NCBI GenBank assembly: GCA_000091205.1
Contig: AP006489.2
DNA: 64,000 nt
Origin: Cyanidioschyzon merolae
Taxonomy: Eukaryota
Direction: 5' to 3' (one strand)
Shown: positions 1-64,000 of the stretch, in pieces
Layout of the letters: each line of letters starts with the position of its first letter
Numbering within the stretch: position 1 is the first letter of the stretch
Notes under the pieces: generated by a model
Told to the model about the DNA's origin: nothing
What the model saw: the letters and a program-made list of their open reading frames with translations, nothing else
Databases searched by the model: none
Position numbers and translations under genes: made by a program

Positions 1-2618
1 CGTTGTGAAACCCTGAGCTGAGCCGAGCAACAAGACTCGTTCTCAATCGTGCATGGTAGCTTACGGGACAGTCTTTGTGGCGGGCGTGGATCCCTGTATG
101 AAGAACGCCGTAGCTTCCGCCGTGCCCCTAAATTGAAAGGACGCATGCAAACAGCTGTGCGGCAATCAGATGGAGCAACTCAGCTTCTCCGGGGCTCGGC
201 ATTATCGCGAGCCGGGCATGGTCGACTCAACGAGGCGTACCGGCACGCGGAATGACGGCTTCAGGGCCCATCCCGACGTTCTGCGCGCCGGATTGACCAG
301 AAACGGATCCCCCGTGCGCTTGATTCAGAGAGTGCCTGAGTGTCCAAATGTCGTATACGAACGAACATTGGCCGGGTACTTGAAACAGCGCTGGGGTCGC
401 CAACATCTACCGATTTGTATATGCAGGAATCGTGAGAATATACTAGTTCAGTGAGTTAGAAAAGTAAATGGCCGACAAGTCGCGTGGTTTTGTGTTAGTC
501 TATGGCGCTGGAGGTGCTGGGGCGCGTGCGGGCTGCTCTCCCTCTCCTTCGACGGGAGCGTACAACGCGTGCAGGAACCGATTAGTACGATTTACATCGA
601 TGCGCTTTGGACGGCATAGATCCATCACGTGCGAAGGCGTAGGCTGCAGCATCTGGAGAAGGCGAGATTGAAACAGAGTCGGATGCCACGAGATCTTGGG
701 CGGCAAGCTGACCGAACGTCGCATTGCGAGGCAATCGAAAGTGAGAAGCTCGTCATAGTGTGATATCGCCAGCAACAGTGCACGGAAGCACGTTCTCCGC
801 CGAGCCGGACGGGCCAATCAACAACCCGAAATGTTTGCTGGTCCTGGAGCGTACAGCGAGCTTGTGTCGAGCGAGCTTTGGTGGGAGTATTGCAGTGCCC
901 GTTGTGGGCATCGTGCTGAAATGGCGAGGACTTGCGATAGACCCAATTCAGTGGCCAAGAGGGGCGGCGCTGAAATCCCGCCTGGAGCAGGGCACTTGCA
1001 TGGCATGGTTCAGAGTCCGGGAAAGCTGGAGAGGCATATGGATACACTAGGAATGGTTTTCCTGGGTCGTTGGTGAAGGGTAATCGTGTTCTATTTTTTG
1101 TGATATTTCTGATTGTATTATATTTCAACCAGGCGCTTGCGACTCGACAACTTACATAATCCTTTCGGTTCCCTGATAATGATTTAGAAAAAAATTTTTT
1201 GAGCCTTTTTGCAGCCCAGAAGATCGAAAAAGTGCTGCGTGCTCCAATCCACGGGATTCGTCCGAGCCTGGCAGAAGCATTGAACGGTATGAAACTTGCT
1301 CGCTTATCAGTAAAAACTTCTATACGGTCTCTCTGGGTGTGAGGAATTTTTTCTTTTGTTCGTTAGTGTGATGCTTTGCATGGTGTTTCGCCTTCAGCAC
1401 TTGGGAAGTGAGCTATGGTCGGGAACAGCGTTCGCAGCATCAGAATGAAACCGCGAATTCATTTAGTAATATTCTCTGCCACGTAGCTGTTCGTCAGGCG
1501 TTGCGAAAATAGGTCACCGGTGGAATTTGTGAATGTTGCATTTTCCGAGATGATTTTAGTCGCCGAATACAGCAGCCACTTGAAGACCTCATGACCCAAG
1601 GGTGTTAGAATCGATATCTTCAAGCAAGAAATTTACGCGCATGGTTTTTGCAGCGACTCTGTCTGCGTTTACCTTCCTGGTCGGATATTCCCGCTGGGAC
1701 TCTATCTATCATGAAGTGGTGCCTCTTGCATATTCTCAAGCCAAAGGGAAGGGGAGCATGTGAATAGTGGTGGTGCTTGGAATATGTTCAAGATTTCATC
1801 AGGTATTTTCCAGTGAACCCAGGTCACAGGGCCCACTATCTCATTTGCATACGGCCAGTTATCCTGGAAACACTCCGCCGCAGTTTCAATTTACAGGGTC
1901 CATGATTTGATCTATAGACTGCGAAAGCTCTGTGGCAACTTAAGCGAAGCACAACAAAACTCGGGAACCTAGTTATCGCTTATCTAATGAATTGACCACG
2001 ACGCGTCGCATGGACATCAAAGTTTGTTGCCTTCTGCAAAATGGAGCACTTGCTAAAGAGCTCCTGCAGCAATTGATACTCGGAAAGGTGAACAAAAACG
2101 CTGTGCGCTCCGCGCATCATAACTCGAGTTGCTAGGAAATGCGCATCTCAGCTGTTTACAATAGCATCACCGTATAGTTCGCTGAATCTATATTTCACTC
2201 ATCTTGGGATGAGAACAGCAGCCCCTTTCCTCAATTGTCGAGAGGCTAGGTCGGCAGATGTCGCCTGACAATTTCAAAATTACATGGTCTCAGAAATGAA
2301 CTGATATACCTTCCAGCAGTGCAACAGAGCCTTATCGGAGACTTCAAATCAAAGCGCACGCACAAGTGTGAGCACCTCTGCTTGGGTGCTCAGCTCGACA
2401 GGGCACCTTTGCGGTAGAGAGAGACTCAGCGCTGGCTGCAGTAAGAGCGAAAGCGTTCGGGATATATTACAGAACAAGACCTTCGCCCGGGCCTTCCGAT
2501 TTATTGCAAAGAAGATGGTCATGTTTTCGGGCTTACAACCATGTGCTGATTTCATTTGCAATTCAAAATCGTTGCACATGAAGAAGAGAGGTAAATGCGT
2601 TCATAAAGTTGATATCCA

Positions 2619-3902
2619 ATGGATACTAAGCGCGTTAGCGATCAAAAGACAATGTCGTTCGAATTTTGCACTCAACTTACGATGTATGTTTCGAACCGCA
2701 GTACAGCGCCGCGCCCCTTTAGATTGCACACCGTTTCAGATCATATGCCGCTTTCTTTAAAGGCAACGGACTTGGCCACCCGGGCGTGGACTCATCTCAG
2801 CAGAAATAAACTGCGAAGATCAGTAATTAAAGCGACTTCGGACCAGCCTTCACGCCCGCCTTGGAAACACCTGCAACGGATCTTGCTCAGCACTCAACTC
2901 GCTTCCTTCGGAGCAGACTCCTTCGTGTGCGTGCCTGAGGTTTATGAGTACTTGTTCCAAAGACTATCGATTAGTGATTCCTGGATGGTCGTCTGCAAGA
3001 CGCTTTTCGTTATCCACTACATCCTGAGGGAGGGAAACCAACGGCTAGCAGAGTTACTGCTTAGCGACTCGGCCACTTGTTTTACGTCTGCTGAACGACT
3101 TATCGGGCCTGACTTCGTGTATGCACAGTTCGTACGAAAATATGCCATTTATCTGAGGGAAAAGGTAATCGCCTACCAAGCGATGCGAGTCGTTTTTGAA
3201 CATCCAGGGACTCGCAAGGCAGTGAGCTCTGGAGCCCCAGTGCGAGTCGTGACACCGAGAGAGTGCGCCTCAGGACCCATAATACTGGGCTCGGCGAGTG
3301 GTGAACTCAGGAGGGCTCCACCCCAACAAGCAACAAATTATTCTACCCAGCCGGCTGAGAGTGCTCAAATGGCGGCAGTTGCCTCTATTCCAGGTGCAAG
3401 TATTGAGAGCCTTGCTCTCGTCGACGCCATTAGAGTCCTGCCGATTCTTCTCGATCAGCTGGACGCTCTTGTTGCTGTGCGCCTTGCAGACGGCTCGCGA
3501 CTCAACGATCTAACTTGCGCTGTTTCAGAACTCTTACTAGAAGAATTGGGCGGGCTCATTCCAGAAGTTAATCGAGGCATGAATCGAGTTCTAGAAAGTT
3601 TTCATGCTCTGGGGACTCATCACGCCATATTTTGCCTGCATATCTACGATCGTTACTGTAGCTGCGTACGAAGTACTGAAGATTTTCTTTCGATGCAGTT
3701 TGGGACGCACGTTTTCCTACCCAGAGGTCGGACGCCGCTGCTTGATCACGTGCCTCTGGATTTGAGTGCAAGTCTCCGAGAGCATATCCTTCGTAAGGGT
3801 CTAGAAAGAACCTCTGGAATATCCTCTGATAAAGAACGAGCAAAAGAAGAGGAGCTGATTCGAAAGGCCATCGAGGAATCCATACGGGCAACCATGCGTT
3901 AA
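2619..3902 (+). CDS. ANTH/ENTH-domain clathrin assembly protein (AP180/CALM-like)
   Basis: The N-terminal region 'VIKATSDQPSRPPWKHLQRIL...WMVVCKTLFVIHYILREGNQRLAELLLSD...FVRKYAIYLREKVIAYQAM' is collinear with the ANTH domain of AP180/PICALM ('[21 protein letters not shown]...VFKALVTTHHLMVHGNERF...FIRRYSRYLNEKA'). The true start is probably the in-frame ATG at 2745 (MPLSLKATDL). No introns are evident. Confidence 0.6.
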   Translation: MDTKRVSDQKTMSFEFCTQLTMYVSNRSTAPRPFRLHTVSDHMPLSLKATDLATRAWTHLSRNKLRRSVIKATSDQPSRPPWKHLQRILLSTQLASFGADSFVCVPEVYEYLFQRLSISDSWMVVCKTLFVIHYILREGNQRLAELLLSDSATCFTSAERLIGPDFVYAQFVRKYAIYLREKVIAYQAMRVVFEHPGTRKAVSSGAPVRVVTPRECASGPIILGSASGELRRAPPQQATNYSTQPAESAQMAAVASIPGASIESLALVDAIRVLPILLDQLDALVAVRLADGSRLNDLTCAVSELLLEELGGLIPEVNRGMNRVLESFHALGTHHAIFCLHIYDRYCSCVRSTEDFLSMQFGTHVFLPRGRTPLLDHVPLDLSASLREHILRKGLERTSGISSDKERAKEEELIRKAIEESIRATMR

Positions 3903-5399
3903 ATTACGAAGTACTCGGTGCGAGTTCGATTTCGCGCCCGCTCTGATGCGATTTTGCGGATGTTGTTCAGAGGCATCATTTCCGACCCGATTCTGCACAA
4001 GTCGCTTTACGAAATTCCCGGCAGAAAACTCGCATACGTCCCATCCAAAATGACAGATTATGTCGAGTTTGATCATGCAGACTCGTCGGTAAGCTGTTCC
4101 TACGTTTACGAGAAGGCACTTCAATCCGTGTCGCCAAACCTCTGCTGGCATGCCTGACCGCTTTAGACGAGAGATCGAACCAACTCTAGTGCTAGCTTAT
4201 ATGTATACTTGCCGATTCAACTGCTTCTTCTGCAGTTTCTGCTTCCGCTTTATTGACTCGCTGTTTAGATAGGCACCATATCTAGGCCGAAGCGAACATA
4301 CTCCTCCGAACAGCGTTCAGTAAACTTTTGATACCCTGTACAGCATGTTTCCGGCCTGGGCGTATGCAATTGCTCGTTGTTTTGCGATTTCGGCACCGGA
4401 ACAAGAACGACCCTGAAGTTGTCACTTCATCTAGGTTCTACTCGTGCGGGTTCGTTACAGAGCCAAACAGGCCATTCCCCAATATTCATAAGCACGAAAG
4501 CTGCATCAATCAAGCAACTGTTCCATCAGAATGGTCCCAGATTACCACACGCACGGAGCATGCGGAAACGCTGCACTCTCGGAAGTGACATGCGCTCAAA
4601 CCATGGCCAGAGCACTAAGCGGAGTGCCGCGCCTCAGATACGGGAGCACAGGACACTTCGGGCGTTTTACAGCAATCAAGGCCTGCGCCTATCGGGCAAC
4701 CCTAATAGCCTCGAGAGCATAAAGCAATATATAGCGAATACAAACACATGGTTCGCCTCTTCAACGTGCGAGTACGGAGACTTTCTGAATAGGTACTGCG
4801 TTCAAGGGAACCTAGATATGGTGAGCGCCGTGCGAGGTGACATGTTTCGCTGCGGTTTCCAGTGTTGCCCGCTGGAGACCTCGTCCCGTGTTCACAGTAT
4901 GCACGTCGTCTAACTCAACAGTTCGTTTCGCACACAAGTCATTGCAAGGCCGCTGAAGAAGGTCTCTGTCCGCCGGCGAACCACCTGTTCACAATTACTT
5001 CTCGGCACCTACGTGGGACTCAACGTTGCGGGTTCTTTCGCTTTCCAGATGCAAGCCATTAGTTCTTGCCTCTTGCCCGTAAACGGGTTGCAGACTGTCA
5101 GGACGCTCTGCCGATAGCTCGCCCACTGACACTCACGTCAGACTCAAAAGTGGTCCCCTAACTCGAGCTTCCACAAAAAAGTTTGAGTCTCTTCAAACTG
5201 ACAACAGCAGATTTGCGGACTTTTCCTGTTACTGATTCCTTTCGATCTCTTGTATCCGAATTTCGATACCTCAGTCTCTCCTTTCTCTCCACAACCATTG
5301 CCATCAGTCGCAGGTTGTTGGTGGTAGCAATAAGTCCCTATTTCGTTATGTGTGGCTGCAGGTGATACGCTTTTGAGCACAAGCGACAAGTGCTATCAA

Positions 5400-6160
5400 C
5401 ACTGCGCTTTCGATTCGCATCTGATCTATGCACAGCCTCATTGTCGCCTCTTGCAACAATGGCACCCGACTGCAGTCAGGCGTTCCCATGTGCGATCACA
5501 CTTCCTCCGGACGCCGCTCTATCGCCCGTGAAAACTAGCTTCATCGCTCGGACTAAACCGTTGGTGGATATCGAGGTTCCCCTCGATGCCGTCCATCATT
5601 TTCGCGTCCAGTGCCGTACCCTACGACCATGGGCTTCTTTGCGATCTTCTCGTCGAATACTCTGTCGGCTCCAGAAACATGAGCACGCTGTTTTATTGGA
5701 TGGAGGATTTTGGAACGCGACGTTTTACATGATGAAAGGAGTACTCGAAGGGATGTACAGACTCAAGAACACGTCGAGAAATTTCGATCCGTCCATGCTC
5801 CCGTCTTGCAAATGGTGATGAACTTTCCACTGGACATGATCTCCAAGATCACTGAAGTCCGAGTTCAAAAAACTTTTTGAATTAAACAATAGAGAAGGGA
5901 ACTCTGGGAGCGTACCCAGTGAAAGCTACTACGTTCCTGTCGAACGCCATTACGTAGCTGGCCACAAAGACACGTGTGTTGAGATTTCGAGGGGAGGCGG
6001 TAATTTTTCGTTACAATTTCAGAGCGCTTTCGGCAGGAGCCCATGAAGAAGTCGCCAAGGGAATACGTCCAGTTATTTTCCTCGTCAATCAAATAGCACG
6101 AATTGCAGTGCGCACGAGTTGAAATGATTCTGAAAGATCGAAAACTTGAAGAACTCTTGA
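5400..6160 (+). repeat. Dispersed repeat family, copy A (core ~5626-6160)
   Basis: Nucleotide similarity to 29380-30190, 46930-47870 and 52900-53850. Shared blocks include 'GGGCTTCTT(C)TG...', 'GGAT(T)TTGGAACGCGA...ATGATGAAAGG', 'TTCCTCGTCAATC...CGAATTGCA' and 'GAAAGATCGAAAACTTGAAGAA'. ORFs across the copies carry the recurring peptide motif L(W/E)NA..SMMK. Confidence 0.6.
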
Positions 6161-6480
6161 GATGAGCGCAACCCATTTATGCAAACAAGAAGAATGGAGG
6201 CTCTCGTATATAAATTCGATAATGGTATCGGTTATTCTAAGAAGCCGTATTCGAGGAAGTCGAGAATCATCTTGATTCCGGCGATCTGGCGAATTCCTGC
6301 GGCAAAGGCTGGAAGGAAGCACCCCACAAAGACTCCCGAGAATCTTTGACTGCATATATATCCATACGCTCTTAGGGCTGCACATCAGACGCTGATGTCG
6401 TCCAACTAAAAAATTGGAAAAATCTACGGGCCGGGACACACAGAGCGATTCAGTGTTCCACTGAAATCTGAGACGGAGCT

Positions 6481-8955
6481 ATGAACGCCAGTTCGGATTT
6501 CCGCTCGGGATGCTATGACAAATCACCACTGGCGACGCGTCTCGGCCCGAAACGTGATTACGCGCTTTGCTTCGCGATTCACAATATTTCCGCTCTACCA
6601 ATGGAGAACGGTGTCTTTTTTGTGTCGCCGAACTTCCTTGGTAAATATCCAGGGGGATTCCGAAAATGCTGTAGCAGCTCTGCAAAACGTAAGGAATGCA
6701 CTTCTTCAATAAAGCTAAAGCGCCGGGTTTGGTGTTTATCGTTGCAGTTTGATGAGAGCAGTCCAACTGTTGGTCCGCTACAGGACAGGCGCTTCGATGC
6801 GCGTACAGCAAGCCGCACGCTTAAGGTAACGCGAAAAATAGCAGAGCTTGTGCGTGAACAGAGACGTACAGTGGAGTCTGCATCGAATCCTGAGCTTGTG
6901 GAAGATGCAGCCGACACAGAGATCAATCTTTCTCTGCTGTTTGAAAGCGATCGTGAGAGGGGTTCAGATCCTGCGCGCGTGCTGGAAGCATTCCGAATGC
7001 TTTCCAAGCAGCCTAGCCGGCTTGCGAGACTGAATGGTTCGCAGCCGGCTTCTGTAGATAGCACTTTTCCGAAGTTCGACCAGCGCACTGAAGTGCCTGC
7101 AGCACAGCACGGACCAACTGTCGATGCCAGAGGTTATTTGTTGCTGCAACGCAGCCTTCCAGTTGAATATGAGTCGCCGATGGGTTTTCAGAAAAAGCGT
7201 GGACTCTCTACAAGGCCGCTTGAATGGACGCCGCAGCCTTTCCTTCGCTCGCTCGACATTTGGGACTTTGCTGCTCAGTTTTGGTTGACAACACAGCTTG
7301 CGAAATGGCGTTGGACCTACGGAATAGTTGGATCCCGAGAGGAACTCGAGGCGAAGCGAAAAGAGCGACGCCGAGCGATCGCCGCCTGGGTGCGCGAGGA
7401 GCTGATTCGGTTAGGACCGACTTTTATTAAGGCAGGCCAGTTATTCAGTGCACGCTCAGATCTCTTCCCAGCGGAGGTGGTTGATGAGCTCTCAAAATTG
7501 CAGGATAGCGTTCCACCATTCCCGGCGGAAGTCGCGAAGAAAATTATCCTTACAGAGCTCGGGATCAAGTCTGGAAACATTGGAGAAATATTCTCCTACT
7601 TCGAGGACGAGCCAATAGCAGCAGCTTCCCTGGGTCAGGTTCATCTTGCTCGCTTGCGGTCGACTGGAGAATACGTCGTTGTGAAAGTTCAGCGACGCCA
7701 GCTGCGAGAACTGTTTGATATTGATCTGCGCTTGCTCAAGTCACTCGCGGATTTTGCGCAACGATCGTCTCAGCTCGGAGGTCCTACGAGAGATTGGCCG
7801 GGAATATTTGAAGAGTGCAAAAATGTATTGTTACGCGAAATCGACTACATTGAAGAAGGTCGCTCTGCGGACCGTTTCAGAGAAAATTTCAGAAATATTG
7901 AATGGGTACGTGTTCCAAAAGTTTTTTGGGAGTACACAACGCAGCGCGTGCTCGTGCAGCAGTATCTGCCCGGAATCAAAATTAGCAATGTAGCGGAGTT
8001 CCAGGCCATGGGCTATAACCTCCCTCGAATCGCAAAAAGGGTCGCAGAAGCATATCTCTTTCAAATTCTCGGTAGCGGATTCTTCCATGCAGATCCTCAT
8101 CCCGGAAATTTGGCCGTTGCGCCCGGCGAGGTGCTGATTTACTATGATTTCGGCATGATGGGTACATTGCCCTCGAATATCAAGGAGCGCATTGTCATGC
8201 TCCTGGCGGCGGTTGTGGATAAGGATGCGGACACTGTGATGAAGCTTCTGATCGAACTGGGGGCGCTTGTTCCGCCCCGAGATCCGACACCAGTTCGAAG
8301 AACTATCCAGTTCTTTTTGAACTCCCTCGGGAGTCGCCCTGTGCGCAGCCAGACAGTGCAAGCGATTGGTGAGGATCTGTATTCACTCGCATACGACCGG
8401 CCGTTTCGTTTGCCGGCAACTTTCACTTTCGTGCTGCGAGCTTTCACAACGCTCGAGGGCCTTTGCAAAGCACTTGATCCGGGCTTTGCTTTTGGACAAA
8501 TCGCCCAGCCATATGGTTTCGCTCTTCTGCGACGTCGCAGTCAGGCTCAGAGCCTCCGGCGCTGGCTGAATGACAAGACAATTCGCAACATTGTGAGCCT
8601 CCCAAATCGACTGGAGCAACTGGAAAATTCGATGCAAAGAATTCAGAATGGAGATATCGTCGTTCGCTCGCGAAACACAGAACTGGAGAGATTATTAAGA
8701 AGGCAGAGTGCCGCGATGGAGACGAACCGGACGACAATCATTGCAGCAGCTCTGGCAGTCGGAGCTGCCACAGTGGATACCAACATAGCTCTGCCATATC
8801 TTGGAGATATCAACGTATCCTTGATTCTCGGCGCGCTAGCTGCCCTCTTTGCAGTGAACGCAACGCGATCCTACATAAGTCGGGTTCGACAGGAAGAGCG
8901 CTGGGATCGCTTCTTGAGCGGTGATTCTGGGTCGGATAACAATGCGCCCCAGTAA
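6481..8955 (+). CDS. ABC1/ADCK (UbiB-family) atypical protein kinase with C-terminal membrane anchor
   Basis: Diagnostic ABC1 motifs are present: 'LGPTFIKAGQLFSARSDLFP', 'AAASLGQVHLARL', 'HADPHPGNLAV', 'IYYDFGMMG'. The 824-aa continuous ORF starts at an ATG. The C-terminus has a hydrophobic segment (IIAAALAVGAATV...LILGALAALFAV). Confidence 0.85.
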   Translation: MNASSDFRSGCYDKSPLATRLGPKRDYALCFAIHNISALPMENGVFFVSPNFLGKYPGGFRKCCSSSAKRKECTSSIKLKRRVWCLSLQFDESSPTVGPLQDRRFDARTASRTLKVTRKIAELVREQRRTVESASNPELVEDAADTEINLSLLFESDRERGSDPARVLEAFRMLSKQPSRLARLNGSQPASVDSTFPKFDQRTEVPAAQHGPTVDARGYLLLQRSLPVEYESPMGFQKKRGLSTRPLEWTPQPFLRSLDIWDFAAQFWLTTQLAKWRWTYGIVGSREELEAKRKERRRAIAAWVREELIRLGPTFIKAGQLFSARSDLFPAEVVDELSKLQDSVPPFPAEVAKKIILTELGIKSGNIGEIFSYFEDEPIAAASLGQVHLARLRSTGEYVVVKVQRRQLRELFDIDLRLLKSLADFAQRSSQLGGPTRDWPGIFEECKNVLLREIDYIEEGRSADRFRENFRNIEWVRVPKVFWEYTTQRVLVQQYLPGIKISNVAEFQAMGYNLPRIAKRVAEAYLFQILGSGFFHADPHPGNLAVAPGEVLIYYDFGMMGTLPSNIKERIVMLLAAVVDKDADTVMKLLIELGALVPPRDPTPVRRTIQFFLNSLGSRPVRSQTVQAIGEDLYSLAYDRPFRLPATFTFVLRAFTTLEGLCKALDPGFAFGQIAQPYGFALLRRRSQAQSLRRWLNDKTIRNIVSLPNRLEQLENSMQRIQNGDIVVRSRNTELERLLRRQSAAMETNRTTIIAAALAVGAATVDTNIALPYLGDINVSLILGALAALFAVNATRSYISRVRQEERWDRFLSGDSGSDNNAPQ

Positions 8956-9020
8956 AATAATGGAATAGTATCTTTACTATGAAAAGGTACATCCGCGAGC
9001 GGGATGCATCGAGCTAGGAA

Positions 9021-10553
9021 CTACGCAGCTTCCTCTTCACCGACGCGTACAGCGCAGGACTGCTGGACTTGCAAGAGTGTCTCGATCCCCCGAATCCGAT
9101 AGCCAACAGCGAGGGCCCACAGGATAAGGTGCGCCAGATACTCCCGGCTACTGACGATAGTCACAGAGACGCCCTTGTAGTGGGGAATGCCGCTGGACTC
9201 TTTGTCGGATGTTTCGTTACTCTTTCCAAAGAGAGTTGTAAGAATGCGGTTCCGTACAATATTCTCGCCTCCGGAAAACAGACCTCCCACCACATCCCCG
9301 CCGAGCTTTCCAACTACGGACCGTACAAGTTCATGCATTGTTTCCGTGACTTCACCCCGCAGATCAGATTGGAGCGCAACTAGTCGCTCCACTCCGATCT
9401 GACGCATATAATCGAGGAGCATGATGCGATCCGTCAGATATAGGCCGAGGCGGCTCTCCAGCATCTCGATATACTCTTCCGCAGACATTTCGCGGCCGTG
9501 GATGAGCACCTTCCCGCCGACTACCTTGCGCTCTTTTTCAATCCGATCTTTCGAGCCATTATCGGCTTTCTTTTCCGACCGTTCGGATGAGGAGTTTTCG
9601 GCAGGCTTTAAGCCCATCGTCCACGAGAAAATGTCAAATTTCTCATCCATGCGCATTCGGACTTCTGCGGCATGGTACATGTAACCAGTCATCATGCTGG
9701 AGAGGAGAAGCTTCGAAAAGGCTTCCCGATTCGTCGTAATTTGGATTTCGAACCCTTCCTGAGGTAGCGTGCCCAATATGCCGAGAGCTGTTCGCTTGAA
9801 GGCTTCCTTCGTATCTTCAGGGACGTCCTTTGAGATACCATCAACGTCATTCAAATTCTCCAAGTCCTCGTAAACGCGCACGTACTCCAGGAGGCTCGTT
9901 ATTTTGCGACCTGCCGCAGCCTCAGTCCGGACCAGTCGTTTCGCGTTGTCCACAATCTGACGAAGTGCCCACTTGAGCGTTTCCTCGTCACCATCAAAGA
10001 CAAAATTGTTATCATCATTGTCGTCCTCATCGTCCCCTTTATCCTCCGCCCGGTTTCTGTTCTCCTCGCGTTCATCGTCGTTGTCTTTAGGCCCCTGGCC
10101 GGAACTCCCCTGAGGCGGTTGCAAATTCGCCGCCAAGCGAAATCGTTCAGTTTTCGGCCCTACTGGGCAGGGCAGCGCACACCTGTTAGAGCCCCCTTCT
10201 TCTTCGAAACCATTCAAGCACTCACGCTGGTGCCTGTGTGCTTGCGCGAAAACCCGCTGACCCAGCCACGTGCTTCCCTGGTGCGGCAGTGTGTCCTGCG
10301 CCGCCGAGCAAGCAGCGCGGCTGCGAGCAGCGGCAAACGAGGACTTTCCGGTACCGTACGAGCTGGTACACGCTGAACATCGAATTCCAAAGAAGCGCGG
10401 CAAACCTGGAACTACGAAGGCGTCTCGCATTTTACTGCCTTGCGGCGTCGCTCCACAGAGTACGTAGTCCAACGCTAATCGAAGTACGCAAGAGGTGATG
10501 AGCGTAGGATGTCCACATGCGTTCTGAATCGCGCGAGCACATCCATGGGCCAT
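9021..10553 (-). CDS. DUF760-domain protein with Ser/Ala-rich N-terminal (possible transit peptide) and acidic linker
   Basis: 'LLSSMMTGYMYHAAEVRMRMDEKF' and the surrounding region match the DUF760 consensus (..MMTGY.lRNAE.R..L). The second half repeats the fold. The N-terminal ~40 aa of the listed ORF may be read-through, and the true start may be the internal Met (MRDAFVVPGL...). Confidence 0.5.
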   Translation of the reverse strand: MAHGCARAIQNACGHPTLITSCVLRLALDYVLCGATPQGSKMRDAFVVPGLPRFFGIRCSACTSSYGTGKSSFAAARSRAACSAAQDTLPHQGSTWLGQRVFAQAHRHQRECLNGFEEEGGSNRCALPCPVGPKTERFRLAANLQPPQGSSGQGPKDNDDEREENRNRAEDKGDDEDDNDDNNFVFDGDEETLKWALRQIVDNAKRLVRTEAAAGRKITSLLEYVRVYEDLENLNDVDGISKDVPEDTKEAFKRTALGILGTLPQEGFEIQITTNREAFSKLLLSSMMTGYMYHAAEVRMRMDEKFDIFSWTMGLKPAENSSSERSEKKADNGSKDRIEKERKVVGGKVLIHGREMSAEEYIEMLESRLGLYLTDRIMLLDYMRQIGVERLVALQSDLRGEVTETMHELVRSVVGKLGGDVVGGLFSGGENIVRNRILTTLFGKSNETSDKESSGIPHYKGVSVTIVSSREYLAHLILWALAVGYRIRGIETLLQVQQSCAVRVGEEEAA

Positions 10554-11718
10554 ATATTTACATTTATGTATATTTCTTAGACTTCAGGACTGTCTGGCGA
10601 GCACCGTGGGGCGAAAACGCTGCACGCCCATGGGATAAATTGATATAGACGTGCAAACGCCTCCCGGCTGCCTTCGACCAGCACTCTGCAATGAGCTCCA
10701 GATTCTCCGTGTAAACCTCGAACCTGAGAGGCTGCTCTACAAAGTTAGATCGCGTCAGCTCTCATGATCTCGTCTTCAGCACTGGGCATATCCTAAAAAA
10801 GCTGGCAGCGTTAAAGTATCGGTTCAGGAACTGAAAGCGTTTGTTGCTTCTGGTGGTACGCACCAATGCATCGATTCCTCGAACTCGAGCGCTCTGTCCG
10901 AGTACAATCTCCTCTAGGCAGACTTTCGTTCTTCTTCCTCGTCTTCGTCACTTGCTCTTATTTGCTCGACGATCACCGAGAAGAGGCTTTTTTCCGTTTT
11001 TTCTATGGCACTCGGCTATAACCGCCGTCCAGGTTCCGCGATTTATAGGTCCATATCTTTCCCTTGGATTTTTCATTTCTTCAAATGAAAGAACTTCGGA
11101 GACGTCTGCTATGCACCGCGACAAAACAATTGATTAAACGCATCTCGGGGTGAAACACAATTGACGTAAAAGACTGCAAAATGCGTGAAAAACTGCCAGA
11201 GGATGCGAAATTGACGCTCGAACGCTGCCATCAGCGTCCTTTGAGAGGTGACTACAGAATTGGAAGGAAAGGGAAAACCGTCGTATTGAACGCGGGCGAT
11301 ACGCTAGCAGAAAAGGAAAGCATCAGAAAAATCCCGGAGAGGCTGATGTAGACTACAGAGGGAAGAGACCCAAACTTTAGTACTTGCCTAAGATATGTTG
11401 TTGGACCTGTTCTACATTATACTCACGTGGATGTAGAAAAGCCACGGAAATAGTGTTTATCTGTCGTGAGCAAGTGCGCCTCGGCCGTTTTGCTGTGCAG
11501 CGCAATGCTCGCAAGCTAAGAAGGTCGGGAGCACGCATTTACACGGTTGTACAAGAGTTATGTCGCATCCAGGGGCCTGAGCAGTGCACTACAACGGGCG
11601 AGTGGGCAACTTTTTCTGATGCCACAGCGCCGTAAGGTTCATAGAGCGCTTTGGTGCAAGACCTCTGCAGATGAAGCTCACAGCCGCGCATACGAGAGAT
11701 TTTCTTCAGTGCTGATCA

Positions 11719-13821
11719 TTAAACCATCAGCTGGTTCGGAGGAACGTTCTCGTCAAATTGATGTTCCGGCTCGCGTTGCTGTTGAATACGGATATCCGAC
11801 GATTCTGCCTTTTTCTGGAGGCGCAGAGACTGGAACGCCGGCTCAAGCAACGAGGGCGACGCGTCACAGGATGTTTCGTCTGTACCGGCTCTTGTAACCG
11901 TACCGTCGATCTCATTTTCCGAGACGGCGGCCAATATGCTACTATATTTGCGATGAAGCGTGGCAAGATTGTTCTGAATAAAGACCTTGTGATCCGTTAA
12001 TCGCTCAACTACCAGAAGAAGGGAATCATTTGCCGAATCGTATTCAGCCTGTGTGCTCGCAGCAAGCGTTCGCCATTCTGTTCTTGCATGCTCTATGGCT
12101 TTCTGGCTGTTCGCTACGGTTTCCTGGATATTGTTTCGAAGATCGCAAATTTCCTCTTGGATTCGAGCATTCTTCTCCGAAGCGTCTGCGAGTCTCTTAG
12201 CGAGAGACTCGCGCTCGGCATTGTAGGTATTTTCGAGCCGTTGGAGCTTAGCTGTAAGGACGCGATTGTTTTCGCGCTGTAGTAATATTTTCTCCTCCAC
12301 CATGCGGATCGCGTCTTGCAACTCCAGTACTTCGCTATTCAATCTCTCCAGGTTCTCAGTTACCTGTTGCATATGCTCACGCAAGGCATCCTGTATAGTA
12401 GAATGAATTTTTTGAGCGTCGGCACTGCTAATGTTCTTGTCGATCGTAGAGGGCAGAACACCGTTGAGTGTGCGTGTTTCCTGGACTCCAACGCGTTCCA
12501 CAAGCGCGTGAATCCGGCGCAAAAGCTCATCTATCTTGCCTTGCAATGTCTCCTTGTCGCACAAAAGTTCTTTTCGACGTGCTTCTTCTTCTTCGCGCTT
12601 TTGCTGGGCGCGGTCGAGCGCCGCTCGCAGTTCGCGACGGCGACGCGATATACGCTCTACGTCGATGGATAAGTTTTGCTGCGCTTCCATTTTGTCTTTG
12701 AGTCCTTTCAGTTGCTCTATAAGACTGGTGACCTCTCTGGCTTTTTCCTGGACTTCCTCTTCGCGCTCGGCTAATTTTTTCTCCAGCATACTCTTGTGGG
12801 CCGTCAACTGTGCAATGAGTTTCCGAAATTTCTCGATATCCGAAAGGTAATCTTCCCTTCGTTGGCTCAGGTCAGAGATCCGGGACTCATTCTCTGAAAC
12901 CGCCAACTGTGCTCGCTGTAGCTGATTTTCGAGGTTTTGCATCTGAAGTTCAAGGTCGCGCGAGCGAGAAGTTGCAGCCGAATTGCGGGAGCTAAATACT
13001 CCTTCGAGCTCATTGTCAAACTCTTCAAAATCGTCCGAGCCTGCGAGGAATGAAGAATATGTGGCAGAGACGTATTCGAAGAAAACCTCCTCATCTGCTC
13101 GCGCTTTTAATTCGATGGATGCCTCGTCGTCAGCAGTTGTCTCTGCCTCGGGATCGGCCGCTCCATCGAGAATACCGACAGAAAACATGATGCGCTTCAT
13201 CTGCCGAGTTTTGATAGCGCTGTGTTCCACATCGAAAATCAGCAGCTCCACGAGCCAGGCCAAGCACCCGAGCAGCGTTGGCCAAGTGTGTGGGGACCCT
13301 ACCGCATAGAGCGCAGACTTGCTCACGTTAAAAGGGTATTTCAAGCGCTTCAGCAAGACCGGAACTTCGTCCTCGAACTTGGACGTCCACTGAAAATGCG
13401 GGTCAAGCCGTCGAATCAGAAAAGTAAAAATGGACTGAAAATCCTTTGCCGAAGGGCTCGACAGAGTCTTCAGAGAAACCGGATGGTCATAGTGGTGCTC
13501 TGTCAAATAGCAAATTAAACTCTTCATGCAAGCTTGCATATACTGTCGATCGGAGAGAGGTCTCGGATCGGTGCGCATGCCAGTGACCCCATATGAAACA
13601 GACTTAACGCTTTTCATCGTGCTTGCTGGCGTTCGCGGAACTGTGTTCTCGCAGTCGAAAGCCGTCGTCTGCAGACGCGCCCCCGGGCCCAAGGACATCC
13701 TCCTTGGGTTCGGCTGCCACTTCGTCGCAGACAAAGTGGTCGCAGACATTGGACCGGGGGCCTCAAGTTGCCGAAGCTGCTCTGCGAACATAAGCGGCGT
13801 GCTCCCACCAAAGCAGCACAA
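11719..13821 (-). CDS. NDC80: Kinetochore protein NDC80/HEC1
   Basis: The N-terminal calponin-homology region 'DPRPLSDRQYMQACMKSLICYLTEHHYDHPVSLKTLSSPSAKDFQSIFTFLIRRLDP' matches the NDC80 CH domain. The rest is long coiled coil (heptad-rich, E/K/Q/L-rich). The start is probably the internal Met at about 13749. Confidence 0.85.
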   Translation of the reverse strand: MCCFGGSTPLMFAEQLRQLEAPGPMSATTLSATKWQPNPRRMSLGPGARLQTTAFDCENTVPRTPASTMKSVKSVSYGVTGMRTDPRPLSDRQYMQACMKSLICYLTEHHYDHPVSLKTLSSPSAKDFQSIFTFLIRRLDPHFQWTSKFEDEVPVLLKRLKYPFNVSKSALYAVGSPHTWPTLLGCLAWLVELLIFDVEHSAIKTRQMKRIMFSVGILDGAADPEAETTADDEASIELKARADEEVFFEYVSATYSSFLAGSDDFEEFDNELEGVFSSRNSAATSRSRDLELQMQNLENQLQRAQLAVSENESRISDLSQRREDYLSDIEKFRKLIAQLTAHKSMLEKKLAEREEEVQEKAREVTSLIEQLKGLKDKMEAQQNLSIDVERISRRRRELRAALDRAQQKREEEEARRKELLCDKETLQGKIDELLRRIHALVERVGVQETRTLNGVLPSTIDKNISSADAQKIHSTIQDALREHMQQVTENLERLNSEVLELQDAIRMVEEKILLQRENNRVLTAKLQRLENTYNAERESLAKRLADASEKNARIQEEICDLRNNIQETVANSQKAIEHARTEWRTLAASTQAEYDSANDSLLLVVERLTDHKVFIQNNLATLHRKYSSILAAVSENEIDGTVTRAGTDETSCDASPSLLEPAFQSLRLQKKAESSDIRIQQQREPEHQFDENVPPNQLMV

Positions 13822-14871
13822 CGGGAATCCATCCCTGGGGACTGTGCGTTTTTGAATTTTTGAACGGCTCGATCAGCCGCGGCGCCGGTACCCTGGGTCG
13901 CTTCTGCGACAGCGCCATTGAAACGCACGCCATGCTCATGGTGCTGAGACGCTTTGTTCTGGGTTCTACCAAGCAGAACACGCTACAATGTTTGTGTCCC
14001 ATGTATGGGGAATAACAATAGGCGACAAGCAAGGAAACAAAGTGGGATTTATCTGCCCGAAACCGATGATAAACAGGAGAACCCGACGGACAGAGAAAGA
14101 CCGTTTCTTCCAGCGCAACGGCTTCAACGGTGTGCCTCTGGGCTCGGCACCGTGCTCTAAACGAAAGCAAAGGAGGAATAAATTCCGTTCCGCACCATTT
14201 TATCTGCAGAATGTTGTGATGATTGTACGCTTTCGGCCAGAATCTTTTGTTGAATCTGCACGGCGTGCGCGAGACTCGGAGGAGATAGAGTTCGTGCGGA
14301 AGCACGGCGTATCCCTTGTCAAGCGAGCTACTGGGTACTTAGCGAGAGGCGTGCGAGATAAGGCCAGCCATGATATGGCCTGTGTTGTTTTTCTTTTCGG
14401 CACGGGGTCCATTGTATTTCTTCTCCAACTCATCAACTCGATACCATGTGCCTCTACAGCGTTTGAGCTCTTTGGCGTCATATCCGCATCGCTCATTGCT
14501 TGGAAGTCTCTAATGCGACTGAGCAGCGTAAATGGTAAGAATTCGAGCAAGGGGACCCAGCCTTGGGCCGAATTTTTCAGAATCCGCAACCGGCCATAGA
14601 CTCTTTCGTCGTAGCGGATCAGGATGCAGCGAAAGTCGTGGGATTCGGTTTCTTAGGGTGCGTGAGCGACGAGTCCACCCATGTCCCCTGGAGCGCGCCA
14701 TTTCCTCTTGCGGCTAGGGAGAAGCGTCTGATTCGTCAGCTTGCGGCAGCAGAAAAGCACAAGACTCTGTACATATTGGTTTTTGCCTGATGTCCTTATC
14801 AGAAACACAGCCCATGCACCAACAAAAACATAAAGCAAGCGTTTCCCAAATCAGCCCTCATCCGCCGGTTT

Positions 14872-15981
14872 CTAAATAGCATCTTTCACTAGAGGCTCGT
14901 GAAAGGTTTTGTGCAGCCTTGCAGATTTAAGCGGGCCAATACCAGGAACAGATGCGAGCTCTTCTGCGCTAGCCGTAAGCACCCTGCGTAGGCTGCCAAA
15001 ATGTCGCAGAAGAATTGCGGCATCCGCCCGATTCACCGCGCGAGAGTTTGTAAGGAACGCTGCTGCCCGATGGAAAAGCAGATCTCCTCGCTGTACCGAG
15101 TCACCGGAGCCTTCGATGCGCGTCTCAGAGCCTCGGGGCCCCAGCAACGGACCTTGTAAACTGTCCGATGCCTTACCTTCTTGGACTTTGTAGCTCTCGA
15201 GTATTCGTGCTGCCTCGTCCAGATTCCATGCCACCATTAGAGTCAGCTCTTGAATGAGGCACATTTTCTCTAGCTTGGCGAGTGGCGATCCCTCCGGGAT
15301 TCCATCCTCACTCGCTCCGGAACCGAAGAAGACGCCGCCCTCGCTGTCCATCAGAAGCAAAAGTATTCGCAAGCGGAAGGATCTTCGTCCAAGCTTCCGA
15401 ACTCTATCGTATATATAGTCCGGTCGCAGAAGGTGAAACTTCATTGAAAGGAAGAAGGCGCAGGTATAGCTACCCAGAAGAAAGTCTGCGAAACGGAACT
15501 CCCCAAACTTCCACGGAACGTCCCGAAAGTGTTTCAAGAGCGGGTTACCTCTTTGAGTAAGGCTTACAAGTATATGCGATTTCGACTGCGCCTGTAGAAC
15601 CTCAAGCTGGCGAAGAAAATCAACGCTTCCACTAAAAGCCGCAAACTCAACTGACTTCGGCGAGCTTGACGCGTTGAGATCCAGGGCGCCTGGCAGTTCT
15701 TTGGCTCTAGTGGGTGCGTAACCATGATTTGCACTCCTTTCTCTTATGGTTTCAATCAAGTCGACACTCTTTGCGGAGCGTCTCGCCCGTTTGGCGCCTG
15801 GAGAAGTGACTGCGTGCAAGCTCGACTGCGTGCCGCTGCGTGCTGGACTTGAACCGGCAGCGGCAGAGGAGTCTGCACACGTTTCCGTTCGGCTGCATTT
15901 TGTTTGCTTCATCGTTGATGTACCGTTTCTTCCGCACAGTTGCGCCTTCCGTGTGCTCGTCTTGCCGCAAGTTCGCTGCAA
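14872..15981 (-). CDS. ERCC1: DNA excision repair protein ERCC1/Rad10
   Basis: 'ILVSLTQRGNPLLKHFRDVPWKFGEF..DFLLGSYTCAFFLSMKFHLLRPDYIYDRVRKL' is collinear with human ERCC1 '[60 protein letters not shown]'. A C-terminal (HhH)2 'SVPGIGPLKSARLHKTFHEPL' is also present. Confidence 0.85.
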   Translation of the reverse strand: MQRTCGKTSTRKAQLCGRNGTSTMKQTKCSRTETCADSSAAAGSSPARSGTQSSLHAVTSPGAKRARRSAKSVDLIETIRERSANHGYAPTRAKELPGALDLNASSSPKSVEFAAFSGSVDFLRQLEVLQAQSKSHILVSLTQRGNPLLKHFRDVPWKFGEFRFADFLLGSYTCAFFLSMKFHLLRPDYIYDRVRKLGRRSFRLRILLLLMDSEGGVFFGSGASEDGIPEGSPLAKLEKMCLIQELTLMVAWNLDEAARILESYKVQEGKASDSLQGPLLGPRGSETRIEGSGDSVQRGDLLFHRAAAFLTNSRAVNRADAAILLRHFGSLRRVLTASAEELASVPGIGPLKSARLHKTFHEPLVKDAI

Positions 15982-16478
15982 ACATCCGCTTACATGCGTG
16001 GTGCGTAGCTGCTAGTGTTCGGGTAGCCTTTCAACTCCACTCTGTACCCCTTCCGCTGCGACGGGCATGAGTCGAGCGAAATCAGTGTGCAATCTACCTC
16101 ATAGATCGTAGATGAGTTGCCTGCAGAATTTATTTTCTCTTCTGAATAGTACAAGTTTGACTGCATTCCTCATTCATACAAGTCATATCACAGTATTCAG
16201 ATGGTTGAGAAACACTGAAAGAAACAAGAACTCGCGCTTCCCGCCAAGAAGCGATATTCTCATAGCGTGTTTGCGGTCCATTGTAGAGAACGACCCGTGG
16301 ATCACCTAACGGGAACCGAACGCAACGATGGTTGCCAACACGGGTGTCCTTGCTTTCCAACACATTGTTCTTGTGGTCCTAAAAGCTCCGGAATACAGTC
16401 GGAAATGATGGCCAATATCATCACCGTGATTTTGCACCCAAATCGCGACGAAAGAGTCTCTGAAATGCTGCGGTCGTT

Positions 16479-16978
16479 ATGAAGCGCGCAGGACGTCATT
16501 TTCCTTCAGTCGATGAGACTTCCTTCGTACGAAACGGTCGATGCCTATATGGGTATTCGTGGAGAGGGAGCTCGATTTACGTACGATCGAGCTCGAAGAG
16601 AAAGAACTCAGCATCTGCTCAAGCTGCAGTGGACTATTCGGCGGCCTCCTTTTTGCTCGTAGGTATTGGCATGTAAGTCGAGGATCCTGGAGGCTCGTCA
16701 TCACCGGCTGAAGAAATAAAACGAAAAAATCCTCTTCTTGCCCACCGTCGCGCGAAGAAGTGCAAGCGGAGAAGAAGAAGAGTGGATATAGGCCGGAAAA
16801 TGCTTTTGCCTGTCAAGACGATGACGAGACTGTTTTGTTAGAGAGGGTGCGAGTTCTGAGAATCTTTGCACAGATGAGTTCATCCAGCGGCAATAAATGC
16901 AAGGTGTTCATGAACCGAGACCTAAACGCCGCCATCAATATCAGACAATGTGTGCTGCTGAAGACGAGACTCGAGTAG
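16479..16978 (+). pseudogene. Degenerate TnpB/Fanzor-like (RuvC-like RNA-guided nuclease family) gene remnant, frameshifted
   Basis: A RuvC-II plus zinc-finger signature 'SVDETSFVRNGRC' sits at 16506-16544. A textbook RuvC-III signature 'CKVFMNRDLNAAINIRQ' sits at 16898-16945 in a different frame, and I verified its codons directly. The two motifs are about 130 codons apart, as in TnpB/Fanzor. No intact ORF spans both. Confidence 0.5.
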
Positions 16979-19487
16979 CTGGTGGAATCTAACTTTGTGC
17001 TCAAGCCTTTCAGGCTCGAAGAATTTAGGGAAAAACTAATGCTGGCAGAAAGCGTCCTGTCAAAAAAGCTGGGAAGCGCCAGTGGGTGAGTGTATATTCA
17101 CCCTACATGATCAGGGACATTTTCTGCATCACAAACAACGTATGTTGAAGCGGTCGGTATACTCAGAGCCATGATTTCTGGAACACCTTAACACACATGC
17201 TATGTTAGTTTTGCTTGTTTTCTCACGGCCGGTCGGCTCCAGGAATGTAGTCTTTCCATTAGAGAAAACCTGCGGAGAGAATTCGTGCTGTCTCTGCTAA
17301 CTTGGGCAAAATGGCTTACATCTACAAGTGAGTCACTCTACAGCCTCCAGACGAATTAACCACCCATATAGCAGTCCTTATCCTAAACAACGCTCGCCCA
17401 AAACAGATTGCATGAAACTCCTTCTGCACGACTCTCTCATAATCATTCCACCCCATCCCATATGATCTCCTAGCAATGCTACAAAAGCAGCCAAAAATGT
17501 GGAAGGTTTCAGTATCGTTGGTTCTATCGGAGTTGAACAGATTCGGAATGATAAACGGAAAGACGCGCTCAAAACGGAGAGCTTCGAGCTCCGAATAACA
17601 AGCACTACCGACTTTGTATTTAAACGCAAACAACAACTATAGTTGCCACGAATGTTCGTCTCCCTCGAAGAGAATTCATTCGCGAGAATAGTAATACTTC
17701 TATTTGGGTGCTCAGAGAGGGCAAACCTCTGTCTTTAACGCATCGACACGGGAGCATGACGAATATATCAACCAAAGCCGCAATGTGGTCGTGTGGTCAC
17801 CTACAGATCGCCAAACGGACATGATCGTTCAGTCCCTAGCCCTTCCTCGAGACACATTTCATGGCTTCTCTTTCGCACATTCTTGTCGTCTGCTCCGAGC
17901 CAATGTCGCTTTTCCTCATGTAACAGCTGTAAAGGAGTACCCAGCTCAGATCGACTTTGAGCTGCGTTTTATACGGACCTATTCTCCCCGGTCCGATCCA
18001 GACCATGCCGTCTTCTCTACTCTTAAATGCCATATCCATGCTCAAAAATGACAAGCGGACTCATTTGCATCCATGGAACCGATATATGAAGGACGCCGTC
18101 ATGCATCGTATGGCACCTCTTCGGTGGAAAGCTCGCTCAGCATCTGCTGCATTTACGCTCCGCGCCAGTCCTTCTTCGTCGGGGTTCTGGACGCAAAGCG
18201 TTTACGTGTCCACATTCGCCTGAAAATTTTTAATCAAAACTTCGATCGACAAATGATGCTCTAGACATAAGAGACAACACAACGAAGTAGTAGGATAAGG
18301 GCTTTGGATACATGCATCTTAGGATACTTAACACGTCGCCGCGCCAGGTCTGCGATCGGAATATCTACAGCGATGGTATCAAAACGTGGCAAACCACTCT
18401 CACATACCGAGACCGTATCCGCGTCGGTCTCGAGCTGTTCATGAAGCGCACCGTGTAGCCGTTCTAGCCTCACCTAGCAGGCCGAGACACGGAGGGATCA
18501 GCGGAAGGGATCCTTGTGTGTCGATAAAGGCAATCGACGTGCTGGTCCTGGCAGTGGAGGTCGAGATGGCAAGGTGTCGGAAGAGGATGTTGCACAGAGT
18601 GCGACAGTCGCATCCGATCGTCCGAGCTCACCGTGTTGTTCTCCACCACAGAAATATGCACGTCGTATTCAAAGAGTTTTCAGCACCTTGATGCACCCCC
18701 CTTTGCAACTTCCGGCCCGACGTTTTCCCCGAACAGAGCCTTCCGGAGCAGATCAGGTTCTCTTTCCGAATGCGAGCTATATCGCGTATCCAAGCTTCTA
18801 TTAGATAAGCCTCTCGTGTGTCAAATCAAGACTCGCCTTATCAGCGTAGACGCTTCCGCCCCGAGCGACATTCTCAGCGAAGTGTGGCTGGTTTCTGCGG
18901 GCAAGTGTGGAGAATACGAACACTTTCGCTAAGAGAATAGAGGGTTCGCTCATGTTTTCTGGTTTCCAGACGGGAATGGAGACAATACTAACACAAACAA
19001 TGTATACTTTCGGAATATCAAACTGCACGTACTTCGTGGGACCTATGTCTGAAACAGTCTGCGAGAATCTTTCTGACCCGTTCAGGATAATTGATGAGAA
19101 GAGTGGACAGTGTGTTTGCATCTCAGGCATAAGAGCACGAACGGCCTCACAGTACCTCTGAAGGAAGATAGCGAAGCCAAAGTTCTGAACGGATAGCAGA
19201 TAAAAGTTTCTGGCTGTTCCTGGGCTCGGGATCATAGAGTCTGTGGTGTTTCGGAGCGGAGGAGCCATACAACCAAAAGTAATGACAGCGTCAGGACCCA
19301 GCTCGACGCTCAAGAACACTGTATTGACCTGTGGAAGCCTTGCACGATTTATTCAGAGAGTAAACGATCGCTCAAGTTCCTAATGCGTACGATCCTTGAC
19401 AGAAATAAATAAAACAATGTTGGGGTCAACGTCCGCTTCCATTGCACCGACGGAGGAAGCGTCCATATACCCATTAGTTCAGTCAGT

Positions 19488-19850
19488 TTGAAAACGGAAA
19501 GAACCGAGAAGTCGCTTCATCTGGTGGTAGGCGATGGCGCTGAATATGCTCTGGTGCGCAAAGCCTGCATTCTGGCTCCTGAAACTAGAGCATTCAGTAA
19601 GTGCAGGAACCAAGTCTGTGCGATTCCCGTCGATTATAGAAGGATGACAAACACGCCTTACGAGCGAGATTGCATGCCGAAACTGGAAGGCGAGTTCAAC
19701 ATGAAACAGAGGCGTTTGTATACGATGGTCTACAGGAGGCTGATCGAACATCAGACTGCGAGGAAATCGAGAATGAGGAACCTGCTTTTTGATGATTCCA
19801 GCAGCAACAATGCGTACCAGCACATTCTGCAGCGAGCATTGATCGCCTAG
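19488..19850 (+). pseudogene. Diverged paralog of the 242-aa RuvC-like protein encoded in the 22.3-24.5 kb palindrome
   Basis: Protein alignment: 'LVVGDGAEYALVRKACILAPETRAFSKCRNQVCAIPVDYRRMTNTPYERDC' against 'LVVANGAGRWASKKGTTPAPSTRTYKECARRFATIPVDEFRTSYTLHELGC', and 'RMRNLLFDDSSSNNAYQHI' against 'RMKFVNRDFNAPINKSR'. The catalytic E is replaced (VDY), so it is probably inactive. Confidence 0.4.
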
Positions 19851-22332
19851 ATCATTTTCCGGAAATTTCTCCTGCTTCCCGGGCGTTCAGTGGCCTTGTA
19901 TCGAGCGAACTTTCGAACGATTCGATTAGTACTCAGAGTGAGCATTCCGCTGGAATGTGGAAGACATTAGATCAAGAAGTTCAATAGCAAGGAGAGTGGA
20001 AATTTGATGCTCGCCCATGTGAAGGCACAGGTATGGTACGGTACAACAATCTAGCCAGGCTTGGGCGCCAAGCACGAGCGACGGAAACGGCTTTTCCTAG
20101 CAATTGATAGAATATAATGGTGTTCTGTTCTTAAATAATACTGAATATTGCATAAACAAGTGCAAAAATATCGAACGCATGCATCTATGCAGCCATGGCA
20201 CACGATTCGCTGCGAGGCCGGCTGCGGTGCCTCTCGTGAATGGTAAAGGGTCGCTGAATGTAAACCAGGATCTGCAAGTCTTTTTGGTGCGCTTGATCGT
20301 CTAAACCACCGGGGGATCAGCAATTTCGAGAGCGATATCGGCTTCCGAGAAGGCGTCCATTTTTCTGTATCAAAACTCCAAAGTCTACCAGCTACCGCCT
20401 TAGCTTCTCATTCGAGACATTAGTCTGTTCGCGGCATCATCCGAGTACAAAGTCCTCCAAGAGCGTCCACTGTTACCGTCTACATGGCCGCGCTACCGAT
20501 CACGCCCGAAGAGAGGACTGCTTTGCCATACGCTTGTCGGCCTGGGGCTTAAGCTCTCGAATACGTCGTAATATTTTCCAGCAAGCTCACGTTGCAGTGC
20601 ACAGAGACCGCCTCGCATGAACCACTTTTGTACGTTGAATCGAGGGTCTTGACTAGTGTCGACCGTATTACAGCTGTTTGCGGATCATGGAATGTTACCT
20701 ATTTTGACCTCGAGGTGACTATTTGTGGCAACACCGGTGTCTAGGCATGCGGTAGCGCTCCTCGGGCCGTAGGACGCTTTTACCCTATCTTGTGTTTCGC
20801 TTCCATGTCCCATAATGTATAGGCAGAAGCGTTGAACGTTTCACACAGAATACGCAGCCATGCAACGTGTGAAAATTGGAGTCGACTCCTAAGCGTATTG
20901 CAGTAGCATGAAGAAACAACAGAAGCTCATGTTAGTTATCTCATTCGAGATAAAGACGGGTTACTGGATTTTGCAGTCATGTAGTTCGCGAAGAGGCTTC
21001 AGGATCCTTTTTAAAAGGGACAAGGCACATGCCTCGTCTTGAAATACTGGTTCATGTCCACAACGCGTTTGTCGGCCAACGACCATTTATTATGTGTTTG
21101 ATCCTCGAAGCGAAACCAATACTGGACTCTGCATAGTCAATGGCAAAGCATTCGCTCTAGTGTCAGATTTCGGTATGAGTAAATCTTTTGCTCCAGGGAC
21201 CGAAGATACGGTTCCGCACCACATCCCGATACGCTGGTGTAGTGGCCACCTTAAGGGACCACGTGCAATGGTGTGTCCATTGCAGACGTAAAACCTAGAA
21301 TCTCAGGGACTCGCTCGCGGAGCCGTGCTCCCGCAGTGCATCGTGCAATGTCATGTTGGTCGAAGACAGTATTTTCTGTCTCTCCAATGCTGCTCGAGAA
21401 ATGAAACCCATCCCTTCTTCGCATGAAGTGCATGTGTGTTGGGTTCTCAGTGAGGTAGGCATTCATCAAGAACCCCCAGCTGATCTAATAAGGAACACTC
21501 AGGTGCGCTCTTGGGCCAAGCATGAAGCTATATCGTCCGTTGAAAACTCCCGGCGGTCGTTCGATTCGCAAGCACCTTCCCTTATTCTATAATACGCAGT
21601 TGTTGTGTCCTCGTCCACGAATCCAAAAATTACGCTGGATTTTCGTGACCCGGCCTGGCGGTCTGTAGAATGTGTACTCGCGCTGGAGTCTGCGACGTGT
21701 CTGTTTTTAACAATACCTTCGATATGGGAGCTCATGCGCAAAGCTTGATCAAGATTGCTCAACTTGAGCATCGCATGCATAGGGACGGCAATCACGACTT
21801 CAGGCTCTCTACGAGACGTAATTATCCGTTCTTCAGTGCGAGTCTCCGACTGAGGTGACAGGGCGTTGATCGCTCGGCCAGAAGGCGGCGACCCGACAAT
21901 GCAGCAACGCACGTGAAAGCAGGCACGTTCACTCCCCAGAATGCACTGCGCAGAGTGTAGCTCCTGGACCATGGAGTCCTCCTCGAACAGAGGCCCTAAC
22001 AAGCCCGTGGGAAAGGTTGCCGAATCCGAATAAACCACTTCGACATTGGACCAACACCGAAGTTTTGTTAAATCTGCATATACTTGGTAAAGCGCAGCGT
22101 ACCAGCGCTCTGGAGGCGAGTCCACACAGCTCTTCGCAAGACGAATCGCATCGTGCCCAGCCAGGAAACTGCTCCGGTCTCGTTCCGCAACACTGTCGCT
22201 TTCCACCTCTACCATAAAGAAAAGCGCGCTCTCGCAGGTTCGAAATGCCGGACTTTCCAGCCCCAACGATTGACTCGGAAAACGTCCGATTCGATGAACC
22301 TGACTGCTTGGAGCCGCACGCACGCACGGACA

Positions 22333-23300
22333 AAACGCCTTTCAAAAGAAAAATGCTGTCGCCGGCCGTGTACAGGAGTGGCGAATGGTGCGCCCTAGAC
22401 TAGACATCTCCAACCGACGTGCAGACGCCTCCCAGTGCTTTTGGAGCGGCCACCTACTACTGCTTCCAATTGTTTCTCATATAGTTCGACTTTGAGAGGT
22501 TCTCTTACAAAGTTCTCTCTTGTCCATTCTGGAGGACTTTTCTCTAGTACCGCACATCTACTTTTATTGATAGGGGCGTTAAAGTCTCGATTCACAAACT
22601 TCATTCGTTTCTTGCCATCACTGGTTGTACTTACTAATGGAAGTAGTCCACGAACTTTCGCCCTCCTTTCCATTTGCTCTTCCGTTAGCGGTCCGTACTT
22701 TTTTATATCCTCAGGGCTCTGCTGACACTTTTCCATCTCGACCCTCTGAAGTGCACACCCCAGTTCATGGAGTGTATAGGACGTTCGGAACTCATCTACA
22801 GGTATCGTAGCGAAACGCCTTGCGCACTCCTTGTACGTTCTTGTTGACGGAGCTGGCGTAGTCCCTTTTTTGGACGCCCAGCGCCCTGCTCCGTTTGCTA
22901 CAACGAGCCTCTCACTCTCGTCCTTCTTGAGGGCGCTCAACTCATTGAAAAAGTTCGCGAACGCCCGCTGCTTTTCACAATACAAATTCATTCGCAAACG
23001 AGCCCACCGGGGCTTTGTGCATTCTTTCCAAAGGCTCTCGTCATGAGCAGCGTGAATTTTCATAACCTCTCGAAAAGCTTCAATGTCGGCTCCCCGGCTC
23101 GTCACATGGCTGATCGCTTCCAAATTCCCTTAACACCTGAATTCGATGTCTCACTTTTCTTCCTTGCATTCATTATACGGGATTCTCGATGGTATCTCGC
23201 TCATGAGAGCATCAACAGACTTATGTCTTTCTGACGTAAGTTACCATCAGTACCATCTTCCGCACGCTTGGGTGCTGCGACAGTTATGATATTTGTGTTC
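22333..23300 (-). repeat. Left arm of inverted repeat
   Basis: Reverse complement of 23546-24513. The outer boundary is defined where the flanks diverge: left rc '...GAAAGGCGTTTTGTCCGTG' against right '...GAAAGGCGTTTGTTTTCGG'. Confidence 0.7.
22395..23123 (-). CDS. Compact (242-aa) RuvC-like TnpB/Fanzor-related protein, copy 1
   Basis: It carries 'ATIPVDEFRTSYTLHELGC' (RuvC-II E plus TS plus Cys) and 'KKRMKFVNRDFNAPINKSRC' (RuvC-III RDxNAxxN). A possible degenerate RuvC-I 'LVVANGAGRW' lies only ~35 aa upstream of the E. An in-frame stop lies 2 codons upstream of the listed TTG start in the (+) copy, so the frame is at most ~245 aa. That is much shorter than known TnpB (~400 aa) or Fanzor. 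Confidence 0.55.
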   Translation of the reverse strand: MEAISHVTSRGADIEAFREVMKIHAAHDESLWKECTKPRWARLRMNLYCEKQRAFANFFNELSALKKDESERLVVANGAGRWASKKGTTPAPSTRTYKECARRFATIPVDEFRTSYTLHELGCALQRVEMEKCQQSPEDIKKYGPLTEEQMERRAKVRGLLPLVSTTSDGKKRMKFVNRDFNAPINKSRCAVLEKSPPEWTRENFVREPLKVELYEKQLEAVVGGRSKSTGRRLHVGWRCLV

Positions 23301-23321
23301 CAAGGGTCCACACCAACGACA

Positions 23322-23460
23322 AAGTCCTTACCCTGCACCTCCTGCATCGCAGGATCCGCACTCTTCTCATCTACATGTTTCGCCTAGCCGTCTACAAGGT
23401 TGTACTTCTCCAACTCCTGCGTCGCAGGATCCGCATCCTTCTCATCTACATCCTTCGCCA
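23322..23460. repeat. Tandem ~65-bp direct repeat (2 units) at the palindrome centre
   Basis: Unit 1 is 'CCTGCACCTCCTGCATCGCAGGATCCGCACTCTTCTCATCTACATGTTTCGCC'. Unit 2 is 'CAACTCCTGCGTCGCAGGATCCGCATCCTTCTCATCTACATCCTTCGCC'. Each contains a GCAGGATCCGC core with a BamHI-site mini-palindrome. Confidence 0.6.
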
Positions 23461-23545
23461 CGGGCGAAGCCGAGGACGGACCAGGAGGCGGGCCCGACAG
23501 CGCTGGAGGTGCAGAAGAACGATTTCTCGTTGGCGTGGACTCTGG

Positions 23546-24513
23546 GAACACAAATATCATAACTGTCGCAGCACCCAAGCGTGCGGAAGATGGTACTGAT
23601 GGTAACTTACGTCAGAAAGACATAAGTCTGTTGATGCTCTCATGAGCGAGATACCATCGAGAATCCCGTATAATGAATGCAAGGAAGAAAAGTGAGACAT
23701 CGAATTCAGGTGTTAAGGGAATTTGGAAGCGATCAGCCATGTGACGAGCCGGGGAGCCGACATTGAAGCTTTTCGAGAGGTTATGAAAATTCACGCTGCT
23801 CATGACGAGAGCCTTTGGAAAGAATGCACAAAGCCCCGGTGGGCTCGTTTGCGAATGAATTTGTATTGTGAAAAGCAGCGGGCGTTCGCGAACTTTTTCA
23901 ATGAGTTGAGCGCCCTCAAGAAGGACGAGAGTGAGAGGCTCGTTGTAGCAAACGGAGCAGGGCGCTGGGCGTCCAAAAAAGGGACTACGCCAGCTCCGTC
24001 AACAAGAACGTACAAGGAGTGCGCAAGGCGTTTCGCTACGATACCTGTAGATGAGTTCCGAACGTCCTATACACTCCATGAACTGGGGTGTGCACTTCAG
24101 AGGGTCGAGATGGAAAAGTGTCAGCAGAGCCCTGAGGATATAAAAAAGTACGGACCGCTAACGGAAGAGCAAATGGAAAGGAGGGCGAAAGTTCGTGGAC
24201 TACTTCCATTAGTAAGTACAACCAGTGATGGCAAGAAACGAATGAAGTTTGTGAATCGAGACTTTAACGCCCCTATCAATAAAAGTAGATGTGCGGTACT
24301 AGAGAAAAGTCCTCCAGAATGGACAAGAGAGAACTTTGTAAGAGAACCTCTCAAAGTCGAACTATATGAGAAACAATTGGAAGCAGTAGTAGGTGGCCGC
24401 TCCAAAAGCATTGGGAGGCGTCTGCACGTCGGTTGGAGATGTCTAGTCTAGGGCGCACCATTCGCCACTCCTGTACACGGCCGGCGACAGCATTTTTCTT
24501 TTGAAAGGCGTTT
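23546..24513 (+). repeat. Right arm of inverted repeat
   Basis: See left arm. The inner boundary is the shared 'GGAACACAAATATCATAACTGTCGCAGCACCCAAGCGTGCGG'. Confidence 0.7.
23723..24451 (+). CDS. Compact (242-aa) RuvC-like TnpB/Fanzor-related protein, copy 2 (1 aa different: I vs T)
   Basis: Identical to copy 1 apart from KSIGRR versus KSTGRR. It has the same RuvC-II and RuvC-III motifs. The listed start is TTG, so the true initiator is uncertain. Confidence 0.55.
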   Translation: MEAISHVTSRGADIEAFREVMKIHAAHDESLWKECTKPRWARLRMNLYCEKQRAFANFFNELSALKKDESERLVVANGAGRWASKKGTTPAPSTRTYKECARRFATIPVDEFRTSYTLHELGCALQRVEMEKCQQSPEDIKKYGPLTEEQMERRAKVRGLLPLVSTTSDGKKRMKFVNRDFNAPINKSRCAVLEKSPPEWTRENFVREPLKVELYEKQLEAVVGGRSKSIGRRLHVGWRCLV

Positions 24514-27500
24514 GTTTTCGGGGTGTTTCCGGGCTCAACAAGAAACGCTCGTTCCCATTTAGATGCATGTCGTTGCATAAATCGGACTCGAACCAGTTGC
24601 TGGTCAGTCTGGTAGTGGAGCACGCGAAACGGGCGACACCACCTCCCGAGGAGAGTGGAATTCTCTTCGACGAGAAGGGTTCGCAAATAAGCGAGCACCA
24701 TGCTGCACCCGCATTGGAAGGAAGCTCTGCAACGTGGCCTTTTGTGCCCGCAAGGCCTAGAGAAGTTTCGTCGGGAAGCGATAATGCTTGTGAAAACGGC
24801 CGCGCTCTCAGAAGATTGCACCGGACGCCTTCACCGGAAGTAACTGGCTCTGGTTCACCGACTAGTCACGCCAACGTAGTCGGAACCTGTTTCGTCACCG
24901 GGTTTGTGGTGGAAAAAGACGACTCTGGAACGGACGTAACCGGATGCGGAGAGTCACGTGCGTCCGAGAAAACATCAGGTCGTCCTTTTCGTCGTGAGGT
25001 TACAGCTGCAGACTCCAGGCTGAACCTGAGCGGGGAGCACTTGGCCTGTGTGTCGCTTGAGCAGCTTCGCTCTCTACCTTCGCTAGCCGCGCTGAATGAA
25101 ATATCTCTTGCATCGAATAGTTTACGAAGTGTCGACTTGCGTCCACTTGCTTCCTGCCGCTCGCTGCAGGTCCTGTTACTGAACGATAACTTACTGGAAC
25201 GCATTGACTTGACGCCATTGGCAAGTTGCTCGCAGCTTGAACGACTCTGGCTGCATAGGAACAAGCTGAAACATATCGATCTGAGTCCGCTGGCCATAAG
25301 CGGAAGTGCGTTGAGGTCGCTGTACCTCAGCCGCAACGAACTGCAGGAGATCAGTCTTGCTCCTCTTGAAAAGTGCTCGAAGCTTCGCGCTTTGCAGTTA
25401 GAGGGCAACCCAAACCTCAAAGAAATAGACGTCACCCCACTGTTTGCGTGTAGAGAGTTGAGCAGTTTCGAAGCCCCCCCTCAGGCTCGGCTTATAGTTC
25501 GTGAACTGGCCGCACTGGAAGTGCAGCGCCGCAGTTATCAACAAGATTGCAACTCACTGGCCAATGTAGAGTCCAGTGAGAGCGCTCGCACCGCTGCGAT
25601 CATGCCGAGCAAACTTGTGTTACCAAAGGTATTCCGCCGCAGAGGTATTGTCTTACACTGGATCAGAGAGGCATTGCCTGACGCGAACTTGAGGGATTTA
25701 ACTGGGCAACGATCTTTGAAAGAGAACAGTGTGAATGCGGAGCTGCAGGATGCCGAACGCGGCGAGGGAATTCAGACGAACGCTTCTATGAATATAATTG
25801 CACCTGCATCCGAGGAAGCACTCTCGTCCGTGGCCGAGTTGCAAACGGGCCCCACGGCATCGAGGAACTTGGAGTCAGTGCAAGAGGACAAAACGCCTCT
25901 TTGCGCTCTGATTGTCGGGATGACCACGCATCGCCGAATATCAACTTGTCGGTTACTTGAGCAGTCGGGGACGTTGAGGGTCCTCCAATCTCCTTCAGCC
26001 GCAGCTGCACTGGATGCTTACATCAGCGCACCAGACGGGATTGACTTGATTCTGATGGAACCTGCTGAATATGAGGTCTTTTCCGAACAAGCGCAGGCAG
26101 CCTCCATTGAGATCAGCGTGCCGGTGGTGGCGGTTGGTCCTCCGGAGTTTGAACGCTCTGGCGTTTTTCGGCGGTGTATTGCCATAGGTGCAAGGGGTTT
26201 CATATCTTTTCCGTTGGATAATCGTGATGCACAGGCCTTGACGGAGGTTGCCCGCAGCTTTCGCGCATCTCGCCAAACTTCTGCTTCGCAGGTTTTGAAG
26301 GAATCCAGTGTATCCGAGTTGCTTTTGCCTACACAAGAGGTTCGAGCGGATTCGACAAGTGTTAGCCGCGATCTCTCGCCGATGAGCATGACGAACGGAA
26401 GCGATGCATCCAAGTATGGGGCAGGTATAGAGCCTGACTCCAAATGGGTCCCGTCCTGGTGGCAAAACTCCGATTCCATTCGCAAGGAAGGAAACTCCAG
26501 TCCGGCAGCCGTTTCCGACCGGATGGACACGTTTCTTTCGAAATCGGAAGGTGTCGAGGATATAGCAGAGGAGTCTTCTACGTACCGTTTTATCCAGCGC
26601 GCTGGAATTGGACACCTCCGCTCGGGGAGTCCTATATGCCGCAGTGGTTCCGAGAGCTCGCAATTTGCTTGTGAAAGAGCTGAATGGGCCAGAGTTGAGG
26701 CTATTTTCGCGCATCGAGATAAGCGACCGAGTCGAGAGCCTTGCTTCCAACTGCAGTTCATGCAACATTGCTCGAATCCTGCCACGCTTTTGATACCGAC
26801 CGATGGTTACCATTCTGCTGGCCTGGAGAGATTTGCTGATATCGCAGCAGTCTGTCGACTACCAAAAACCAGTGCTACTGTGCTGTTTCTACGTGTGCTT
26901 TCCCACCAGGATAAGCTCGCTAACAGCGGTACAAGCTCGATATCCAATGCTTTAACGCGATCAGCGAGCGAGTCGGTGTCTTCGAATTGCTGGTTGCGAA
27001 ACATCCATGTAGATGCCTTTTATCACTTTTACCGTTGCAAGCTCGCACCGATCCGATCACCGCTTGAGCGCTTCTATAATGTAATTGCATCTTCATGGCC
27101 TGGAAGTGACATACACGATTCATCTTCGTCCCTGTATGCGGAAGGAAAAATACGCAGACTGAAAGAATCCAGGGCAAGGTACGTTTCGAGATACACAATA
27201 ACCCTTTTGATTCAGGAGCTGGTTTATCGGAAGCTTTGTGTCGGGAGAAACGCTTCTGGCGTTGCAGTCCCGTATCATGCAGCGAAAGCAAATCAGGGAC
27301 AGATGAGATCTGCCCGGTATTCGTATCAGGGGAAGAGCTTTCTGTCTTCGTCAATCAATCAGAGCGGAAGCGCATCAGCGATGGAGTCCGCACACTTCTC
27401 CAGCAAGAACGGAGAAGCTGCGAGGAATGCTTTCCTTGCCTTTCGGGATGAGGTTTGTGAGGTTCTCCTTACCGCCTCCGTCGCAAGTGCATGTGTCTGG

Positions 27501-28556
27501 TTTCATCTAGGTGGCGGAAATCGAAACTATGTTCCGCTATCGATTCTGCGAAAGGTGCGCTTTGCTGAGGCAATCTTCGCGGCTGAACGCGGCATCATTG
27601 TGGATAGTTTGATGGAAATGCTTACCGGGAATGGCATCGCGCTGGTTGCCCAGAAGGAGCTCGAGACCGTCTGGAACTATAACGCACGCACTGGGACTGC
27701 AACATCGGAGCAACTAGCGTCGCGAGATGCTCCGAGCTTTGAATGCTCGATTCCTTCTGTCTCTGGATTGTCTTCCTCGTTCCCAGAACAGCAAAGCGAC
27801 GGCGCTGTCACGCAGGCGCCTTCAGGGGCTACCGAGTCCAGGGAGCAGATAGCGGGTGCAATACGTTCTTCATTTCTTCCGGACACATTTGAGTTTTCGA
27901 AATGGTGCAGAAAATTCTGTATTTCGCGAGAGGCTGCCGTATCCTACTTCCTGGATCGGGGTTCGCTCGTTCCCAAGGCAGTAGAGCAAGTGTTGAATCG
28001 TTTCCGTGGATTATCGCTCGTACAGAAACCCGCGTCCAGTGAGCACAGCGCTGCAACGCCTCAGCTCCAGGACGAGAAGACGGTTCCCGAGGATCAGAAT
28101 CTGGCACCGTTCAGCAAGTTAGGAAACGCTTCCGTAGGTGACTCTCTCAGTCCGTCGGCTTTCGTGCACCTCTTCCTGGCGTTGTGTGATCCTGGCAACG
28201 AGAAAGCACTGCACATCTTTTTTGATATTATGGATCTCGACATGGATGGGTTTATCTCAGCGGCAGATGTTGCGTACTTTTATCGAGAAAAATGCGAGAT
28301 CGCGTTTCGAGAGGGCCTAGTGCTCGCGTCTGCAAATAATCTATGGGCGCAGTTGGTAGATATGTGCAGAACGTCGGCAAATGATCCCAAACTTGAATCC
28401 AAGGGCATTACACTGAAAATGCTTCGGGATATCGGAGAGAGGCGTCGCTCCAGTTTCATTCGCAATGTGCTTTTCAAGGACGATGGCATGGCACTGGTAG
28501 ATATTCAACAGACTTTGCGGTTGGAAAACAGTCTCGCGCTCCTGAGCCAACCGTAG
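24501..28556 (+). CDS. Leucine-rich-repeat protein with C-terminal PP2A regulatory subunit B''(PR72/TON2)-type EF-hand domain
   Basis: N-terminal SDS22-like LRRs: 'LSGEHLACVSLEQLRSLPSLAALNEISLASNSLRSVDLRPLASCRSLQVLLLNDNLLERIDLTPLASCSQLERLWLHRNKLKHIDLSPL...'. The C-terminus 'FVHLFLALCDPGNEKALHIFFDIMDLDMDGFISAADVAYFYREKCE...KGITLKMLRD' is collinear with PR72 '[41 protein letters not shown]...GKITLQDLKR'. The listed start is TTG inside the repeat arm. The true start is probably the ATG at about 24567 (MSLHKSDSNQ). Confidence 0.75.
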   Translation: MKGVCFRGVSGLNKKRSFPFRCMSLHKSDSNQLLVSLVVEHAKRATPPPEESGILFDEKGSQISEHHAAPALEGSSATWPFVPARPREVSSGSDNACENGRALRRLHRTPSPEVTGSGSPTSHANVVGTCFVTGFVVEKDDSGTDVTGCGESRASEKTSGRPFRREVTAADSRLNLSGEHLACVSLEQLRSLPSLAALNEISLASNSLRSVDLRPLASCRSLQVLLLNDNLLERIDLTPLASCSQLERLWLHRNKLKHIDLSPLAISGSALRSLYLSRNELQEISLAPLEKCSKLRALQLEGNPNLKEIDVTPLFACRELSSFEAPPQARLIVRELAALEVQRRSYQQDCNSLANVESSESARTAAIMPSKLVLPKVFRRRGIVLHWIREALPDANLRDLTGQRSLKENSVNAELQDAERGEGIQTNASMNIIAPASEEALSSVAELQTGPTASRNLESVQEDKTPLCALIVGMTTHRRISTCRLLEQSGTLRVLQSPSAAAALDAYISAPDGIDLILMEPAEYEVFSEQAQAASIEISVPVVAVGPPEFERSGVFRRCIAIGARGFISFPLDNRDAQALTEVARSFRASRQTSASQVLKESSVSELLLPTQEVRADSTSVSRDLSPMSMTNGSDASKYGAGIEPDSKWVPSWWQNSDSIRKEGNSSPAAVSDRMDTFLSKSEGVEDIAEESSTYRFIQRAGIGHLRSGSPICRSGSESSQFACERAEWARVEAIFAHRDKRPSREPCFQLQFMQHCSNPATLLIPTDGYHSAGLERFADIAAVCRLPKTSATVLFLRVLSHQDKLANSGTSSISNALTRSASESVSSNCWLRNIHVDAFYHFYRCKLAPIRSPLERFYNVIASSWPGSDIHDSSSSLYAEGKIRRLKESRARYVSRYTITLLIQELVYRKLCVGRNASGVAVPYHAAKANQGQMRSARYSYQGKSFLSSSINQSGSASAMESAHFSSKNGEAARNAFLAFRDEVCEVLLTASVASACVWFHLGGGNRNYVPLSILRKVRFAEAIFAAERGIIVDSLMEMLTGNGIALVAQKELETVWNYNARTGTATSEQLASRDAPSFECSIPSVSGLSSSFPEQQSDGAVTQAPSGATESREQIAGAIRSSFLPDTFEFSKWCRKFCISREAAVSYFLDRGSLVPKAVEQVLNRFRGLSLVQKPASSEHSAATPQLQDEKTVPEDQNLAPFSKLGNASVGDSLSPSAFVHLFLALCDPGNEKALHIFFDIMDLDMDGFISAADVAYFYREKCEIAFREGLVLASANNLWAQLVDMCRTSANDPKLESKGITLKMLRDIGERRRSSFIRNVLFKDDGMALVDIQQTLRLENSLALLSQP

Positions 28557-29379
28557 GTAGATGAACGACGAGTGCGTCAGGTTGACTTCAGGGTTTGACA
28601 ATCTTGTACTGTCGCATTGGAACGACTGCGTTCTCCTGGTGCTGGACAATGGAACTCAGCTGTACATGAAGGACACCGCATATTTCGTAATCGCGCTCGC
28701 ATCGAGCTCGCTGCAGTTGCATGCTCTTTTCGGACGATTAACGGCCATGCACGGCTGCGAACATGATTATGCAGTTCGCGTCGGCGTCGCTTCTAGAGGT
28801 GTACGCCCAAAGATCCGTTCCAGTGCGCAGAAATCTCTTATGTCTGCTCTGAGCGAAGCTCGCATCGGCACTTACGGAGCTGCTTCTGTTCCCAAAGAGA
28901 CCAAATGGAAGTCTCAAGCATTTCCGCAGGCGGACACCAATAGTGCTTCCGTAGCTGAACGAGCTATCGCCCGCGCAAGTGCACCTTGCAAATGGATGGC
29001 GCGCTCCTGTGAACGCACTGGAGCCGGCTTGACACCCATGCCAGAATAGCGTGGAATGTGTCCACTTTGCAAAACTCGGACGTACACGCTGCACCCATGT
29101 CAGAATAACATGGAGCAGCTCCTCCAATACGGGCGCACGCGCCTCAAGTGGGTCCATTCCCATTGTCATGAACACCAGCCTCGCGTCCTTGTTCTCCAAC
29201 TGTTTCTTTTTCTCTCTCTTATCTCGGGCTGTAAATATGCTAGTCTCACGTTCATTCAAGCTACATTGTGACCTTGCTAAGGATTATGATGGGTGCATAA
29301 ATGCTCCGATTTCGTGATTGCCGTCTGATTTCAACGCATTTCATGCATCGATGGAAGTTGAGATCTAGGCATCGCTTGC

Positions 29380-30190
29380 AATATTCATCTCCTCTGTATA
29401 CAGCCTAGGTGCGCATTTCGCAACAATGACAGTTGGATGAGATGAGGTGTCCCCATATGTCCATCACGCCTGCCTCTTCTCCGCAGGCCGATCCAAGCCG
29501 TATGAACACGTGCTTGATCACTGAATACATGCTCTTGACGAACACAGAAGGCTTCCCACGAGCTCACCTCCATGTCGACGCCCCGTGCCGTAAAATATGA
29601 ATATGGGCTTCTTCTGGGCGGTCACCCCAGCGAGTACTCTGGATGCTGCATATGCAACGGTAAGCAATTCGATTTGATGAATGATTTGGAGAACGCGATG
29701 CGGTCCATGATGAAACACGCAGTCTACGAAAAATCTGGACTGGAGATCAACTCGAGGAATCTGGAGCCGGCTACGCTCCCTACTTGGAAGCTGGGGACAC
29801 ACTCTCTACTGGCAGCAATCGCTGCATTGGCTAAAGTCTGAAACCAAGGCCTCTTGCTTACGAAATAAACCGGACGGGAGCCCCTGGGCACATGTCGTGT
29901 AAGCGGTGCCATGCTGTTGCCGAATGCCGTATCGTCGAGAGCCACAAATGTGAGAAGATTCATCCTTCGACCGGAACTGGTTCTTTGACGTGGAAAGTTC
30001 AGTGATCATTCGGCATGAGCCTGTGATCAGATCTTTAGGAGACGGCGTCGAGTTTTTCCCCAGCACTCCAGCGGACGAATCACCGCGCCTACGAGTTCGC
30101 GTGAAACAGAAAGATCGAAAACTTGAGGAATTCGTGATTGGAACACGTTGCACGTTGGAAAACGAGAAGATTGGAGGCTTGTACGTGTGA
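29380..30190 (+). repeat. Dispersed repeat family, copy B (core ~29603-30140)
   Basis: 'ATATGGGCTTCTTCTGGGCGGTCACCCCAGCGAGTACTCTGG...GATTTGGAGAACGCGATGCGGTCCATGATGAAACA...GTCGAGTTTTTCCCC...GAAAGATCGAAAACTTGAGGAA' aligns with copies A, C and D. Confidence 0.6.
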
Positions 30191-31342
30191 ACTGGATGTC
30201 GGTATCGCGTATTTTTTGGAACTCTAGTTTGAGGACGTCGCAAATCTCCCTTACGATGAATACGTCAGGAATTACAGGAGCAGAGCGTCGAAGGAGCCAC
30301 GTCCAAAACGCAACCGAGACTCGTACAACTGCGCATGAATCCATAAGCTCTCATTGCTGCACTTCGGATGCCTAGGCTGTCTAGCCAAAAAGCTTTCGAA
30401 AAAATTCGCAACGCGGGAACAGAGCGAGCAACTTAGTGTTCATTTTACTCTAAGACGTGTCTAGGCAGCAACATGGGGCATCGAGTGATGCGGTACACAG
30501 TACTGGCGCTCGCCTCAACGCACTCGAGTATAATCGATGCTCACTAGGAATTGCCAGTCCCCAGTTACAGGGACGGGATTGCTGAACCACCAACGCATTC
30601 GCATTTGCTGTGTCCAGGCTGGCAACGAGTTCAGAGCCGCGCCCCTCATGAGCAGCCGCCTCTGGGGCTCGTGTCAGACATTGACGGGCCGCTGCTGACA
30701 TAGGAAACCGTTCTGGAGCCCGACGCTGTCGTGCGCGAGCACCTAGCCACCCTGGCGGCTGTGATGCGCAACTGCTAACTCCTGCAAGAAAGATTCCACG
30801 AACTGGACGTGTCAGATGAGCCAATGAGCCGAGCGCCCCCGCTGTTGCAGGTGTCGAGCGAAGACCTGCGTTGGAAGGCGGCAGCGCTTTTCTAAACGAC
30901 CACAAAGGAGGCGCTCGAAGCTGAGGCTATGTCCTAGTCGCCGAGTTCCGCCAGCGCTGCGTTCATCGCAGTGTGGTAACCTATGCCACAAGCCAGGGCA
31001 GAAAGCGGTAGTGGAAGCCTTTACGCTTACTGTGCGACTTCTGGAAGTCGCTTGACCCCTTGACTTCGACATCTCCAAGTTACACAGGCTTAGAGCTGGC
31101 GAAAAGTGGAGCTGTTTGCGAAGGAACTAGTGTATATTTCCTGGGTTTCTATAACAATCGCACATTAAAAGGAGTCTGCTGCGATTAATCGATCGTGTAC
31201 AAGACAGAGCCACAACGCTGCCTTTCGAGAAACAGCACCTCATCCGTTTCGCACTCGGGAGGCTCGTCCAAATTTTTGCTCCAAATTTTTTCTTGGTTCC
31301 CTGTGAGACGCTTTGGACGAGTCGTGGTCTGTTTCCTTCTAA

Positions 31343-32404
31343 ATGTCGCGTTTAGGGCCACTATATTATGCACTTGTATTTTTCATGGTCTTAGCTTACT
31401 TGAGCTTGCCTCTTGGAAAGGTCAGCTGTTCGGGGCTGGGCACTGATCCACAGGCAAACGACCCGGAGCAGCAACCCTGGCACGTGCACCCTACCTCTTT
31501 GGCGGATGTCGGCCAGTTGCAGTACTCGAGAAGTCTGCACAAACGTCGTTCTATTTCAGAGCCCGAGGCAAATGGTGATTCCAGAAATATGAGTGACTTT
31601 GTGCGGACTGCCACAGAACCCCCCCGTAACCGCTCGTTGCCGCTTTTCGTCTTCGTGGCCGGGGTCGAGGGCTCTGGACACCATGCCTTGGGCATCGCTC
31701 TGGAGCGGTGCTTTGACGTTTCGTTCTCGTTTGCTCCTGAAGTGTGGGTTGCTCAGTATTACAGCTTCACGCCGTACGTGTGGACGAGGGCGAGCGATTT
31801 TTACGAGCGGCTAGCTGCGAATAGCTATGGAGCGTCCGTTATTGGAGCACGAGCCGTGTTGGACTATCAACACTCATTTCCGTTCGGTTGGTTCCGATCG
31901 ACACTTTTTCATCCGGATCTTAACATTCTCAGGGAGCTTGATGGCGAATACTTAGATCTTCGTGTCATATTTTTGCATCGGGATCCAACAGATACGGTCA
32001 TCTCTGCGTTGAAACGCGGGTTTGTCGACGATCCCTTCCTGCAGGCGAGAATCGTCGAAGCTGCCCTGATGTATATGGACCGCTTCATAGATAAGATGGC
32101 GCCGGAGAAGGTGGCTGTAATCCATTATAACAGGTACAGAGAGCGTCCTTTAGAGTACCTGGAAACACTGTCGCGCGTCGCAGGGTACTGCAACAAGGAG
32201 GACTTGCGCGACTTTATCGTTGAAGCAGAACTAATCATAGATAGATTCAGAAAACAGCGTTTGGAGGGCAACGAGCCCAAGCAGTGCCCAAGAAGCAATC
32301 GAAGACGTCCCGAAGACTGCGATGACTTTGAAAAACGAATTCGCGCCTGGTTCGCAGCACGCTCCAAGTATTGGCCACGGTTGGCAGAAGAGCGCCTCTG
32401 GTAG
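31343..32404 (+). CDS. Secreted/Golgi sulfotransferase-like protein
   Basis: An N-terminal signal/anchor 'LGPLYYALVFFMVLAYLSLPLG'. A PAPS 5'-phosphosulfate-binding-like loop 'FVAGVEGSGHHAL'. A 3'-phosphate-binding-like 'FLHRDPTDTVISALKR' (RDP.D motif of sulfotransferases). Confidence 0.5.
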   Translation: MSRLGPLYYALVFFMVLAYLSLPLGKVSCSGLGTDPQANDPEQQPWHVHPTSLADVGQLQYSRSLHKRRSISEPEANGDSRNMSDFVRTATEPPRNRSLPLFVFVAGVEGSGHHALGIALERCFDVSFSFAPEVWVAQYYSFTPYVWTRASDFYERLAANSYGASVIGARAVLDYQHSFPFGWFRSTLFHPDLNILRELDGEYLDLRVIFLHRDPTDTVISALKRGFVDDPFLQARIVEAALMYMDRFIDKMAPEKVAVIHYNRYRERPLEYLETLSRVAGYCNKEDLRDFIVEAELIIDRFRKQRLEGNEPKQCPRSNRRRPEDCDDFEKRIRAWFAARSKYWPRLAEERLW

Positions 32405-32935
32405 AGTCGACGGGTGTACAGCAAGAGCAGCAACAGCACTGGCAACTGCAGCGCTGTTCGCCTGGTATGTACCAGCGTTCACTTTTCCCTAAAGTGGCAT
32501 ATCTTGCCCGAAAAGGGCCCGTCTATGAACCAGCAGGAGCGCAACGCATGCCCGCAGCGCTCGACCTGATGACGTCGTGATTAGACTTGCATTCTGCAGT
32601 CGCAACAGCAAAAGCAACAGCAAATATCGATCATATGGATATGCTTCGTCAAGAAGCATGTTCCAATATCGTGTCCCGCGACACTGCAATGCACAGCTTC
32701 CAGTACTTATCCAGTAGGCTGATCCGAATGAACGAGTCTCGAGATTCCATTCGAAAGCCCGGTGCCTTTTGCTCTCGTCGAGCGATCATTTCTAAAGCGT
32801 CAGTGCGCTGCAAGAGATCCAGGAAATCTTTCTGGCATCCACGGACCCATGGAGGTCCCCCAGCTCCAAAGCGCCTCTCGATACCTTGCGCATGAAGGCC
32901 GCTGCGATTGCAGCAGATCCTGCCGGTATTCGCGG

Positions 32936-33601
32936 CTAGGTTTCCTTATCTAAGGGTACTGTTTCTTCCAATTCACGCAGAAGACAAACACGAATTTCGT
33001 TGCATTCATCACCACGCAACATATCACGCGTGAAGCTCGCCCTCACAGAAAACTGCACCATTTCGAGCGCTCCCCGGATCACGCCGCAGAAGATATTGCT
33101 GTACCAAAGCGTGTTCGCTACTGCATCAGGTACCTCCACGAATTCAGCGAGTGGATTTGTGTCGAATAGTATGGAGTATGCTGTGTTGTCCGCGGCGAAG
33201 TTTGCAGGTCTCGCGCTCACTCCGAGGTACATTCGGAAAGCGACCCGTGCAACTATCTCAGCAGTTGCTTGAAAGGAACGACAGGGTGGTGCTGCAGACC
33301 GTGCTAAGAAATCATCGACTAAACGAAGTCCGATATTGTAGCCTATTCTTTCGAGCTCCTCGTTGACATCCTCAGGGGCCTGGTAGTCCAAAAAGAGCTG
33401 GCGCACGAGCGCTCCGTACGTCAGCGCAACCAGTTCAGCGCTAACTAGCTCTCCTCTTTGAAAAGCTTGCTCTCCGATCTTAGCAAGAGCAGCAACGTTG
33501 AACCCCGCAGACGGGAGCGTATCCTGCGTTTTTACACTGGTAGCGCTCGAGCTCCGCCCCGACTGGCTGGTGCTGGCGCGCTCCCCGGAGGGCTCAAACA
33601 T
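32936..33601 (-). CDS. TRAPPC3: TRAPP complex subunit 3 (Bet3)
   Basis: 'ELVALTYGALVRQLFLDYQAPEDVNEELERIGYNIGLRLVDDFLARS...FQATAEIVARVAFRMYLGVS...SILFDTNPLAEFVEVPD...LWYSNIFCGVIRGALEMVQFSVRASF...GDECNEIRV' is collinear with human TRAPPC3 '[47 protein letters not shown]...'. Confidence 0.9.
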   Translation of the reverse strand: MFEPSGERASTSQSGRSSSATSVKTQDTLPSAGFNVAALAKIGEQAFQRGELVSAELVALTYGALVRQLFLDYQAPEDVNEELERIGYNIGLRLVDDFLARSAAPPCRSFQATAEIVARVAFRMYLGVSARPANFAADNTAYSILFDTNPLAEFVEVPDAVANTLWYSNIFCGVIRGALEMVQFSVRASFTRDMLRGDECNEIRVCLLRELEETVPLDKET

Positions 33602-35284
33602 GCCTTTGTTGAGCTGGAAGCCTCACCAGGAATAGGGCCTCTTGCCCAGGCCGTGCGCGAAAACCTTTGCAGGGCGCAACTCGGTCTGAATATGCCAAGA
33701 CTACGCTTCGGTCGCTGCGGTCGTTGAAACTGCGCAACGTTAAAGCTCCAGACGATTGTAGTCGCGGACATGCGGAGTGTTCCTGGGACATTTTTTCGAG
33801 TACGCATGCATCGGCGAAACACCCAGAAACTCTTATGGATGACCGCGGATACGTGTTGCTGCAGGAATGCTAATCGGGACAAGCGCTTGTTAGCCTATTG
33901 CCGATGCGATGACATCGGTCAGGAGGTCAGGTGCGAGGGACTGGGTGCTTCAAGCACCCGGCATACCGCTTCGGGAAGGTTGGCGAATATTTCCATGCGC
34001 TATTGTTAGTCAATGTTTGTAGCCACGGGGGATATGCTTTTCGTTCTTGTTTCGGGATGAAACACGAACGATTACGAGCGCAGGAGCTTCTAGGCTGGTC
34101 AAGGAAGCATGCAGTGCAAGAACGTTTCGATCGAACTTGTCCTTGGTGTGAATAAGTCGCACGGACGGAGACCCAGAGGGCAGCATGTTCCAGGGTTCCC
34201 GTTTCGGTATGCTCCGACGCCGCAGCTCCTTGTCCAAGTTCAGTGTGAACGGGTTATATATATATGTCTATATCAACATGCGTCACGCCTCTGCCTCGCA
34301 ATACGACGTCACAGAACGCCTGCCGGCGCGTACCCTGGTACTCGATAGACCGTACTCGAAAGAGCGTCACTGACGCGGCCCTATAATACAAAGCAATCAT
34401 ATCACGAATATTCGTATCGTCGTCATATTTTTTCGATCGGACACATCACCCAGAATAGCATACGCATGTCCACGGCCTCGCGGGCCGGGCCGAGCGCCCA
34501 CCGAGCCAGCTCGTAACCGTGGAACAAAGCTCTGGTGCAGCAGTCAGGGTGTAGTCCCATGTTTCCAGTGCTCGCTTGAATGTCCAGACCTGGATATTAA
34601 GGTCGTGCCCGGGCTCATCGCCGTCCTGGGATGTGAGATGGGCTCACCAGTCAGAAACAGGTGCAGGACTAACCAATGAGCGCACGTTCGAGTTCAGCTT
34701 CGGATGGAAACGAATGACAGGCGGGAGACGGCTGGCATATTATGCCCAGCTGCTTGAACATCACGCTACCCACATAGACAGCATCTTTTAGTGTCATGAA
34801 CACAAGCAAATACGCTTCTCCACGCAGCGCGGTCACGATGGGATGCGCAGCCTGTGTCCTTCGGGATCCTGCAACGTACGTACAGCGTATCCAGAAGGGG
34901 CGAATTTCGCGCTGTGAAGACGCAGTGCCGCGGGAGGGGCGTCGCAAGCCCCGGAATCGAATATACCAATTGCCATAATGATCACTAGAACCTGAAAAAC
35001 GCAGGTTGCAGCAACTTCACAGACGACAAGTACGGCATGGCGAGTCTGTTACGCAGAAAGTTTACCGGGTGCCAAAAACGTTCTGATGTGGGCATCAAGC
35101 GCTGGTCCGCAGCGTTCTCCCTGAAGCCGTTGTGGGTTGCAAGACACCCCATGCGCTAATTGGTTCGATTCGAGCTCCCAACTGTCCCTAATTTAGAAAT
35201 CTCACTTCATGAGCACGAGCGCTCGACTTGAGTTCAGGTGCGGCGCTAGCAATCCAGGGAATTTCCTCCAATGTGCGGACCCTA

Positions 35285-36709
35285 TTAGGGTTTGTAATAG
35301 TTCGTCTTAACGAATGGCATTTTGACTACTTCACCTGGCACAAGTTTTCCCCGAATTTTCACTGAAATACGCGTACCGACAGCGTCCATAGGCTTCGAGA
35401 TGTAACCCATACCAATAGCGCAGTTCCGTGTGGGGGAGAATCCTCCCGAAGTCACAGTACCGATCACGGCGTTATCGGCAGCTTTCGGTGAATTTTCGTG
35501 AATCGTTTCGTGTCCACGAGCTGGTGGTCCCCCGTGAAGGACAAAGCCTACTCTTTTCTTCTGCACGATACTTGGATTGGCAATCTCCTTGAGTATCACG
35601 TCTGCACCGAGGAACGAGGGCCGGCCATCACCGGAGTCTGGGTTGCGGCGAGACTTGGCAATCGTCCACGTTAAACCAGCGCTCACGGGCGTCGTGTTCT
35701 CATCAATATCGTTACCGTAGAGACAAAGGCCAGCTTCCATGCGCAGCGAGTCCCGTGCACCGAGACCACACGGAAGCACCGCTTCATTGGACACGAGCAT
35801 TTCGAAGAGCTTCGGCGCATCCTGATTGTGCACACTGATCTCAAAGCCGTCCTCTCCTGTATACCCGCAACGAGATACGAGCAAGTAATCAGAGAAAGCA
35901 GGTGCCTTGACCATCCGAGCATTCATGAACGCCATCTGCTCTAGGTTCAGTGTGCTTCGGTCGACAATATGCTGCAGTACCTGCATCGCTTTCGGGCCTT
36001 GAAGTGCCAGCAGCGAGCGATCCGCTAAAAACTCCAAGCGAACATCCATGCCGTCGACCTCGCGGGCGCGTCTCTCATGTGCTCGCAGGTGCGCCATGTC
36101 CTTATCGACACAGGCGCCATTGATCACCATATTCAGGGCTTCCGCCCCAGTATTGTCCTTTCCTAGGTTCGTAATGATCGTATCGTCAATGATACCTCCG
36201 TGCTCGTTCGTGAGTAGCGACAAAACCGCTGTACCCGCCGGGAGTGCCTGTAGATCCGCGACGATGAGTCTCTCGAGGAAGCGGACGCGGTCGGTGCCGT
36301 ACACGCGCACCTGCCCCATGTGCGAGACATCAAACACACCAGCCGACTGACGAACCTGCAAGTGCTCGTTTTTTATCCCGCCTTTCTCGCCAGAGTACAT
36401 CACTGGGAGCGCATAGCCTGCAAAGGGAACCATTTTGCCCCCGTACTTCAGGTGCGTCTCATACAGCGCGGTATGTTTGAGTTTCTCCTCAGGGCTCGGC
36501 TGCGTGGCGGACGTTGTGCTTGCCTGGCGGTAGCGCAAATGACCGTTTGCAATCCAATTCAACGGTGACAGACGCTTGTGCGTTTCGCCCCGCAACAGCG
36601 CTACCGGAGCACTTAGGCGGTGCCCAGGGTGCTTCCCCGCTACAAAACGCACTTCCGACGCACATACTGCGCTCAATTCAAGCCACCTGTTCAGAATCCG
36701 AGCTGCCAT
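35285..36709 (-). CDS. GCVT: Aminomethyltransferase, glycine cleavage system T protein (mitochondrial-type)
   Basis: 'TALYETHLKYGGKMVPFAGYALPVMYS', 'VRQSAGVFDVSHMGQVRVYG', 'ISRCGYTGEDGFEISV' and 'GLGARDSLRMEAGLCLYGNDIDE..TPVSAGLTW' are canonical GcvT/AMT motifs. An N-terminal presequence-like region is present. Confidence 0.9.
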   Translation of the reverse strand: MAARILNRWLELSAVCASEVRFVAGKHPGHRLSAPVALLRGETHKRLSPLNWIANGHLRYRQASTTSATQPSPEEKLKHTALYETHLKYGGKMVPFAGYALPVMYSGEKGGIKNEHLQVRQSAGVFDVSHMGQVRVYGTDRVRFLERLIVADLQALPAGTAVLSLLTNEHGGIIDDTIITNLGKDNTGAEALNMVINGACVDKDMAHLRAHERRAREVDGMDVRLEFLADRSLLALQGPKAMQVLQHIVDRSTLNLEQMAFMNARMVKAPAFSDYLLVSRCGYTGEDGFEISVHNQDAPKLFEMLVSNEAVLPCGLGARDSLRMEAGLCLYGNDIDENTTPVSAGLTWTIAKSRRNPDSGDGRPSFLGADVILKEIANPSIVQKKRVGFVLHGGPPARGHETIHENSPKAADNAVIGTVTSGGFSPTRNCAIGMGYISKPMDAVGTRISVKIRGKLVPGEVVKMPFVKTNYYKP

Positions 36710-37247
36710 AGCGTATCAGATGACGAGAGGCTCCCCTAAGAAACCGAGCTCCCAGATAAAGCCCTTCTTTCCCAAGGTCCAGGGATGAGCAACGTTTCGT
36801 TGCACTAGAAACTTGCTGCAATGCGATGCAGCAGCAGCAGCGCCGTCTATGATCATTCTTAAGCCGCATCGCCGCTACCGTCTGGGGACGTGTTCGCACA
36901 ATCCCAGTGCAGAAGCCTGCCACGACGCACAGCAGAGTCTTTGGAGATAGCCAGATTCCTTCGGAAGGGCGCAGTGAACAGTTTTAGCTGGGCCTCCGTG
37001 TGTGGTCGGTGATACGCTGGTGACGCTACTCTAGCGTTTGCAGCGATACTAGTAGTGTCGGTGTTCGTGCCCGCGCCCCGTGCTGGAAACGGTGCAGGTC
37101 AACGGCCTCGAACGCGGTAGCGCGCAAAGGCTGGTGCTATTGCGCGAACGCATTCGAGGCAGACCCGTTGCTGTCTAAAACAGATCCTCAGGACGTCTCG
37201 TGCGCTTGGTAAATTCTGTGCTGCACGCATAGCGATGGCGTGGAGTC

Positions 37248-39305
37248 ATGGCCAGTGGCAGTGGAAGCGATGAGCGCGTGCCACTCTTGGGCGAACGTGG
37301 ACGGCCGACAGGCGCTGTGGCGGCTACAGCTGCCGAAACCGCTCATAGTCGTGATCCGGTTGGACGAGCTCAGAGCGATCGTGAGCGTGTTTGCCTTGCA
37401 AGTCGGGGTCGACGCGCTCACAGGCTCGACGAGTTGTGTTTCTGGCTGATATATGCCGTACTCCTGGTGGCTTCCATAGTCTGGGCGCTGATCAGCGCCA
37501 AGATGCGTGGACACCAACGACTGCAGGGAGAGCCTGTCGTGCCCGAGCCTGCGGTGGCGAATACTGAATCAGCATCGTTTTGCCAGGTCGGCAGTACTGG
37601 ATGGAATAAGCACCGCACACGTCTCGGTTGGTCATGTACCAGTGAGCTCCGGTCTCGCGTAACGCTTGGGCGCGCTGTCAGCCAGTCTGCGCCCCTATCC
37701 ATCCTTGAGAAGGTGAAATCAACCTGTCCAAACTGGCGACGGTTGCTCCAGTATCCGGCGCTATGTCGCCGCCAGGAGCGCTCTGTCTCAGGATGCGGCT
37801 CCTTCCTCTGGATAAGCGATTTGCATGTGGATTACTGGTTCGATCCTCGCGTGCCTCCGACGTTGTGTGGTGAACGCAAAGTCTGTCGCCCGGCGGAGCT
37901 CGTCTACAATGTGTCATCCCAGGTGCGCGATGCGAGCATTCCCAATAACCCTGCCGTGCCTGTGCGGGATGTAGCCACGACATATACCTACGGACGGCCC
38001 GGATGTGATCCTCCGCTGCCTCTCTTGGAGTCTTTGACGGAAGCGATGAAAAAGGTCGATAGTGATCCTGACTTTATTCTCATCACAGGTGATCTGGCTC
38101 CGCATGACCTGCCTTCTCGCGCATATGTGCTCAGGAGCCTCAATGCATCTGCGCAGCACCTTTCTGCAACTGTTTGCGGCGCGCTGGGCAACAGCGGTGA
38201 GTCTCAGCGACGGTCGCCAAGATGCATCGTAGTTGTCGGCAACGTCGATCTGTTTCCGACGTTGCACATACCTATAGAGGCGAAACCTGTGAGCTCCGCA
38301 GAACGCTATGATGCAGAGAACAATAATCAACCGGTGCGCTTTCGGGACCTGTACGAACTCTACGTTACCGCAGGCATTCTGGATCCAGAGAATGAGGCGC
38401 TGCGCAGATCGTTCACTGTGGGCGGATATTACAGAGCGTATGATGATGGCAAGCTGCGAGTTCTGGTATACAACTCTCTCCATTACATCGCTGGGAGGCT
38501 CTTCAGTTCAGCGAGTGCACTGAACAGAACGAATGCATCGCCCGCTTTGCCCTTCTACGCCCTGCCTTGTGAACAATGGAAGCAGGTGCTTCCAGATGCG
38601 GATGATCCTGCGGGCCAGTTTGCCTGGCTCGAGGAGGAATTGCAGGATGCTGAACAGAACGGACGATCCGTTTTCCTTGCTTCTCACATCGGACCGGGCA
38701 GTAAAACTGGTTCCCGGGCCTGGTGTGCACCCTATGTTACCCGCTTTGCGGACTTGTTGACCAAGTATGCAGACACAGTGACCATGCAGTTTTACGGTGA
38801 TTTATCTCGTGAAGAATTGCGCTTGATTGAGCCTTATGGTTCGCCGAATGGAACCAGCGAAATGCGAGGACTAGCTCTTCTCATCAATCCCGGACTTACA
38901 CCGAGACGGATGCCTGGTGGTGCGCCGACATTTCGCCACTGCTTCTTCGACCGCGGCATACACCGAGCGAAGCAGGTAGCTCAGCGAAGACGCGGTGACC
39001 ATGTGTTCGCACCGGTGACCTTGCTTGACTATCACGCGTATGCGTTTCCGCTTCAGCACACCGTGATAGAGCGAATGACTCGGGGCGCGAGCGCGCCTCA
39101 TCCCGAATGGCGCTGGCGGTACAGCTTTGCGGAACAGTTTTGTGTTCCGCACCTGTCGGCGTCGACGCTGCGTCAGGTCATTCAGAACATTGCATCGGAG
39201 CCCGAGTTCATGGAGGCCTACACCTTGCGCACGGAGGATGGCCTCGAGAGCGATCTCGACTTGAGCGCAGCAGTCGGAAGCCTTCGAGTCCAACCTGCTG
39301 CCTAA
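37248..39305 (+). CDS. Acid sphingomyelinase-like calcineurin-type metallophosphoesterase with N-terminal TM anchor
   Basis: A TM segment 'LCFWLIYAVLLVASIVWALI'. Metallophosphoesterase motifs 'LWISDLHVDYWFDP' (D-x-H), 'FILITGDLAPHD' (GD..HD), 'VVGNVDLFP' and 'FLASHIGPG', arranged as in SMPD1/SMPDL3. Confidence 0.7.
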   Translation: MASGSGSDERVPLLGERGRPTGAVAATAAETAHSRDPVGRAQSDRERVCLASRGRRAHRLDELCFWLIYAVLLVASIVWALISAKMRGHQRLQGEPVVPEPAVANTESASFCQVGSTGWNKHRTRLGWSCTSELRSRVTLGRAVSQSAPLSILEKVKSTCPNWRRLLQYPALCRRQERSVSGCGSFLWISDLHVDYWFDPRVPPTLCGERKVCRPAELVYNVSSQVRDASIPNNPAVPVRDVATTYTYGRPGCDPPLPLLESLTEAMKKVDSDPDFILITGDLAPHDLPSRAYVLRSLNASAQHLSATVCGALGNSGESQRRSPRCIVVVGNVDLFPTLHIPIEAKPVSSAERYDAENNNQPVRFRDLYELYVTAGILDPENEALRRSFTVGGYYRAYDDGKLRVLVYNSLHYIAGRLFSSASALNRTNASPALPFYALPCEQWKQVLPDADDPAGQFAWLEEELQDAEQNGRSVFLASHIGPGSKTGSRAWCAPYVTRFADLLTKYADTVTMQFYGDLSREELRLIEPYGSPNGTSEMRGLALLINPGLTPRRMPGGAPTFRHCFFDRGIHRAKQVAQRRRGDHVFAPVTLLDYHAYAFPLQHTVIERMTRGASAPHPEWRWRYSFAEQFCVPHLSASTLRQVIQNIASEPEFMEAYTLRTEDGLESDLDLSAAVGSLRVQPAA

Positions 39306-40114
39306 GCGCAGCACTGGTATTCTCGCAGCATTCAACTAAGAGTTGCTGATGGTGTTGAAGGGCGGGTCTTTTTAGATGCCTTTACTGAGAGCAAGGCACC
39401 TTTTTCTCCAGATGCGCGGGTGCCAAGGGCCAGATGCCTGCCAGTTGAGCGGACCAGACTCGCTGCCACTTACCATAATCGAGCATTGAGGGGGGGTCGA
39501 GATGTCCGGACCGCCTTCACGGACGTATGGCTCGCTGCACCAGTGTCTACGCCTTGCTTTGGGAAGGTGCAATCCGTTCGCGGAGCGCTGCGCCACAGCG
39601 CTGGAAGTTGTGAAACACAACCAGGCTATATTGCTGGACGCCTTTGGCCATTTTTGGCTGCGTTGCCCTTTCTAAACTCATATCCGTCTTTGGAAAGAAC
39701 GTTCACATACCGCAACGGCCTCGACAAGGTCTTTCCGCACAATGCGATACATTGGAATGCATGCCGCCTCTTTCCTGTAGAGTGCACAAGTCCCAGAGAC
39801 TGTATATGAACGGAGGGAGTACCTACCAGGGAGCCATGTTCGCAGCGACGTCTCCTACGCGTACCATCTAGCGACAGCGCCTCAACAACGCACGTACCAT
39901 TCAGGTGTTGTCCCAACGCGGACGCCGATGACAGTGACTCGGTAATACTAGCATCGCCAGCGCTGCCACAACCAGCTCCACCACCAACACCACATGCATC
40001 GCAATGCCACGAACGCTGTGTAGATAAGGTGGCGCTCTATGCTAGTCGCAGCCGATGCTGCTTCTAGTTTCCGTGAGCGCAAGGCGCGCCCCCGTATACA
40101 CCGCTGCCGCTGGA

Positions 40115-40330
40115 ACTGCACAAAAATTGCCGTCGATGCATCGACATGTACCTTATTGATCGACATAAATAGAATTATGTGGAAATCATGGTCCATGCGC
40201 GCGCTGACTCGCCCCTAATCACTGCAAATTCCATGCTCGTCGATGCATCGACATGCAATCTTATCCGATTTATATACATAAATATACCTATATGTAAATC
40301 ATGGTCAACGCGCGTGCCGACATCAGGCAA
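40115..40330. repeat. ~105-bp tandem repeat (2 units), each with perfect 14-bp palindrome GTCGATGCATCGAC plus AT-rich box
   Basis: Unit 1 is '...AAAATTGCCGTCGATGCATCGACATGTACC...AAATCATGGTCCATGCGCGCG'. Unit 2 is '...AAATTCCATGCTCGTCGATGCATCGACATGCAATC...AAATCATGGTCAACGCGCGTG'. It lies immediately upstream of ORF 40336. Confidence 0.7.
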
Positions 40331-40335
40331 CGTCT

Positions 40336-41436
40336 TTGACGCTGCTCGAAACGCTCAGCATGAAGGCATATGATCTGTGGCCGTTCGAGACGACAGAGCT
40401 GTTTGCCCCGCTCGGTTCGTTGTGGACCTGCCTTATCATGGACTCTGGAGCGCACCGGTCGTTCTGGCGAGAGCGTGTTTGCAAGACGGCACCCATACCG
40501 CGGTGGCTCGCGCACGGCATCGATGCGTTGCTCATAGCGTTGGTAGTGATCGCTTTCGGGGCGATGCTCTCGGAAACAGCGCGCTCGGTGGCAGACCCAG
40601 CCTCAAGAGCCGTGCTCGCGCACACGGTGCGGCCAGCTATGGAGCATACGCTTTCTTCAGAGAGCATCTCGGGACGCTTGGAATCGTTCCGAAGCCTGTT
40701 CGCCGGAGTCTCTAATCGGTGCTGTCGCGCGGCGCTCGCACCAGGTCTGGCGAACGGTGTGTTGGGGCGCGTCCTGCCCAGGCAAAATGAGGGCGCGGTT
40801 GCTTTTCCTGGTAAGCAAACTGACGGATCGCGGCTCTCGAGTGCGGCGTCCGTTGTAACATGGCCACAAACGAGTTTTGTGCGGGCACTTTTAGAAAGCG
40901 TGGCTCGCCCTAACGAAGGTGCGGGATCTGCCGGGGACGATCGCCTTATAATAGCGTTTGTTCTATTCACCGTTTTCGTCTTACTGGCCCTGTACATTCT
41001 TGGCGTCTGTGGATCCCTCAGAAAATGCGGGTATGCCGCTTGGTTTGGTCTGATGCCATTTACGGGTCAGGTCGCTCTATGTGAAGCGGGCGGCAACGTG
41101 TGGCTCTGGGTCCTTCCCAGACTCTTCACCAATCCGCCGTTTTCAACAACAGCGAATGCAATCATATGCTATGGATTTGCAGTGTCTTTCTTGGGCAAGC
41201 GCGAACAAGATGAAGCAGGAGGTTTGGGCGCGCGGCCTGCGACGACATCGATTTGGGATGATTTTACGTGGAAAGCCTTCTGGCTCACAGTCGGTCTAGT
41301 GTTCTTTCCGTTCGTCTCTTTCCCTTTGGTTGCTTTGAGTGATTCACTCCAGTACGATGCATGCTATCGAGCACGCCTGGCGGAGAGGGTCAGGGCCGCG
41401 GCGCCCTCGGCGGGCGAATACATTGCCCTACCCTAG
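40336..41436 (+). CDS. Hypothetical multi-pass membrane protein
   Basis: A 366-aa ORF with several hydrophobic helices (ALLIALVVIAFGAML; IIAFVLFTVFVLLALYILGV; FWLTVGLVFFPFVSFPLVAL). No recognisable family, and the coding status is uncertain. Confidence 0.35.
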   Translation: MTLLETLSMKAYDLWPFETTELFAPLGSLWTCLIMDSGAHRSFWRERVCKTAPIPRWLAHGIDALLIALVVIAFGAMLSETARSVADPASRAVLAHTVRPAMEHTLSSESISGRLESFRSLFAGVSNRCCRAALAPGLANGVLGRVLPRQNEGAVAFPGKQTDGSRLSSAASVVTWPQTSFVRALLESVARPNEGAGSAGDDRLIIAFVLFTVFVLLALYILGVCGSLRKCGYAAWFGLMPFTGQVALCEAGGNVWLWVLPRLFTNPPFSTTANAIICYGFAVSFLGKREQDEAGGLGARPATTSIWDDFTWKAFWLTVGLVFFPFVSFPLVALSDSLQYDACYRARLAERVRAAAPSAGEYIALP

Positions 41437-41855
41437 GCGGGTGCGCAGTCGTTACCGGCGTTCTGTTTCGGGCTCTCAAGCTGATGCCCACAATGCCATT
41501 CTGAAAAGATGCAGTCTGTGTAGGTCCACGACAGAGGCGAAGAGGCAAGCAGTTTCACTGCTAGCGTCTGAGGTAGACTCAATGGCCCAGGGTTCTCTGT
41601 GTCTTGAACTGGTTGCCGGTCTGGCGCTGGCTCTATGCATCGAGGCTACTCCGGCTCAAGAGACAGGATTGCCAGACGCAGGATCAGTGGCTGCCCACTC
41701 CAAGACGCCCCAGCTGGGGCTCCGCTCGAAGCGACGCATGCGCCTCTTTCGGGTACCAGCTGCACGACCATGGCGACGAAACGATCTTCGGCTAAGTACG
41801 ATGACGATTGTGACTCGCCGTGAATGTTTCGCTTAGCAACGAATCTATTCGGAAT

Positions 41856-44492
41856 CTAGAAACGTTCCTGGATAAAGAGGATCGGTTTCTTCGTACCGAG
41901 GCGCTCGGGTTGCCTCTGGACTTTGTGCATGGCCCGTCGAACACTCGCACCAAGGGCTGGATTCCCACAGAAAAAGATGCCTCTTTGTACGTCGTTGGAG
42001 AAGCCAGACACGCGATTGAACTGTTTCACCTGGATAATGTTCCCAAAAAGTCTTTCAAACTCGTACGGATCGCGCAGGTCCAACAAATCCTCGATGAACG
42101 TTTCAAAGCGGGGCCGTCCCTGGTGAAACTGCAGTATCGACTTGGTTGATTGGCCGGCTTCCAGGATGCTCGCAGGAATCTCGCCTCTCGTCAGAAATAT
42201 GTGTACCCGAACGCGCGGAATCAGGTCAGGAGTCCAGGTTTGCGCCAAGTCGAACAGGCCTTGAATACCCCACAGGTCCGCGTATTCGCGCACCACCCAG
42301 ACAAAAGTTAGACTGAACACGTTCGCATACAGACGCTGCTCCTGCTGCTCCTGCTGCTCCTGCTGCTCCTGCTGCTCCTGCTGCTCCTGCTGCTCCTGCT
42401 GCTCCTGCTGCTCCTGCTGCTCCTGCTGCTCCTGCTGCTCCTGCTGCTCCTGCTGCTCCTGCTGCTCCTGCTGCTCTACATGGGAGACCTTATCGTCGGA
42501 TTGGACGCACCGCTGCTGCGCCACAGCTGTCCCAAGACCGTTCCCCCTCCGCGAGAGCAAGGCGCTCGCTTTCCGTCCCAGATGACGCACGCGCCTCAGC
42601 TGGATACGCCACGGCCGCGGCAGATAGAAAATTCTGAGGGTCAGCGCAAACATGATACTTTTGATACAGAAGAGGACGAGGGCGATGATGCGCATCGCAT
42701 TCCCTGCGCCGTCCATATAATGCGACGAGTGTTGTTCGATGCCGAAGAGCGTTGCACCCACGACCAGGTCTGCAACGAGGAGTCCGCAAACACTCAGTGA
42801 TACAAAGCCGCGCGGGGTGCCGACGTAACGCCAGCGAGGCGGATCCAATGTCACCAGCATATCCGACGCAATCGTGAACGAGAAGAGAAAAAGAAGCACT
42901 GCCGAGCTGGTGAAATCCGCAACTAAGGCTACATTGGCATCGAATGCATTTGCGATGACATAAATCGTCAAGCTAATGTACAGCATCCAGAGCAGACTGA
43001 ACAGCCAGAGGCTACTCAATACAAAAGCCCGTAGTCGATCAATTCGCGTTTCCGTTTGGAATATTCCAACGCGCTCTTTCATGTACATCGAAAGGATGCC
43101 AGATTTCCGTATTCGATCCAGCAACTGTGCCGATGTTTCCTGTTTGCTCAGTGTATCGAGAGTCCCGTGCTGCGTTCCGGCCCTGATTCCTCGAATATCA
43201 TCATCGGACGCATCCGCGATGCCGGCCAATTTGGCGGGAGCACGAGCGCTACATATTTCCCGGAGTATGGAGACCATCGGGGTTGCACCAACGCCGCTTC
43301 CGATCAGCAACTGGTAGGGAAAGTGCAGATGGGACTGCGCCGGTGCTCCATACGGGCCTGCCAAGAGCACCCGGTACGCCTCGATTGTCGTCATACATAT
43401 CCGTTCAGGGGCCAAATCGAGGCCGTCCGCCGTTGTTGTCGCTGCTTCTGCCACTGCTGCTTCTGCAAGGCTGTGCAGCCTGCGAGTCCATTTGCCCACT
43501 GCCGCAATGTAGAACGTGATGCGATCCGAGTCGCATGACGGTGCGCTTGCGGCTGTGAACGGATGCCAAGCATCAGCGGGCATACCACACCCTTTGCGCG
43601 TGTCGATGATCATGATCTTGAAATACTGGCCCGGTAGGTAGACCGCGTTCCGTCGTTCAACGGAGAGCTTCACGATATTGGAGTTTGCCTGAGCCAGACT
43701 GAGCACCAGGATGCGCCGAGGAGTTACGGTCGCCCGGGAGAGCTGATACAAGCGGTCGATGATATAGAGGAATACCGGGCCTGCGAAGAAGTACACCGTC
43801 CAGGGCCGGCCGCCTCGCAAGCCGTGAAATACCAGACAGATGTATACCAGGACCGCAATCGGACGGTGCGTCCACCAGAACAGGCGGAACCATTTCCGGC
43901 GTACAGTTTCAACTCCAAAACCGAGCAAAGGAACCAGCAAAACCATGAGCACCACACCTGTGACAAAAAGCATGGTCGCTGGCAGTGCCGCTGGTCCCGT
44001 GAACAAACCGCCACGAAATACGAACACGCTCGCAGCGTAGTTGACGATCTGGGCGATGCCGTGAATCCAGCCGGTTGCGGCAAGTGACGTCCCTACGATG
44101 GTGTGCATGTCGGGTATCCATCGCTCCACACATAGCAGGTCGTAGAGAGGTGTGCGGTACAGAACCGTCGCTAGAGTGCGGTTTATCGTGAGCGGGAGGA
44201 CAAGCGAACAGAATGTGCACGCAAATCCCATGCCCCGTGCGATGGATCCCGCATACCGCAGGATACCACTGGGGCGCAAGTCGACGATAACGTAGCGTAC
44301 CCCGTAAGCAAAGAACCACGACATGGCACAGAAGAACAGGAGAACAATCGAGTACCAAAGCCCGTTTTCAACGAGGTGGATATTCCATATTTGCGTACGT
44401 TCCGTCAGGCTGGGATCGAGATTCGACTCGTTCTGTTTTGCTTTGTTCATCAGTATCGTACGAAAAACGCAGATGGAATAACCACAAGTCAA
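41856..44492 (-). CDS. Ferric-reductase/NADPH-oxidase (NOX/FRE) family protein with large TM-rich insertion and (QQE)n tract in the NADPH-binding domain
   Basis: A ferric-reductase TM domain with His-containing helices. FAD motif 'HPFTAASAP'. NAD motif 'LLIGSGVGATPMVSIL'. The C-terminus has 'FFCGNPALG'. An insertion of about 330 aa with 4 hydrophobic helices and 16x QQE lies between the NAD motifs. Confidence 0.8.
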   Translation of the reverse strand: MTCGYSICVFRTILMNKAKQNESNLDPSLTERTQIWNIHLVENGLWYSIVLLFFCAMSWFFAYGVRYVIVDLRPSGILRYAGSIARGMGFACTFCSLVLPLTINRTLATVLYRTPLYDLLCVERWIPDMHTIVGTSLAATGWIHGIAQIVNYAASVFVFRGGLFTGPAALPATMLFVTGVVLMVLLVPLLGFGVETVRRKWFRLFWWTHRPIAVLVYICLVFHGLRGGRPWTVYFFAGPVFLYIIDRLYQLSRATVTPRRILVLSLAQANSNIVKLSVERRNAVYLPGQYFKIMIIDTRKGCGMPADAWHPFTAASAPSCDSDRITFYIAAVGKWTRRLHSLAEAAVAEAATTTADGLDLAPERICMTTIEAYRVLLAGPYGAPAQSHLHFPYQLLIGSGVGATPMVSILREICSARAPAKLAGIADASDDDIRGIRAGTQHGTLDTLSKQETSAQLLDRIRKSGILSMYMKERVGIFQTETRIDRLRAFVLSSLWLFSLLWMLYISLTIYVIANAFDANVALVADFTSSAVLLFLFSFTIASDMLVTLDPPRWRYVGTPRGFVSLSVCGLLVADLVVGATLFGIEQHSSHYMDGAGNAMRIIALVLFCIKSIMFALTLRIFYLPRPWRIQLRRVRHLGRKASALLSRRGNGLGTAVAQQRCVQSDDKVSHVEQQEQQEQQEQQEQQEQQEQQEQQEQQEQQEQQEQQEQQEQQEQQEQRLYANVFSLTFVWVVREYADLWGIQGLFDLAQTWTPDLIPRVRVHIFLTRGEIPASILEAGQSTKSILQFHQGRPRFETFIEDLLDLRDPYEFERLFGNIIQVKQFNRVSGFSNDVQRGIFFCGNPALGASVRRAMHKVQRQPERLGTKKPILFIQERF
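42336..42477. repeat. (CTGCTCCTG)n 9-bp microsatellite, ~16 units, in-frame within the NOX gene (encodes QQE repeats)
   Basis: Direct reading of the sequence: 'gctgctcctgctgctcctg...'. Confidence 0.9.
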
Positions 44493-45515
44493 GTCTCTTC
44501 GGCAGGTGAGCGAATCACGGACAAGTGCAGCGCCAGCGCACGTTGGGAACCAGGCTTATTCGCTGGTAGGCTCGCTCGTTGTCGCCTCGGAACAGATGCT
44601 GCAGCTCCGTCTCACCGGTTGACTACAGTCCTCCGGGCACCGTGCAACCTTCCTTTCCAAACAGTGCGTTGCCCGAACCACTTTTACTTGCTAGGCAGTG
44701 CGCTAAAGGCTTCTGCAGAGCTGGCTACCAACGGATGCTATAGACCGACGGCGCCAACTCAGCACCAGGCATCGCTGACGCATCATGCACTCCATCTAGA
44801 CAAACCTGCCACTGCAGCCTGTTGATTGCATGCCGCGGCGTATACACGCACGAGACATATACGCAAGCACCAGCTCATCTGTAGTACTGATGCGTCCATT
44901 GGAAACCTGGTAAGAGTCAACGATTCTGCATCACGAGAAGCTCGTCGTGTGGTATTGTCGGGAAGCGATCCGCTCAGATATGCCTATCGTAGGTAGCATG
45001 GTTTAGCGGCGATACCGCACCGTGGCGCTGCGCGGTGCGTGCAGCAACAGCGCCGCGGCACAAACGCATACGAACGCACTGCGGATCGCGTTTATCATTA
45101 CGTGCATGATGCGCAGCGCCAAACAAGTCTTTCCAAGTTTTCGTTACATGATTACGTCAAAGAGCGTGAGCCGAAGCTTTCGTGGAGTGTGCATATGCAC
45201 CAAGTGTATGCTCGCTGGGTTTTTCTTGAGCGGTCACGTCGCTGGTCAGCGTGCCGAGTCTGGGTGACGACTTTCACGATCTCGCACGTTGCACAGCAGC
45301 GTGTTCAAGTTGGAGAGACTTGCTGGTACTTTCCGTGTGTTTCGGTTGCCGGGCCGGAAAAGAAGCAAGCAGATTGCTCGCGGGCGCCTCGGTATACGCA
45401 ATAGGATCGCGCGCTCAAGTGGCAGCCTCCTCACAGTTAGTCTTCAACCGCGTGCCCTGAAAATTAGAACCCTTTGAGTAGGCGGTATGGAAACGCACAA
45501 AGTTCGATGATGCTC

Positions 45516-46727
45516 CTAGAATGCGTCTGTCGCCCAGAAAACATGTCGGTCCATTTCAGGCAGCGCCTGTTGTCCCGCATCCTGCTCAAGGAGTGCCCGA
45601 TACATATATCCGTGGTCTTCCGTCGTTTCGAGAACTGCCGATGATCCACCGATGAGTGGAAGCAGCGGCGCCGCTAGAACAGCGCAAACTTGACGAACGT
45701 CGGGCGAAACTGCCCTCGCGAGGAATGCATCAAGATAGAGGCCTGCTCGTTTGAGTCCACAAAGTCGAACAACGAACTCTCGCACATGAATGGCGTCTTC
45801 TCGTTTTTGGAGAATCGCGTAGGCTTCTTTCGTACGTGTCTGCAATCGAAAGGGCGTTAGATTCGCGTCATTCCATTCGGTGTCACCGCTTTCCGCCCGC
45901 ACCCATCTCTGCCAGTACGCCGGGTCATCGCGAACGATGCAGCCGTCAAACCTGGATGCGAACTCTGCGTACGCTTCCGAGCAGCGCTGAATTTCCACCT
46001 CGCTCCCCAAGGCCAATGTTTCAATATGATCGCGATGGGAATGTGCAACTTCTCGAACGACACGGACGAATTTTTGTGGGACTGAAATCCATCCAAGAGA
46101 GCGATACAGCGACTCGGAGCTGCTCGTATGCAAAAACGACAGCGCAAAACCAGCAGCTCGCATTCGGGTACTCGCCTCTTCGAGCAGTCGGGACGCAATG
46201 CCCTGTCTCCGGTACGCTGAAGCGACACTTACCTCGCCAATACCAGCCGCAGACACCGCTGATCCCTTGAGATAGACACGTCGTCGGAAGATTCGCAGCG
46301 AGCCAATAAACTTGTCCTGCTCTCCGACAGCGACGAGGATGTCTTCCGACAAACGTTCCACAGCGCCGGGATCGTTTTCGACATGTCTCAGAAAATATGA
46401 ACGAGGAGGCGCGGCAGTTCCCTTCGCGTCTTTGAAAACGCCGTAGACAAATTCCAACCAAGCTTCGAGTTCCTCGGAGCGGAGTCCACGGACTTGGTAG
46501 CTGGCCATGTTTAGTTGTAGCCTAGTCCAGGAACGCGAATAGACTTTCCACGGAGAGACGCGCTTTCGCCGGCACGTGTGTGTTGCCACAACCGGAGCCT
46601 CGCTGGAGGCGTTCACTGAGTGAGCCGCGCGGTAGCCCAGCGTCGTACAGCAGAACGCTGTTCGTGGGCCTCTCGTCTCCCTCATTCCGGTCGCGTCGCC
46701 ACTGGTCAATGTTCTAACCAGTGGCAA
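45516..46727 (-). CDS. GNAT-family N-acetyltransferase (Eis-like two-domain architecture)
   Basis: The GNAT acetyl-CoA motif 'VSVASAYRRQGIASRLLEEA' (R/Q-x-x-G-x-A) follows the N-terminal 'MASYQVRGLRSEELEAWLEFVYGVF'. The ~400-aa length is consistent with Eis/enhanced intracellular survival-type GNATs. Confidence 0.6.
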   Translation of the reverse strand: MPLVRTLTSGDATGMRETRGPRTAFCCTTLGYRAAHSVNASSEAPVVATHTCRRKRVSPWKVYSRSWTRLQLNMASYQVRGLRSEELEAWLEFVYGVFKDAKGTAAPPRSYFLRHVENDPGAVERLSEDILVAVGEQDKFIGSLRIFRRRVYLKGSAVSAAGIGEVSVASAYRRQGIASRLLEEASTRMRAAGFALSFLHTSSSESLYRSLGWISVPQKFVRVVREVAHSHRDHIETLALGSEVEIQRCSEAYAEFASRFDGCIVRDDPAYWQRWVRAESGDTEWNDANLTPFRLQTRTKEAYAILQKREDAIHVREFVVRLCGLKRAGLYLDAFLARAVSPDVRQVCAVLAAPLLPLIGGSSAVLETTEDHGYMYRALLEQDAGQQALPEMDRHVFWATDAF

Positions 46728-46929
46728 GAGTCTTCTACGGCTTTCTAGACCTCATTTCGTGTAGCAGGTTCCACGGCATTGCCTACCTCTGGATTTCGGA
46801 AATCATTGTACAAAAAGACACTTTACCCCCATGTCAGAATATCGTAGAAAGGGTCAACAGCGCTAAGTCGGCGAGCAATGCATAGTTTCGGTTTCTTCTC
46901 TCTATCATCAATACTAGCCATTGCGGGGT

Positions 46930-47870
46930 TTCTCAGCGACAGCTTCCTTTTTTTCCCTCTTGTCTCTGGCTTTAACCAGGTAAGGCTTTCCTTTTCCGTC
47001 AGCTCTATTCTGAGCAGTTGAACGACATGGATGGCATCGTTCAAGTTCAGGTTTCGCGACTTCCAACCGCTGTCGACACGTTTCATGCACAGGCGAAAGT
47101 TGTGATCTACGCTTCGCTTGTCGGTGCCATATTCCTTGGACGCAACTTCGTTGCGCCTCCGTCGGTGATGACATTTGACGTTGGTGAGGTGTTCCTAGAT
47201 GTGCACCACACCTTCTCCTTCGAGGGCAACCCTGTGGTGCATGGACGTTTGCTTCATCACTCGGCACATGCCCTTGACGAGTACAGGAGGCGCCCCGAGT
47301 TCCGTGCTCCTTTTCCGCTCACGGTGCAGAACAATAAGATTTTGGGCTTCTTCTGAGCAATCACCTCAGCGAGTTCGTCGGATGCAGCAAGCGTACGCAT
47401 ACGCCGTTTCATTTGATACAGGATTTGTGGAATGCCATGCTGTCCATGATGAAACAACTACATATAGGATCATCCAGACTAGAGAACAATTCGAGAACAT
47501 TCGATCCGTCTGTTCTCCACTCGTACCGAGCGGTGAAGCACGCTTCATCAAGAGGAATCGCTCGGAAGCGTCAAGTACGAGTCCAAGACCCTTTTCCACG
47601 CAAACAGAAGCGAAGGAAGCCTCTGGGGGCATATACTCGAGTGAGAACATGCTGCACTGGAATGCCGTTTCATTGATGGGCATATAGAGAGGAGTACTCG
47701 TCGTTCGAACGGAATCGATTATATGACGTGACGAGTTCAATGAACTCTCGGCATGAATTTGTGAACAATTCGCCTGATGACGACGTCGAGTTTTTCCCTT
47801 GCTAACCCGGCGATGATGTTGCCCGCACCTACGTGTTGCCGCGAAGCAGAAACATAGAGAACCTAAAGAA
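46930..47870 (+). repeat. Dispersed repeat family, copy C (long form)
   Basis: It shares the ~540-bp core with A, B and D. It also shares ~400 bp of extra upstream similarity with D only ('TCAGCTCTATTCTGAGCAGTTGAACGACATGGATGGCA' against 'TCAGCTTCGTTCTGAACAGTCGAAGGATGTCAATGGCA'). Confidence 0.6.
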
Positions 47871-48646
47871 TGCGGGAACTGGCATGCCAGCCTGTAGCAA
47901 GAAAGAGACGTCGCGACCTCTACATGTGAATAAGCTACTGGTATCGATCAATTTATGAAACCATGTTTGATAGCGGTGCGAATTATCATGATTCTGATGA
48001 TGGAACGAATGCCAGCGGAAAATTGCCGAGGGAGCCTCTCAGGGAAGGCGATTGGAAACCCAGAAGCTACATAGAAACCGCAAGCCCTCATCGATGCACT
48101 TTGATTGCACGGGCTGTTCATATTCAAACAGCTGCTGAAAATTTGGAAAGAAAGGAGCACGGCGAGCAGCTCACTTGTCCATTTTCATATGACATAGGTG
48201 TATGATCAAAACCCACCACTGAAAGACGAGTGATTCCGTTTCAGGAACCTCGCTCATGCGACCGACGCCAGCAAGCTCGCTCGCCCGAAGGCCAGTCTCG
48301 ATCCGGATGACAGGCGTCTCGAGGCGAACCCAAATTTGGCGACGCCCGCTCGATCCACCAGGGCCGACGTGCACGCATGCTCGCCGCTGCTGTACACGTG
48401 TCCCGCACGAGGTGACGCGAGCCAGGGATCCAATCGCCACGCGCATGCCGCGTAGCACCCGTGGATGCGAGGCCCTGCGCTGCTCCGGTCCCGAGCGGGC
48501 AAAAGATCATGGTATGGCTGCTGCTTGGATACGCGTTGAGCTGTAGCAATATCGTTCCGCTTCTTTCGCTCAAATTTTTCAGGTCTCAACGAAAAAGTCT
48601 TCAGTAGAGCTCCGAAGATAAAACGCCAAATTGCGGAAGCAGTCGT

Positions 48647-49258
48647 ATGTATGCAGGAATGCGTCTTAGAGTTGTCGCATTGCTCTTGATGCTCGTCACA
48701 TATCTGTGCGTTCCGAGTGCTGCGCTCGGTGTTGCCGCTGAGGATACGATTCAGGGCTCGCGTACCGTTCTCCGTGCTGCACCGGGCACAGAGTTTCGGA
48801 TTGGTGGCCCTGTCACGATCCAAAACATGACGATCGCTGCAAACTATCTCGTTGGAATCGAGGTGGCGCCAATGCCCCCGGGCATGCCAGATCCAGCGGC
48901 ACAAAATGTTGTGCATTTGGAGGCTGATGTGCACGCCACATCCACGAATCCCTGGGGATTCCCCAATGGATCCTGGATCCCGTACCTGAGCATTGTCTAC
49001 ACGATCAGCAAAGAGGGATCATCCTGGAGCGCCCGGGGTGTTCTCAGCCCTATGACTGCAGATGATGGCCCGCACTACGCCGACAGTCTGACACTTGCGG
49101 GTCCGGGTCGCTATGCGCTCATATACAAGCTCATTCCACCGCAAGTGAATGGTTTTCTAAGACACGTTGATCACGCGACTGGTGTGCCCGACTGGTGGAC
49201 GCCCTTCGAGGTGCCGTTCAACTTCACGTATCCGGTTGAAACAGCGTCAGCATCTTAA
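48647..49258 (+). CDS. P19/Tp34 (FTP-family) cupredoxin-like iron/copper-binding protein with signal peptide
   Basis: A signal peptide 'MRLRVVALLLMLVTYLCVPSAALG'. The mature region 'HLEADVHATSTNPWGFPNGSWIPYLSIVYTI...LSPMTADDGPHYADSLTL...GFLRHVDHATGVPDWWTPFEVPFNFTYP' is collinear with Campylobacter P19 'HLEADIHALKNNPNGFPEGFWMPYLTIAYEL...LMPMVADDGPHYGANIAM...GFGRHVDEETGVGKWFEPFKVDYKFKY'. Confidence 0.75.
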   Translation: MYAGMRLRVVALLLMLVTYLCVPSAALGVAAEDTIQGSRTVLRAAPGTEFRIGGPVTIQNMTIAANYLVGIEVAPMPPGMPDPAAQNVVHLEADVHATSTNPWGFPNGSWIPYLSIVYTISKEGSSWSARGVLSPMTADDGPHYADSLTLAGPGRYALIYKLIPPQVNGFLRHVDHATGVPDWWTPFEVPFNFTYPVETASAS

Positions 49259-51219
49259 AACAATGGATTTCGAATGGAAGGATATCAACCTTAGTTCAAA
49301 GGGATAAGCATGCGATGCAGCGTTATCCGGCGCGTAAATCCTGAACGCGTTTCGTCCACAGTGCCAATGACTTCCGAAAGGATTCCCCGTGGTGGCCTGT
49401 TCGATGTGTAACATAAATGAACTGTGGAAGATGCCCCGGCACCGAGGCGCGCCAAATCACCAAACACCAACAAAACCGTCAACACCATGCCGTTCCTTGC
49501 GGGCAGCGGTCAACGAGGCACCACAACTATGGTGTCATAGCGGGAGCTACGTCGCGTTCAACGGTGCACGCACGAAAAAATATTCGGGCAAAAATGGATA
49601 GAGCTGTGGTGGAATGCCTGTTCAGGTACCGGCTCCATCTCGCACGGAAGGTACAACCAGAAAAGAAACTCTGGCAAGGCTCCCATGACATAAAGACGTA
49701 CAGGGGAATTGCTACTGCGCCCATGGTATCACTTGTAGCGCCGCCAGATTCCAGAGCGCGAGGCACGAGGGTTACCAGCATAGCCTGACTGTAGTCTCCG
49801 TGGCATCTATCGTGAGCGCGCCACAGCTCGTAAACCTTTAAACCCTGATACGATGCATGGGACCAAACACAAGTGCGCTACGGCGTCATTGTATCAAAGA
49901 GTTCAGACACTCATCAAAGTTCGCCTGTGCAAATGCAGATCACATGCTCGGATGTCGAACCGCGTGCTCGACCGTCTGAAGAGCACTGCTTTCTTCCACG
50001 AAATGCGCTGAAGCATTTAAACCTTTGCGAGTAGCTTCCGCGGCCCGATGCGCCCCAGGATCAAGACGATGACGCACTACGCTCCGGGCCGCTGCAACCT
50101 ACGTATATAACTAGGGCAGGCGATGCGGCACACGGCAATGTCAACATCCCTTGAGCCGACGCCCTCTGTGGTACGGCAACGCCGTTGTGTCTCCGTGCAG
50201 CGACCGCACCGGTGCTATAGGCGCTATTGCTGTCGCTTTCGGCAGGCTCGGCACTCGATAGGACGTATGTAGCGACCAGAATATCCGAGACGAGGTATAG
50301 GTAATGTATCTTGGAGGTAGGGCGTTTGATGGATACCTCACCTCGCACTGAAAAAGACACAAAAAAGTAAGAAAAGAAAAATGCGCATAATCGGAGAACG
50401 CTGGCCTAAGTAACCGTTTTGTCAATGAAAACGTCAACATCCGCCTCCCTGCCGGCATCTATCGATCATGTCTGGTACAGCATCGTTGGCACCAGTTCTC
50501 CATGGAAATAAATCAAAGAATGATGATCCGGGAGCAAAGGCATCTGGGTCTTTCCTCAACGGATGCCGGGGCGGTAACGTCACCAAGCTCCAGCGGCAGA
50601 TACCGCGAGTGCATGCCGCAGCCGCATTAGAATGCTGTGCGAGCTGCGCAAAGTCACGAGGAGCCCTGGCAATCGACGCGCATGCTACCAACGCCGCACC
50701 TAGAGTTGCGGTGCAGTCAAGGCTCGGGAAACTTTGATTCGGCACTCTTGTTGCGCGGTATGACATTGGTGCTGTCGTGCCGGATGCATCACGACATCGA
50801 TGCGGGAATGCGTCATGCATCTGCAAGTTCGACGCTCGCGTCAAGCACAGCGCCAGGCTTTTGATAGTGAGTCGAGGCGCTTCTGGAGCGAACAATGGTT
50901 TTTTTTCTGTGAATAAATGAGCTGCTAGTTGCGTATATCGATGTGAATCGGAGCGCGCCATTCGCGGAACGCATGGTCAGCGTCTATGCTCCCAGTTCAC
51001 GCAGATGCTGATCCATAGTTATACATATATCTACATATATGAATCGTTTCGTGGATGAATACGGTTTGAGGCGGCATGCGCTGCAGCATCGCGTCGCACG
51101 CCTCTGTCCTGGCACCAACACTGGCGCAACTCTGTTCGCCATACCGTTGTGCTGTACTGACAGCTCCGCCGCGGGCGTCTACGAGCGTGACTGAGTCGCA
51201 CCGCTGCCGTGTATAACGC

Positions 51220-52578
51220 TTGCATCGAGACATGGTCAACACGGCGACCACAGAGTCGGCTCGACCCGAGTCGAGAGCGATTACTGCGGCGGAGCTCCCC
51301 GCGAAGCTTGAACAACTGCGCGCTGAAGCAGAGACCGGTGGCGACACGAAGCCCGTCATAGAGGCCCTGTACGCGTTGGAAAAGAAGTTCCGTTTGGCCG
51401 ATGATGCGAACGCTACAGCGCTGGTAGCTACTGAGATCGTTCGTCTTGCCTGGCAGCAAGGCCGAGTGCCCGCACTCGTAGAGCACCTGCGACTGCTCAG
51501 CCGTCGTCGGGCGCAGCTCAAGCAGGTTGTTGCGACGATCGTGCGCGAGGGAATGCAGTACCTCGATCGAATAAAAGATGTTGCGGAGAAACGTGAGCTG
51601 TTGGAAGTGCTGCGCGATATATCCATGGGGAAACTGTTCCTGGAACTGGAGCGTGCGCGTCTCACCAGAATGCTAGCCGAGCTCATGGAGCAAGCCGGAG
51701 ATATTAGTGGTGCCGGGCGTGTGCTGAACGAACTCCAGATTGAAACATTCGGAAGCATGGAGCGTCAGGAAAAATGGACTTTTATGCTGGAGCAGATCAG
51801 GCTCTGCCTTGATCTCGAGGACACTGTTCGCGCGCAGATTATTGCGAACAAGTTCACAGCCCGAACACTGGTCGACGAGGAGTTCAGGAAGAGCCCCATC
51901 AAGACTAGGTATTATATGCTGATGATTCGACTGTATACAATGCAGCAGCGTTTGAAGCTCGCGGACGACACCCGTTTCATTGATATTGCCAGGGCATACC
52001 TTGCGCTTGGGGAGGAATTCCTGGGCAACGCGGCGCTGTATACGATCCTTGCTCCCCGGAACCATGAGCAACACGATCTGCTGCATCGATTGTCCCAACG
52101 TCAGCCATTGCTCGAGAACAAATCACCGCTCCGTATATATGGCGAACTCCTGTCACTGTTCCGGATCGAAGAGCTTATCCGCTGGCCAATCTTCGTTCAA
52201 TCATACCGCAGTGCGCTGGAGGAGAAGCACCCGGACTTGAACTGGTTGTACTTGCAACGCCGTGTTCACGAGCACAATCTGCGAGTGATCGCCAAATATT
52301 ACCGACGGATTCATTTGTCTCGTTTGGCTGCGCTTATGGAAGTCGATGAGGATACCGTGGAAGATCTGCTCTGCGATGAGATAACGAGTGGACGGATATG
52401 GGGCCGCATCGATCGTATCGATGGTATCGTGAGTTTTCAAAGGGAACGAAAACCAGAGGAGATTGTCTCTGAATGGGCGCAAAACGTCGACGAGGTGCTC
52501 GCTTCTGTGGACCGTCTCGATGAGTTGGTGAACAAGGAACGTCAGCAACGGGCGGTGCCTACGAGCGGTACGAGCTGA
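51220..52578 (+). CDS. PSMD12: 26S proteasome regulatory subunit RPN5 (PSMD12), PCI domain
   Basis: 'LLSRRRAQLKQVVATIV', 'ERARLTRMLAELMEQAGDISGAGRVLNELQIETFGSMERQEKWTFMLEQIRLCL', 'HNLRVIAKYYRRIHLSRLAALMEVDEDTVEDLL' and 'IDGIVSFQRERKPEEIVSEWAQNVDEVL' are collinear with human PSMD12. Confidence 0.9.
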   Translation: MHRDMVNTATTESARPESRAITAAELPAKLEQLRAEAETGGDTKPVIEALYALEKKFRLADDANATALVATEIVRLAWQQGRVPALVEHLRLLSRRRAQLKQVVATIVREGMQYLDRIKDVAEKRELLEVLRDISMGKLFLELERARLTRMLAELMEQAGDISGAGRVLNELQIETFGSMERQEKWTFMLEQIRLCLDLEDTVRAQIIANKFTARTLVDEEFRKSPIKTRYYMLMIRLYTMQQRLKLADDTRFIDIARAYLALGEEFLGNAALYTILAPRNHEQHDLLHRLSQRQPLLENKSPLRIYGELLSLFRIEELIRWPIFVQSYRSALEEKHPDLNWLYLQRRVHEHNLRVIAKYYRRIHLSRLAALMEVDEDTVEDLLCDEITSGRIWGRIDRIDGIVSFQRERKPEEIVSEWAQNVDEVLASVDRLDELVNKERQQRAVPTSGTS

Positions 52579-52899
52579 AACGCACTGCATCGTTTCATGC
52601 GTGTTGAAAACGCTCTGAGGAGCATTGGCATCAGGCATCTGGCTTACGTATCCCAGAATACATGCATCGTCTACGAAATCGACCTGGCGTCATGGAGTGT
52701 CCATCGAACTCGCGGCAGTCCAGTGTGCTGGATCCAGGAAGAAATGCATAGCACCAGGTCGAGAAGCTGTTGTTGTTGTTGTTGACATCAATCTGAGTCC
52801 ATGTCAGAGTGAAATGTACGAGGTCCTCTATTTCGGTCGTACGCAATAATGTTGGGGTCTATTCACGCTGTCATGAACACCAGACACTGTAGTATTTTT

Positions 52900-53850
52900 C
52901 TGCGGCTGCTTCGCGTATCTCGCTCCTTTATTCGGCTTTAAAAACGCTGGTCTCGCCTGTCCTTTCAGCTTCGTTCTGAACAGTCGAAGGATGTCAATGG
53001 CAGGATTACAATCCGGATTTTACAGTTTGCGGCTGCTGTTGACGCATTTCATTAACAGACAAAAATTGCTATTGACGCTTCGCTTGTTATTGTCATCCTC
53101 TTCGTATCCACCCTCGGTACGCCCTTCGATGCATTGACACACGACTATGATGCGTTTTTTTCGTATGTGTGTACGGAACCTCTCCTCCTCGAACGCTACG
53201 CTGTGAAACGTGGACGCTTCGTGTATCGCTCGAAACATGCGCTTGGCGGATACAGAAGGCCCTCATCGATACCATCCGTCGTTTTTGCACCTGGTGCTGT
53301 GTCCTACGATCATAGGCTTCTTCTGAGAAATGCCCTCGGCGAGTACGCTGTCCGCCGCTCACGCAAGCACGCGCTGTTCCATTCGACAGAGGATCTGTGG
53401 AACGCGAGATTGTCCATGAAAGGAAAATTACCCTATGGAAAATCCACACTGGAGATCAAACCGAGAAATATCGATTCGTCTACGCGACCCACTTGCAAAA
53501 AAAGTACCGCGTTATCCACTGGTAGCGATTACTGCGATGGCTCAAGTCCGAGTCCATGGCCCTTTACGATGCGGACGGGCGACAAAGAGCCCTCTGGGAG
53601 CATATCCCATCATATGGATCATGCTCACGTCGAATGCATTCTCGATGATACTCCCATAGAGGCGAGGATTTGGCATTCGAACGGAATCCATTCTTTAAAG
53701 TTGCGTATTCAGCAATCGCTCGGCATGGGCTCGTAAAGAAGTCGTCGAGGGGCGACGTCGAGATTCTTTCCTCGTCAATCCACTGGCGCGAATTGCAACG
53801 TGTATGATTAGTTAATGAAAAGAAAAATCGAGTTATTGAAGTATGCGTGA
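52900..53850 (+). repeat. Dispersed repeat family, copy D (long form)
   Basis: See copies A-C. 'ATCATAGGCTTCTTCTGAGAAATGCCCTCGGCGAGTACG...GGATCTGTGGAACGCGAGATTGTCCATGAAAGG...TTCCTCGTCAATCCACTGGCGCGAATTGCAACG'. Confidence 0.6.
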
Positions 53851-55274
53851 TTTGAGCATGTTCGCTGTCAGGAACTGGGAGGCGTGCAGGTTAGCGCATA
53901 TAAACTGGATAGTCGTATCTGCCGCTTTACGAACCATTGTTCGAGGGCTTCGCGAATGTTCTTCACTCCGGTGAGATAACGCATTCCATTGGTGACATGT
54001 TTTAGGCACTTCTACGGAGCGAAGACCAAGAATCCTCAACAGTACTTACGGACCCGTAAACCCATATTGGAGTACTTCGATTGTCGAGGCTGTATATCTT
54101 GAGGAAAAATCACCCGGAAAAATAATCGAGATACAAGAAGCGAGCGATCAGTCTAGTGTTCCATTTTACTCTGACACGGGTGTCGTACCCTGCGACTTTT
54201 CTGATGACTGAGATTTCGGTGACTGCTCGCGAAAACGCGTCCGATTTCAGGGCAACTAGACATATCTTCGGAGTAAATCGAAGCCGCAGGCTATGGTCGA
54301 CTAGCGAGAACAGTCTCGTGCGTCACGCACGTGATAGACACCGGGGAATGACCGAAAACCAGAGGCGCTTCCGTGCCCGCTGCTCCCTCGCTGGATGAAG
54401 TCCATGCAAAATCCTGCTTCCAAAGCAAAACCTTTGACAACAGATATGCATCTCAACCTCTTTCTTCTGAGTTTCCGGATTTCACACTGCTTATTGCTGG
54501 GTCACAAAGCGCTCTGCCAACTTCTTTCCCTCAAACGCCATCGTCCGCACCAAGGCCACACAAGTTCGCTCGTACCGATTCCGGCCTGTTCTCGACATGC
54601 CTCGTTCTTCCTCATCGGTACCGAGCTTAAAATTCGTTGCCTGTAGCACCGTCTTCATGTCTGCGGAAACAGTTCCTCGGGTTGCGAGGCAGTGTGAGCG
54701 CCCATGGCCTGCATTCAAGTCAAACCGAATGCATTATCCAAGTACGATGTACGCATGCGTTTCATGCTCATGTGCGCTATGCTTGACCGATCCCCGGGAC
54801 GCTTTAGTTTTTGAACCATCCTGGAGACGCTATGACGCCAGGCGATTCCCGCTGCAACCCTGGGACGACGGTTACCAAGTCCCGTCTCGTGGCCACTACA
54901 GAGGCTGCGGGCTCTACGAAGCCAATTCTCACTGCTGTGCGGTGTGTGAAACAATCTTTGCTTCGGTCCAGTGTCGCTCGAGTAGTTCTCTGCCGCCATT
55001 GGACCTATTTATGCGATCGAAAGTCCGTACCGAACCGGATTTGTTTTGCACGGAAAGCGCCGGTCTTGAGGTAAGTTTACCGTCCTGATGCTGTCCTCAT
55101 TTCCTGGGTCGCAGCTGCAGAACAACCCCGAAAAGCACATGTCTCTCTCTTTAGCGAGCCGTGAACGCTCTAAACTTGTCCATTAAAGCAAGAGTAGCTC
55201 GAACCGGTCAAACGTACATCCCAACAGTGCAAGCGCGACGCAATGCATAGGCGAGCCGCTGGCTGCTAGGTAGC

Positions 55275-55946
55275 GTGCGCAGTAAACAGCAGCGACTGGC
55301 AATAAAGGCCGCAGCGTTTCCCACGTCGCACTTTTTGGACACGGGAGCGCACCAGCGACCAAGGCACTCAGCTGCAGGAACGAAGCGGATGCTTCGAGTG
55401 CTTCGCAGGTCTTCGAGTTTCAACCTGGTCGGGCCTTTCCCGGCTGCGATCCGGCCGAGGCTGGGTGTTCGGGAACAGAGCGGCGCGGCCAGTTATGTGG
55501 AAAGCCTCACGCAGCTGGGTCGCAAAGTGACACTGCCCAAGTCACCGTCGGAAGCTGTTCTTGAGAAAGTTGCAAACATGCACGAGAATTACCCTTACGT
55601 GACGCGCTTCACCTGCCCCGAGTTCACGTCGCTCTGTCCTCTTACAGGGCAACCGGACTTTTGTCATATGGTAATAGACTATGTGCCAGACAAGTGGCTC
55701 GTGGAGAGCAAATCGCTAAAGTTGTATTTACATTCGTTTCGTAATCACGGAGACTTCCACGAGGCATGCACTATTGGTATTGCCCGTAGGCTCACGACGG
55801 AACTAGAACCCAAGTGGCTGCGCATCGCGGGCTACTGGTATCCGCGTGGTGGCATTCCAATCGATGTCTTCTACCAGACGGGGGAGCCACCAAAAGGTCT
55901 CTGGATACCCGATACAGGTGTTCAGCCGTATCGCGGTAGAGGCTGA
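55275..55946 (+). CDS. queF: NADPH-dependent 7-cyano-7-deazaguanine (preQ0) reductase QueF, unimodular bacterial type, with N-terminal extension
   Basis: '[68 protein letters not shown]...[13 protein letters not shown]' is collinear with B. subtilis QueF '[67 protein letters not shown]...FTPRGGISIDPY'. The catalytic Cys and the E(S)K(S)LKLY QueF motif are present. The listed start is GTG, and the true start is probably the ATG at 55389 ([11 protein letters not shown], Arg-rich presequence-like). Confidence 0.8.
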
Positions 55947-56689
55947 ACTGCAGCGGCATTTGTCTCGTGTCGGATGCAAGTCCGTGATGGATGCGTTTCA
56001 GGCGATGCAGAAGAGAGCAGACAGCCCAGAAACGAAACTCGAGAGAAGCCCAGCGACCAGCGGAATCATCTCATTCACGCACATATTTCTTAGTGTGCAG
56101 GTTGGGTTAGGTTTCAGCAAAAATCATTCAAGTATCTACGTATCTAGCGAGAAACATAGAGTCGCATGAAGCGCACACTGCGTGCTCGCGCTGCTCAACG
56201 AGCTTGAGCAAGATATCTCCATGTGGAAGCGCATTCACTTTGCCGCAGCGAGCAGTAAACGTGCAGACAGAAACTTGCCGGTGCGTCGCCCGCAACGACT
56301 TCGCTCCGCCGAACAACCCGAGTGCATCGCTCACAGCGCCAGATGCCGCTCAAGCGTTCGAACTGGAACGGCGCCTGCGCTCTCCAGGTGCAAAATGCTA
56401 GACCCGGGATCGTTTTCTTGGTCCAGTCGCATAGAGACGGGAACTCGTGTCTCAGCTTATATTAATGATACCGTATTCAATCGCCGCATGCTTCTACGGG
56501 AAGCGTTCTTTTATCAGAGCTTGAAAAGACGCACCCATCATAGACTCGCCTGCACTCCATGATGAAGTACCGCTTCTGGCGAGGAGGGATGCAGGCTCGC
56601 GCGTTCCGCGAAATAATTCCAGTACTTCAGTTCTGGCGAGTATACTTCCAATAAACAACTTCGCGTAAGTATCGCACATACGCATCAGG

Positions 56690-56845
56690 AGCGTCATCAT
56701 CATCATCAGCGTTACTATCACCACCTTGGACATGTTGCCAATGTATTCATTCTCGTGTGTGTAGCGAATGCGCATTACGGTCACCATCGCCATCACCACC
56801 ACCATCATCAGCAGCAGCAGCAGGAGCAGCAGCAGCAATGATGTG
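56690..56845. repeat. Imperfect trinucleotide tract (CAT/CAC/CAG)n
   Basis: 'catcatcatcatcagcg...caccaccaccatcatcagcagcagcagcaggagcagcagcagcaatgatg'. It creates a spurious poly-L/M ORF on the minus strand (56494..57036). Confidence 0.8.
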
Positions 56846-56900
56846 AAAAATACCGCCAGTAACGGTACCAGCATCGAATACCGCACGCCGTATTTGCAGT

Positions 56901-57443
56901 TTAGCTGACAGGCCCGTAGGCGTGATCGAACGATGTCTCGTGATCGTGCTCTATTCGGTGCAGTGAGTCGAGAGGTTTCGGTCGATAGATTGCACGGGCA
57001 GTCGCTGTTTCCTCCACTGTTACAGCAGATAAACAAGGAATAGAAGGTTTCAGCTTCCGATACGCCCAGTACGCAATATACTCAGCAGTTGGCGCGTCTG
57101 TCTCTAAGGTCTCGTTCAAGTGCTGGTGATCAAGAAACTTTTCCACAAGAGGGCGAACGACGGCTGCGATCTCGTCAAAGTCCATGACCATGCCTTTCTT
57201 GGGACCAGAGGTCACCAGCGCCTCCGTCGATACTTCCACAACCAGCACGTACGAGTGACCGTGTAATCGACTGCACTTCGAGTCGTGGTGTTGTAGACAA
57301 TGGGATGCCTCGAAGGGGAACCGCTTCTCCAGAATAAACATGGCTGATGTTGCGTTCACCGCTGACCCAGCAGGCCTCAGAACACTTTCTCGCACCAGCG
57401 GCTGAAGCGCGTTCCCGGTTGACAGGGAAGCAGCGCACGCCAT
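56901..57443 (-). CDS. queD: 6-carboxy-5,6,7,8-tetrahydropterin synthase QueD (bacterial PTPS-I type), with N-terminal extension
   Basis: 'FILEKRFPFEASHCLQHHDSKCSRLHGHSYVLVVEV...GMVMDFDEIAAVVRPLVEKFLDHQHLNE...EYIAYWAYRKLKPSIPCLSAVTVEETATARAIYRP' is near-collinear with E. coli QueD '[37 protein letters not shown]...[27 protein letters not shown]...[36 protein letters not shown]'. The Cys-x3-His-Gly-His spacing is the QueD type, not the C-x5-HGH of animal PTPS. The true start is possibly the Met at about 57341. Confidence 0.8.
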   Translation of the reverse strand: MACAASLSTGNALQPLVRESVLRPAGSAVNATSAMFILEKRFPFEASHCLQHHDSKCSRLHGHSYVLVVEVSTEALVTSGPKKGMVMDFDEIAAVVRPLVEKFLDHQHLNETLETDAPTAEYIAYWAYRKLKPSIPCLSAVTVEETATARAIYRPKPLDSLHRIEHDHETSFDHAYGPVS

Positions 57444-58290
57444 GAGTCGAGGCTGGCGAAGGCGACCCGACGCCGGGCCGCTACGCAGCTCGGGGGGAGT
57501 AAAGCGACGCCCCGTCGTTGTCGGTATCTTTATGGACGAAGCGTCAGACCCCGAGGCAAGACTCTACACATGGGTCTATGAAAAGGCTCCGAAACTTCTA
57601 TTGCCCACAAATGTGACGGTAAACCGTCTCGAGGAGACGAGCGCCGTAGCCTCGTCAACAGCGCTGAATGCCTTCGTAGCCGGGGCGCTTGGCTCCGACG
57701 AGCCTGTCTCCAGTCGCCTCGCAGACCGCGTTTTGCTTCTGGGCAATCCCTCTAAGCATACGCGCAGGCGGGAGAGTGTTCTTGGTGGACAGAAAAGGCG
57801 TCGGTTGAAACCGAGTCGGCAGAGGCGGCAGGTGCAGCCGCTTACCGCTCGAGAGCGACGCAGACTCGGGTTGTATAAGCTGGACAAGCGCATTCCTTAC
57901 GCAGAGGTGCAACCACTGGCGCAGCTCTGGCTGGAGTACGCACAGTCCATGATCCCCGTGCAACAGCTCGACCGACTGCGGCAGCAGGAGCGAGAAGCAG
58001 TGCTCGACCGCCTTCTTCGGCTGGACTGGCACGGGGCCAGCATCACAGTGCACCAGAGCGCTGCCCCGGAGCGCGTCGGTGTTCACGGCATTGTTATTCA
58101 GGAGACTGAACAGACATTTAAAATCGTGTCGCCTGACTCTCGATTGCGTGTTCTGCCCAAGCTATCGACGGTGTTCACGGTGGACCTCAGCGACGACTGG
58201 GTGCTGGTTCTCTGCGGTGATGCCTTGCGAGTGCGGAGCGCGGAACGGTCCGTACGGAAACCGAAACGAAAAGCGCTGCTTCTTGTTTGA
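57442..58290 (+). CDS. POP4: RNase P/MRP protein subunit Rpp29 (POP4)
   Basis: The C-terminal Rpp29 fold 'LDWHGASITVHQSAAPERVGVHGIVIQETEQTFKIVSPDSRLRVLPKLSTVFTVDL.DDWVLVLCGDALRVRSAERSVRK' matches L.G..i.V..S....lvG..GIVv.ET.nTF.I.t.dn....iPK..svF.f.....i.G..l..Rp.eR. A basic N-terminal region is present. Confidence 0.7.
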   Translation: MSRGWRRRPDAGPLRSSGGVKRRPVVVGIFMDEASDPEARLYTWVYEKAPKLLLPTNVTVNRLEETSAVASSTALNAFVAGALGSDEPVSSRLADRVLLLGNPSKHTRRRESVLGGQKRRRLKPSRQRRQVQPLTARERRRLGLYKLDKRIPYAEVQPLAQLWLEYAQSMIPVQQLDRLRQQEREAVLDRLLRLDWHGASITVHQSAAPERVGVHGIVIQETEQTFKIVSPDSRLRVLPKLSTVFTVDLSDDWVLVLCGDALRVRSAERSVRKPKRKALLLV

Positions 58291-58349
58291 TGAGAGTTTT
58301 CCGCGAAACGGGCAAACAGCGCGCTATTTCGAAAAGGACACTCGTTCTG

Positions 58350-59411
58350 TCAAGTTTGGGATCGGTCCTCGGTTGACATCGGCGGCGACTCGAGGCGCCC
58401 TGCTCCAGTTGCGCGCCTCTGCGACCCAACGTAGACAGCTTTGCCCGAACTTGTCATCATGTAGTTGGGATCAAAGATCAGACCTTTGGGAAGAATGAGT
58501 TCCCGGTAGGCACTAGAGCACTGGTACCCGACACGATGCGGGATGTGGCTTGCAAACAGACCCCATTTGTCACCGCAGCCGTACTGGCGCGCTACGGCCA
58601 TGAACCTGTCGAGCTCCTCGGGACTCCAGTCACCGAACCACTGCTCTTCTCCGGGCTCGTTGTGGCGATAAAAATAGGCATTAGGGTTCTTCTGAAGACT
58701 TCGTCGGGCGATCTCTTTCGCACTGAGTGTCACCCGTGTCGAGCTCGTACCCTTCGTCGTTCCGAGCGGGTTGCGCACCGAAAACCGCCCGCCCCCGTTT
58801 GAGTTCCAGGCCTCTGCCGCATTCGAGGCAATGGACCAGCGTGCGGCTACCTCGGGGTTCACCCAGCCTCGGTAGTGGCCATCCACACGCAGGGGCTCAG
58901 GCGCATCTGCGGGCAAGGGTGCAACCTCTGTGAAATAGCGCTGGATCTCATATAGCTCATCGAAGACACCGCTCAAGATCTCATTTCGGGACGTCGAATC
59001 GGAGTTTCCGCTGTTTGTTCCGTCTTCCGTGGAACGAATGAGTTCAACTGGCCCATTCGACACGGGGCAGTCTTCTTCCCGAAAGCGTTTGCGTTCCGAC
59101 CGACGCAGTGGTTTCTGCGGAGTTGAGGTGCATTTTGGATCCCTTTCCGGCACTCGCTTTCTCACCCTTGATAATGTCGAGTTTTTCTTCTGATCAACGG
59201 ACGCGCTGAGCTCGACTGGGCCCAGCGCTTGCCGTGCTTCTGCGTTTTGTTGCTTTAGTGGATCCGTGCCGCTCTCGAACGTCTTTGACCAAATTTGTTG
59301 CAAAAATATACGGTTCCTTTCGAGCCGTTTTAGCCTCTCGAGTTCGTAAGTTGAAGCATAGCGCTCTGTTTCAGAGGAGTTTATGTCGACGTCATCGTTT
59401 AAAGCCAGCAT
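58350..59411 (-). CDS. Myb/SANT-domain protein
   Basis: 'WSPEELDRFMAVARQYGCGDKWGLFASHIPHRVGYQCSSAYRELI' fits the Myb/SANT repeat (W..eE...l...v..yG...W..ia..ip.Rt..qc..ry). The rest is low complexity and basic. Confidence 0.5.
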   Translation of the reverse strand: MLALNDDVDINSSETERYASTYELERLKRLERNRIFLQQIWSKTFESGTDPLKQQNAEARQALGPVELSASVDQKKNSTLSRVRKRVPERDPKCTSTPQKPLRRSERKRFREEDCPVSNGPVELIRSTEDGTNSGNSDSTSRNEILSGVFDELYEIQRYFTEVAPLPADAPEPLRVDGHYRGWVNPEVAARWSIASNAAEAWNSNGGGRFSVRNPLGTTKGTSSTRVTLSAKEIARRSLQKNPNAYFYRHNEPGEEQWFGDWSPEELDRFMAVARQYGCGDKWGLFASHIPHRVGYQCSSAYRELILPKGLIFDPNYMMTSSGKAVYVGSQRRATGAGRLESPPMSTEDRSQT

Positions 59412-59712
59412 TGCGGTGTCACGTGTACACCGTTACCAGCGGCGAGCTCGTACCGGACGCCTCAGTCTTTTGCGAGCGGTGCCCTGACGAGCGCGCAGCG
59501 CATCTCCCGCCAAGCAGCGGCGGTAACGGCTGGATCGGGGCTTGACGCTGTTCTTATCACAATGATGTACTTATCTGTACTTTTCCTTCCTATACGGACA
59601 CGCGCTGCTTCGCACGGCACACTCAGAGACGATGCGCGACGCGCCAGTCGACATTGCCGGCGTTTTCGCTCCGAGGAGGTCTGTTCCTCTACGAGCCTGT
59701 CGCTAAACAACG

Positions 59713-60402
59713 ATGCGGTCCGCCTATGCAGCAAATCTACTTTTACTCATTTTCTCATTTTGGTTCATGCTAGGCGTTTGCGGGGTTCACGCCTGGAACT
59801 TCCGCATGGATCCAGAGGTAGACCCCGAGCGCGTCTGCTTTTTGGCGTCCGTGAAAGGTGGACGGGAGGTCCAGGGTTTCTTCGAGGTCCTGCTTTCGCC
59901 GGACTCGGACGCCCCTGCAGCCGTGGGGTTTACCATCACAGGGCCAGTGGTAGACTCGAAGCAACCAGAGAAAGCTAGAGGTCCCGAGCTCGTCCGTCTG
60001 GTGGAGGTTTCGGCACCTTTCGTGTTCGCTGCACCGAGCGACGGCGAGTATGAGCTCTGCTTCCACTACGGGGAAGAGAAGAAAGCACGAGATATTGCGT
60101 TTTTCTACGACCTTGGTGACGCAGAGGATGAGGTGTCGGAACTTCTGCGTGACGCAGTGAAACAAGATAAGCATCTGGAGCCCCTGCAGCATAGGGCAGT
60201 TTCGATCATGCACGAGCTGCGTAACGTACGGATAGCGCAGATGCGAATGCGAGAACGCATTCGCCAAAATCTTCGTATGCTGCAAGAGCGTAAGCGATCC
60301 GTCATGTGGATGACGTTGTTGGAGCTTTTGACTGTGGTTGCAGCGTGCACCTTGGAGGTAGTTTTCGTGAAGCAGAAGCTCGATACTCGGCGCATATTTT
60401 GA
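59713..60402 (+). CDS. p24/emp24/gp25L (TMED) family cargo receptor
   Basis: A signal peptide 'LLLLIFSFWFMLGVCGVHA'. A GOLD domain 'FRMDPEVDPERVCFLASVKGGREVQGFFEVL...GEYELCFHY'. A coiled coil 'HELRNVRIAQMRMRERIRQNLRMLQ'. A TM 'WMTLLELLTVVAACTLEVVFV' and a short basic tail 'KQKLDTRRIF'. This is the canonical p24 layout. Confidence 0.8.
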   Translation: MRSAYAANLLLLIFSFWFMLGVCGVHAWNFRMDPEVDPERVCFLASVKGGREVQGFFEVLLSPDSDAPAAVGFTITGPVVDSKQPEKARGPELVRLVEVSAPFVFAAPSDGEYELCFHYGEEKKARDIAFFYDLGDAEDEVSELLRDAVKQDKHLEPLQHRAVSIMHELRNVRIAQMRMRERIRQNLRMLQERKRSVMWMTLLELLTVVAACTLEVVFVKQKLDTRRIF

Positions 60403-61272
60403 GCGAATGCATCGTCTCCGGTATGGAACGGCGCTGGTTCTGTGAATAACGCGTCAGACAGCGTCTGCAGCGGGGCTCACTGCCGACACCCTCCAGCATG
60501 CCGTACTGTTACGCGGTCGCTAGCGCAACGCCAGCAGCTGTGCGCCTGTGTCACCGAGACTTTTAGGTTCCATAAACAATCCACGCGCACTGGACACGGG
60601 ATTGCGCGAGAAAGACTTGAACTGAGTAACCATCTGTTTGAGCCTCGGTTCGGAAGGAGACGATCCACGCGCCGCTCGACTCTGATAGGCAATATGACCG
60701 TAATAGGCATCTCCATTAGGCTTTACGTCCAGATGAAACGAGGGCACGAACCGAGGTACGCCTGCCGGACTCGCTATTGTTCTTCTATACGACACACAAG
60801 CCTGCTTGTCATTCCTCGTCGAGGCATACCGCTTCGGGAGCACACACATAGAGTGACACACAGATGCCTGAGATGGATCCATGTCTGGGGGTTTGGCGGC
60901 TCGCGGTATCATTGGTGAAGCAACGACGGATCGACGACATCGCCTGCCACCGCGACTGCCGTGACCCAGGCGCGAGCCGGTGACCCAGGAGAGCGCCTGC
61001 TCGACACATGGCCCGGCTTCGGGTGCGAGCGGGAGCTCGATTGGAGGCTTCTGTCACTGGTACGCATCATTGCTTTGCTTGTTAGCCGCTTTTCCTGGGG
61101 TGTACGATGAATGCGTCTGATCGGGTTCCCCAGGATGTTTTTGTTTTTGCGCGCCGACGATTACCCGGAAATGTACCGCCGATAAAGCGACACACAACGC
61201 CTCCAGCGCTGAAAACGCACCCTTTGGCATCATACTGCACCCCAAGAGCTGATGCATGCGCTCTCTGGAAAA

Positions 61273-61395
61273 CGCATGCCTAAAGTGCTGCACGATATTC
61301 ATGGTATCGAGATGTATGAACGCTCGATCATCGTTCTGCATGATATTCATGGTGTCGAGATTTATGAACGCTTGATCATCGTTCTGCACGATATC
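61273..61395. repeat. 48-bp tandem repeat (~2.5 units), each unit carrying two short hairpins
   Basis: 'TGCACGATATTCATGGTATCGAGATGTATGAACGCTCGATCATCGTTC' then 'TGCATGATATTCATGGTGTCGAGATTTATGAACGCTTGATCATCGTTC' then 'TGCACGATATCCATGGCGTCGAG'. The stems are CGATA/TATCG and GAACG/CGTTC. Confidence 0.7.
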
Positions 61396-62111
61396 CATGG
61401 CGTCGAGTAGCACGAGCGCTTGCGTGCCGCATGCTGCTACCGCACTGGGGGCTATGGATGTGCGTAGACGCCAGGTGGAGTTTCAGCGAATGCCTCCATG
61501 CCCATTGTAGGGAGTATCGGGCGAGGACTCTGGCCAGCCCGGCTCGTTCAGGTCGCTGGACAGTCCCGGTGCGCTGCCAATGTGCTCAAGTGGCTCGCTA
61601 CGCGCCTTCCCATAAGATGTCGTCCGGCCGTGTACCGCCTCAACGCACAGCGACTTGATCACTGAGCACAGAACGTTTCATGGCTGGGTGTCGGCGTTGC
61701 GTCCGCGTCGTCTACGGACGCCAGATCGTTTCTGACTCGTGATCGCGGACGAGTATGCAGTGCCCACTACAAAATCGTTTATCAGAATGTCTCTCTCTAT
61801 ATATTTCCAGAATTACGGTTGCCAAGGGTCGCCAGCTCGACGGTAAAGATACTGTCTGAGCCGACCCCTTCGCAGTAGTTTTATTCACACGTCGGTTATA
61901 AACATAAAAGCGTCATCACGTGAGCTGCCTTGAGCTGAATCCAAGTAGCATCGCACAGCAAGCGCTTTGCTTGGATAATTTCGAATGCACCGCTGGGGGG
62001 AGTAGTGCTCGTTGCGCGCTCCGCGTAGGTTCACGCAACAACGCATGCGCGACAAGCGCTTTCCGCAGCCGGACTCTGCAAACGTGCAGAAACGGTGCCG
62101 AAGAGGCGCAC

Positions 62112-63626
62112 TTACCGTGCTGGTGCGTCACCACCGCCATGATTCACGCAACGCTTCGCATCTGGTCGTGTTCGTTTCGTTGGTGTCAGCGTTGGACCCA
62201 GCTTTTGTTGATCTCTATAATTTCCGCCTTTGTGCAGCGTCAAGAGAAAATCACGAATGGCAGCCGCTTCGTCCACCTCCAGATGGGTGAAATGGGATTG
62301 AACTTCGTGCACCAGCTGGGCACGGCTCACATCCGAGCGCAGTGGAAGCCCAAATCGTTTTGAATATCGACGCAATGCCTTCGCATTGAGCCGACTGATC
62401 GTCACCCCAAGGGACCCGCCCGCATTGGGGTGAAACTCAAGTGAATCTGCCCCAGGCGACTCGGGGCATCGCATCAACGTGGCCGCTTCCGCTGGGGGCC
62501 AGTCCTGGCGAGATACAGCGGCCCCAGGACCCAGCACCTCCGGACGCTGGACTTGTTGCGATGGCTCCGTACCGTATCGCCAGTGCTCGCCATGTTGCGC
62601 AGACGGCATAGGAGGTGCACAACTGGTCAGATCTTCGGGACTCGTCCAGGAAAGCTTCGCTCGATTCAGCACCGGTGACCCAAGCAAAGGTTTCGTCATC
62701 GGCGAGCAGTGGAGTCCGTGGTTCGGCGTCACCGCGCTAAACGTCGGCGAAGAAGGATTCGTATCCAAAGGGTCTCGGCCCGTTCTAGGGCGCGAGCGCT
62801 CGCGCTTAAGCTTCAAACCCGGGGCTGTCTCTACGAAAACGGCCCCTGTAGGGATATCGATAGCCTGGATAGCGTTCCGCTGAACACGAATCCGTCGACC
62901 ATCGTCGAGACAGATCACGTGCCAGCCTCCGATGGGTGCTCCGCTTTCAATGGAACCCTCTAGACCGATCCACTTTGGTTTGGTCCGATTGTTGCCGATG
63001 ATGCGCACACGCGTGCCCTGTGGCAGAAGGGCGTCGTCCGGGTCCGGCTTCTCGCTCGGAAGCGCGTACGTTTTTTCGGGCGACTTGGGGCAGTCAATAC
63101 CCTCCAGCCCAGAGTCATGAGTCTGGGTGTCTGTTTCATTTCGCTGCAGTAGCCGAGCACTGGCCCCAGCGAGGCACCGTGAATGCGCCTCTGCGTCGAG
63201 TCGCGCCTCTGCGGCTACGCTCGGCGTCGTCTGCTCCTGTTTCTCTACATCTTGCAGCGCTTTGGGGGCTGCTGTCCCAAAATCAGTCACGAAGGTATCT
63301 TCGGCGTGCTTCATGGTTTCTTCTGACGTCACTGGACGCGTACTAGTCATCGTTTCACGCAGCACCGGAGCCGCACCGGCGCGTTCACGCCGGCGCGCCG
63401 ACGCACAGTTTGTGTTAGGCGACTTTCTCTCCTCCAAAGTACCGCCGGAACTCATTATCTCCATTCTTCCGTTGCATTCTGGGTGCAAAGTGAAATAACT
63501 TGGGGGACCTCTTTGCGGTCTGTACACTACAGCGGTGTCGTCCAGCACAGACATGCCAGGAATGATCGCATGAAACGCGAATCTCGACCGAAGCCGTTCG
63601 AGATTGGATGCGCGCGCGCGCAGCAC
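62112..63626 (-). CDS. SAP30-like domain protein (Sin3/HDAC complex-associated), N-terminal extent uncertain
   Basis: The C-terminal 'LNAKALRRYSKRFGLPLRSDVSRAQLVHEVQSHFTHLEVDEAAAIRDFL' matches the SAP30 C-terminal domain 'LRRYKRHYKLQTRPGFNKAQLAETVSRHFRNIPVNEKETLAYFI'. The upstream part is Ser/Pro/Arg-rich. Confidence 0.45.
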   Translation of the reverse strand: MLRARASNLERLRSRFAFHAIIPGMSVLDDTAVVYRPQRGPPSYFTLHPECNGRMEIMSSGGTLEERKSPNTNCASARRRERAGAAPVLRETMTSTRPVTSEETMKHAEDTFVTDFGTAAPKALQDVEKQEQTTPSVAAEARLDAEAHSRCLAGASARLLQRNETDTQTHDSGLEGIDCPKSPEKTYALPSEKPDPDDALLPQGTRVRIIGNNRTKPKWIGLEGSIESGAPIGGWHVICLDDGRRIRVQRNAIQAIDIPTGAVFVETAPGLKLKRERSRPRTGRDPLDTNPSSPTFSAVTPNHGLHCSPMTKPLLGSPVLNRAKLSWTSPEDLTSCAPPMPSAQHGEHWRYGTEPSQQVQRPEVLGPGAAVSRQDWPPAEAATLMRCPESPGADSLEFHPNAGGSLGVTISRLNAKALRRYSKRFGLPLRSDVSRAQLVHEVQSHFTHLEVDEAAAIRDFLLTLHKGGNYRDQQKLGPTLTPTKRTRPDAKRCVNHGGGDAPAR

Positions 63627-64000
63627 GTCACGGCTTCTGTCGTTGTTTCCTCTCCAAATTTAAATTCTTACTGGCGCTTCGCTTGCTAGAGGCAAGCCAT
63701 GTACCTTGCGAACGCTTTTCGTCGCTCTGCCAGTAAAAATAGCGAGGCCTTTACAGGGTCTGCTTTGGTAGGAACTGGAAAATTGAAGCAGGGTTGGGAG
63801 GGTTCCTATCCTGGGACGCCACTGGGGCCGAAAACTCCACACACGCCGATGCTGCTTGATCACACCGGCTGCCTGACGCTGAGCCAGACCCACGAGTACT
63901 CTGAGAAAAGAGAAGCTTCCGAGCGGCTTGGTAGTGAACAGGGTTTCGGGGCGGATACTTCGGCTTTGAATTCGGGGAAAGAGACTCTTCCCCAGGAGGC

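Follow-up and report, generated by a model that had tools for sequence, protein, structure and literature searches.

The dispersed repeats in the window, the whole 64,000-nucleotide stretch of Cyanidioschyzon merolae chromosome 7 analyzed here, are very probably the decayed remains of a mariner-type, non-autonomous DNA transposon of class II (cut-and-paste) that carries a Fanzor1 remnant. Rpn5, which is encoded in the window, is identical to BAM79611 of C. merolae 10D, a protein of the chromosome 7 record (PMC1955436). The repeat unit measures about 1.37 kb, its consensus ends in terminal inverted repeats (TIRs), and two protein remnants, one of a DDE transposase and one of a TnpB-like nuclease, are fused on its minus strand. 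Because fragments of both the transposase and the Fanzor gene have been kept, the repeats are regarded as relics of an ordinary mobile element, with no regulatory module involved.

Copies in the window

Four full-length copies, all on the minus strand, were delimited with an nhmmer profile of 1369 positions: copy A at 5134-6476 (1343 bp, profile positions 1-1368), copy B at 29095-30457 (1363 bp, positions 2-1369), copy C at 46829-48194 (1366 bp, positions 4-1369) and copy D at 52799-54179 (1381 bp, positions 1-1369). According to these boundaries, the four copies are collinear across the entire unit, have their ends in common and have kept their lengths well (1343-1381 bp), which replaces the arrangement proposed by the sequence-only reading, a core of ~540 bp in all copies with a further ~400 bp upstream in C and D alone. 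The existence of four copies in the same orientation was confirmed, since BLASTN self-matches among them reached E=1e-31 over 846-923 bp, and their similarity is therefore far past chance. The identity of 65-75% given by the same reading holds within the core, but overall pairwise identity is 55-61%. The copies are confined to intergenic DNA, as had been noted; in three cases the site is a gap between tandem plus-strand genes, to which the copy is antisense.

A fifth, partial copy is present at 11178-11430 on the plus strand, in the orientation opposite to that of A-D. It comprises the 3'-terminal 250 bp, with the C-terminus of the Fanzor remnant and the 3' TIR (profile positions 1118-1369, E=9e-26; tblastn with the metagenome protein P0013, residues 177-205, E=0.002), and it adjoins a relic of the published element CMe-1A.

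Termini and target site

The consensus begins and ends precisely with a TIR of ~25 bp, in which 22/25 positions match; none of 5000 shuffles reached 22, and the maximum was 19. In single copies, the best 22-nt end-to-end match was 15/22 in B, 13/22 in C and 17/22 in D, and in copy A the best match was offset from the ends. The TIRs of copy D, at ~52797-52820 and 54158-54181, are the best preserved (16/18 to 17/22 positions). Directly outside the TIRs, the flanks of the copies are unrelated. In the flank consensus, and also in several single copies, each end is adjoined by the dinucleotide TA; it is intact at the expected position in 3/5 of the 5' flanks and 2/8 of the 3' flanks, and it may itself be part of the TIR. 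These observations are suggestive of a TA target-site duplication. Essentially, the structure is that of an ordinary TIR-bearing non-autonomous transposon, an outcome of the kind (an ordinary MITE or SINE) which the sequence-only reading had named as contrary to its own proposal of a functional module.

Transposase and Fanzor remnants

The consensus was built from eight independent copies, A-D and four on C. merolae-like metagenome contigs. Its frame 0 (window minus strand) matched the Pfam domain DDE_3 (PF13358) over profile positions 3-117 of 146 with 38.7 bits (E=1e-9) and, in a second scoring, with 40.9 bits, the curated cut-off being 28.6 bits. What remains of the IS630/Tc1-mariner transposase is its N-terminal two thirds, in which the first (AIDET) and the second (FIMDNIAFH) catalytic aspartate are kept. 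The element is non-autonomous, because the DDE domain is truncated ahead of the third catalytic residue, which is missing. Upstream of DDE_3, HTH_33 (E=0.003), HTH_Tnp_Tc3_2 (E=0.022) and HTH_32 (E=0.026) were matched in the expected order, all under the Pfam cut-offs, and the consensus transposase is collinear with residues 83-224 of the 308-residue Mariner-like transposase of PUl-1 (E=4e-6). The DDE_3 assignment applies to the consensus only; single copies gave no match in the Pfam search, since they are too decayed. The transposase-derived parts lie at ~5713-6088 in copy A, ~29667-30056 in B, ~47406-47806 in C and ~53373-53778 in D, and the consensus transposase maps onto copy A.

Fused to this remnant is frame 2 of the minus strand, in which a nuclease of the Fanzor1/TnpB-like kind is represented by its C-terminal third; the frame reads MEQRALACAAD..IVGYGTG..WEHLTTVKCHCC..RNRDFNAAINIL and runs to a stop. 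The frame contains the motifs GYGTG, WEHLTT.KCHCC and RNRDFNAAINIL, as well as the series WEHLTTVKCHCC...FRLCMK...RNRDFNAAINIL, and the C-terminal RuvC-II glutamate, the CxxC zinc ribbon and the RuvC-III motif RDxNAAxNI are all present. Its score against PF07282 (Cas12f1-like TNB), 22.8-24.1 bits (E=4e-5 to 1e-4), is slightly below the cut-off of 26.3. Frame 2 is 44-51% identical to the metagenome proteins P0012-P0014; P0012 has GIDPG and exceeds the PF07282 cut-off with 34.9 bits. In tblastn searches, each of the copies A-D was matched on the minus strand by P0012 or P0013 (E=1e-8 to 5e-13). The Fanzor-derived parts are ~5565-5741 in copy A (P0013, E=1e-8), 29279-29697 in B (P0012 residues 196-332, E=8e-11), 46943-47424 in C (residues 200-358, E=4e-11) and 52861-53406 in D (residues 196-374, E=5e-13). 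Intact relatives of the family, 536-551 aa in length, were observed on metagenome contigs. The N-terminal WED/REC region and the RuvC-I aspartate (GxDxG) are absent from the consensus. Homology to P0012, P0015 and P0016 ends near 'QRALA..AAD'; the sequence upstream of this point is the transposase frame. The copies hold a fragment of a Fanzor gene and no Fanzor gene as such.

Coding state of the copies

The copies contain 4-28 stop codons per frame (13-16 in each frame of copy A) together with frameshifts. The recurring plus-strand peptide motif, from which a coding derivation had been suspected, is the reverse complement of the sequence coding for FIMDNIAFHKS, the second catalytic-Asp motif of the transposase on the minus strand. 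The suspicion was right about the coding origin and wrong about the strand. Similarity among the copies is equal across all six frames and 3-base periodicity is absent, and the motif therefore reflects similarity at the DNA level.

Copies elsewhere and relationships among copies

On C. merolae-like contigs, four more independent loci (L037, L039, L045 and L025) show DNA-level matches to the same unit. In BLASTN, L037 and L039 share the ends of the unit (consensus positions 21-23 to 1388-1393) and L045 and L025 gave shorter matches; in the profile search, L037, L045 and L025 were aligned end to end and L039 from profile position 89. The identity of all copy pairs, within the window and on other contigs, is 54-61%. 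Copies within the window are no more similar to one another than to copies on other contigs, and the phylogeny is star-like. Relative to neighboring genes, the copies elsewhere are sense, antisense or placed between divergent genes.

The locus of copy A also occurs in environmental strains (L028-L031), and copy C was found in every environmental strain contig spanning its site. Among strains, copies C and D show 9-14 segregating sites per kb, compared with ~7 in genes and ~17 in other intergenic DNA. Since these values lie between those of the two reference classes, they are compatible with weak constraint on copies C and D.

Alternative explanations

From the co-orientation, the sequence-only reading suggested a conserved functional module, which is considered here as a noncoding element (an lncRNA or UTR, an origin, or a boundary element) held in one orientation by selection. 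Such a module is very unlikely, although the co-orientation of the four full copies, three of them antisense between tandem plus-strand genes, the well-kept lengths (here taken as 1344-1381 bp), a polymorphism somewhat below that of other intergenic DNA and the reported transcription of C. merolae repeats (Nozaki et al., 2007, PMC1955436) would agree with it. Co-orientation carries no meaning here: four of four copies in one orientation would arise by chance with p=0.125, the fifth fragment is inverted, and orientation elsewhere is mixed. A structured RNA was not supported either: no Rfam family was matched, and RNAalifold returned no consensus pairs for the 3' 300 nt of nine copies, the part to which the structure test was applied. 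Neutral decay would also erase the structure of a guide (omega/f) RNA, whose expected place is the 3' end of the ORF and of the transposon. The most conserved blocks coincide with the ancestral protein motifs GYGTG and DN..H and not with RNA helices, and the sharp ends of the unit are accounted for by the TIRs and the transposase remnants without any function.

An equally small probability is assigned to membership in a known C. merolae family, either the 253-copy WSV486-like element (Nozaki et al., 2007) or CMe-1A / TE-N2_CMe (Bao and Jurka, 2013). The genome is the same, both kinds of element have Fanzor1-type remnants, copies of CMe-1A are present in the window, and the repeats are ~76-80% identical to their consensus, as was described for CMe-1A (PMC3627910). 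However, the CMe-1A consensus (3169 bp) gave no BLASTN match to A-D at E<=1, and the CMe-1 protein gave none in TBLASTN, whereas the same queries clearly matched 22336-24510, 10648-11175, 16675-17074 and 50145-50321. Likewise, the Fanzor1 protein SWv-1 of WSSV, presumed in this comparison to be the protein called WSV486, matched the CMe-1A arms (E=1e-8) but neither A-D nor the consensus. According to its description CMe-1A has no TIRs, and it lacks a DDE_3 remnant; the present element has both.

Duplication of a local intergenic segment without transposition, or alternatively a functioning gene family that evolves fast on one strand or the other, is hardly credible: four copies in 49 kb share one orientation and are crossed by ORFs of 90-200 aa, but sharp common ends with TIRs, unrelated flanks and a star-like phylogeny in which distances among window copies match those to copies on other contigs argue against duplication (and against the segmental propagation considered by the sequence-only reading), while stops and frameshifts in all frames, the lack of codon periodicity and a plus-strand ORF (P0009) with no homologues beyond itself argue against a gene.

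Proposed origin of the repeats

Under the favored reading, a decayed mariner-type transposon with a Fanzor1 remnant, the ancestor would have been a Tc1/mariner-IS630-type element in which a DDE transposase gene was followed by a gene for Fanzor1, a TnpB-like member of an RNA-guided nuclease family. An internal deletion would have joined the transposase, cut just past the second catalytic aspartate, to the last third of Fanzor (RuvC-II, zinc ribbon and RuvC-III), with both ~25-bp TIRs retained. The resulting 1.37-kb derivative, presumably mobilizable solely in trans, may have been amplified in a single old burst and inserted into intergenic DNA, probably at TA, after which its copies would have decayed neutrally to ~76% identity with the ancestor. 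We infer the parent element, since a full-length autonomous element with both genes was not recovered.

Five copies or fragments per 64-kb window exceed the expectation for random insertion; both this clustering and the co-orientation may be due to chance or to local hopping. At least seven further relics, from two other Fanzor families, also lie in the window. Transposon relics make up ~15% of it (summed mapped lengths), and for C. merolae transposons have been cited as ~0.7% only, plus one peculiar repeat class. It is conceivable, yet improbable, that the cluster of at least five copies and at least seven relics of other Fanzor families marks a tolerated or silenced 'transposon graveyard' domain of chromosome 7, such as an H3K27me3 island, where antisense relics are kept for transcripts that repress Fanzor/mariner elements or insulate neighboring genes, and, separately, that the intact relatives of 536-551 aa are compact RNA-guided nucleases.

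Comparison with known systems

A mariner-Fanzor1 chimeric transposon of C. merolae was not found in the literature searched. For annotation, the repeats add a mariner-type family that is bounded by TIRs, carries a Fanzor1 remnant and is separate from CMe-1A as published, and they provide a red-algal example of Fanzor1 carried in Tc1/mariner elements. No new mechanism is revealed, but the 'simplest' eukaryotic genome would once have housed such a chimeric transposon, and reconstruction of a consensus revealed that seemingly noncoding repeats had come from coding sequence.

Mariner-Fanzor1 elements have been described as PUl-1, PUl-2 and PUl-4 in Pythium ultimum and as PGv-1 in Phaeocystis globosa virus (PMC3627910). 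The present family resembles them in its TIRs (24-33 bp there, ~25 bp here), in the TA adjoining the ends and in the order of the genes, with a Mariner-like DDE transposase upstream of Fanzor1 on one strand; the transposase is collinear with that of PUl-1 at 22% identity. It differs from them in being a 1.37-kb internal-deletion derivative, in its red-algal host and in having dead copies only. The transposase has lost its C-terminus with the third catalytic residue, Fanzor has lost its N-terminal two thirds with RuvC-I, and a full-length parent was not recovered.

CMe-1A / TE-N2_CMe, which probably corresponds to the 253-copy 'WSV486-like' element (Nozaki et al., 2007), is likewise an old (~80% to consensus), intergenic element of C. 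merolae with a Fanzor1-derived ORF and many truncated copies. In contrast to the present element, it is ~3.2 kb long and was reported without a TIR or a transposase; the two have no detectable DNA similarity, and their Fanzor parts are remote relatives, CMe-1 being 25% identical to P0012. Eight 'class II elements' of C. merolae, closest to bacterial transposases, were also reported, though neither the article nor its supplements list coordinates for them (Nozaki et al., 2007, PMC1955436); as a conjecture, the IS630-like DDE_3 remnant would fit this wording.

In a P-MITE survey, no MITEs were reported in C. merolae (PMC3964958). With the non-autonomous, long MITE-like elements that arise from Tc1/mariner and IS630 elements by internal deletion, the family shares the retention of both termini, the deleted interior, the amplification of a single defective master and the star-like phylogeny. 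Its size of 1.37 kb is far above that of classical MITEs, and it carries an extra Fanzor fragment beside the transposase sequence.

Copies and Boundaries

The four same-strand repeats proposed by the sequence-only reading were recovered at its positions by a repeat scan, MAFFT alignment and sensitive self-BLASTN, the last giving a best E-value of 1e-31 among copies A-D and matches 846-923 bp long. What that reading had divided into a 540-bp core and a further 400 bp in C and D is actually one unit common to all four: in an alignment of A-D with 1.8-kb flanks, identity was 50-70% across one common span of ~1.37 kb in 6/6 pairs, and it dropped sharply at both ends to background (about 30%) outside that span. 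Exact boundaries were taken from a profile built later, which places copy A at 5134-6476, B at 29095-30457, C at 46829-48194 and D at 52799-54179, and which also matches a fifth, partial copy on the opposite strand (11178-11430).

The proposed intergenic location was confirmed, each of A-D lying between ORFs with clear Pfam identities (flanking pairs, in order from A to D, ANTH/ABC1, LRR/unknown, GNAT/iron transport and Rpn5/unknown). At 51232-52575 the window encodes an Rpn5 protein identical to BAM79611 of C. merolae 10D, and several contigs from JGI, ENA and Logan (metagenomes or read assemblies) carry DNA near-identical to the window (99.2-99.9%).

Coding Origin of the Repeat

A live gene is ruled out, because similarity among the copies was equal in every one of six TBLASTN frames and their conservation has no 3-base periodicity. 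The indels between copies are short and their lengths are not multiples of three, and each present copy carries 4-28 stop codons per frame. Pfam matched neither the plus-strand ORFs of the earlier reading nor the single decayed copies, either over whole frames or over stitched segments; a protein-database search with P0009, the one plus-strand (antisense) ORF through a copy that the protein collection includes, returned only itself and no relatives. RNA searches were likewise negative: Rfam at the gathering threshold and a tRNA scan were both empty, and RNAalifold found no pairs and no shared structure at the 3' ends, over the 300 nt next to the Fanzor remnant, the expected place of a guide RNA.

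Since the coding test on the copies gave no signal, their coding origin was masked until a consensus was built. The four-copy majority consensus contains, on the minus strand, KKPMIVGYGTG, IWEHLTTVECHCC and RNRDFNAAINILR, which together form the TnpB/Fanzor nuclease signature of RuvC-II, zinc ribbon and RuvC-III, and it matches the Cas12f1-like TNB domain (PF07282) with E=4e-5. Searches of a protein collection yielded P0012-P0014 with the consensus and P0015-P0033 with a profile. P0012, which carries GIDPG, WEYGTTQKCHRC and RNRDFNAAINIL, scores above the PF07282 cut-off; P0012 and P0013 match every window copy singly on the minus strand (E=1e-8 to 5e-13). Against PDB sequences the four-copy consensus gave chance hits only, and neither P0012 nor the consensus transposase had relatives there.

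The recurring plus-strand peptide L(W/E)NA.LSMMK...DPS, previously taken as a hint of derivation from a coding sequence, corresponds, in reverse complement, to ...GSVDGSKFLDLF...FIMDNIAFHKS; conservation of the transposase peaks in this stretch, which surrounds the second catalytic Asp. The hint of a coding origin was sound and the strand was wrong, the coding remnant being on the opposite one.

Apparently intact Fanzor1-like proteins related to the element are encoded on metagenome contigs: P0012 (locus L017), P0016 (locus L019) and P0015. These share the motifs GxDPG, GYGTG, WE..T(T/S)QKCHRC and RNRDFNAAINIL. P0015 and P0016 are 536-551 aa long, and the P0012 ORF, called at 376 aa, runs off a 1408-bp contig, whose closeness to the element in length was dismissed as coincidence for that reason. 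The neighbours of L019, encoding an RNA ligase and a Peptidase_S74 protein, are viral-looking.

Additional Copies and Architecture

Scanning metagenomes with peptide patterns drawn from the alignment gave 29 loci. Four further independent loci (L025-L027; L033/L034/L036/L037; L039; L044-L047) lie on contigs resembling C. merolae, up to 114 kb long, and are 66-70% identical to the four-copy consensus; L028-L031, a candidate ninth copy, was rejected as copy A itself and left out of the rebuilt consensus. In BLASTN against the four-copy consensus, L037 and L039 extend to the same ends and L045 and L025 match over a shorter length; with the later profile, L037, L045 and L025 are covered end to end and L039 from profile position 89. 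The eight copies are 1344-1381 bp long, with a 125-bp deletion in one, and form a star in which all pairs are 54-61% identical and the window copies do not group more closely with one another than with the rest (n=8). Because the scan patterns matched only one of the window's five copies (A), the true copy number is probably several-fold above the eight found.

The final consensus was built from the eight independent copies and read in gene orientation, the window minus strand. Frame 0 comprises ~270 open codons with one stop and matches the transposase catalytic domain DDE_3 at 38.7 bits (cut-off 28.6; E=1e-9; profile positions 3-117 of 146), the score from a nine-row version of the consensus being 40.9 bits. 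Weak HTH_32, HTH_33 and HTH_Tnp_Tc3_2 matches lie upstream of this domain, and the frame is collinear with residues 83-224 of 308 of the Mariner-like transposase of PUl-1, a Mariner-Fanzor1 element of Pythium ultimum (E=4e-6); the homology ends directly after the second catalytic Asp. Frame 2 is uninterrupted from MEQRALACAAD through IVGYGTG, WEHLTTVKCHCC and RNRDFNAAINIL to a stop codon, and scores 22.8 bits against PF07282, below the cut-off of 26.3. As homology to P0012, P0015 and P0016 starts only at the onset of Frame 2 (MEQRALACAAD), the N-terminal two thirds of the Fanzor protein, including RuvC-I, are missing; GSIDGSKF, considered as a RuvC-I-like motif, was rejected because it sits in the transposase frame (GSVDGSKFLDLF of DDE_3). 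The consensus ends exactly in a terminal 25-bp inverted repeat (TIR) with 22 matches (0/5000 shuffles reached 22; shuffle maximum 19), and TA adjoins both ends in the flank consensus, intact in some copies only.

From these frames and termini, the layout is a TIR, a transposase comprising a putative HTH and two thirds of the DDE domain, a deletion junction, the Fanzor1 C-terminus, ~80 bp and the second TIR. The element is accordingly placed among non-autonomous transposons, and because all eight copies have the same junction, a single defective master copy was probably amplified.

Relation to Published Repeats and Other Relics

Two kinds of repeat were reported in C. merolae by Nozaki et al. 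(2007; PMC1955436): a 3.2-kb interspersed element in 253 copies, whose truncated ORF is weakly similar to WSV486 of WSSV, and eight class II elements closest to bacterial transposases. Fanzor1 (TnpB-like) genes were later described in C. merolae and in WSSV, and the families CMe-1A (3169 bp, about 150 copies, ~80% identical to consensus, without TIRs) and TE-N2_CMe were defined (Bao and Jurka, 2013; PMC3627910). The CMe-1A consensus and its protein CMe-1, taken from the supplement of the latter paper, had no match to A-D and matched other window loci; the WSSV Fanzor1 protein SWv-1 had no match to A-D or their consensus and matched the CMe-1A arms. Because these queries miss A-D and detect CMe-1A loci, A-D are judged by sequence to be a separate family. 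The supplements of Nozaki et al. (2007) and of the H3K27me3 paper contain no coordinates for annotated repeats. A-D are an ordinary decayed transposon family, previously unclassified in the literature searched.

The CMe-1A loci include a near-perfect palindrome at 22333-24513 (991-nt arms, 99% complementary; 199-nt spacer), formed by two 5'-truncated copies, 22336-23384 (-) and 23483-24510 (+), which are 99% identical to each other and align to CMe-1A positions 2120-3169 with 86% identity in both cases. An open 242-aa ORF, 82% identical to CMe-1 residues 492-734, is retained in each arm. The arms differ so little that they suggest an old element duplicated in inverted orientation, or gene-converted, in the recent past. 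Two deletion derivatives, 10648-11175 (-) and 16675-17074 (+), join CMe-1A positions about 789-972 to about 2849-3089 and form an inverted pair ~6 kb apart, the first directly abutting the fifth mariner-Fanzor fragment at 11178-11430. A TE-N2-like piece of 177 bp at 50145-50321 (-) is 79% identical to CMe-1A positions 84-260, a region shared with TE-N2_CMe. Two segments at 324-879 (+) and 19475-19913 (+), 64.5% identical to each other, match the C-terminal part of CMe-1 weakly in translation (E=3e-4 and 1e-7) and appear to be remnants of a third Fanzor-like family.

Orientation, Clustering and Strain Variation

Strict co-orientation had been considered unusual; four of four full copies in one orientation gives p=0.125, and the partial copy is on the other strand. 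At the four loci outside the window, the element is sense to the upstream gene in two and between divergent genes in one. Clustering in the window looks real: 5/9 known copies or fragments of the element fall within it, CMe-1A relics and the third Fanzor-like family are likewise dense there, and transposon relics make up about 15% of it by summed mapped lengths. Local hopping or an insertion-tolerant region is the likely cause.

Among environmental strains (small numbers), segregating sites per kb were 9.2 in copy C and 14.0 in copy D, compared with about 2-10 in genes (17 in one ORF) and about 7-35 in other intergenic segments (0 in one short segment). The intergenic segment holding 50145-50321 has 25.5 sites per kb, among the highest densities in the window. 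Other variation includes a perfect 9-nt tandem repeat (GCTGCTCCT, ~16 units) at 42335-42476, within a ferric-reductase/NADPH-oxidase-like ORF (41856-44492, minus strand); in contigs from environmental strains the repeat is about 10 or 11 units (90 or 99 nt) shorter, which makes it a coding length polymorphism that preserves the frame. A 243-bp intergenic stretch at 60466-60710 is absent from one strain contig (L007), a presence/absence polymorphism. Three tandem 48-nt units (the others 90% and 69% identical to the first) lie at 61285-61428, upstream of a SAP30-like gene.

These results matter mainly for annotating a model genome that has the reputation of containing hardly any transposons. Compared with the Mariner/Tc1-type Fanzor1 transposons, the class described by Bao and Jurka, the element characterized here is predicted to be an internal-deletion derivative of that class.

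Follow-up and report, generated by a model that had tools for sequence, protein, structure and literature searches.

The gene-poor island which a first-pass annotation had marked out at positions 16000-24513 of the window (the whole 64-kb stretch of DNA analysed) very probably holds the remains of a single, long-known transposon family of ~3.2 kb, CMe-1A, as at least five decayed pieces, none of them functional, and with a palindrome homogenised by conversion. The window is part of Cyanidioschyzon merolae 10D chromosome 7, with 10 of its ORFs matching C. merolae 10D proteins (BAM79595-79615) exactly. The features identified (with positions in the 3169-bp CMe-1A consensus) are as follows:

16663-16780, plus strand: relic (a), 5' piece; consensus 904-1007, where the Fanzor1 ORF begins ('VEDPGG...'); E=7e-8 by nhmmer, DNA profile built from 196 copies
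16842-17082, plus strand: relic (a), 3' piece; consensus 2839-3083; DNA profile E=4e-26, protein profile E=1e-7
18224-18481, plus strand: candidate N-terminal piece of the same old copy as relic (b); consensus about 1248-1501; weak, nhmmer E=0.022
19145-19913, plus strand: relic (b), old and heavily decayed copy of CMe-1 type; consensus about 2222-2996; protein profile E=4e-12 (19413-19847)
20314-20532, plus strand: CMe-1A 5'-region fragment; consensus 27-234, part shared with TE-N2_CMe; DNA profile E=1.5e-6
21499-22215, minus strand: host gene CMG080C (BAM79601), Sen15-domain protein; identical to the NCBI/UniProt record; Pfam Sen15 E=3e-8
22333-23345, minus strand: left arm of the palindrome, the 3' part of a CMe-1A copy truncated at its 5' end; consensus about 2138-3169, then TTT
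23346-23501, minus strand: spacer of 156 nt, in which the left copy continues upstream with two acidic repeats of 25 aa; consensus about 2050-2138
23502-24513, plus strand: right arm of the palindrome, a CMe-1A copy truncated at its 5' end; consensus 2159-3169, then TTT

All of these relics can be assigned by sequence to CMe-1A, which is the Fanzor1 family CMe-1 in the account of Bao and Jurka (2013; PMC3627910), where a 3169-bp consensus and a 734-aa protein were given, and also the 253-copy 'novel interspersed repetitive element' in that of Nozaki et al. (2007; PMC1955436), at 3.2 kb per copy, 5% of the genome and transcribed. The intact ancestor, whose reconstruction had been thought worthwhile in the first-pass annotation, has therefore been in print since 2013, and a consensus rebuilt from the closest homologs was identical to the CMe-1 protein in Additional file 3 of that paper. 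The DNA consensus aligned to both palindrome arms at 86% (2093/2159-3169), reaching its last base so that the arms end at the 3' terminus of the element, and it was also matched by the other relics of the window. Terminal inverted repeats are absent from the copies here, as from the described element. Compared with the consensus, the copies in the window are truncated, deleted or decayed. Four further relics were detected with the DNA profile elsewhere in the window. Judging from the flanks of the copies, the published consensus may lack about 7 nt at its 3' end; TTTGKTG is common to the 3' flanks and the 5' flanks are rich in T, a hint of some target preference.

The relics had earlier been taken to be of TnpB/Fanzor type, and this proved correct. 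No match was obtained in a Pfam search of close family members and nothing was found in the PDB with a narrow family profile, so the link to Fanzors needs a broader profile or a predicted structure. A broad profile of family relatives matched PpFz (9cf0, E=9e-22), SpuFz (8gkh, E=3e-13) and GtFz (9cer, E=4e-7) among PDB sequences, the alignment spanning the WED, RuvC-I, alternative-Glu and RuvC-III regions. The top seven Foldseek matches of the AlphaFold model (pLDDT 75.7) were all Fanzor1 structures (E=2e-10 to 7e-6). The Asp of DPG, the alternative Glu of VDEF and the Asp of NRD are invariant (42 of 42 relatives). In common with SpuFz1 (8GKH), PpFz1 (9CF0) and GtFz1 (9CER), the CMe-1 clade has the WED motif 'F.GT.ETDGV', the RuvC-I DPG, the alternative Glu in 'VDEFRTS' and the RuvC-III 'NRD.NAA', and its predicted overall fold is the same. 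However, sequence identity to these enzymes is just 12-18%, the four zinc-finger cysteines are missing, 1-7 disordered 25-aa acidic repeats precede RuvC-I and the clade has no defined omega/fRNA.

It had been proposed that the island holds two distinct TnpB/Fanzor lineages with complementary catalytic losses, the family of the 242-aa protein being in decay or repurposed. This now appears highly improbable, and relic (a), with its DNA profile match and a C-terminal tail specific to the family, argues directly against a second lineage. Its true extent is 16663-17082, instead of 16479-16978. The 5' piece (81% over 54 nt to the CMe-1A consensus by blastn) is joined directly to the 3' piece, which marks it as a copy of an internally deleted derivative, a short (roughly 0.6-kb), non-autonomous one; the same architecture and junction recur at 10610-11179 in the window and in three unrelated contigs (L069, L021/L045). 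The RuvC-III-like stretch 'CKVFMNRDLNAAINI' (about 16890-16940) in the 3' piece, which spans RuvC-III ('NRDLNAAINI') and the tail, had been recognised rightly and is a significant homolog. The 'VDETSF..C' at about 16506, likewise listed as a canonical Fanzor motif, is rejected as a chance match: it lies upstream of the piece matching the N-terminus and so is out of order, it has no family match, and the only matches of this region are to DDE_3/DDE_5 below threshold (E 0.03-0.3).

Relic (b) is more diverged. It is just about 29-33% identical to CMe-1 (29% over 145 aa by tblastn), its best blastx matches are the sister clusters P0255/P0217 by a small margin, and its alternative RuvC-II Glu is indeed gone (VDY, compared with VDE in the family), all of which would be in keeping with a separate lineage. 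However, the CMe-1A-specific profile gives it 42 bits and the broad one 15, and the DNA profile detects it at 19369-19869 (E=1e-4). The homology of 19488-19850 to the 242-aa protein was thus upheld, and relic (b) is best read as an older CMe-1A-family copy which has lost its catalytic Glu; no recognisable RuvC-III motif was seen in 19145-19913. At the profile level, placement of both relics and the arms in one clade is indicated. Collinear with relic (b) is the weak piece at 18224-18481, with a broad protein profile match at 18324-18452 (E=0.007), and 20314-20532 is a scrap of a CMe-1A 5' end; with these two additions the earlier count of at least four relics is too low.

The complementary losses depended on a mislabelled motif. 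The 'ANGA/GDGA' site, described as RuvC-I-like, is aligned with 'VVAYGAG' in the family and with 'VVMGDWS' in SpuFz. This is where the canonical RuvC-II formerly lay, a position without a catalytic role in Fanzors (PMC10530073, PMC10711439); 'LVVGDGAEY' occupies it in relic (b). The actual RuvC-I (DPG type) is GVDSGNTN or GVDPWNTN, upstream of the 242-aa ORFs in a different frame, and all three catalytic residues are kept in the palindrome copies. The 242-aa ORF is only the C-terminal third of the 734-aa protein, which goes against a repurposed 242-aa family. The palindrome copies are inactivated by their 5' truncation and a -1 frameshift, to which 10D adds a stop codon, and none of the window's copies is able to encode an active nuclease.

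The palindrome was found as first reported, an inverted repeat of 991-1013 nt with one 242-aa ORF per arm, and consists of two 5'-truncated 3' halves placed head-to-head. In the left arm the RuvC-I remnant reads GVDPWNTN; a stop (23201-23203) and a -1 frameshift are also present, and the ORF lies at 22395-23123 (minus strand). The right arm has GVDSGNTN as its RuvC-I remnant and a TGA at 23643-23645, with the -1 frameshift falling at 23718/23719 and the ORF at 23723-24451 (plus strand); its outer end is the 3' end of the element, 54 nt before the ATG of CMG083C. The frameshift is common to both arms, as in 10D is the stop codon. The spacer has profile matches at 23394-23486 (minus strand; translation 'AKDVDEKDADPATQELE'), a direct repeat with 75-nt spacing and about 10 nt of junction filler at 23486-23500. 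The arms differ at 12 of 1015 columns, 11 of which fall in the inner 45 nt and one in the outer ~970 nt; their identity to 85 other copies is 82.8% at most (median 79.9%). These features suggest that one 5'-truncated CMe-1A copy underwent a local inverted duplication, and that arm-to-arm gene conversion has since kept the arms nearly identical, the innermost ~45 nt alone having drifted.

An assembly artefact is hardly credible. Misassembly is well known at inverted repeats of 1 kb and the spacer orientation differs between metagenome contigs L084 and L085; however, unique host genes flank both sides, the centre and parts of both arms are spanned in three independent metagenome assemblies (L002, L084 and L085), and the 10D genome is described in PMC1955436 as finished telomere to telomere.

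The palindrome is present in other strains as well, and comparison between strains shows that the arms evolve in concert. Both 10D arms carry a cluster of 10D-specific changes, the TGA among them, where the other strains retain the consensus state, and in L085 an alternative base is common to both arms at the site homologous to 23591/23255, this co-variation in a second strain being one site in short-read contigs with the two arms unphased. Gene conversion would be the homogenising process. An alternative in which two closely related, 5'-truncated copies inserted independently and in opposite orientations at one T-rich site, and were later homogenised by conversion, is unlikely. Head-to-head inverted CMe-1A pairs of 75-82% identity do occur at three other loci (L011, L061 and L066), and the flanks mentioned above are compatible with such targeting. 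The arms also differ in their 5' truncation points and in their 3' tails beyond GGCGTTT; 5' coverage is longer in the left copy and the 3' tail is more typical in the right (TTTGTTTTCGGGG), so that neither arm is simply contained in the other. However, both share the same -1 frameshift and diverge from the consensus by 14% in the same way, no other copy is >83% identical to them, and gene conversion is inefficient between copies only ~80% identical. Local duplication followed by conversion is thus preferred. Human Y-chromosome ampliconic palindromes are large and are homogenised by arm-to-arm gene conversion; here, likewise, a unique spacer lies between near-identical arms, which differ mainly where they meet the spacer and which co-vary, between strains in this case. 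However, this palindrome measures about 1 kb, compared with tens to hundreds of kb, and is a dead transposon fragment without evidence of a selected gene inside.

The island had been described as free of conserved host genes, which overlooks the annotated CMG080C, whose Sen15 match exceeds the curated Pfam cut-off and which is separate from the relics. CMG080C and CMG083C are transcribed divergently and the palindrome occupies the entire space between them, each arm reading towards the adjoining gene. A host function for it, through domesticated 242-aa RuvC-half ORFs or element 3' ends serving as promoter/5'UTR of the two genes, would mean that conversion and conservation reflect selection. 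Both ORFs are intact whereas the ~70 codons upstream have a stop and a frameshift, the right arm ends close to CMG083C, transcription of the family is reported in the PMC1955436 account, and, of 13 ORF sites that vary between strains, 7 are synonymous, against about 22-30% expected (one-sided p about 0.01-0.06), so that a little room is left for constraint on the ORF. However, the variants are clustered as conversion tracts would leave them, polarisation with the consensus gives 0 synonymous and 3 non-synonymous changes in the 10D lineage, and between-strain variation in the palindrome ORFs gives no clear sign of purifying selection, also contrary to the suggested repurposing. The 242-aa ORF, for which there is no NCBI protein record, has neither the WED/REC half nor the RuvC-I strand and so cannot form a RuvC active site alone. 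Host function is accordingly judged very unlikely.

In the accounts of the element in PMC3627910 and PMC1955436 no description was found of the palindromic pair, its concerted evolution or the short deletion-derivative subfamily. Judged from their homology to Fanzor1 enzymes that have been solved structurally and tested biochemically, intact CMe-1A members would be element-borne RNA-guided RuvC endonucleases. The region itself is an ordinary intergenic neighbourhood littered with transposons and holding one host gene, CMG080C, and the finding as a whole is largely ordinary.

The locus is situated on chromosome 7 of Cyanidioschyzon merolae 10D, where ten ORFs of the window were found to be exact matches to proteins of this strain within BAM79595–BAM79615 (locus tags CMG...). 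Three host genes define the region of interest:

14872–15912, minus strand: ERCC1-like gene, annotated
21499–22215, minus strand: CMG080C, with a Pfam Sen15 match above the curated threshold (E=3e-8) and an agreeing UniProt name
24567–28556, plus strand: CMG083C, LRR/EF-hand protein, annotated

The first-pass annotation had described 16000–24513 as a gene-poor island without a conserved host gene. This does not hold, as CMG080C sits inside it, and the truly gene-free part of the island is confined to about 15.9–21.5 kb. This 5.5 kb (15913–21498) has a G+C content of 44–51% compared with about 53–57% in the flanking genes, in a genome which is very compact, and it neighbours the NDC80 gene (11719–13821). 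It is at most a speculative candidate for the centromere of chromosome 7, PMC3744952 covering chromosome 2 alone. Scans of the whole window for tRNAs and against Rfam returned no matches. An unrelated dispersed repeat with no long ORF was also observed as three direct copies of ~64% identity (29310–30137, 46890–47877, and 52856–53765), and the ORF overlapping it at 53134–53736 had no match in a Pfam search. The segment 42335–42476, within a long minus-strand ORF (41856–44492), is a perfect tandem duplication of 54-nt period.

The 242-aa ORF of the palindrome arms was joined to the out-of-frame stretch upstream of it, FLVGVDSGNTNIITVAAPKRAEDGTDGNLRQKD, and used as a query, which identified hundreds of homologs of up to 516 aa with 70–78% identity. 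The consensus of these homologs is the same sequence as the CMe-1 protein in Additional file 3 of Bao and Jurka (2013; PMC3627910). For the corresponding transposable element, CMe-1A, that paper gives a 3169-bp consensus, to which about 150 C. merolae copies are each ~80% identical, with no TIRs, TSDs not determined, a 734-aa Fanzor1 protein as product and a first 635 bp common to TE-N2_CMe. The same repeat had already been described by Nozaki et al. (2007; PMC1955436) as having 253 copies with an average of 3.2 kb, making up ~5% of the genome, being transcribed, and carrying an ORF weakly similar to WSV486 of WSSV. The family and its ancestor are thus already known, having been counted in the finished genome in 2007 and classed as Fanzor1 with a reconstructed ancestor in 2013. 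The reconstruction of an intact ancestor, which had been proposed as worthwhile, is thus available as the published consensus and CMe-1 protein. When compared with the CMe-1A DNA consensus (Additional file 2 of Bao and Jurka, 2013), both arms show 86% identity over 1030–1050 nt and reach its last base, ...TTTTCTTTTGAAAGGCG. This 3′ terminus without TIRs is present in both arms, which end with GCATTTTTCTTTTGAAAGGCG followed by TTT, at 22336 and 24510; relics (a) and (b), the two decayed copies on the ERCC1-like side of the palindrome, end short of it at consensus 3083 and 2996, respectively.

Scanning of the window with a DNA profile made from 196 CMe-1A copies identified the following:

71–883, plus strand: CMe-1A relic, consensus 2178–3000 (outside 16000–24513)
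10610–11179, minus strand: CMe-1A relic, consensus 785–1013 joined to 2837–3125 (outside 16000–24513)
16663–16780 plus 16842–17082, plus strand: relic (a), consensus 904–1007 joined to 2839–3083
19369–19869, plus strand: relic (b), consensus 2447–2952
20314–20532, plus strand: 5′-end fragment, consensus 27–234 (E=1.5e-6)
22337–23384 and 23394–23486, minus strand, and 23453–24509, plus strand: palindrome copies, consensus 2093–3167 and 2110–3167
30775–30946, minus strand: CMe-1A relic, consensus 362–534 (outside 16000–24513)
50142–50424, minus strand: CMe-1A relic, consensus 3–262 (outside 16000–24513)

The four CMe-1A/TE-N2 relics outside the island have E values from 1e-54 to 1e-6 with this profile. 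CMe-1A-derived DNA makes up roughly 8% of the 64-kb window.

Pfam searches with the window ORFs and seven full-length homologs gave no usable match and a narrow family profile found no matches in the PDB, so a broader profile was built. A profile search of 1.84 billion representative proteins yielded 1516 relatives at E≤0.001, and an alignment of 42 full-length relatives, 29–43% identical to the family, served as the broad profile; PF07282 was touched by just six of these 42 distant relatives, and weakly. Among PDB sequences, the broad profile matches the Fanzor1 proteins of Parasitella parasitica (9CF0, E=9e-22), Spizellomyces punctatus (8GKH, E=3e-13), and Guillardia theta (9CER, E=4e-7), with alignments spanning the WED motif F.GT.ETDGV, the RuvC-I DPG, 'DEFRTS', and 'NRD.NAA'. 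An AlphaFold model of P0009, a full-length relative, was built with the 42-relative alignment (pLDDT 75.7, pTM 0.69) and has the WED/REC/RuvC fold of solved Fanzor1 proteins; the window copies are truncated. The top seven matches of this model in a Foldseek search of the PDB were all Fanzor1 structures with E values of 2e-10 to 7e-6 (SpuFz E=2e-10, TM 0.52; PpFz E=4e-10; GtFz E=7e-6), with Cas12 and TnpB entries ranking next. On the basis of the broad-profile alignments and the P0009 model, the short motifs do extend at the level of the family into a full-domain alignment, from WED to RuvC-III. The detection by eye of Fanzor-type relics was sound, even if the family had already been described and reconstructed and several details of interpretation need revision. 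RNA-guided DNA cleavage by an intact CMe-1, an example of which is the 772-aa open frame (stop to stop) on contig L008 at 831–3146, would be expected from its homology; the window copies cannot encode the full protein.

By definition, Fanzors have a DPG at RuvC-I, have lost the canonical RuvC-II Glu and carry, about 45 residues further on and six before the zinc finger, an alternative Glu (PMC10530073; PMC10711439). In CMe-1 these three features correspond to GADPG, 'VVAYGAG', and 'VDEFRTS'. The RuvC-I consensus of the family is GADPGNTN, the Asp being invariant in the 42 relatives; the arms retain this Asp in a degraded context (GVDSGNTN in the right, GVDPWNTN in the left), upstream of the 242-aa ORF and in a different frame. 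The canonical RuvC-II site reads 'VVAYGAG' in the family and VVANGAG in the arms, and 38 residues downstream lies 'VDEFRTS', whose Glu is invariant in the 42 relatives and which aligns with 'IDEFRTS' of PpFz and 'LDEYKTS' of SpuFz. The RuvC-III Asp ('NRD.NAA.NI'), also invariant in the 42 relatives, is present in the family (FVNRDFNAAINI), in the arms (FVNRDFNAPINK), and in relic (a) (FMNRDLNAAINI); no RuvC-III motif was recognisable in relic (b). The ANGA of the arms and GDGA of relic (b), which had been taken for a RuvC-I-like position, represent the former canonical RuvC-II site, which aligns with VVMGDWS of SpuFz and is non-catalytic. The complementary motif losses suggested for these copies are not found, as the arms keep all three catalytic residues, but the loss of a Glu from relic (b) is confirmed, its alternative-Glu site reading VDY.

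The CMe-1 clade departs from typical Fanzor1 proteins in two respects. The zinc finger (CxxC...CxxC) between the alternative Glu and RuvC-III is absent from CMe-1, which reads VDEFRTSYTHHELGC...GLLALVSTTSDGKKRMEFVNRD, the corresponding residues of SpuFz and PpFz being CPRC/CPKC and C..N..C. The four cysteines are missing across the whole CMe-1-like clade in both protein alignments ('VDEFRTS' to 'NRD'), and the classification given by Bao and Jurka (2013; PMC3627910) places CMe-1 in Fanzor1 despite their absence. The second departure is the presence of acidic 25-aa tandem repeats, with a consensus of roughly AAKDEEKKEAGPATQEVEDNDLVV, after the WED domain and before RuvC-I (one to seven units in CMe-1 proteins P0001–P0022). 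These are predicted to be disordered in the AlphaFold model (pLDDT<50), and every 75-nt unit holds a 13-nt palindrome, CCTGCG(A/T)CGCAGG.

Relic (a) matches CMe-1A DNA at E=4e-26 and carries an internal deletion in common with the relic at 10610–11179 and with copies on unrelated contigs:

L069 6251–6856; L021 8510–9069; L045 8511–9070: further copies of the ~0.6-kb deletion derivative

This derivative consists of consensus about 780–1013 joined to about 2830–3167, starting after the TE-N2-like 5′ region. As the same deletion is found at unrelated sites, relic (a) is assigned to a short non-autonomous derivative, which seems to have been mobile and to have itself spread. The 'VDETSF..C' at about 16506, previously called canonical for a TnpB/Fanzor-like relic, is located upstream of the match to the ORF N-terminus. 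It is a chance match, since the Glu motif belongs between the N-terminus and RuvC-III, a part which is deleted in relic (a). The motif has no database match other than to DDE profiles, and a candidate DDE transposase at 16479–16676 was rejected, its Pfam E values (0.03–0.3) being sub-threshold and the segment corresponding in position to 5′ non-coding sequence of the relic.

Relic (b) is a weak match as DNA (E=1e-4) and a significant one as protein (E=4e-12), and may extend, weakly, to 18224. It scores 42 bits with a CMe-1A-specific profile vs. 15 bits with the broad profile, and its best single-sequence matches, 28–33% identical, include both CMe-1A members and sister clusters. Relic (a) is the closer of the two to CMe-1A. 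With the DNA match of relic (a) and the preference of relic (b) for the CMe-1A-specific profile, no basis was seen for two different lineages in the island.

The palindrome arms were identified by repeat search at 22333–23323 and 23523–24513 with 99% identity, and gapped alignment lengthens them to 22333–23345 and 23502–24513 with 12 differences in 1015 columns. The innermost 45 nt account for 11 of these, and the outer ~970 nt for one. The 242-aa ORF reported for each arm was confirmed. The 156-nt spacer, on the minus strand, corresponds to two acidic-repeat units of the left copy and, read in this way, takes the start of that copy to about consensus 2050; the right copy starts at consensus 2159 (gapped alignment), 2140 (blastn), or 2110 (DNA profile). 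Both copies are without roughly the first 380–420 codons (REC/WED part) and have a common −1 frameshift at consensus 2377 (window 23718/23719), with an additional −1 at consensus 2180 in the right arm only. A TGA is found in both 10D arms at 23643–23645, mirrored at 23201–23203. The 242-aa ORF is simply the portion downstream of the common frameshift; it comprises neither the WED/REC half nor the RuvC-I strand, and no protein record for it was found in NCBI. Locus tags CMG081 and CMG082 are likewise without a protein record, the numbering gap between CMG080C and CMG083C corresponding to the two palindrome ORFs, for which these tags may be former provisional gene models.

The palindrome is not an artefact, as its flanks are unique host genes and its centre is present in metagenome contigs of closely related strains. 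Contig L002 contains 152 nt of the left arm together with the spacer and the right arm. In L084, the right arm is accompanied by part of the spacer and by the flank with CMG083C, and L085 runs from 93 nt of one arm through the spacer and the other arm into this flank. Identity of the arms to other copies has a maximum of 82.8% and a median of 79.9% (85 alignments), and among 5.8 billion protein sequences the next-best match reaches 78%. The arms being by far each other's closest relatives and having a common frameshift, sequence comparison favours a local inverted duplication of one 5′-truncated copy. A fold-back origin at the 13-nt palindromic core of the acidic repeat was considered, as the core occurs at 23341–23353 and 23416–23428 with one of these at the left arm's inner end, but it finds no support at present, the mirror position in the right arm matching at only 7 of 13 bases. 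No residual homology beyond chance was found between the outer flanks (score 17 vs. a shuffled mean of 17.8). Other inverted CMe-1A pairs, with 75–82% identity, were observed on contigs L011 (21–1609/2980–4557), L061 (1–1752/2426–4199), and L066 (618–1257/4991–5625), all pairs seen being head-to-head and none tail-to-tail.

Comparison between strains is informative because the palindrome is common to them. Changes derived in 10D are present in both 10D arms at 23635, 23637, 23642, 23643, and 23667 (a cluster which includes the TGA) as well as 23921 and 24126, and contigs L084–L086 retain the consensus state at these sites, five to eight such changes being counted. L085 has the alternative base in both arms at the single comparable site, the short-read contigs limiting the comparison. 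The arms thus show two features of gene-conversion palindromes, being far closer to each other than to any paralog (best other copy as stated, 82.8%) and co-varying between strains within the limits of short-read contigs. This is concerted evolution, most simply via gene conversion between the arms. Homogenisation does not reach the inner boundary, which accounts for 11 of the 12 differences. The spacer of L085 (1–1263 vs. window 22333–23595) is inverted relative to the CMG083C flank, unlike 10D, L002, and L084, reflecting either a recombination (flip-flop) isomer or short-read path ambiguity.

Thirteen ORF sites vary between strains, seven synonymous and six non-synonymous, where ~22% synonymous would be expected with uniform mutation. 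No convincing constraint on the 242-aa ORF is indicated, as the variable sites are clustered and the 10D lineage, polarised with the consensus, has zero synonymous and three non-synonymous changes; the pattern leans toward neutrality. Each arm reads toward the adjacent host gene, CMG080C and CMG083C being divergently transcribed, and the right arm ends 54 nt upstream of the CMG083C start codon. It is conceivable, if quite improbable, that the 2.2-kb palindrome is maintained, either because its outward CMe-1A 3′ ends drive or supply the 5′ ends of these two genes or because the 242-aa ORFs are expressed. In either version gene conversion would preserve both arms, and inter-arm recombination could invert the spacer among natural populations as well (L084 vs. 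L085).

With regard to a putative guide (omega/f) RNA encoded at the 3′ end of the element, 34 copies show conservation of the last 130 nt, of which the terminal 20 nt can fold into a hairpin with 85% of cells paired vs. ≤62% when the partner is slid. No compensatory change was found for this hairpin, two hand-drawn registers gave no significant covariation, RNAalifold predicted nearly nothing at the 3′ end (three invariant pairs), and Rfam gave no match. Flanks of CMe-1A copies were compared in contigs L004–L083 and in the window at 22330–22335 and 24511–24526. Thirty-two distinct 3′ flanks start with T(32/32) T(30) T(23) G(22) K T(24) G(24), and 18 distinct 5′ flanks end with TTTTT(C/T). The element either favours a T-rich target or has a published consensus that lacks a few bases at each end.

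At the level of the family little is new, and the useful outcome lies in corrections concerning the catalytic residues, the chance motif and the host gene within the island. Small additions are a 1-kb palindrome of dead Fanzor1 fragments with concerted evolution in a 16.5-Mb genome, a ~0.6-kb deletion derivative that spread, and flank motifs which point to a T-rich target or to a published consensus that ends slightly short. These may aid the definition of the termini, guide RNA and mobility mechanism of CMe-1A.

Follow-up and report, generated by a model that had tools for sequence, protein, structure and literature searches.

We analysed a window of 64,000 nt of nuclear DNA from Cyanidioschyzon merolae 10D (GCA_000091205.1, contig AP006489.2), in which two divergent host genes, CMG080C and CMG083C, are separated by a 2351-nt spacer. 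The locus lies on chromosome 7, and the species assignment is based on proteins that match 10D entries exactly. A palindrome occupies 2181 nt of this spacer. The intervals 22333-23323 and 23523-24513 are inverted relative to each other, measure 991 nt each and are 99% complementary. The near-perfect 2.2-kb palindrome described in the first-pass annotation is thus real, with five mismatches between its arms and a 199-nt spacer. The features of the locus are:

21499-22215, minus strand: host gene CMG080C, Sen15-domain protein of 238 aa; start codon 118 nt off the left arm
22320-22394, minus strand: 3'-terminal structured region of the left copy; end at about 22320, last ~13 nt unlike the right copy
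22333-23323, minus strand: left arm, 3' part of the 'long' Fanzor1 copy (probably CMe-1A); apparently homogenised part 22333-23301
22395-23123, minus strand: residual 242-codon ORF of the left arm; Glu codon 22791-22793, Asp codon 22584-22586
23201-23203, minus strand: left-arm mirror of the premature TGA stop
23306-23308, minus strand: RuvC-I Asp mirror codon of the left copy (GVDPWNTN)
23324-23522, no strand: spacer and head-to-head junction, 199 nt between the arms
23333-23459, minus strand: two coding repeats with a 75-nt period; 52-nt matches at 23333-23384 and 23408-23459, 87% identity
23523-24513, plus strand: right arm, 3' part of the 'short' Fanzor1 copy (probably CMe-1A); near-identical part 23545-24513
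23538-23540, plus strand: codon for the RuvC-I Asp in the right copy (GVDSGNTN); not part of the 242-aa ORF, frame different
23643-23645, plus strand: premature TGA stop of the right copy, 'LLMLS*ARYHRES' against 'LLRFSRARYYRES' in the family
23715-23725, plus strand: frameshift of ~1 nt between '...SNSGVKG' and 'NLEAISHVTS...', mirrored in the left arm; the 242-aa ORF starts just downstream
23723-24451, plus strand: residual 242-codon ORF of the right arm; TTG start, first ATG 23783, RuvC-II Glu 24053-24055, RuvC-III Asp 24260-24262
24452-24526, plus strand: 3'-terminal structured region of the right copy; GGCG/CGCC hairpin, then a long terminal hairpin; end at about 24526
24567-28556, plus strand: host gene CMG083C, LRR/EF-hand protein of 1329 aa; start codon 54 nt off the right arm

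Four of the arm mismatches fall within the innermost 22 nt and the fifth at column 889, so that a single one of 969 sites separates 23545-24513 from 22333-23301. Past the arms, the copies stay weakly homologous for another ~45 nt inward, where they are ~22% diverged. The true ends of the element lie ~13 nt outward of the identical arms, and these outermost ~13 nt differ between the copies. This leaves a gap of about 40-118 nt between the pair and either host start codon. Host ORFs had been said to begin exactly at the arm boundaries, at 22323 and 24501, but those ORFs exist only if GTG/TTG initiation is allowed; the annotated CMG080C and CMG083C start at 22215 and 24567, outside the arms. A short imperfect inverted repeat (I3) sits at the inner edges of the arms.

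The centre of the palindrome is coding in origin. On the minus strand, the coding sequence of the left copy extends 5' through ~23324-23486 and reaches about residue 92 of the homologue P0025, and ~23501-23522 holds the first bases of the right copy. A separate tandem-repeat core, as previously proposed, therefore does not exist. Two direct repeats are indeed present there, although not as ~65-bp units: the matches measure 52 nt and recur with a 75-nt period. Their translations, 'AKDVDEKDADPATQELEKYNLVDG' and 'AKHVDEKSADPAMQEVQGKDFVVG', form a linker repeat immediately N-terminal of RuvC-I whose copy number varies in the family (at least six units in P0034, one unit missing from L054).

To place the arms in a protein family, a profile of 43 relatives was compared with the whole PDB. 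The sole matches were the solved Fanzor1 structures 9cf0 (Parasitella, E 4.8e-19) and 8gkh (Spizellomyces, E 9.7e-11), with alignments passing through DPGR, DEFRTS and NRD. The earlier assignment of the arm ORFs to the TnpB/Fanzor superfamily is thereby confirmed, as is the reading of VDEFRTS and NRDFNAPIN as RuvC-II and RuvC-III, since the two motifs coincide with the family's invariant columns for Glu and Arg-Asp (invariant in the profile are D421, E592 and R657-D658). The profile was needed: a single-sequence PDB search gave no relevant match, Pfam returned no significant family for the ORF or for the upstream piece and nothing for six longer homologues, and PF07282 matched weakly in 4 of the 43 family members. 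AlphaFold2 on the 413-aa homologue, with an alignment of close relatives, gave no usable model (mean pLDDT 36).

In the Fanzor motif of Bao and Jurka, the RuvC-I Asp is followed 125-275 residues on by [TS][TS], which the RuvC-II Glu immediately precedes (PMC3627910). At the DNA level only, the Asp codon at 23538-23540 lies ~174 codons from DEFRTS (24050-24070), within Fanzor1 spacing. NRDFNAPIN (24254-24280) aligns with the invariant R657-D658 and fits a RuvC-III RD placed 5-50 residues after the finger region. The C4 (CxxC...CxxC) zinc finger itself is absent, and the window reads 'TSYTLHELGCALQRVEMEKCQ...STTSDGKKRMKFVNRD' between RuvC-II and RuvC-III. The CxxC pairs are missing from both the subfamily and the wider-family consensus, so the deviation extends beyond this copy to the whole clade. 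Fanzor1 of Spizellomyces, SpuFz1, carries a CCCC zinc finger (8gkh; Saito et al. 2023, PMC10432273). The profile-level homology to SpuFz1 and to Parasitella parasitica Fz1 (9cf0, PMC11423790) spans a WED-proximal strand, RuvC-I (DPGR), RuvC-II (DEFRTS) and RuvC-III (NRD), and the gene points to the transposon end where those systems encode their omegaRNA. Unlike them, the window copies are interrupted and lack ~60% of the protein, and the C. merolae subfamily is without CxxC...CxxC.

The element probably corresponds to the published CMe-1A of Bao and Jurka 2013, judging by species, protein type, copy divergence and the lack of TIRs. CMe-1A has ~150 copies, each ~80% identical to a consensus of ~3 kb whose 5' 635 bp are common to TE-N2_CMe, and is without TIRs (PMC3627910). 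The window copies lack that 5' part. Identity between the window arms and 80 other copies, which have C. merolae genes in their flanks, is 77-83%. As in CMe-1A, the copies encode Fanzor1 in the same species, are ~80% alike, and are in many cases decayed; single copies have neither TIRs nor a detectable target-site duplication. The paper describes single elements of ~3 kb (PMC3627910), whereas here two 5'-truncated copies of ~1.0-1.2 kb stand head to head, and the composite, present at several chromosomal sites, is absent from that paper. The family is a known one, and the homogenisation of its copies at this locus is ordinary though well documented.

Each arm carries an outward-reading ORF of 242 codons, which contains VDEFRTS, NRDFNAPIN and LVVANGAG and stops 62 nt from the arm end, in agreement with the ~60 bp noted before. 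As also noted, the two ORFs differ by a single residue, which is Thr (left) or Ile (right) at position 230. They had been interpreted as compact nucleases of ~240 aa. If so, each arm would encode a functional RNA-guided nuclease of the RuvC/TnpB type, hypercompact and paired with a guide RNA of its own that reads outward. In either arm all 242 codons are open, the RuvC-II Glu and the RuvC-III Arg-Asp are retained, and the family has a structured 3' terminus. Even so, we regard such a nuclease as extremely improbable. The ORF aligns to just the last third of full-length relatives of 600-700 aa and is the surviving 3' piece of a Fanzor1 gene for ~650-700 aa. Nothing is left of the WED/REC part, which binds guide RNA and target, and measured on 699-aa relatives the window copies start around residue 400-420. 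In terms of P0025, a 413-aa homologue that aligns with the C-terminal ~400 residues of full-length relatives, they cover residues ~92/102-411 and ~113/121-411. About 60% of the Fanzor1 protein is therefore gone, and the last ~40% is kept together with the structured 3' end.

The reading frame of what remains is broken as well. LVVANGAG had been taken for RuvC-I, but the true Asp codons (23538-23540 and 23306-23308) lie upstream of the ORF in another frame, behind the TGA stop and the frameshift. Since these two lesions break the frame, no nuclease can be produced. The ORF depends on a TTG start under a bacterial-style definition, its first ATG is codon 21, and it has no protein annotation in 10D. 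Of 86 family copies, only ~10 have the corresponding region fully open; the break points vary from copy to copy, and decaying copies typically retain open stretches as long as this one. The better-preserved arms of paralogous units share no common ORF either, and the test of whether the frame is kept open was negative for these arms and for the arm ORF. The 242-aa ORF is no more than the longest stretch still open in a decayed gene. This removes a false lead, in that there is no 240-aa RuvC nuclease at the locus.

The 3' end had been singled out as a possible guide-RNA region, and the family does have a conserved structured terminus there. When each copy was folded and scored against shuffles and against its antisense strand, the terminal hairpin reached p<=0.05 in 20 of 46 copies, and the sense strand beat the antisense in 40 of 46. 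In both window arms the hairpin is degenerate (z = -0.8 right, z = -0.2 left). RNAalifold on the 3' ends recovered at first just a 3-bp GGCG/CGCC stem and then nothing, because two hairpin variants occupy shifted registers. Rfam gave no match in 22000-24900, and across copies the 3' terminus is no more conserved than the coding body. The strand-specific hairpin predicted from the sequences is compatible with a putative omegaRNA, though unspecific. TnpB elements of the IS200/IS605 family have hairpins in subterminal position, and their omegaRNA is located at the right end (summarised in PMC10432273). As in those elements, a RuvC nuclease gene here reads into an end that forms a strand-specific hairpin; unlike them, the element is eukaryotic and without TnpA, and the role of its hairpin, as transposition signal or RNA scaffold, is only putative.

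The head-to-head arrangement recurs elsewhere. Six other loci (L054, L057, L062, L070, L071 and L072) carry a colinear junction that is ~90% identical to the one here, and their similarity to the window ends at the arm ends. Within each paralogous unit the two arms are 72-78% identical. The units are flanked by exact matches to 10D proteins of other chromosomes, at least three besides this one. These loci were found as metagenome contigs, of which at least L054 looks chimeric or recombinant, so the count of distinct genomic sites may be too high. The exact protein matches to 10D genes nevertheless speak for real sites. At the palindrome studied here, the 20-nt flanks have no k-mer of 4 nt or longer in common, and a search for a target-site duplication was negative. 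We also considered whether the other loci are orthologues of this one, and ruled this out by the genes of other chromosomes in their flanks. Since the junction is common to units whose arms are only 72-78% alike, the unit is old, formed once and was dispersed. This contradicts the earlier suggestion of a very recent duplication. Arm-sequence distances are ~80% to everything, and shared ancestry is visible solely in the junction and in the diagnostic sites described below.

At the window locus, arm identity is 99.9%, versus 72-78% in the paralogous units, and it steps sharply at 23545/23301 and 24513/22333, with diverged homology past both. We compared three independent short-copy arms with five long-copy arms, which yielded 49 diagnostic sites that predate dispersal. 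Both window arms are of short-copy type at 31 of 35 sites in 23545-23827 and of long-copy type at 7 of 7 sites in 23834-23892, then again short-copy and then long-copy. This M-P-M-P pattern is identical in the two arms, as it also is with a set of 94 sites. The TGA stop is a derived marker of the short-copy lineage and is present in both arms. The same mosaic in both arms, together with the sharp boundaries, suggests arm-to-arm gene conversion in both directions, and the contrast with the paralogues further favours this option, one of those raised in the first-pass annotation. Divergence between strains is 0.41% (4/969) in the arms, close to the 0.48% of the flank, against 0.10% (1/969) between the 10D arms; with the other strain's arms collapsed in short-read contigs, this bears only indirectly on ongoing conversion.

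In primate Y-chromosome palindromes, the subject of work by Rozen et al. in 2003, the arms are reportedly held identical by arm-to-arm gene conversion. The resemblance extends to near-identical inverted arms around a unique spacer, sharp identity boundaries, two-way sequence transfer, and perhaps a between-strain divergence above that between arms (here with the other strain's arms collapsed). The Y palindromes differ in measuring 10 kb to over 1 Mb, against 1 kb here, and in holding genes under selection rather than dead transposon fragments. The C. merolae locus offers a clear case of two-way conversion in a near-perfect 1-kb palindrome, set in one of the smallest free-living eukaryotic genomes, with diverged paralogues as an internal control that is usually missing elsewhere.

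Taken together, these data make it highly probable that the locus holds two 5'-truncated Fanzor1-element copies without function, an old head-to-head pair homogenised by gene conversion. The head-to-head unit arose once and, bounded by two 3' termini, then spread to at least four chromosomes, probably by transposition. The arms of the paralogues have since drifted to their present identity. Here the inverted arms would have converted each other repeatedly within the chromosome, in either direction, so that 969 bp per arm were overwritten and divergence survives only in the ~45 innermost and ~13 outermost nt of the homology. A recent one-step palindrome, formed from one truncated copy by fold-back priming or template switching, would instead explain the arm identity by youth. 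It accords with the single difference in 969 sites and with the I3 repeat at the inner edges. Against it, the same junction in six loci shows that the head-to-head arrangement predates about 20% divergence, the inner ~45 nt are homologous yet ~22% diverged, the outermost ~13 nt are unlike between the arms, and a fresh copy of a single arm cannot yield a mosaic of both lineages. We consider recent one-step formation very unlikely, and reject a single-step fold-back origin in view of the common junction and the mosaic.

MDA and some assemblers are well known to produce exact kilobase-scale inverted repeats as artefacts, and every short-read contig of this region breaks at the arms. These breaks fall exactly at the repeat boundaries, however, as expected of a true repeat. 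The junction of left flank and left arm is reproduced in at least 10 contigs from independent assemblies of other samples, L002 covers the inner end of the left arm, the centre and the right arm, and L001 covers the right arm and its flank. All four junctions thus recur in independent assemblies, and the palindrome is therefore not an artefact. Another strain has the same four inner-edge differences, and finishing of the 10D genome relied on shotgun reads and BAC clones, without MDA (PMC1955436). We accordingly attach almost no probability to the assembly or amplification artefact that had been raised as a caveat. Compatible with the preferred reading, but unlikely, is that the structure was retained and homogenised for host or transposon use, as a bidirectional promoter/5'-UTR region for CMG080C and CMG083C or as a source of two outward guide RNAs used in trans by an intact Fanzor1. 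The filling of 2181 of 2351 nt of spacer in a very compact genome, the conservation of the locus in other strains and the strand-specific hairpin at the family's 3' end would fit such a use. The terminal hairpins are degenerate in both arms, however, the 3' end is not preferentially conserved, and gene conversion between inverted repeats works without selection.

Foldback elements and double-Ds-type composites are head-to-head or foldback derivatives of DNA transposons. The old Fanzor1 pair resembles them in that transposon ends make up its long inverted arms, an intact transposase is missing, and the composite occurs in several genomic copies. It differs in that its parent is without TIRs and both of its outer ends are the parent's 3' end. 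In contrast to foldback elements, the arms are unique coding sequence without tandem subrepeats, the two 75-nt units being confined to the centre; there is no target-site duplication, and mobility as a unit is only presumed. It is unlikely that the unit is a mobile non-autonomous derivative that needs for its movement only two inverted CMe-1A 3' ends with their long terminal hairpin, and whose outward omegaRNA-like guides are used in trans by intact Fanzor1 proteins from other places in the genome. If true, the guides at its ends would read into flanking host DNA, and Fanzor1 breaks could drive repeated arm-to-arm repair at the locus. The conserved strand-specific hairpin and the lost canonical zinc finger offer leads on Fanzor biology that concern the family, not this dead locus, and the spread of a unit with a 3' end on either side gives a hint as to which end of this unclassified element matters for mobility.

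The palindromic locus consists of two truncated, non-functional transposon copies placed head to head, and their family has been described before. A repeat finder resolved two arms of 991 nt each, 99% complementary around a 199-nt spacer, and together with pairwise alignment this upheld the near-perfect palindrome proposed in the first-pass annotation. The arms and their surroundings are arranged as follows.

21502-22215, minus strand: CMG080C, start codon 118 nt outside the left arm
22333-23323, minus strand: left arm (long copy)
22395-23123, minus strand: left-arm ORF, 242 codons, reading outward
23523-24513, plus strand: right arm (short copy)
23723-24451, plus strand: right-arm ORF, 242 codons, reading outward
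24567-28553, plus strand: CMG083C, start codon 54 nt outside the right arm

Two proteins encoded in the window match C. merolae 10D proteins exactly. The divergent genes CMG080C and CMG083C are separated by 2351 nt, of which the palindrome takes up 2181 nt. Host ORFs had been placed exactly at the arm boundaries, but this holds only with GTG or TTG starts. Both arm ORFs use a TTG start, with the first ATG at codon 21, and their products differ at a single residue (T/I at position 230). Four of the five arm mismatches fall within the innermost 22 nt and the other at alignment column 889; thus, 23545-24513 and 22333-23301 differ at 1 of 969 sites. This sole difference within the homogenised tract lies at 24411, where a T gives Ile in the right arm of strain 10D only, and the 10D left arm and both other-strain contigs carry C (Thr). 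Either the T arose recently and has yet to be converted, or it is a sequencing error.

An assembly artefact was ruled out. Shotgun reads and BAC clones were used to complete the 10D genome from telomere to telomere (PMC1955436), and every palindrome junction is reproduced in independent metagenome assemblies. One contig (L002) spans 23172-24513 at 99.4%, covering the inner end of the left arm and all of the centre and right arm, and another (L001) spans 23545-34454 at 99.5%. At least ten contigs with CMG080C, from JGI, ENA and Logan samples, enter the left arm for 30-300 nt with 0-4 mismatches and then end. Contig ends fall precisely on 23545 and 24513, the pattern that short-read assembly graphs give at a true exact repeat.

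Next, we consider the identity of the ORF. Neither a Pfam search of the 242-aa product nor a PDB search with a single homologue gave a match. The product has 204 unnamed homologues, the longest of 413 aa, which extend upstream of the ORF with '...KDEDEKEADPATQKVQDNDFVVGADPGNTNIITIAAPKRAEDGTDGNLRQKDMRLLRFSRARYYRESG...'. The window encodes a broken equivalent, 'FLVGVDSGNTNIITVAAPKRAEDGTDGNLRQKDISLLMLS*ARYHRES...SNSGVKG' in one frame, shifting at ~23720 into 'NLEAISHVTSRG...'. Among 1.84 billion representative proteins, 1273 relatives were found; intact ones are 600-700 aa long, and the 413-aa homologue matches their C-terminal ~400 residues. Against the whole PDB, a family profile built from 43 of these relatives matched exactly two entries, both Fanzor1: 9cf0 from Parasitella parasitica (E 4.8e-19) and 8gkh from Spizellomyces punctatus (E 9.7e-11). 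The alignments run across DPGR, DEFRTS and NRD, and the invariant columns include D421, E592 and R657-D658. These data identify the window family as Fanzor1 and bear out the suspected TnpB/Fanzor homology, with VDEFRTS as the RuvC-II and NRDFNAPIN as the RuvC-III motif. The RuvC-I Asp is not in LVVANGAG, as had been suggested, but in the upstream GVDSGNTN/GVDPWNTN (codons 23538-23540 and 23306-23308); LVVANGAG aligns with the consensus strand 'VVAYGxAKF'. Nor is the ORF a hypercompact ~240-aa nuclease: it corresponds to about the final third of a Fanzor1 protein, and ~60% of the gene is absent in both copies. An AlphaFold2 model of the 413-aa homologue, built from a close-relative alignment, was set aside at a pLDDT of 36. 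Upstream of the 413-aa ORF at the related locus L003 (387-875), the fragments 'MDISVREKLRDAIKKRVDSYS...' and 'MKYLTNLKNHLTMNLE...' resemble the N-terminal consensus 'KYxTNxKNHL' of full-length relatives, so even the 413-aa homologues have lost part of an original gene of ~700 aa.

SpuFz1 has a canonical CCCC zinc finger (PMC10432273), whereas this finger is missing throughout the clade containing the window copies. The CxxC...CxxC signature, which defines TnpB/Fanzor in the motif of Bao & Jurka, is absent from all ~1270 relatives (family-wide alignment A2; homologues P0025, of 413 aa, P0013 and others; window 24056-24253). The C. merolae subfamily has 'HHELGC...x9...C' in its place. Pfam PF07282 was touched, weakly, by only 4 of 43 members.

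The centre was described as a tandem-repeat core with two ~65-bp direct repeats. Two direct repeats are present, but as 52-nt matches 75 nt apart with 87% identity, and they belong to coding sequence. The minus strand of the centre encodes '...PPGPSSASPVAKDVDEKDADPATQELEKYNLVDG*AKHVDEKSADPAMQEVQGKDFVVGVDPWNTN...', a 25-aa linker repeat that sits just ahead of RuvC-I in this family, so the centre continues the left copy in the 5' direction. The linker repeat varies in copy number, from at least six units in the homologue P0034 to the loss of one unit at the related locus L054. The left copy extends to ~23486, which matches residue ~92 in the 413-aa homologue, and the right copy begins at ~23501. 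Inside the near-perfect arms, the copies share ~45 nt more homology with ~10 mismatches and a 1-nt indel.

Head-to-head copy pairs occur at seven further loci on metagenome contigs. Their junctions are colinear with window 23545-23324 at ~90% identity, indicating that the unit formed once. Similarity to the window ends at the arm ends, and the flanks are unrelated to those of the window.

L072 flanks: CCT7 and a SWI/SNF-like protein, exact matches, 1.62-Mb chromosome
L063 flank: phosphoserine phosphatase, exact match, 810-kb chromosome
L054 flank: protein in the 90% cluster of CMP022C, 908-kb chromosome

These flanking genes put copies of the unit, which has an element 3' terminus at either end, on at least four chromosomes, and the dispersal of such a composite is of some interest. 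No target-site duplication was found at the window copy. Among the contigs, L054 (Ga0080006_1144583) looks chimeric or recombinant: it is 96.5% identical to L072 through the left flank, short-copy arm and centre and only 87% identical in the other arm, and on the right it is flanked by a gene from a different chromosome (CMP022C cluster). It is either a contig chimeric at the repeat or the product of ectopic recombination between two head-to-head units.

The first-pass annotation explained the arm identity by very recent duplication or by gene conversion, and the paralogous units, whose arms are only 72-78% identical, allowed us to weigh the two. The junction is asymmetric and orients the comparison: the window left copy corresponds to the paralogues' long-copy ('+') arms and the right copy to their short-copy ('-') arms. 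Three independent short-copy and five long-copy arms yielded 49 diagnostic sites within 23545-24028, positions that differed before dispersal. Both window arms show one identical mosaic.

23545-23827, both arms: short-copy type at 31 of 35 sites, including the TGA stop and frameshift area
23834-23892, both arms: long-copy type at 7 of 7 sites
23917 and 23926, both arms: short-copy type
23932-24028, both arms: long-copy type at 4 of 5 sites

A set of 94 sites from full-length arms shows the long-copy type almost throughout the outer ~600 nt. Each arm would be expected to belong wholly to one lineage, so the same mosaic in both indicates copying in both directions, that is, gene conversion. Such cleanly demonstrable bidirectional conversion at a palindrome is of some interest. 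The homogenised tract also ends inside the homology, at 23545/23301 and 24513/22333; being shorter than the homology at both ends, it fits conversion rather than fresh duplication. We therefore rejected a recent origin, which the shared mosaic, the tract limits and the junction common to diverged paralogous units all contradict. The four inner-edge differences recur in a second strain, whose arms depart from 10D at 4 of 969 sites (0.41%, from arms collapsed in short-read contigs), with both 10D arms agreeing there, and whose flank departs by 0.48% over 9.9 kb. This suggests, with the second-strain arms collapsed, that homogenisation continued after the strain split.

CMe-1A, the C. merolae Fanzor1 element, has ~150 copies, each ~80% identical to a ~3-kb consensus; it lacks TIRs, and its TSDs were undetermined and its class unknown (Bao & Jurka 2013, PMC3627910). 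Identity between the window arms and 80 related loci from hot-spring metagenomes is 77-83%, and several of these loci are flanked by exact C. merolae 10D proteins. Membership of the window copies in CMe-1A fits, as matched to the published description rather than to the Repbase consensus. Of 86 copies, only ~10 keep the arm-equivalent ~310 codons fully open; the others are broken at varied positions, making a 244-codon open stretch typical of this decaying family.

Similarity across a 69-sequence alignment stops shortly past '...GTCTAGGGCG-loop-CGCCACTACTGTACAC...CGTCGTTCGACTTTCGAACGGCGTT', and window arm identity stops at GGCGTTT. Well-preserved copies carry a long terminal hairpin extending ~13 nt past the end of arm identity (L072, 19 bp, z = -5.2; L076 and L016, z ~ -2), and several alignments reach 24526-24530, which places the true element ends near 22320 and 24526. 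These last ~13 nt differ between the window arms, and both window hairpins are degenerate (z = -0.8 and -0.2). We folded the terminal 34 nt of 46 distinct copies. Mean energies were -10.1 (sense), -7.05 (antisense) and -6.75 kcal/mol (shuffled); 20 copies folded better than 95% of shuffles, and sense beat antisense in 40 owing to G.U pairs. The stem occurs in two variants and includes at least one double compensatory change; the variants lie in shifted registers, which accounts for the failure of RNAalifold. Sequence conservation was not higher in the 3' region than in the coding body, and an Rfam search gave no match. In characterised Fanzor and TnpB systems, the omegaRNA comes from the corresponding element end (PMC10432273); the hairpin could be either an RNA scaffold or a transposition signal. 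Directly past the 3' terminus, many copies have GT/GTGC-rich microsatellite-like sequence (L031, L080, L035, L045, L052, L073; window 22316-22329), such as (GCAC)n on the window left flank and a long (GTGC)n after L031. The element may prefer such sequence as its target, or a tail may be added when it inserts.

Searching the window by tblastn with P0025 revealed four further Fanzor1-like coding relics.

324-746, plus strand: Fanzor1-like coding relic
10690-10890, minus strand: Fanzor1-like coding relic
16844-17038, plus strand: Fanzor1-like coding relic
19521-19913, plus strand: Fanzor1-like coding relic

They are short and more diverged (25-48% identity, E 0.002 to 4e-12), so the 64-kb window holds several older Fanzor element fragments. 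The original transposon estimate of 0.7% of the genome (Nozaki et al. 2007, PMC1955436) probably missed most decayed Fanzor elements. Self-BLAST also detected a dispersed repeat of ~0.8-0.9 kb.

29310-30137: dispersed repeat copy
46890-47877: dispersed repeat copy
52856-53765: dispersed repeat copy

ORFs of one copy had no obvious identity. The copies are ~64% identical to each other, the repeat is also present in L001, and it may represent another old transposable-element family.

Follow-up and report, generated by a model that had tools for sequence, protein, structure and literature searches.

A P19-family metal-handling protein encoded on chromosome 7 of Cyanidioschyzon merolae

The P19 family comprises small beta-sandwich proteins that bind a single copper ion (His/His/His/Met) beside an acidic iron site. 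On chromosome 7 of the red alga Cyanidioschyzon merolae 10D, an open reading frame encodes a protein resembling these bacterial periplasmic metal-handling proteins, which raises the questions of whether the similarity is genuine, whether the gene belongs to the alga, where it came from, and with which partners its product would act.

The coding sequence (48647..49258, + strand; 203 codons and TAA, complete from ATG to stop in the ORF listing, with a product of 203 aa) lies in a stretch of 64 kb that was analysed as a whole and is called the window here. An exact-sequence look-up identified the product as C. merolae 10D BAM79610.1 / XP_005535896.1, labelled "similar to periplasmic protein p19" in GenBank, and the gene, which we infer to be CMG092C, is therefore already known and annotated in the reference genome. 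It is not an overlooked gene, and it has been discussed as encoding a Tp34-type partner of FTR1 (PMC12112623). As the outcome of a genome scan it is an annotated gene rediscovered and not a new discovery; what is added to the known gene is an algal clade, its alphaproteobacterial kin, a host-like composition, selection, the absence of FTR1 nearby, and a correction regarding a ferric reductase. The gene is not mentioned in the main text of the 2019 survey of horizontal gene transfer in Cyanidiales (Rossoni et al.).

Family, fold and metal sites

The product matches the Pfam family PF10634 (Iron_transport) with E=3.4e-49 and 167.3 bits, against a cut-off of 21, and residues 48-195 align with profile positions 3-148 of 150. 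The similarity therefore covers the full domain of about 148 residues; an alignment over about 110 residues had been claimed, which was right as to the similarity but not as to its extent, and the match is neither short nor below significance. From the Pfam span, the PDB alignments and an AF2 model the P19 / Iron_transport domain was placed at aa 49-196 (48791..49234, +). An NCBIfam search with the protein gave no match. In phmmer searches of the PDB the matches included Escherichia coli FetP (3nrp, 4.9e-37), Campylobacter jejuni P19 (cjP19; 3lzl, 1.9e-33), FtrA-P19 (7r4z, 7e-33) and Tp34 (2o6c, 2.8e-17); taken together, the FetP, P19 and FtrA structures matched with E values from 1e-37 to 1e-31.

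The AF2 model has a mean pLDDT of 87, exceeding 90 over residues 49-196. When it was compared with the PDB by Foldseek, TM(target) was 0.85-0.92 and rmsd 1.5-2.8 A to cjP19, FetP and FtrA, and the best 38 matches (TM(target) 0.79-0.92, rmsd 1.5-3.2 A) were all P19, FetP, FtrA, Tp34, HftA or a designed-cage chain, 4nwn_B, which carries the P19 fold; the next unrelated fold appeared at E about 1e-2. The model accordingly shows the immunoglobulin-like beta-sandwich fold of P19. The open reading frame encodes a real member of the P19/FetP/FtrA/Tp34 family, and the case for this is stronger than the original prediction had made it.

In the PDB alignments, residues E49, H90, E92, D94, M136, D140, H143 and H173 of the algal protein stand, in that order, at the positions of E3, H42, E44, D46, M88, D92, H95 and H132 of cjP19. 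The copper ligands of cjP19 are His42, Met88, His95 and His132, and the titles of PDB variants corroborate M88 (cjP19) and M90 (FetP) from this list. The acidic Mn/Fe site is made up of Glu3, Glu44, Asp46 and Asp92 in cjP19 numbering (PMC9174327). PDB entry titles name the variants E44Q, M88I and D92H of cjP19 and E46Q and M90I of FetP, so that these positions have been probed experimentally. The predicted copper ligands of the C. merolae protein (H90, M136, H143, H173) and its predicted Fe/Mn-site carboxylates (E49, E92, D94, D140) are all conserved. A column check against 163 bacterial homologues, FetP and cjP19 found the eight metal-site columns invariant in 162-163 of the 163 bacterial relatives and the four copper columns invariant in all 163. 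With its ligands intact, the algal protein does not fall to the objection that the metal-coordinating residues might be absent, and it presumably binds both copper and iron.

At the position equivalent to D92 the homologue of Cyanidium carries Gly. Eleven columns that are conserved in at least 90% of the bacterial relatives are replaced in all three algal proteins known to us from the searches below, and the function may therefore have shifted. The algal replacements include E62 to T/A (E16 in cjP19, a Glu that is otherwise invariant), M73 to V/L (M27 in cjP19, M29 in FetP, a Met that is 99% conserved in bacteria) and E177 to A.

A gene of the algal chromosome and its bacterial kin

The window is eukaryotic, since it encodes RPN5, Ndc80, ERCC1, Sen15, RNase P p29, p24, SAP30 and TRAPP; tRNA and Rfam scans of its 64 kb were empty. 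The genes on either side of P19 encode products identical to C. merolae BAM79609 (GNAT) and BAM79611 (RPN5), and the locus, with the same neighbours, is also present on independent metagenome contigs. GC content (0.557) and GC3 (0.569) fall within the neighbours' range of 0.48-0.65 and are host-like. The gene is truly integrated in the host chromosome, and its placement in a eukaryote, as first proposed, holds.

A profile of the algal sequences was searched against a collection of 5.8 billion proteins. Only three of the clusters among the 120 best matches listed are algal, namely the C. merolae type, a relative of 74% identity (on contig L004) and Cyanidium caldarium; these scored 350-409 bits, the next match 246 bits, and the rest of those listed are bacterial, leaving a gap of about 100 bits between algal and bacterial matches. 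A scan of JGI metagenomes returned contigs that were 99-100% identical and then nothing above 59%. The eukaryotic distribution thus appears patchy, with the closest relatives among the matches listed being bacterial. In the 74% relative the ORF is intact at 203 codons, and comparison with C. merolae gave pN 0.17, pS 0.71 and dN/dS about 0.09; the algal protein is under purifying selection.

Among the matches listed, and the three algal clusters aside, bacteria supply all the nearest relatives, a pattern that contamination by bacterial DNA, a misassembly or a functionless relic in decay might also produce. We regard these as highly improbable and have rejected contamination and pseudogene alike: on a finished chromosome of 584 kb the gene has exact C. 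merolae genes on both sides, the metagenome contigs and the composition agree with this position, the ORF of the 74% relative is intact with a low dN/dS, and the transcript is detected and regulated (PMC12112623).

Among the matches listed, the closest relatives of the algal proteins are alphaproteobacterial P19 proteins, including those of the acidophiles Acidocella and Rhodopila. In neighbour-joining (NJ) analysis the algal clade was recovered in 200/200 bootstraps, at a distance of about 0.6 from alphaproteobacterial P19 and 0.96 from FetP and cjP19; with a sample of best matches only (163 bacterial sequences), 95/200 replicates made it the sister of the whole bacterial set, and in the others it fell within that set. 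Three bacterial loci (L005, L006, L007) have the gene order cupredoxin-FTR1-P19, and of 30 bacterial loci whose flanks were long enough, 21 had FTR1 no more than 1.5 kb from P19; among the donor-like loci inspected, none showed an FtrD-type polyferredoxin. The FTR1 of L005, neighbour of the closest named bacterial P19, returned 120 listed matches from the same collection, all bacterial and at least 66% identical, which are uninformative on algal FTRs.

Most likely, then, the gene was acquired long ago from bacteria, and the cupredoxin-FTR1-P19 cluster is the likely type of source operon. Transfer would have been into a common ancestor of Cyanidioschyzon and Cyanidium, from a bacterium with a P19 like that of today's Alphaproteobacteria (Hyphomicrobiales, and Acetobacteraceae including Acidocella and Rhodopila), where the gene is normally part of such an operon. 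In the alga it would have gained or kept a signal peptide, adopted the host base composition, remained under purifying selection and lost its linkage to any permease.

Neighbours, leader and candidate permeases

The statement that no FTR1 permease is adjacent in the window holds. PF03239 (FTR1) had no match among window ORFs of at least 220 aa, and a profile of 120 FTR1 proteins from Alphaproteobacteria gave no E value below 0.43 when run against the window translated in six frames, where a P19 profile, run as a positive control, reached 8.9e-76. Nor is FTR1 found beside the homologues of Cyanidium or the 74% relative. The description of the gene as an orphan is correct for local linkage but not for the genome, as the FTR-family genes CmFTR2 (CML004C) and CmFTR4 (CMN003C) (PMC12112623) and four 'iron permease' copies in subtelomeric blocks of chromosomes 10, 12, 14 and 17 (PMC9812998) lie elsewhere. 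Because no FTR1 occurs in the 64 kb or beside the algal homologues, a partnership of P19 with the CmFTR permeases is something that we purely infer.

A ferric reductase had been put forward as nearest and functional neighbour. The ORF in question (41856..44492, - strand) is real and belongs to the ferric reductase / NOX family (Pfam FAD_binding_8, 1e-11; Ferric_reduct, 4.4e-7; NAD_binding_6, 7.9e-5), but P19 has a closer neighbour, a GNAT acetyltransferase gene (45516-46727, - strand) that stands between the two; the reductase ORF lies two genes upstream of P19 on the opposite strand. Cyanidium has no ferric reductase-like gene within 10 kb of its P19, nor does the 4.8-kb contig of the 74% relative carry one, and the C. 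merolae locus has no synteny with either beyond P19 itself. A functional pair was rejected on these grounds, and since the arrangement is not conserved the closeness of the two genes is probably coincidental.

The signal-peptide-type leader that had been proposed is present as an N-terminal hydrophobic segment. The predicted signal peptide (aa 1-28; 48647..48730, +), assigned by rule only from hydropathy and (-3,-1) sites, has R6 and R8 in its n-region, a 14-residue hydrophobic core (V9-V22) and a c-region P-S-A-A-L-G with small residues at -3 and -1; hydropathy is maximal (3.5) over residues 9-17, the (-3,-1) candidate sites are at 26/28, and AF2 gives a low-confidence helix at residues 6-20. 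An equivalent leader occurs in all three algal proteins, with a corrected start for the 74% relative. The algal protein would probably be secreted, although the uncharged run of 23 residues (9-31) makes an uncleaved signal anchor possible. The leader is followed by a linker of about 20 residues (aa 29-48; 48731..48790, +; VAAEDTIQGSRTVLRAAPGT), delimited by alignment and pLDDT, which is common to C. merolae and the 74% relative and is absent from Cyanidium and bacteria. The AF2 model appears disordered in this region (pLDDT 53-57 over residues 21-40). In bacterial homologues the Glu3 equivalent lies 2-3 residues past the predicted cleavage site.

The reading that we favour, as somewhat the better supported but by no means secure, is that of a horizontally acquired, secreted P19 that handles iron for unlinked Ftr1-type permeases. 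The product, a functional eukaryotic member of the P19/FetP/FtrA/Tp34 family, would enter the secretory pathway and act on the extracytoplasmic side of a membrane, where the copper site and the adjacent carboxylate site would capture iron, and possibly alter its redox state, before it was passed to Ftr1-type permeases, the products of the CmFTR genes and of the four 'iron permease' copies in subtelomeric blocks. A role as a secreted, copper-dependent iron handler feeding such permeases is considered likely.

Some features of the alga speak against this reading. C. merolae lacks a rigid cell wall and hence a periplasm to hold a soluble secreted protein, and its medium has a pH of 1-3, at which metal sites of His, Glu and Asp bind poorly; outside the cell, the His and carboxylate ligands would for the most part be protonated. 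A signal peptide indicates entry into the secretory pathway only, and the lineage-specific disordered linker could carry sorting information or a tether. It is conceivable, if quite unlikely, that P19 resides inside an internal compartment (vacuole, ER or Golgi lumen) and helps an Ftr1/Fth1-like permease to move stored iron, as in yeast Fet5/Fth1. The protein, however, has no recognisable retention or vacuolar sorting signal and no C-terminal anchor, its tail being the short hydrophilic PVETASAS, and the closest named bacterial relatives among the matches listed include the acidophiles Acidocella and Rhodopila, whose periplasm is also acidic, so that the family evidently works at low pH.

The habitat of C. 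merolae is rich in metals, with iron soluble and abundant, and the alga might need the protein for another purpose. P19 could act alone, without Ftr1, in the secretory pathway or at the cell surface, buffering or detoxifying copper, nickel or other divalent metals rather than serving iron uptake. The missing linkage to a permease would suit this role, as would the 9 of 30 bacterial loci that likewise have no adjacent FTR1, the algal-specific changes at conserved Met and Glu positions, and PDB entry 7r3s, the FtrA/P19 of Rubrivivax gelatinosus crystallised with nickel. One site per 17-kDa protein, however, makes a poor buffer against millimolar metal, C. merolae retains every residue of the copper site and of the Fe/Mn site, and nickel excess commonly triggers secondary iron-deficiency responses. 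Expression bears on both readings: the CMG092C transcript was reported in 2025 to rise under 1-3 mM Ni, as expected of a detoxification protein, but together with CmFTR2, which fits a shared regulon (PMC12112623). On balance we hold detoxification to be unlikely, and iron handling with Ftr1-type permeases remains the preferred reading.

Relation to known systems

The C. jejuni P19, which works with cFtr1 (3lzl, 3lzo-3lzr), shares family and fold with the algal protein at 40-43% identity and a TM(target) of about 0.85, together with the copper ligands H42, M88, H95 and H132, the residues E3, E44, D46 and D92, and an N-terminal export signal, predicted in the alga. The algal protein differs in being eukaryotic, in having no adjacent Ftr1, in its linker before the domain, in lacking the cjP19 insertion 'EKDKKGGF' and in the replacement of Met27 and Glu16. 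FetP of the FetMP system of E. coli F11 (3nrp, 3nrq) is the best PDB sequence match, with 43-44% identity and an rmsd of 1.5-2.0 A; its H44, E46, D48, M90, D94, H97 and H127 are all conserved in the alga, whereas its Met29, which we take to be a ligand of an alternative copper position, is Val in C. merolae, and it is encoded beside the FetM permease while the algal gene is beside none. FtrA of the FtrABCD system (Bordetella, Brucella, Rubrivivax gelatinosus; 7r3p-7r5p, 8vv5) is 39-42% identical, and the loci of the bacterial kin follow the same plan of cupredoxin (FtrB-like), FTR1 (FtrC-like) and P19 (FtrA-like), but at the algal locus only the FtrA-like gene is found, with no cupredoxin or FTR1 within 64 kb.

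Tp34 of Treponema pallidum and HftA of T. denticola have the same fold and family but are much more distant (E 1e-17 to 1e-14, 29-31% identity); they are lipoproteins, Tp34 binds lactoferrin and divalent metals, and they are not the closest functional model for the algal protein. The PDB match 8t7k ("pathogen-specific surface antigen"), considered as a eukaryotic member, is HftA of T. denticola. Yeast Fet3p/Ftr1p and Chlamydomonas FOX1/FTR1 resemble P19 systems in function only, each combining an extracytoplasmic copper protein and an acidic iron site with an Ftr1-type permease (PMC9174327); the fold is unrelated, and the multicopper oxidase holds four copper atoms against one in P19.

These comparisons allow a more elaborate proposal, which we offer tentatively and, taken jointly, consider rather doubtful. 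The alga and its relatives may possess a chimeric iron pathway in which one P19 of bacterial origin, gained by horizontal transfer, is the copper-dependent extracytoplasmic partner of amplified subtelomeric Ftr1-type permeases and stands in place of the Fet3/FOX1 multicopper oxidase of other eukaryotes. The linker, possibly with an uncleaved leader, would tether P19 to the membrane in wall-less Cyanidioschyzon, as there is no periplasm, and the shared loss of Met and Glu would adapt a Cu/Fe relay to extreme acidity.

The significance of the finding is modest. It provides a clean case of a eukaryote that has preserved a metal-handling protein of the bacterial periplasm intact, its ligands conserved and its sequence under purifying selection despite separation from its operon partners, and it adds a gene for iron and copper to those that extremophilic red algae are known to have acquired from bacteria. 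Since C. merolae is genetically tractable, the need of P19 for Ftr1 and its ability to substitute for a multicopper oxidase could both be tested in a eukaryote.

Family assignment, fold and metal sites

The open reading frame at 48647-49258 (+ strand, ATG to TAA, 203 residues) matches the Pfam profile PF10634 (Iron_transport, the P19/Tp34 family) with E=3.4e-49 and 167 bits, where the curated cut-off is 21 bits, and its residues 48-195 align with profile positions 3-148 of 150. Matches to the sequences of solved structures include E. coli FetP (3nrp; 4.9e-37), Campylobacter jejuni P19 (cjP19, 3lzl; 1.9e-33), FtrA of Rubrivivax and Brucella (about 1e-32) and Treponema Tp34 (2.8e-17), and all cover ORF residues 44/49-184/196. 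Such similarity is far beyond chance and covers the entire domain; the family named in the original prediction was correct, and its alignment of ~110 residues was an underestimate. The presence of a P19-family gene in C. merolae is thus confirmed. By exact-sequence look-up the ORF is identical to BAM79610.1 / XP_005535896.1 / UniRef M1V4R2 of C. merolae strain 10D, named 'similar to periplasmic protein p19' in the database, and the gene is CMG092C in a 2025 transcriptome paper (PMC12112623). It has therefore already been annotated and discussed, and is a known member of a known family whose novelty had been overstated.

An AlphaFold2 model of the ORF, built from an alignment of 65 sequences, has a mean pLDDT of 87, with values above 90 throughout residues 49-196 and low confidence at residues 21-40. 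When the model was compared with the PDB using Foldseek, the best 38 matches were family members and one designed-cage chain of the same fold (target-normalised TM-score 0.85-0.92 and rmsd 1.5-2.8 A for cjP19, FetP and FtrA); unrelated folds come next, at E about 1e-2.

Residues were numbered from the printed PDB alignments and from a MAFFT alignment in which FetP and cjP19 were placed with 163 bacterial relatives. In cjP19, copper is reportedly held by His42, Met88, His95 and His132 (Chan et al. 2010); these residues align with H90, M136, H143 and H173 of C. merolae. The carboxylates of the cjP19 Mn/Fe site, Glu3, Glu44, Asp46 and Asp92 (PMC9174327), align with E49, E92, D94 and D140. All eight metal-site residues are therefore present, in columns that are essentially invariant among the 163 bacterial relatives, and the similarity is neither short nor insignificant, so both grounds given for rejecting the original prediction fail. 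PDB titles name the variants E44Q, M88I and D92H of cjP19 and E46Q and M90I of FetP, so these are positions that experimenters treat as functional. In the Cyanidium caldarium protein CDCA14G3895 (locus L001, 10001-10549) the iron-site Asp92 position is Gly (ADGGPHY vs A-x-DGPHY), and an adjacent Asp may compensate; every other sequence examined has Asp there.

Eleven columns that are at least 90% conserved across the 163 bacterial relatives are replaced in all three algal proteins (the C. merolae type, a 74%-identical relative encoded on the 4.8-kb contig L004, and Cyanidium), among them those at ORF residues 60, 62, 73, 100, 107, 115, 139, 147, 162 and 177. Residue 62 (cjP19 position 16) is T/T/A in the algae and Glu in every bacterium, cjP19 and FetP; residue 73 (cjP19 27, FetP 29) is V/V/L in the algae and Met in 161 of the 163 bacteria; and at residue 177 (cjP19 136) Glu has become A. 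Several of these replacements remove acidic residues.

Gene neighbourhood and linkage to permeases

Other ORFs in the window encode eukaryotic housekeeping proteins (AP180/ANTH, ABC1 kinase, Ndc80, ERCC1, Sen15, glycine-cleavage T protein, TRAPP, RPN5, RNase P p29, p24 and a SAP30-like protein). Six window ORFs, namely P19, the aminomethyltransferase, p24, AP180, a GNAT protein and RPN5, match strain 10D proteins exactly, on a 584,452-bp contig, which bears out a eukaryotic host. The immediate neighbours of P19 are BAM79609 (GNAT) and BAM79611 (RPN5), accessions consecutive with BAM79610, so the reference annotation has no gene between them. The ferric reductase/NOX-like ORF at 41856-44492 (- strand), put forward as the nearest neighbour, is real, but the GNAT gene intervenes. 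Its proximity is probably coincidental, since it lies on the opposite strand with another gene in between, and the algal relatives have no such gene near P19. Neither of two Met starts, M15 and M57, gave an exact database protein match. A long low-complexity acidic insert (residues about 620-720) accounts for weak spurious Pfam matches (DDHD, Paf1, CotO and others) between its FAD/NAD domains and C-terminus.

A QueF-like ORF (55275-55946, + strand; PF14489, E=6e-31) and a PTPS/QueD-like ORF (56901-57443, - strand; PF01242, E=5e-33) are convergent and about 1 kb apart. In bacteria, QueF takes part in making queuosine de novo; eukaryotes usually obtain queuine by salvage. The two ORFs may form a second gene pair of bacterial or plastid origin in the window. 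No tRNA gene or Rfam family at gathering threshold was found anywhere in the 64 kb, and some stretches of 2-5 kb (e.g. 16-21 kb, 28.6-31.3 kb, 52.6-55.2 kb) have no Pfam-matching ORF.

Around the closest named bacterial homologues (L005, L006 and L007) the gene order is cupredoxin - FTR1 - P19, an arrangement of the FtrB/FtrC/FtrA type. Of the bacterial metagenome loci, 30 have flanks of at least 1 kb on either side of P19; FTR1 lies within 1.5 kb in 21 of these, and cupredoxin within 2.5 kb in 23. In the nine without a nearby FTR1 (L015, L024, L054, L063, L064, L074, L082, L084 and L086), the whole stretch examined carried none, and P19 has other neighbours, including cytochrome oxidase subunits, a solute-binding protein, and CbtA together with cupredoxin; an unlinked P19 is thus not peculiar to the alga. 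Six-frame translation of the window, in which a positive control was detected, revealed neither FTR1 nor cupredoxin, in agreement with the permease-free locus described originally. The same held for the region within 10 kb of P19 in Cyanidium, for L004 and for the metagenome contigs. The three algal loci share no synteny other than P19 itself. The C. merolae genome is reported to contain FTR genes, CmFTR2 (CML004C) and CmFTR4 (CMN003C) (PMC12112623), as well as four subtelomeric 'iron permease' copies (PMC9812998); CmFTR2 and CmFTR4, carried by chromosomes L (12) and N (14), have low gene numbers, which would fit these copies. 'Orphan' therefore describes the locus but not the genome.

Relatives, origin and selection

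When about 5.8 billion proteins were searched, the matches were the C. merolae-type cluster, which also occurs in hot-spring metagenomes, the protein of 74% identity from sequencing run P0002, Cyanidium CDCA14G3895 at 57%, and after these hundreds of bacterial proteins with 50-63% identity across the mature domain. Named bacteria were Acetobacteraceae (including Acidocella and Rhodopila), Hyphomicrobiales, Pseudolabrys, Caulobacteraceae and Geminicoccaceae. A profile made from these three algal proteins gave 350-409 bits for the algal clusters and 246 bits for the next match, and neither Galdieria nor any other eukaryote was among the 120 matches listed. Scanning of JGI metagenome contigs showed the same gap, from 99-100% identity to 59% or less.

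In neighbour-joining trees the algal proteins formed one clade in 200/200 bootstrap replicates; its distance to the alphaproteobacterial set is about 0.6, against 0.96 to FetP and cjP19. The clade was sister to the sampled bacteria in 95/200 and nested among them in the others. GC (0.557) and GC3 (0.569) of the gene are indistinguishable from those of its neighbours. The C. merolae and L004 genes, both 203 codons long, differ with pN=0.17 and pS=0.71 (dN/dS about 0.09). Taken together, the distribution, the clade, the host-like composition and dN/dS support one old bacterium-to-alga transfer before the Cyanidioschyzon/Cyanidium split, followed by amelioration and purifying selection. Contamination and pseudogene status were excluded. 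The main text of a 2019 catalogue of Cyanidiales HGT genes mentions neither iron nor P19.

N-terminal leader and proposed function

Residues 1-28 are laid out like a signal peptide: Arg6 and Arg8 precede a hydrophobic core of 14 residues (V9-V22; hydropathy maximum 3.5), after which comes P-S-A-A-L-G, where the residues at -3 and -1 are small. A comparable leader occurs in both other algal proteins. The database model of the 74% relative's gene is truncated, and on L004 the open frame continues back to an upstream Met, giving MDRLIRCWVIALFMVMVAHLC... By rule, this layout suggests secretion, and the uncharged 23-residue run (9-31) makes an uncleaved signal anchor possible. The equivalent of Glu3, the first metal ligand, lies 2-3 residues past the predicted cleavage site in bacterial relatives, whereas C. 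merolae and the 74% relative have a linker of about 20 poorly modelled residues in between (…EDTIQGSRTVLRAAPGT-E49), which Cyanidium lacks. Two hot-spring metagenome contigs, L002 and L003 (JGI 3300005861, ENA ERZ27249350), carry the same locus in the same gene order; between their 10001-10636 and window 48623-49258 the CDS differs at only two nucleotides, of which one changes the signal peptide (R8G), and gene callers begin P19 there 8 codons upstream, at a non-ATG codon.

We propose that the protein would enter the secretory pathway, fold into the P19 sandwich, bind one Cu and, at the neighbouring acidic site, Fe, and pass iron to Ftr1-type permeases encoded elsewhere, a hand-over like that of bacterial P19/cFtr1, FetP/FetM and FtrA/FtrC. 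Lacking a rigid wall, C. merolae has no periplasm either, and at the pH of 1-3 in which it lives, metal binding by His and carboxylate ligands is poor. These features and the 11 algal replacements speak against the bacterial mechanism having been carried over unchanged, and they keep two other readings alive. Action within the vacuolar or ER lumen seems quite improbable to us. A stand-alone role in metal buffering or detoxification, still unlikely, would fit the nickel induction of CMG092C (PMC12112623) and the Ni complex known for a bacterial homologue (7r3s). The secreted Cu/Fe relay to unlinked Ftr1-type permeases is the best-supported of these mechanisms. To the annotated gene the analysis adds ligand-level confirmation of P19 and evidence of selection, its restriction, among the matches listed, to the Cyanidioschyzon-Cyanidium lineage, a probable source operon of alphaproteobacterial type, and a few changes specific to the lineage (the linker and the Met and Glu replacements) that could guide experiments.
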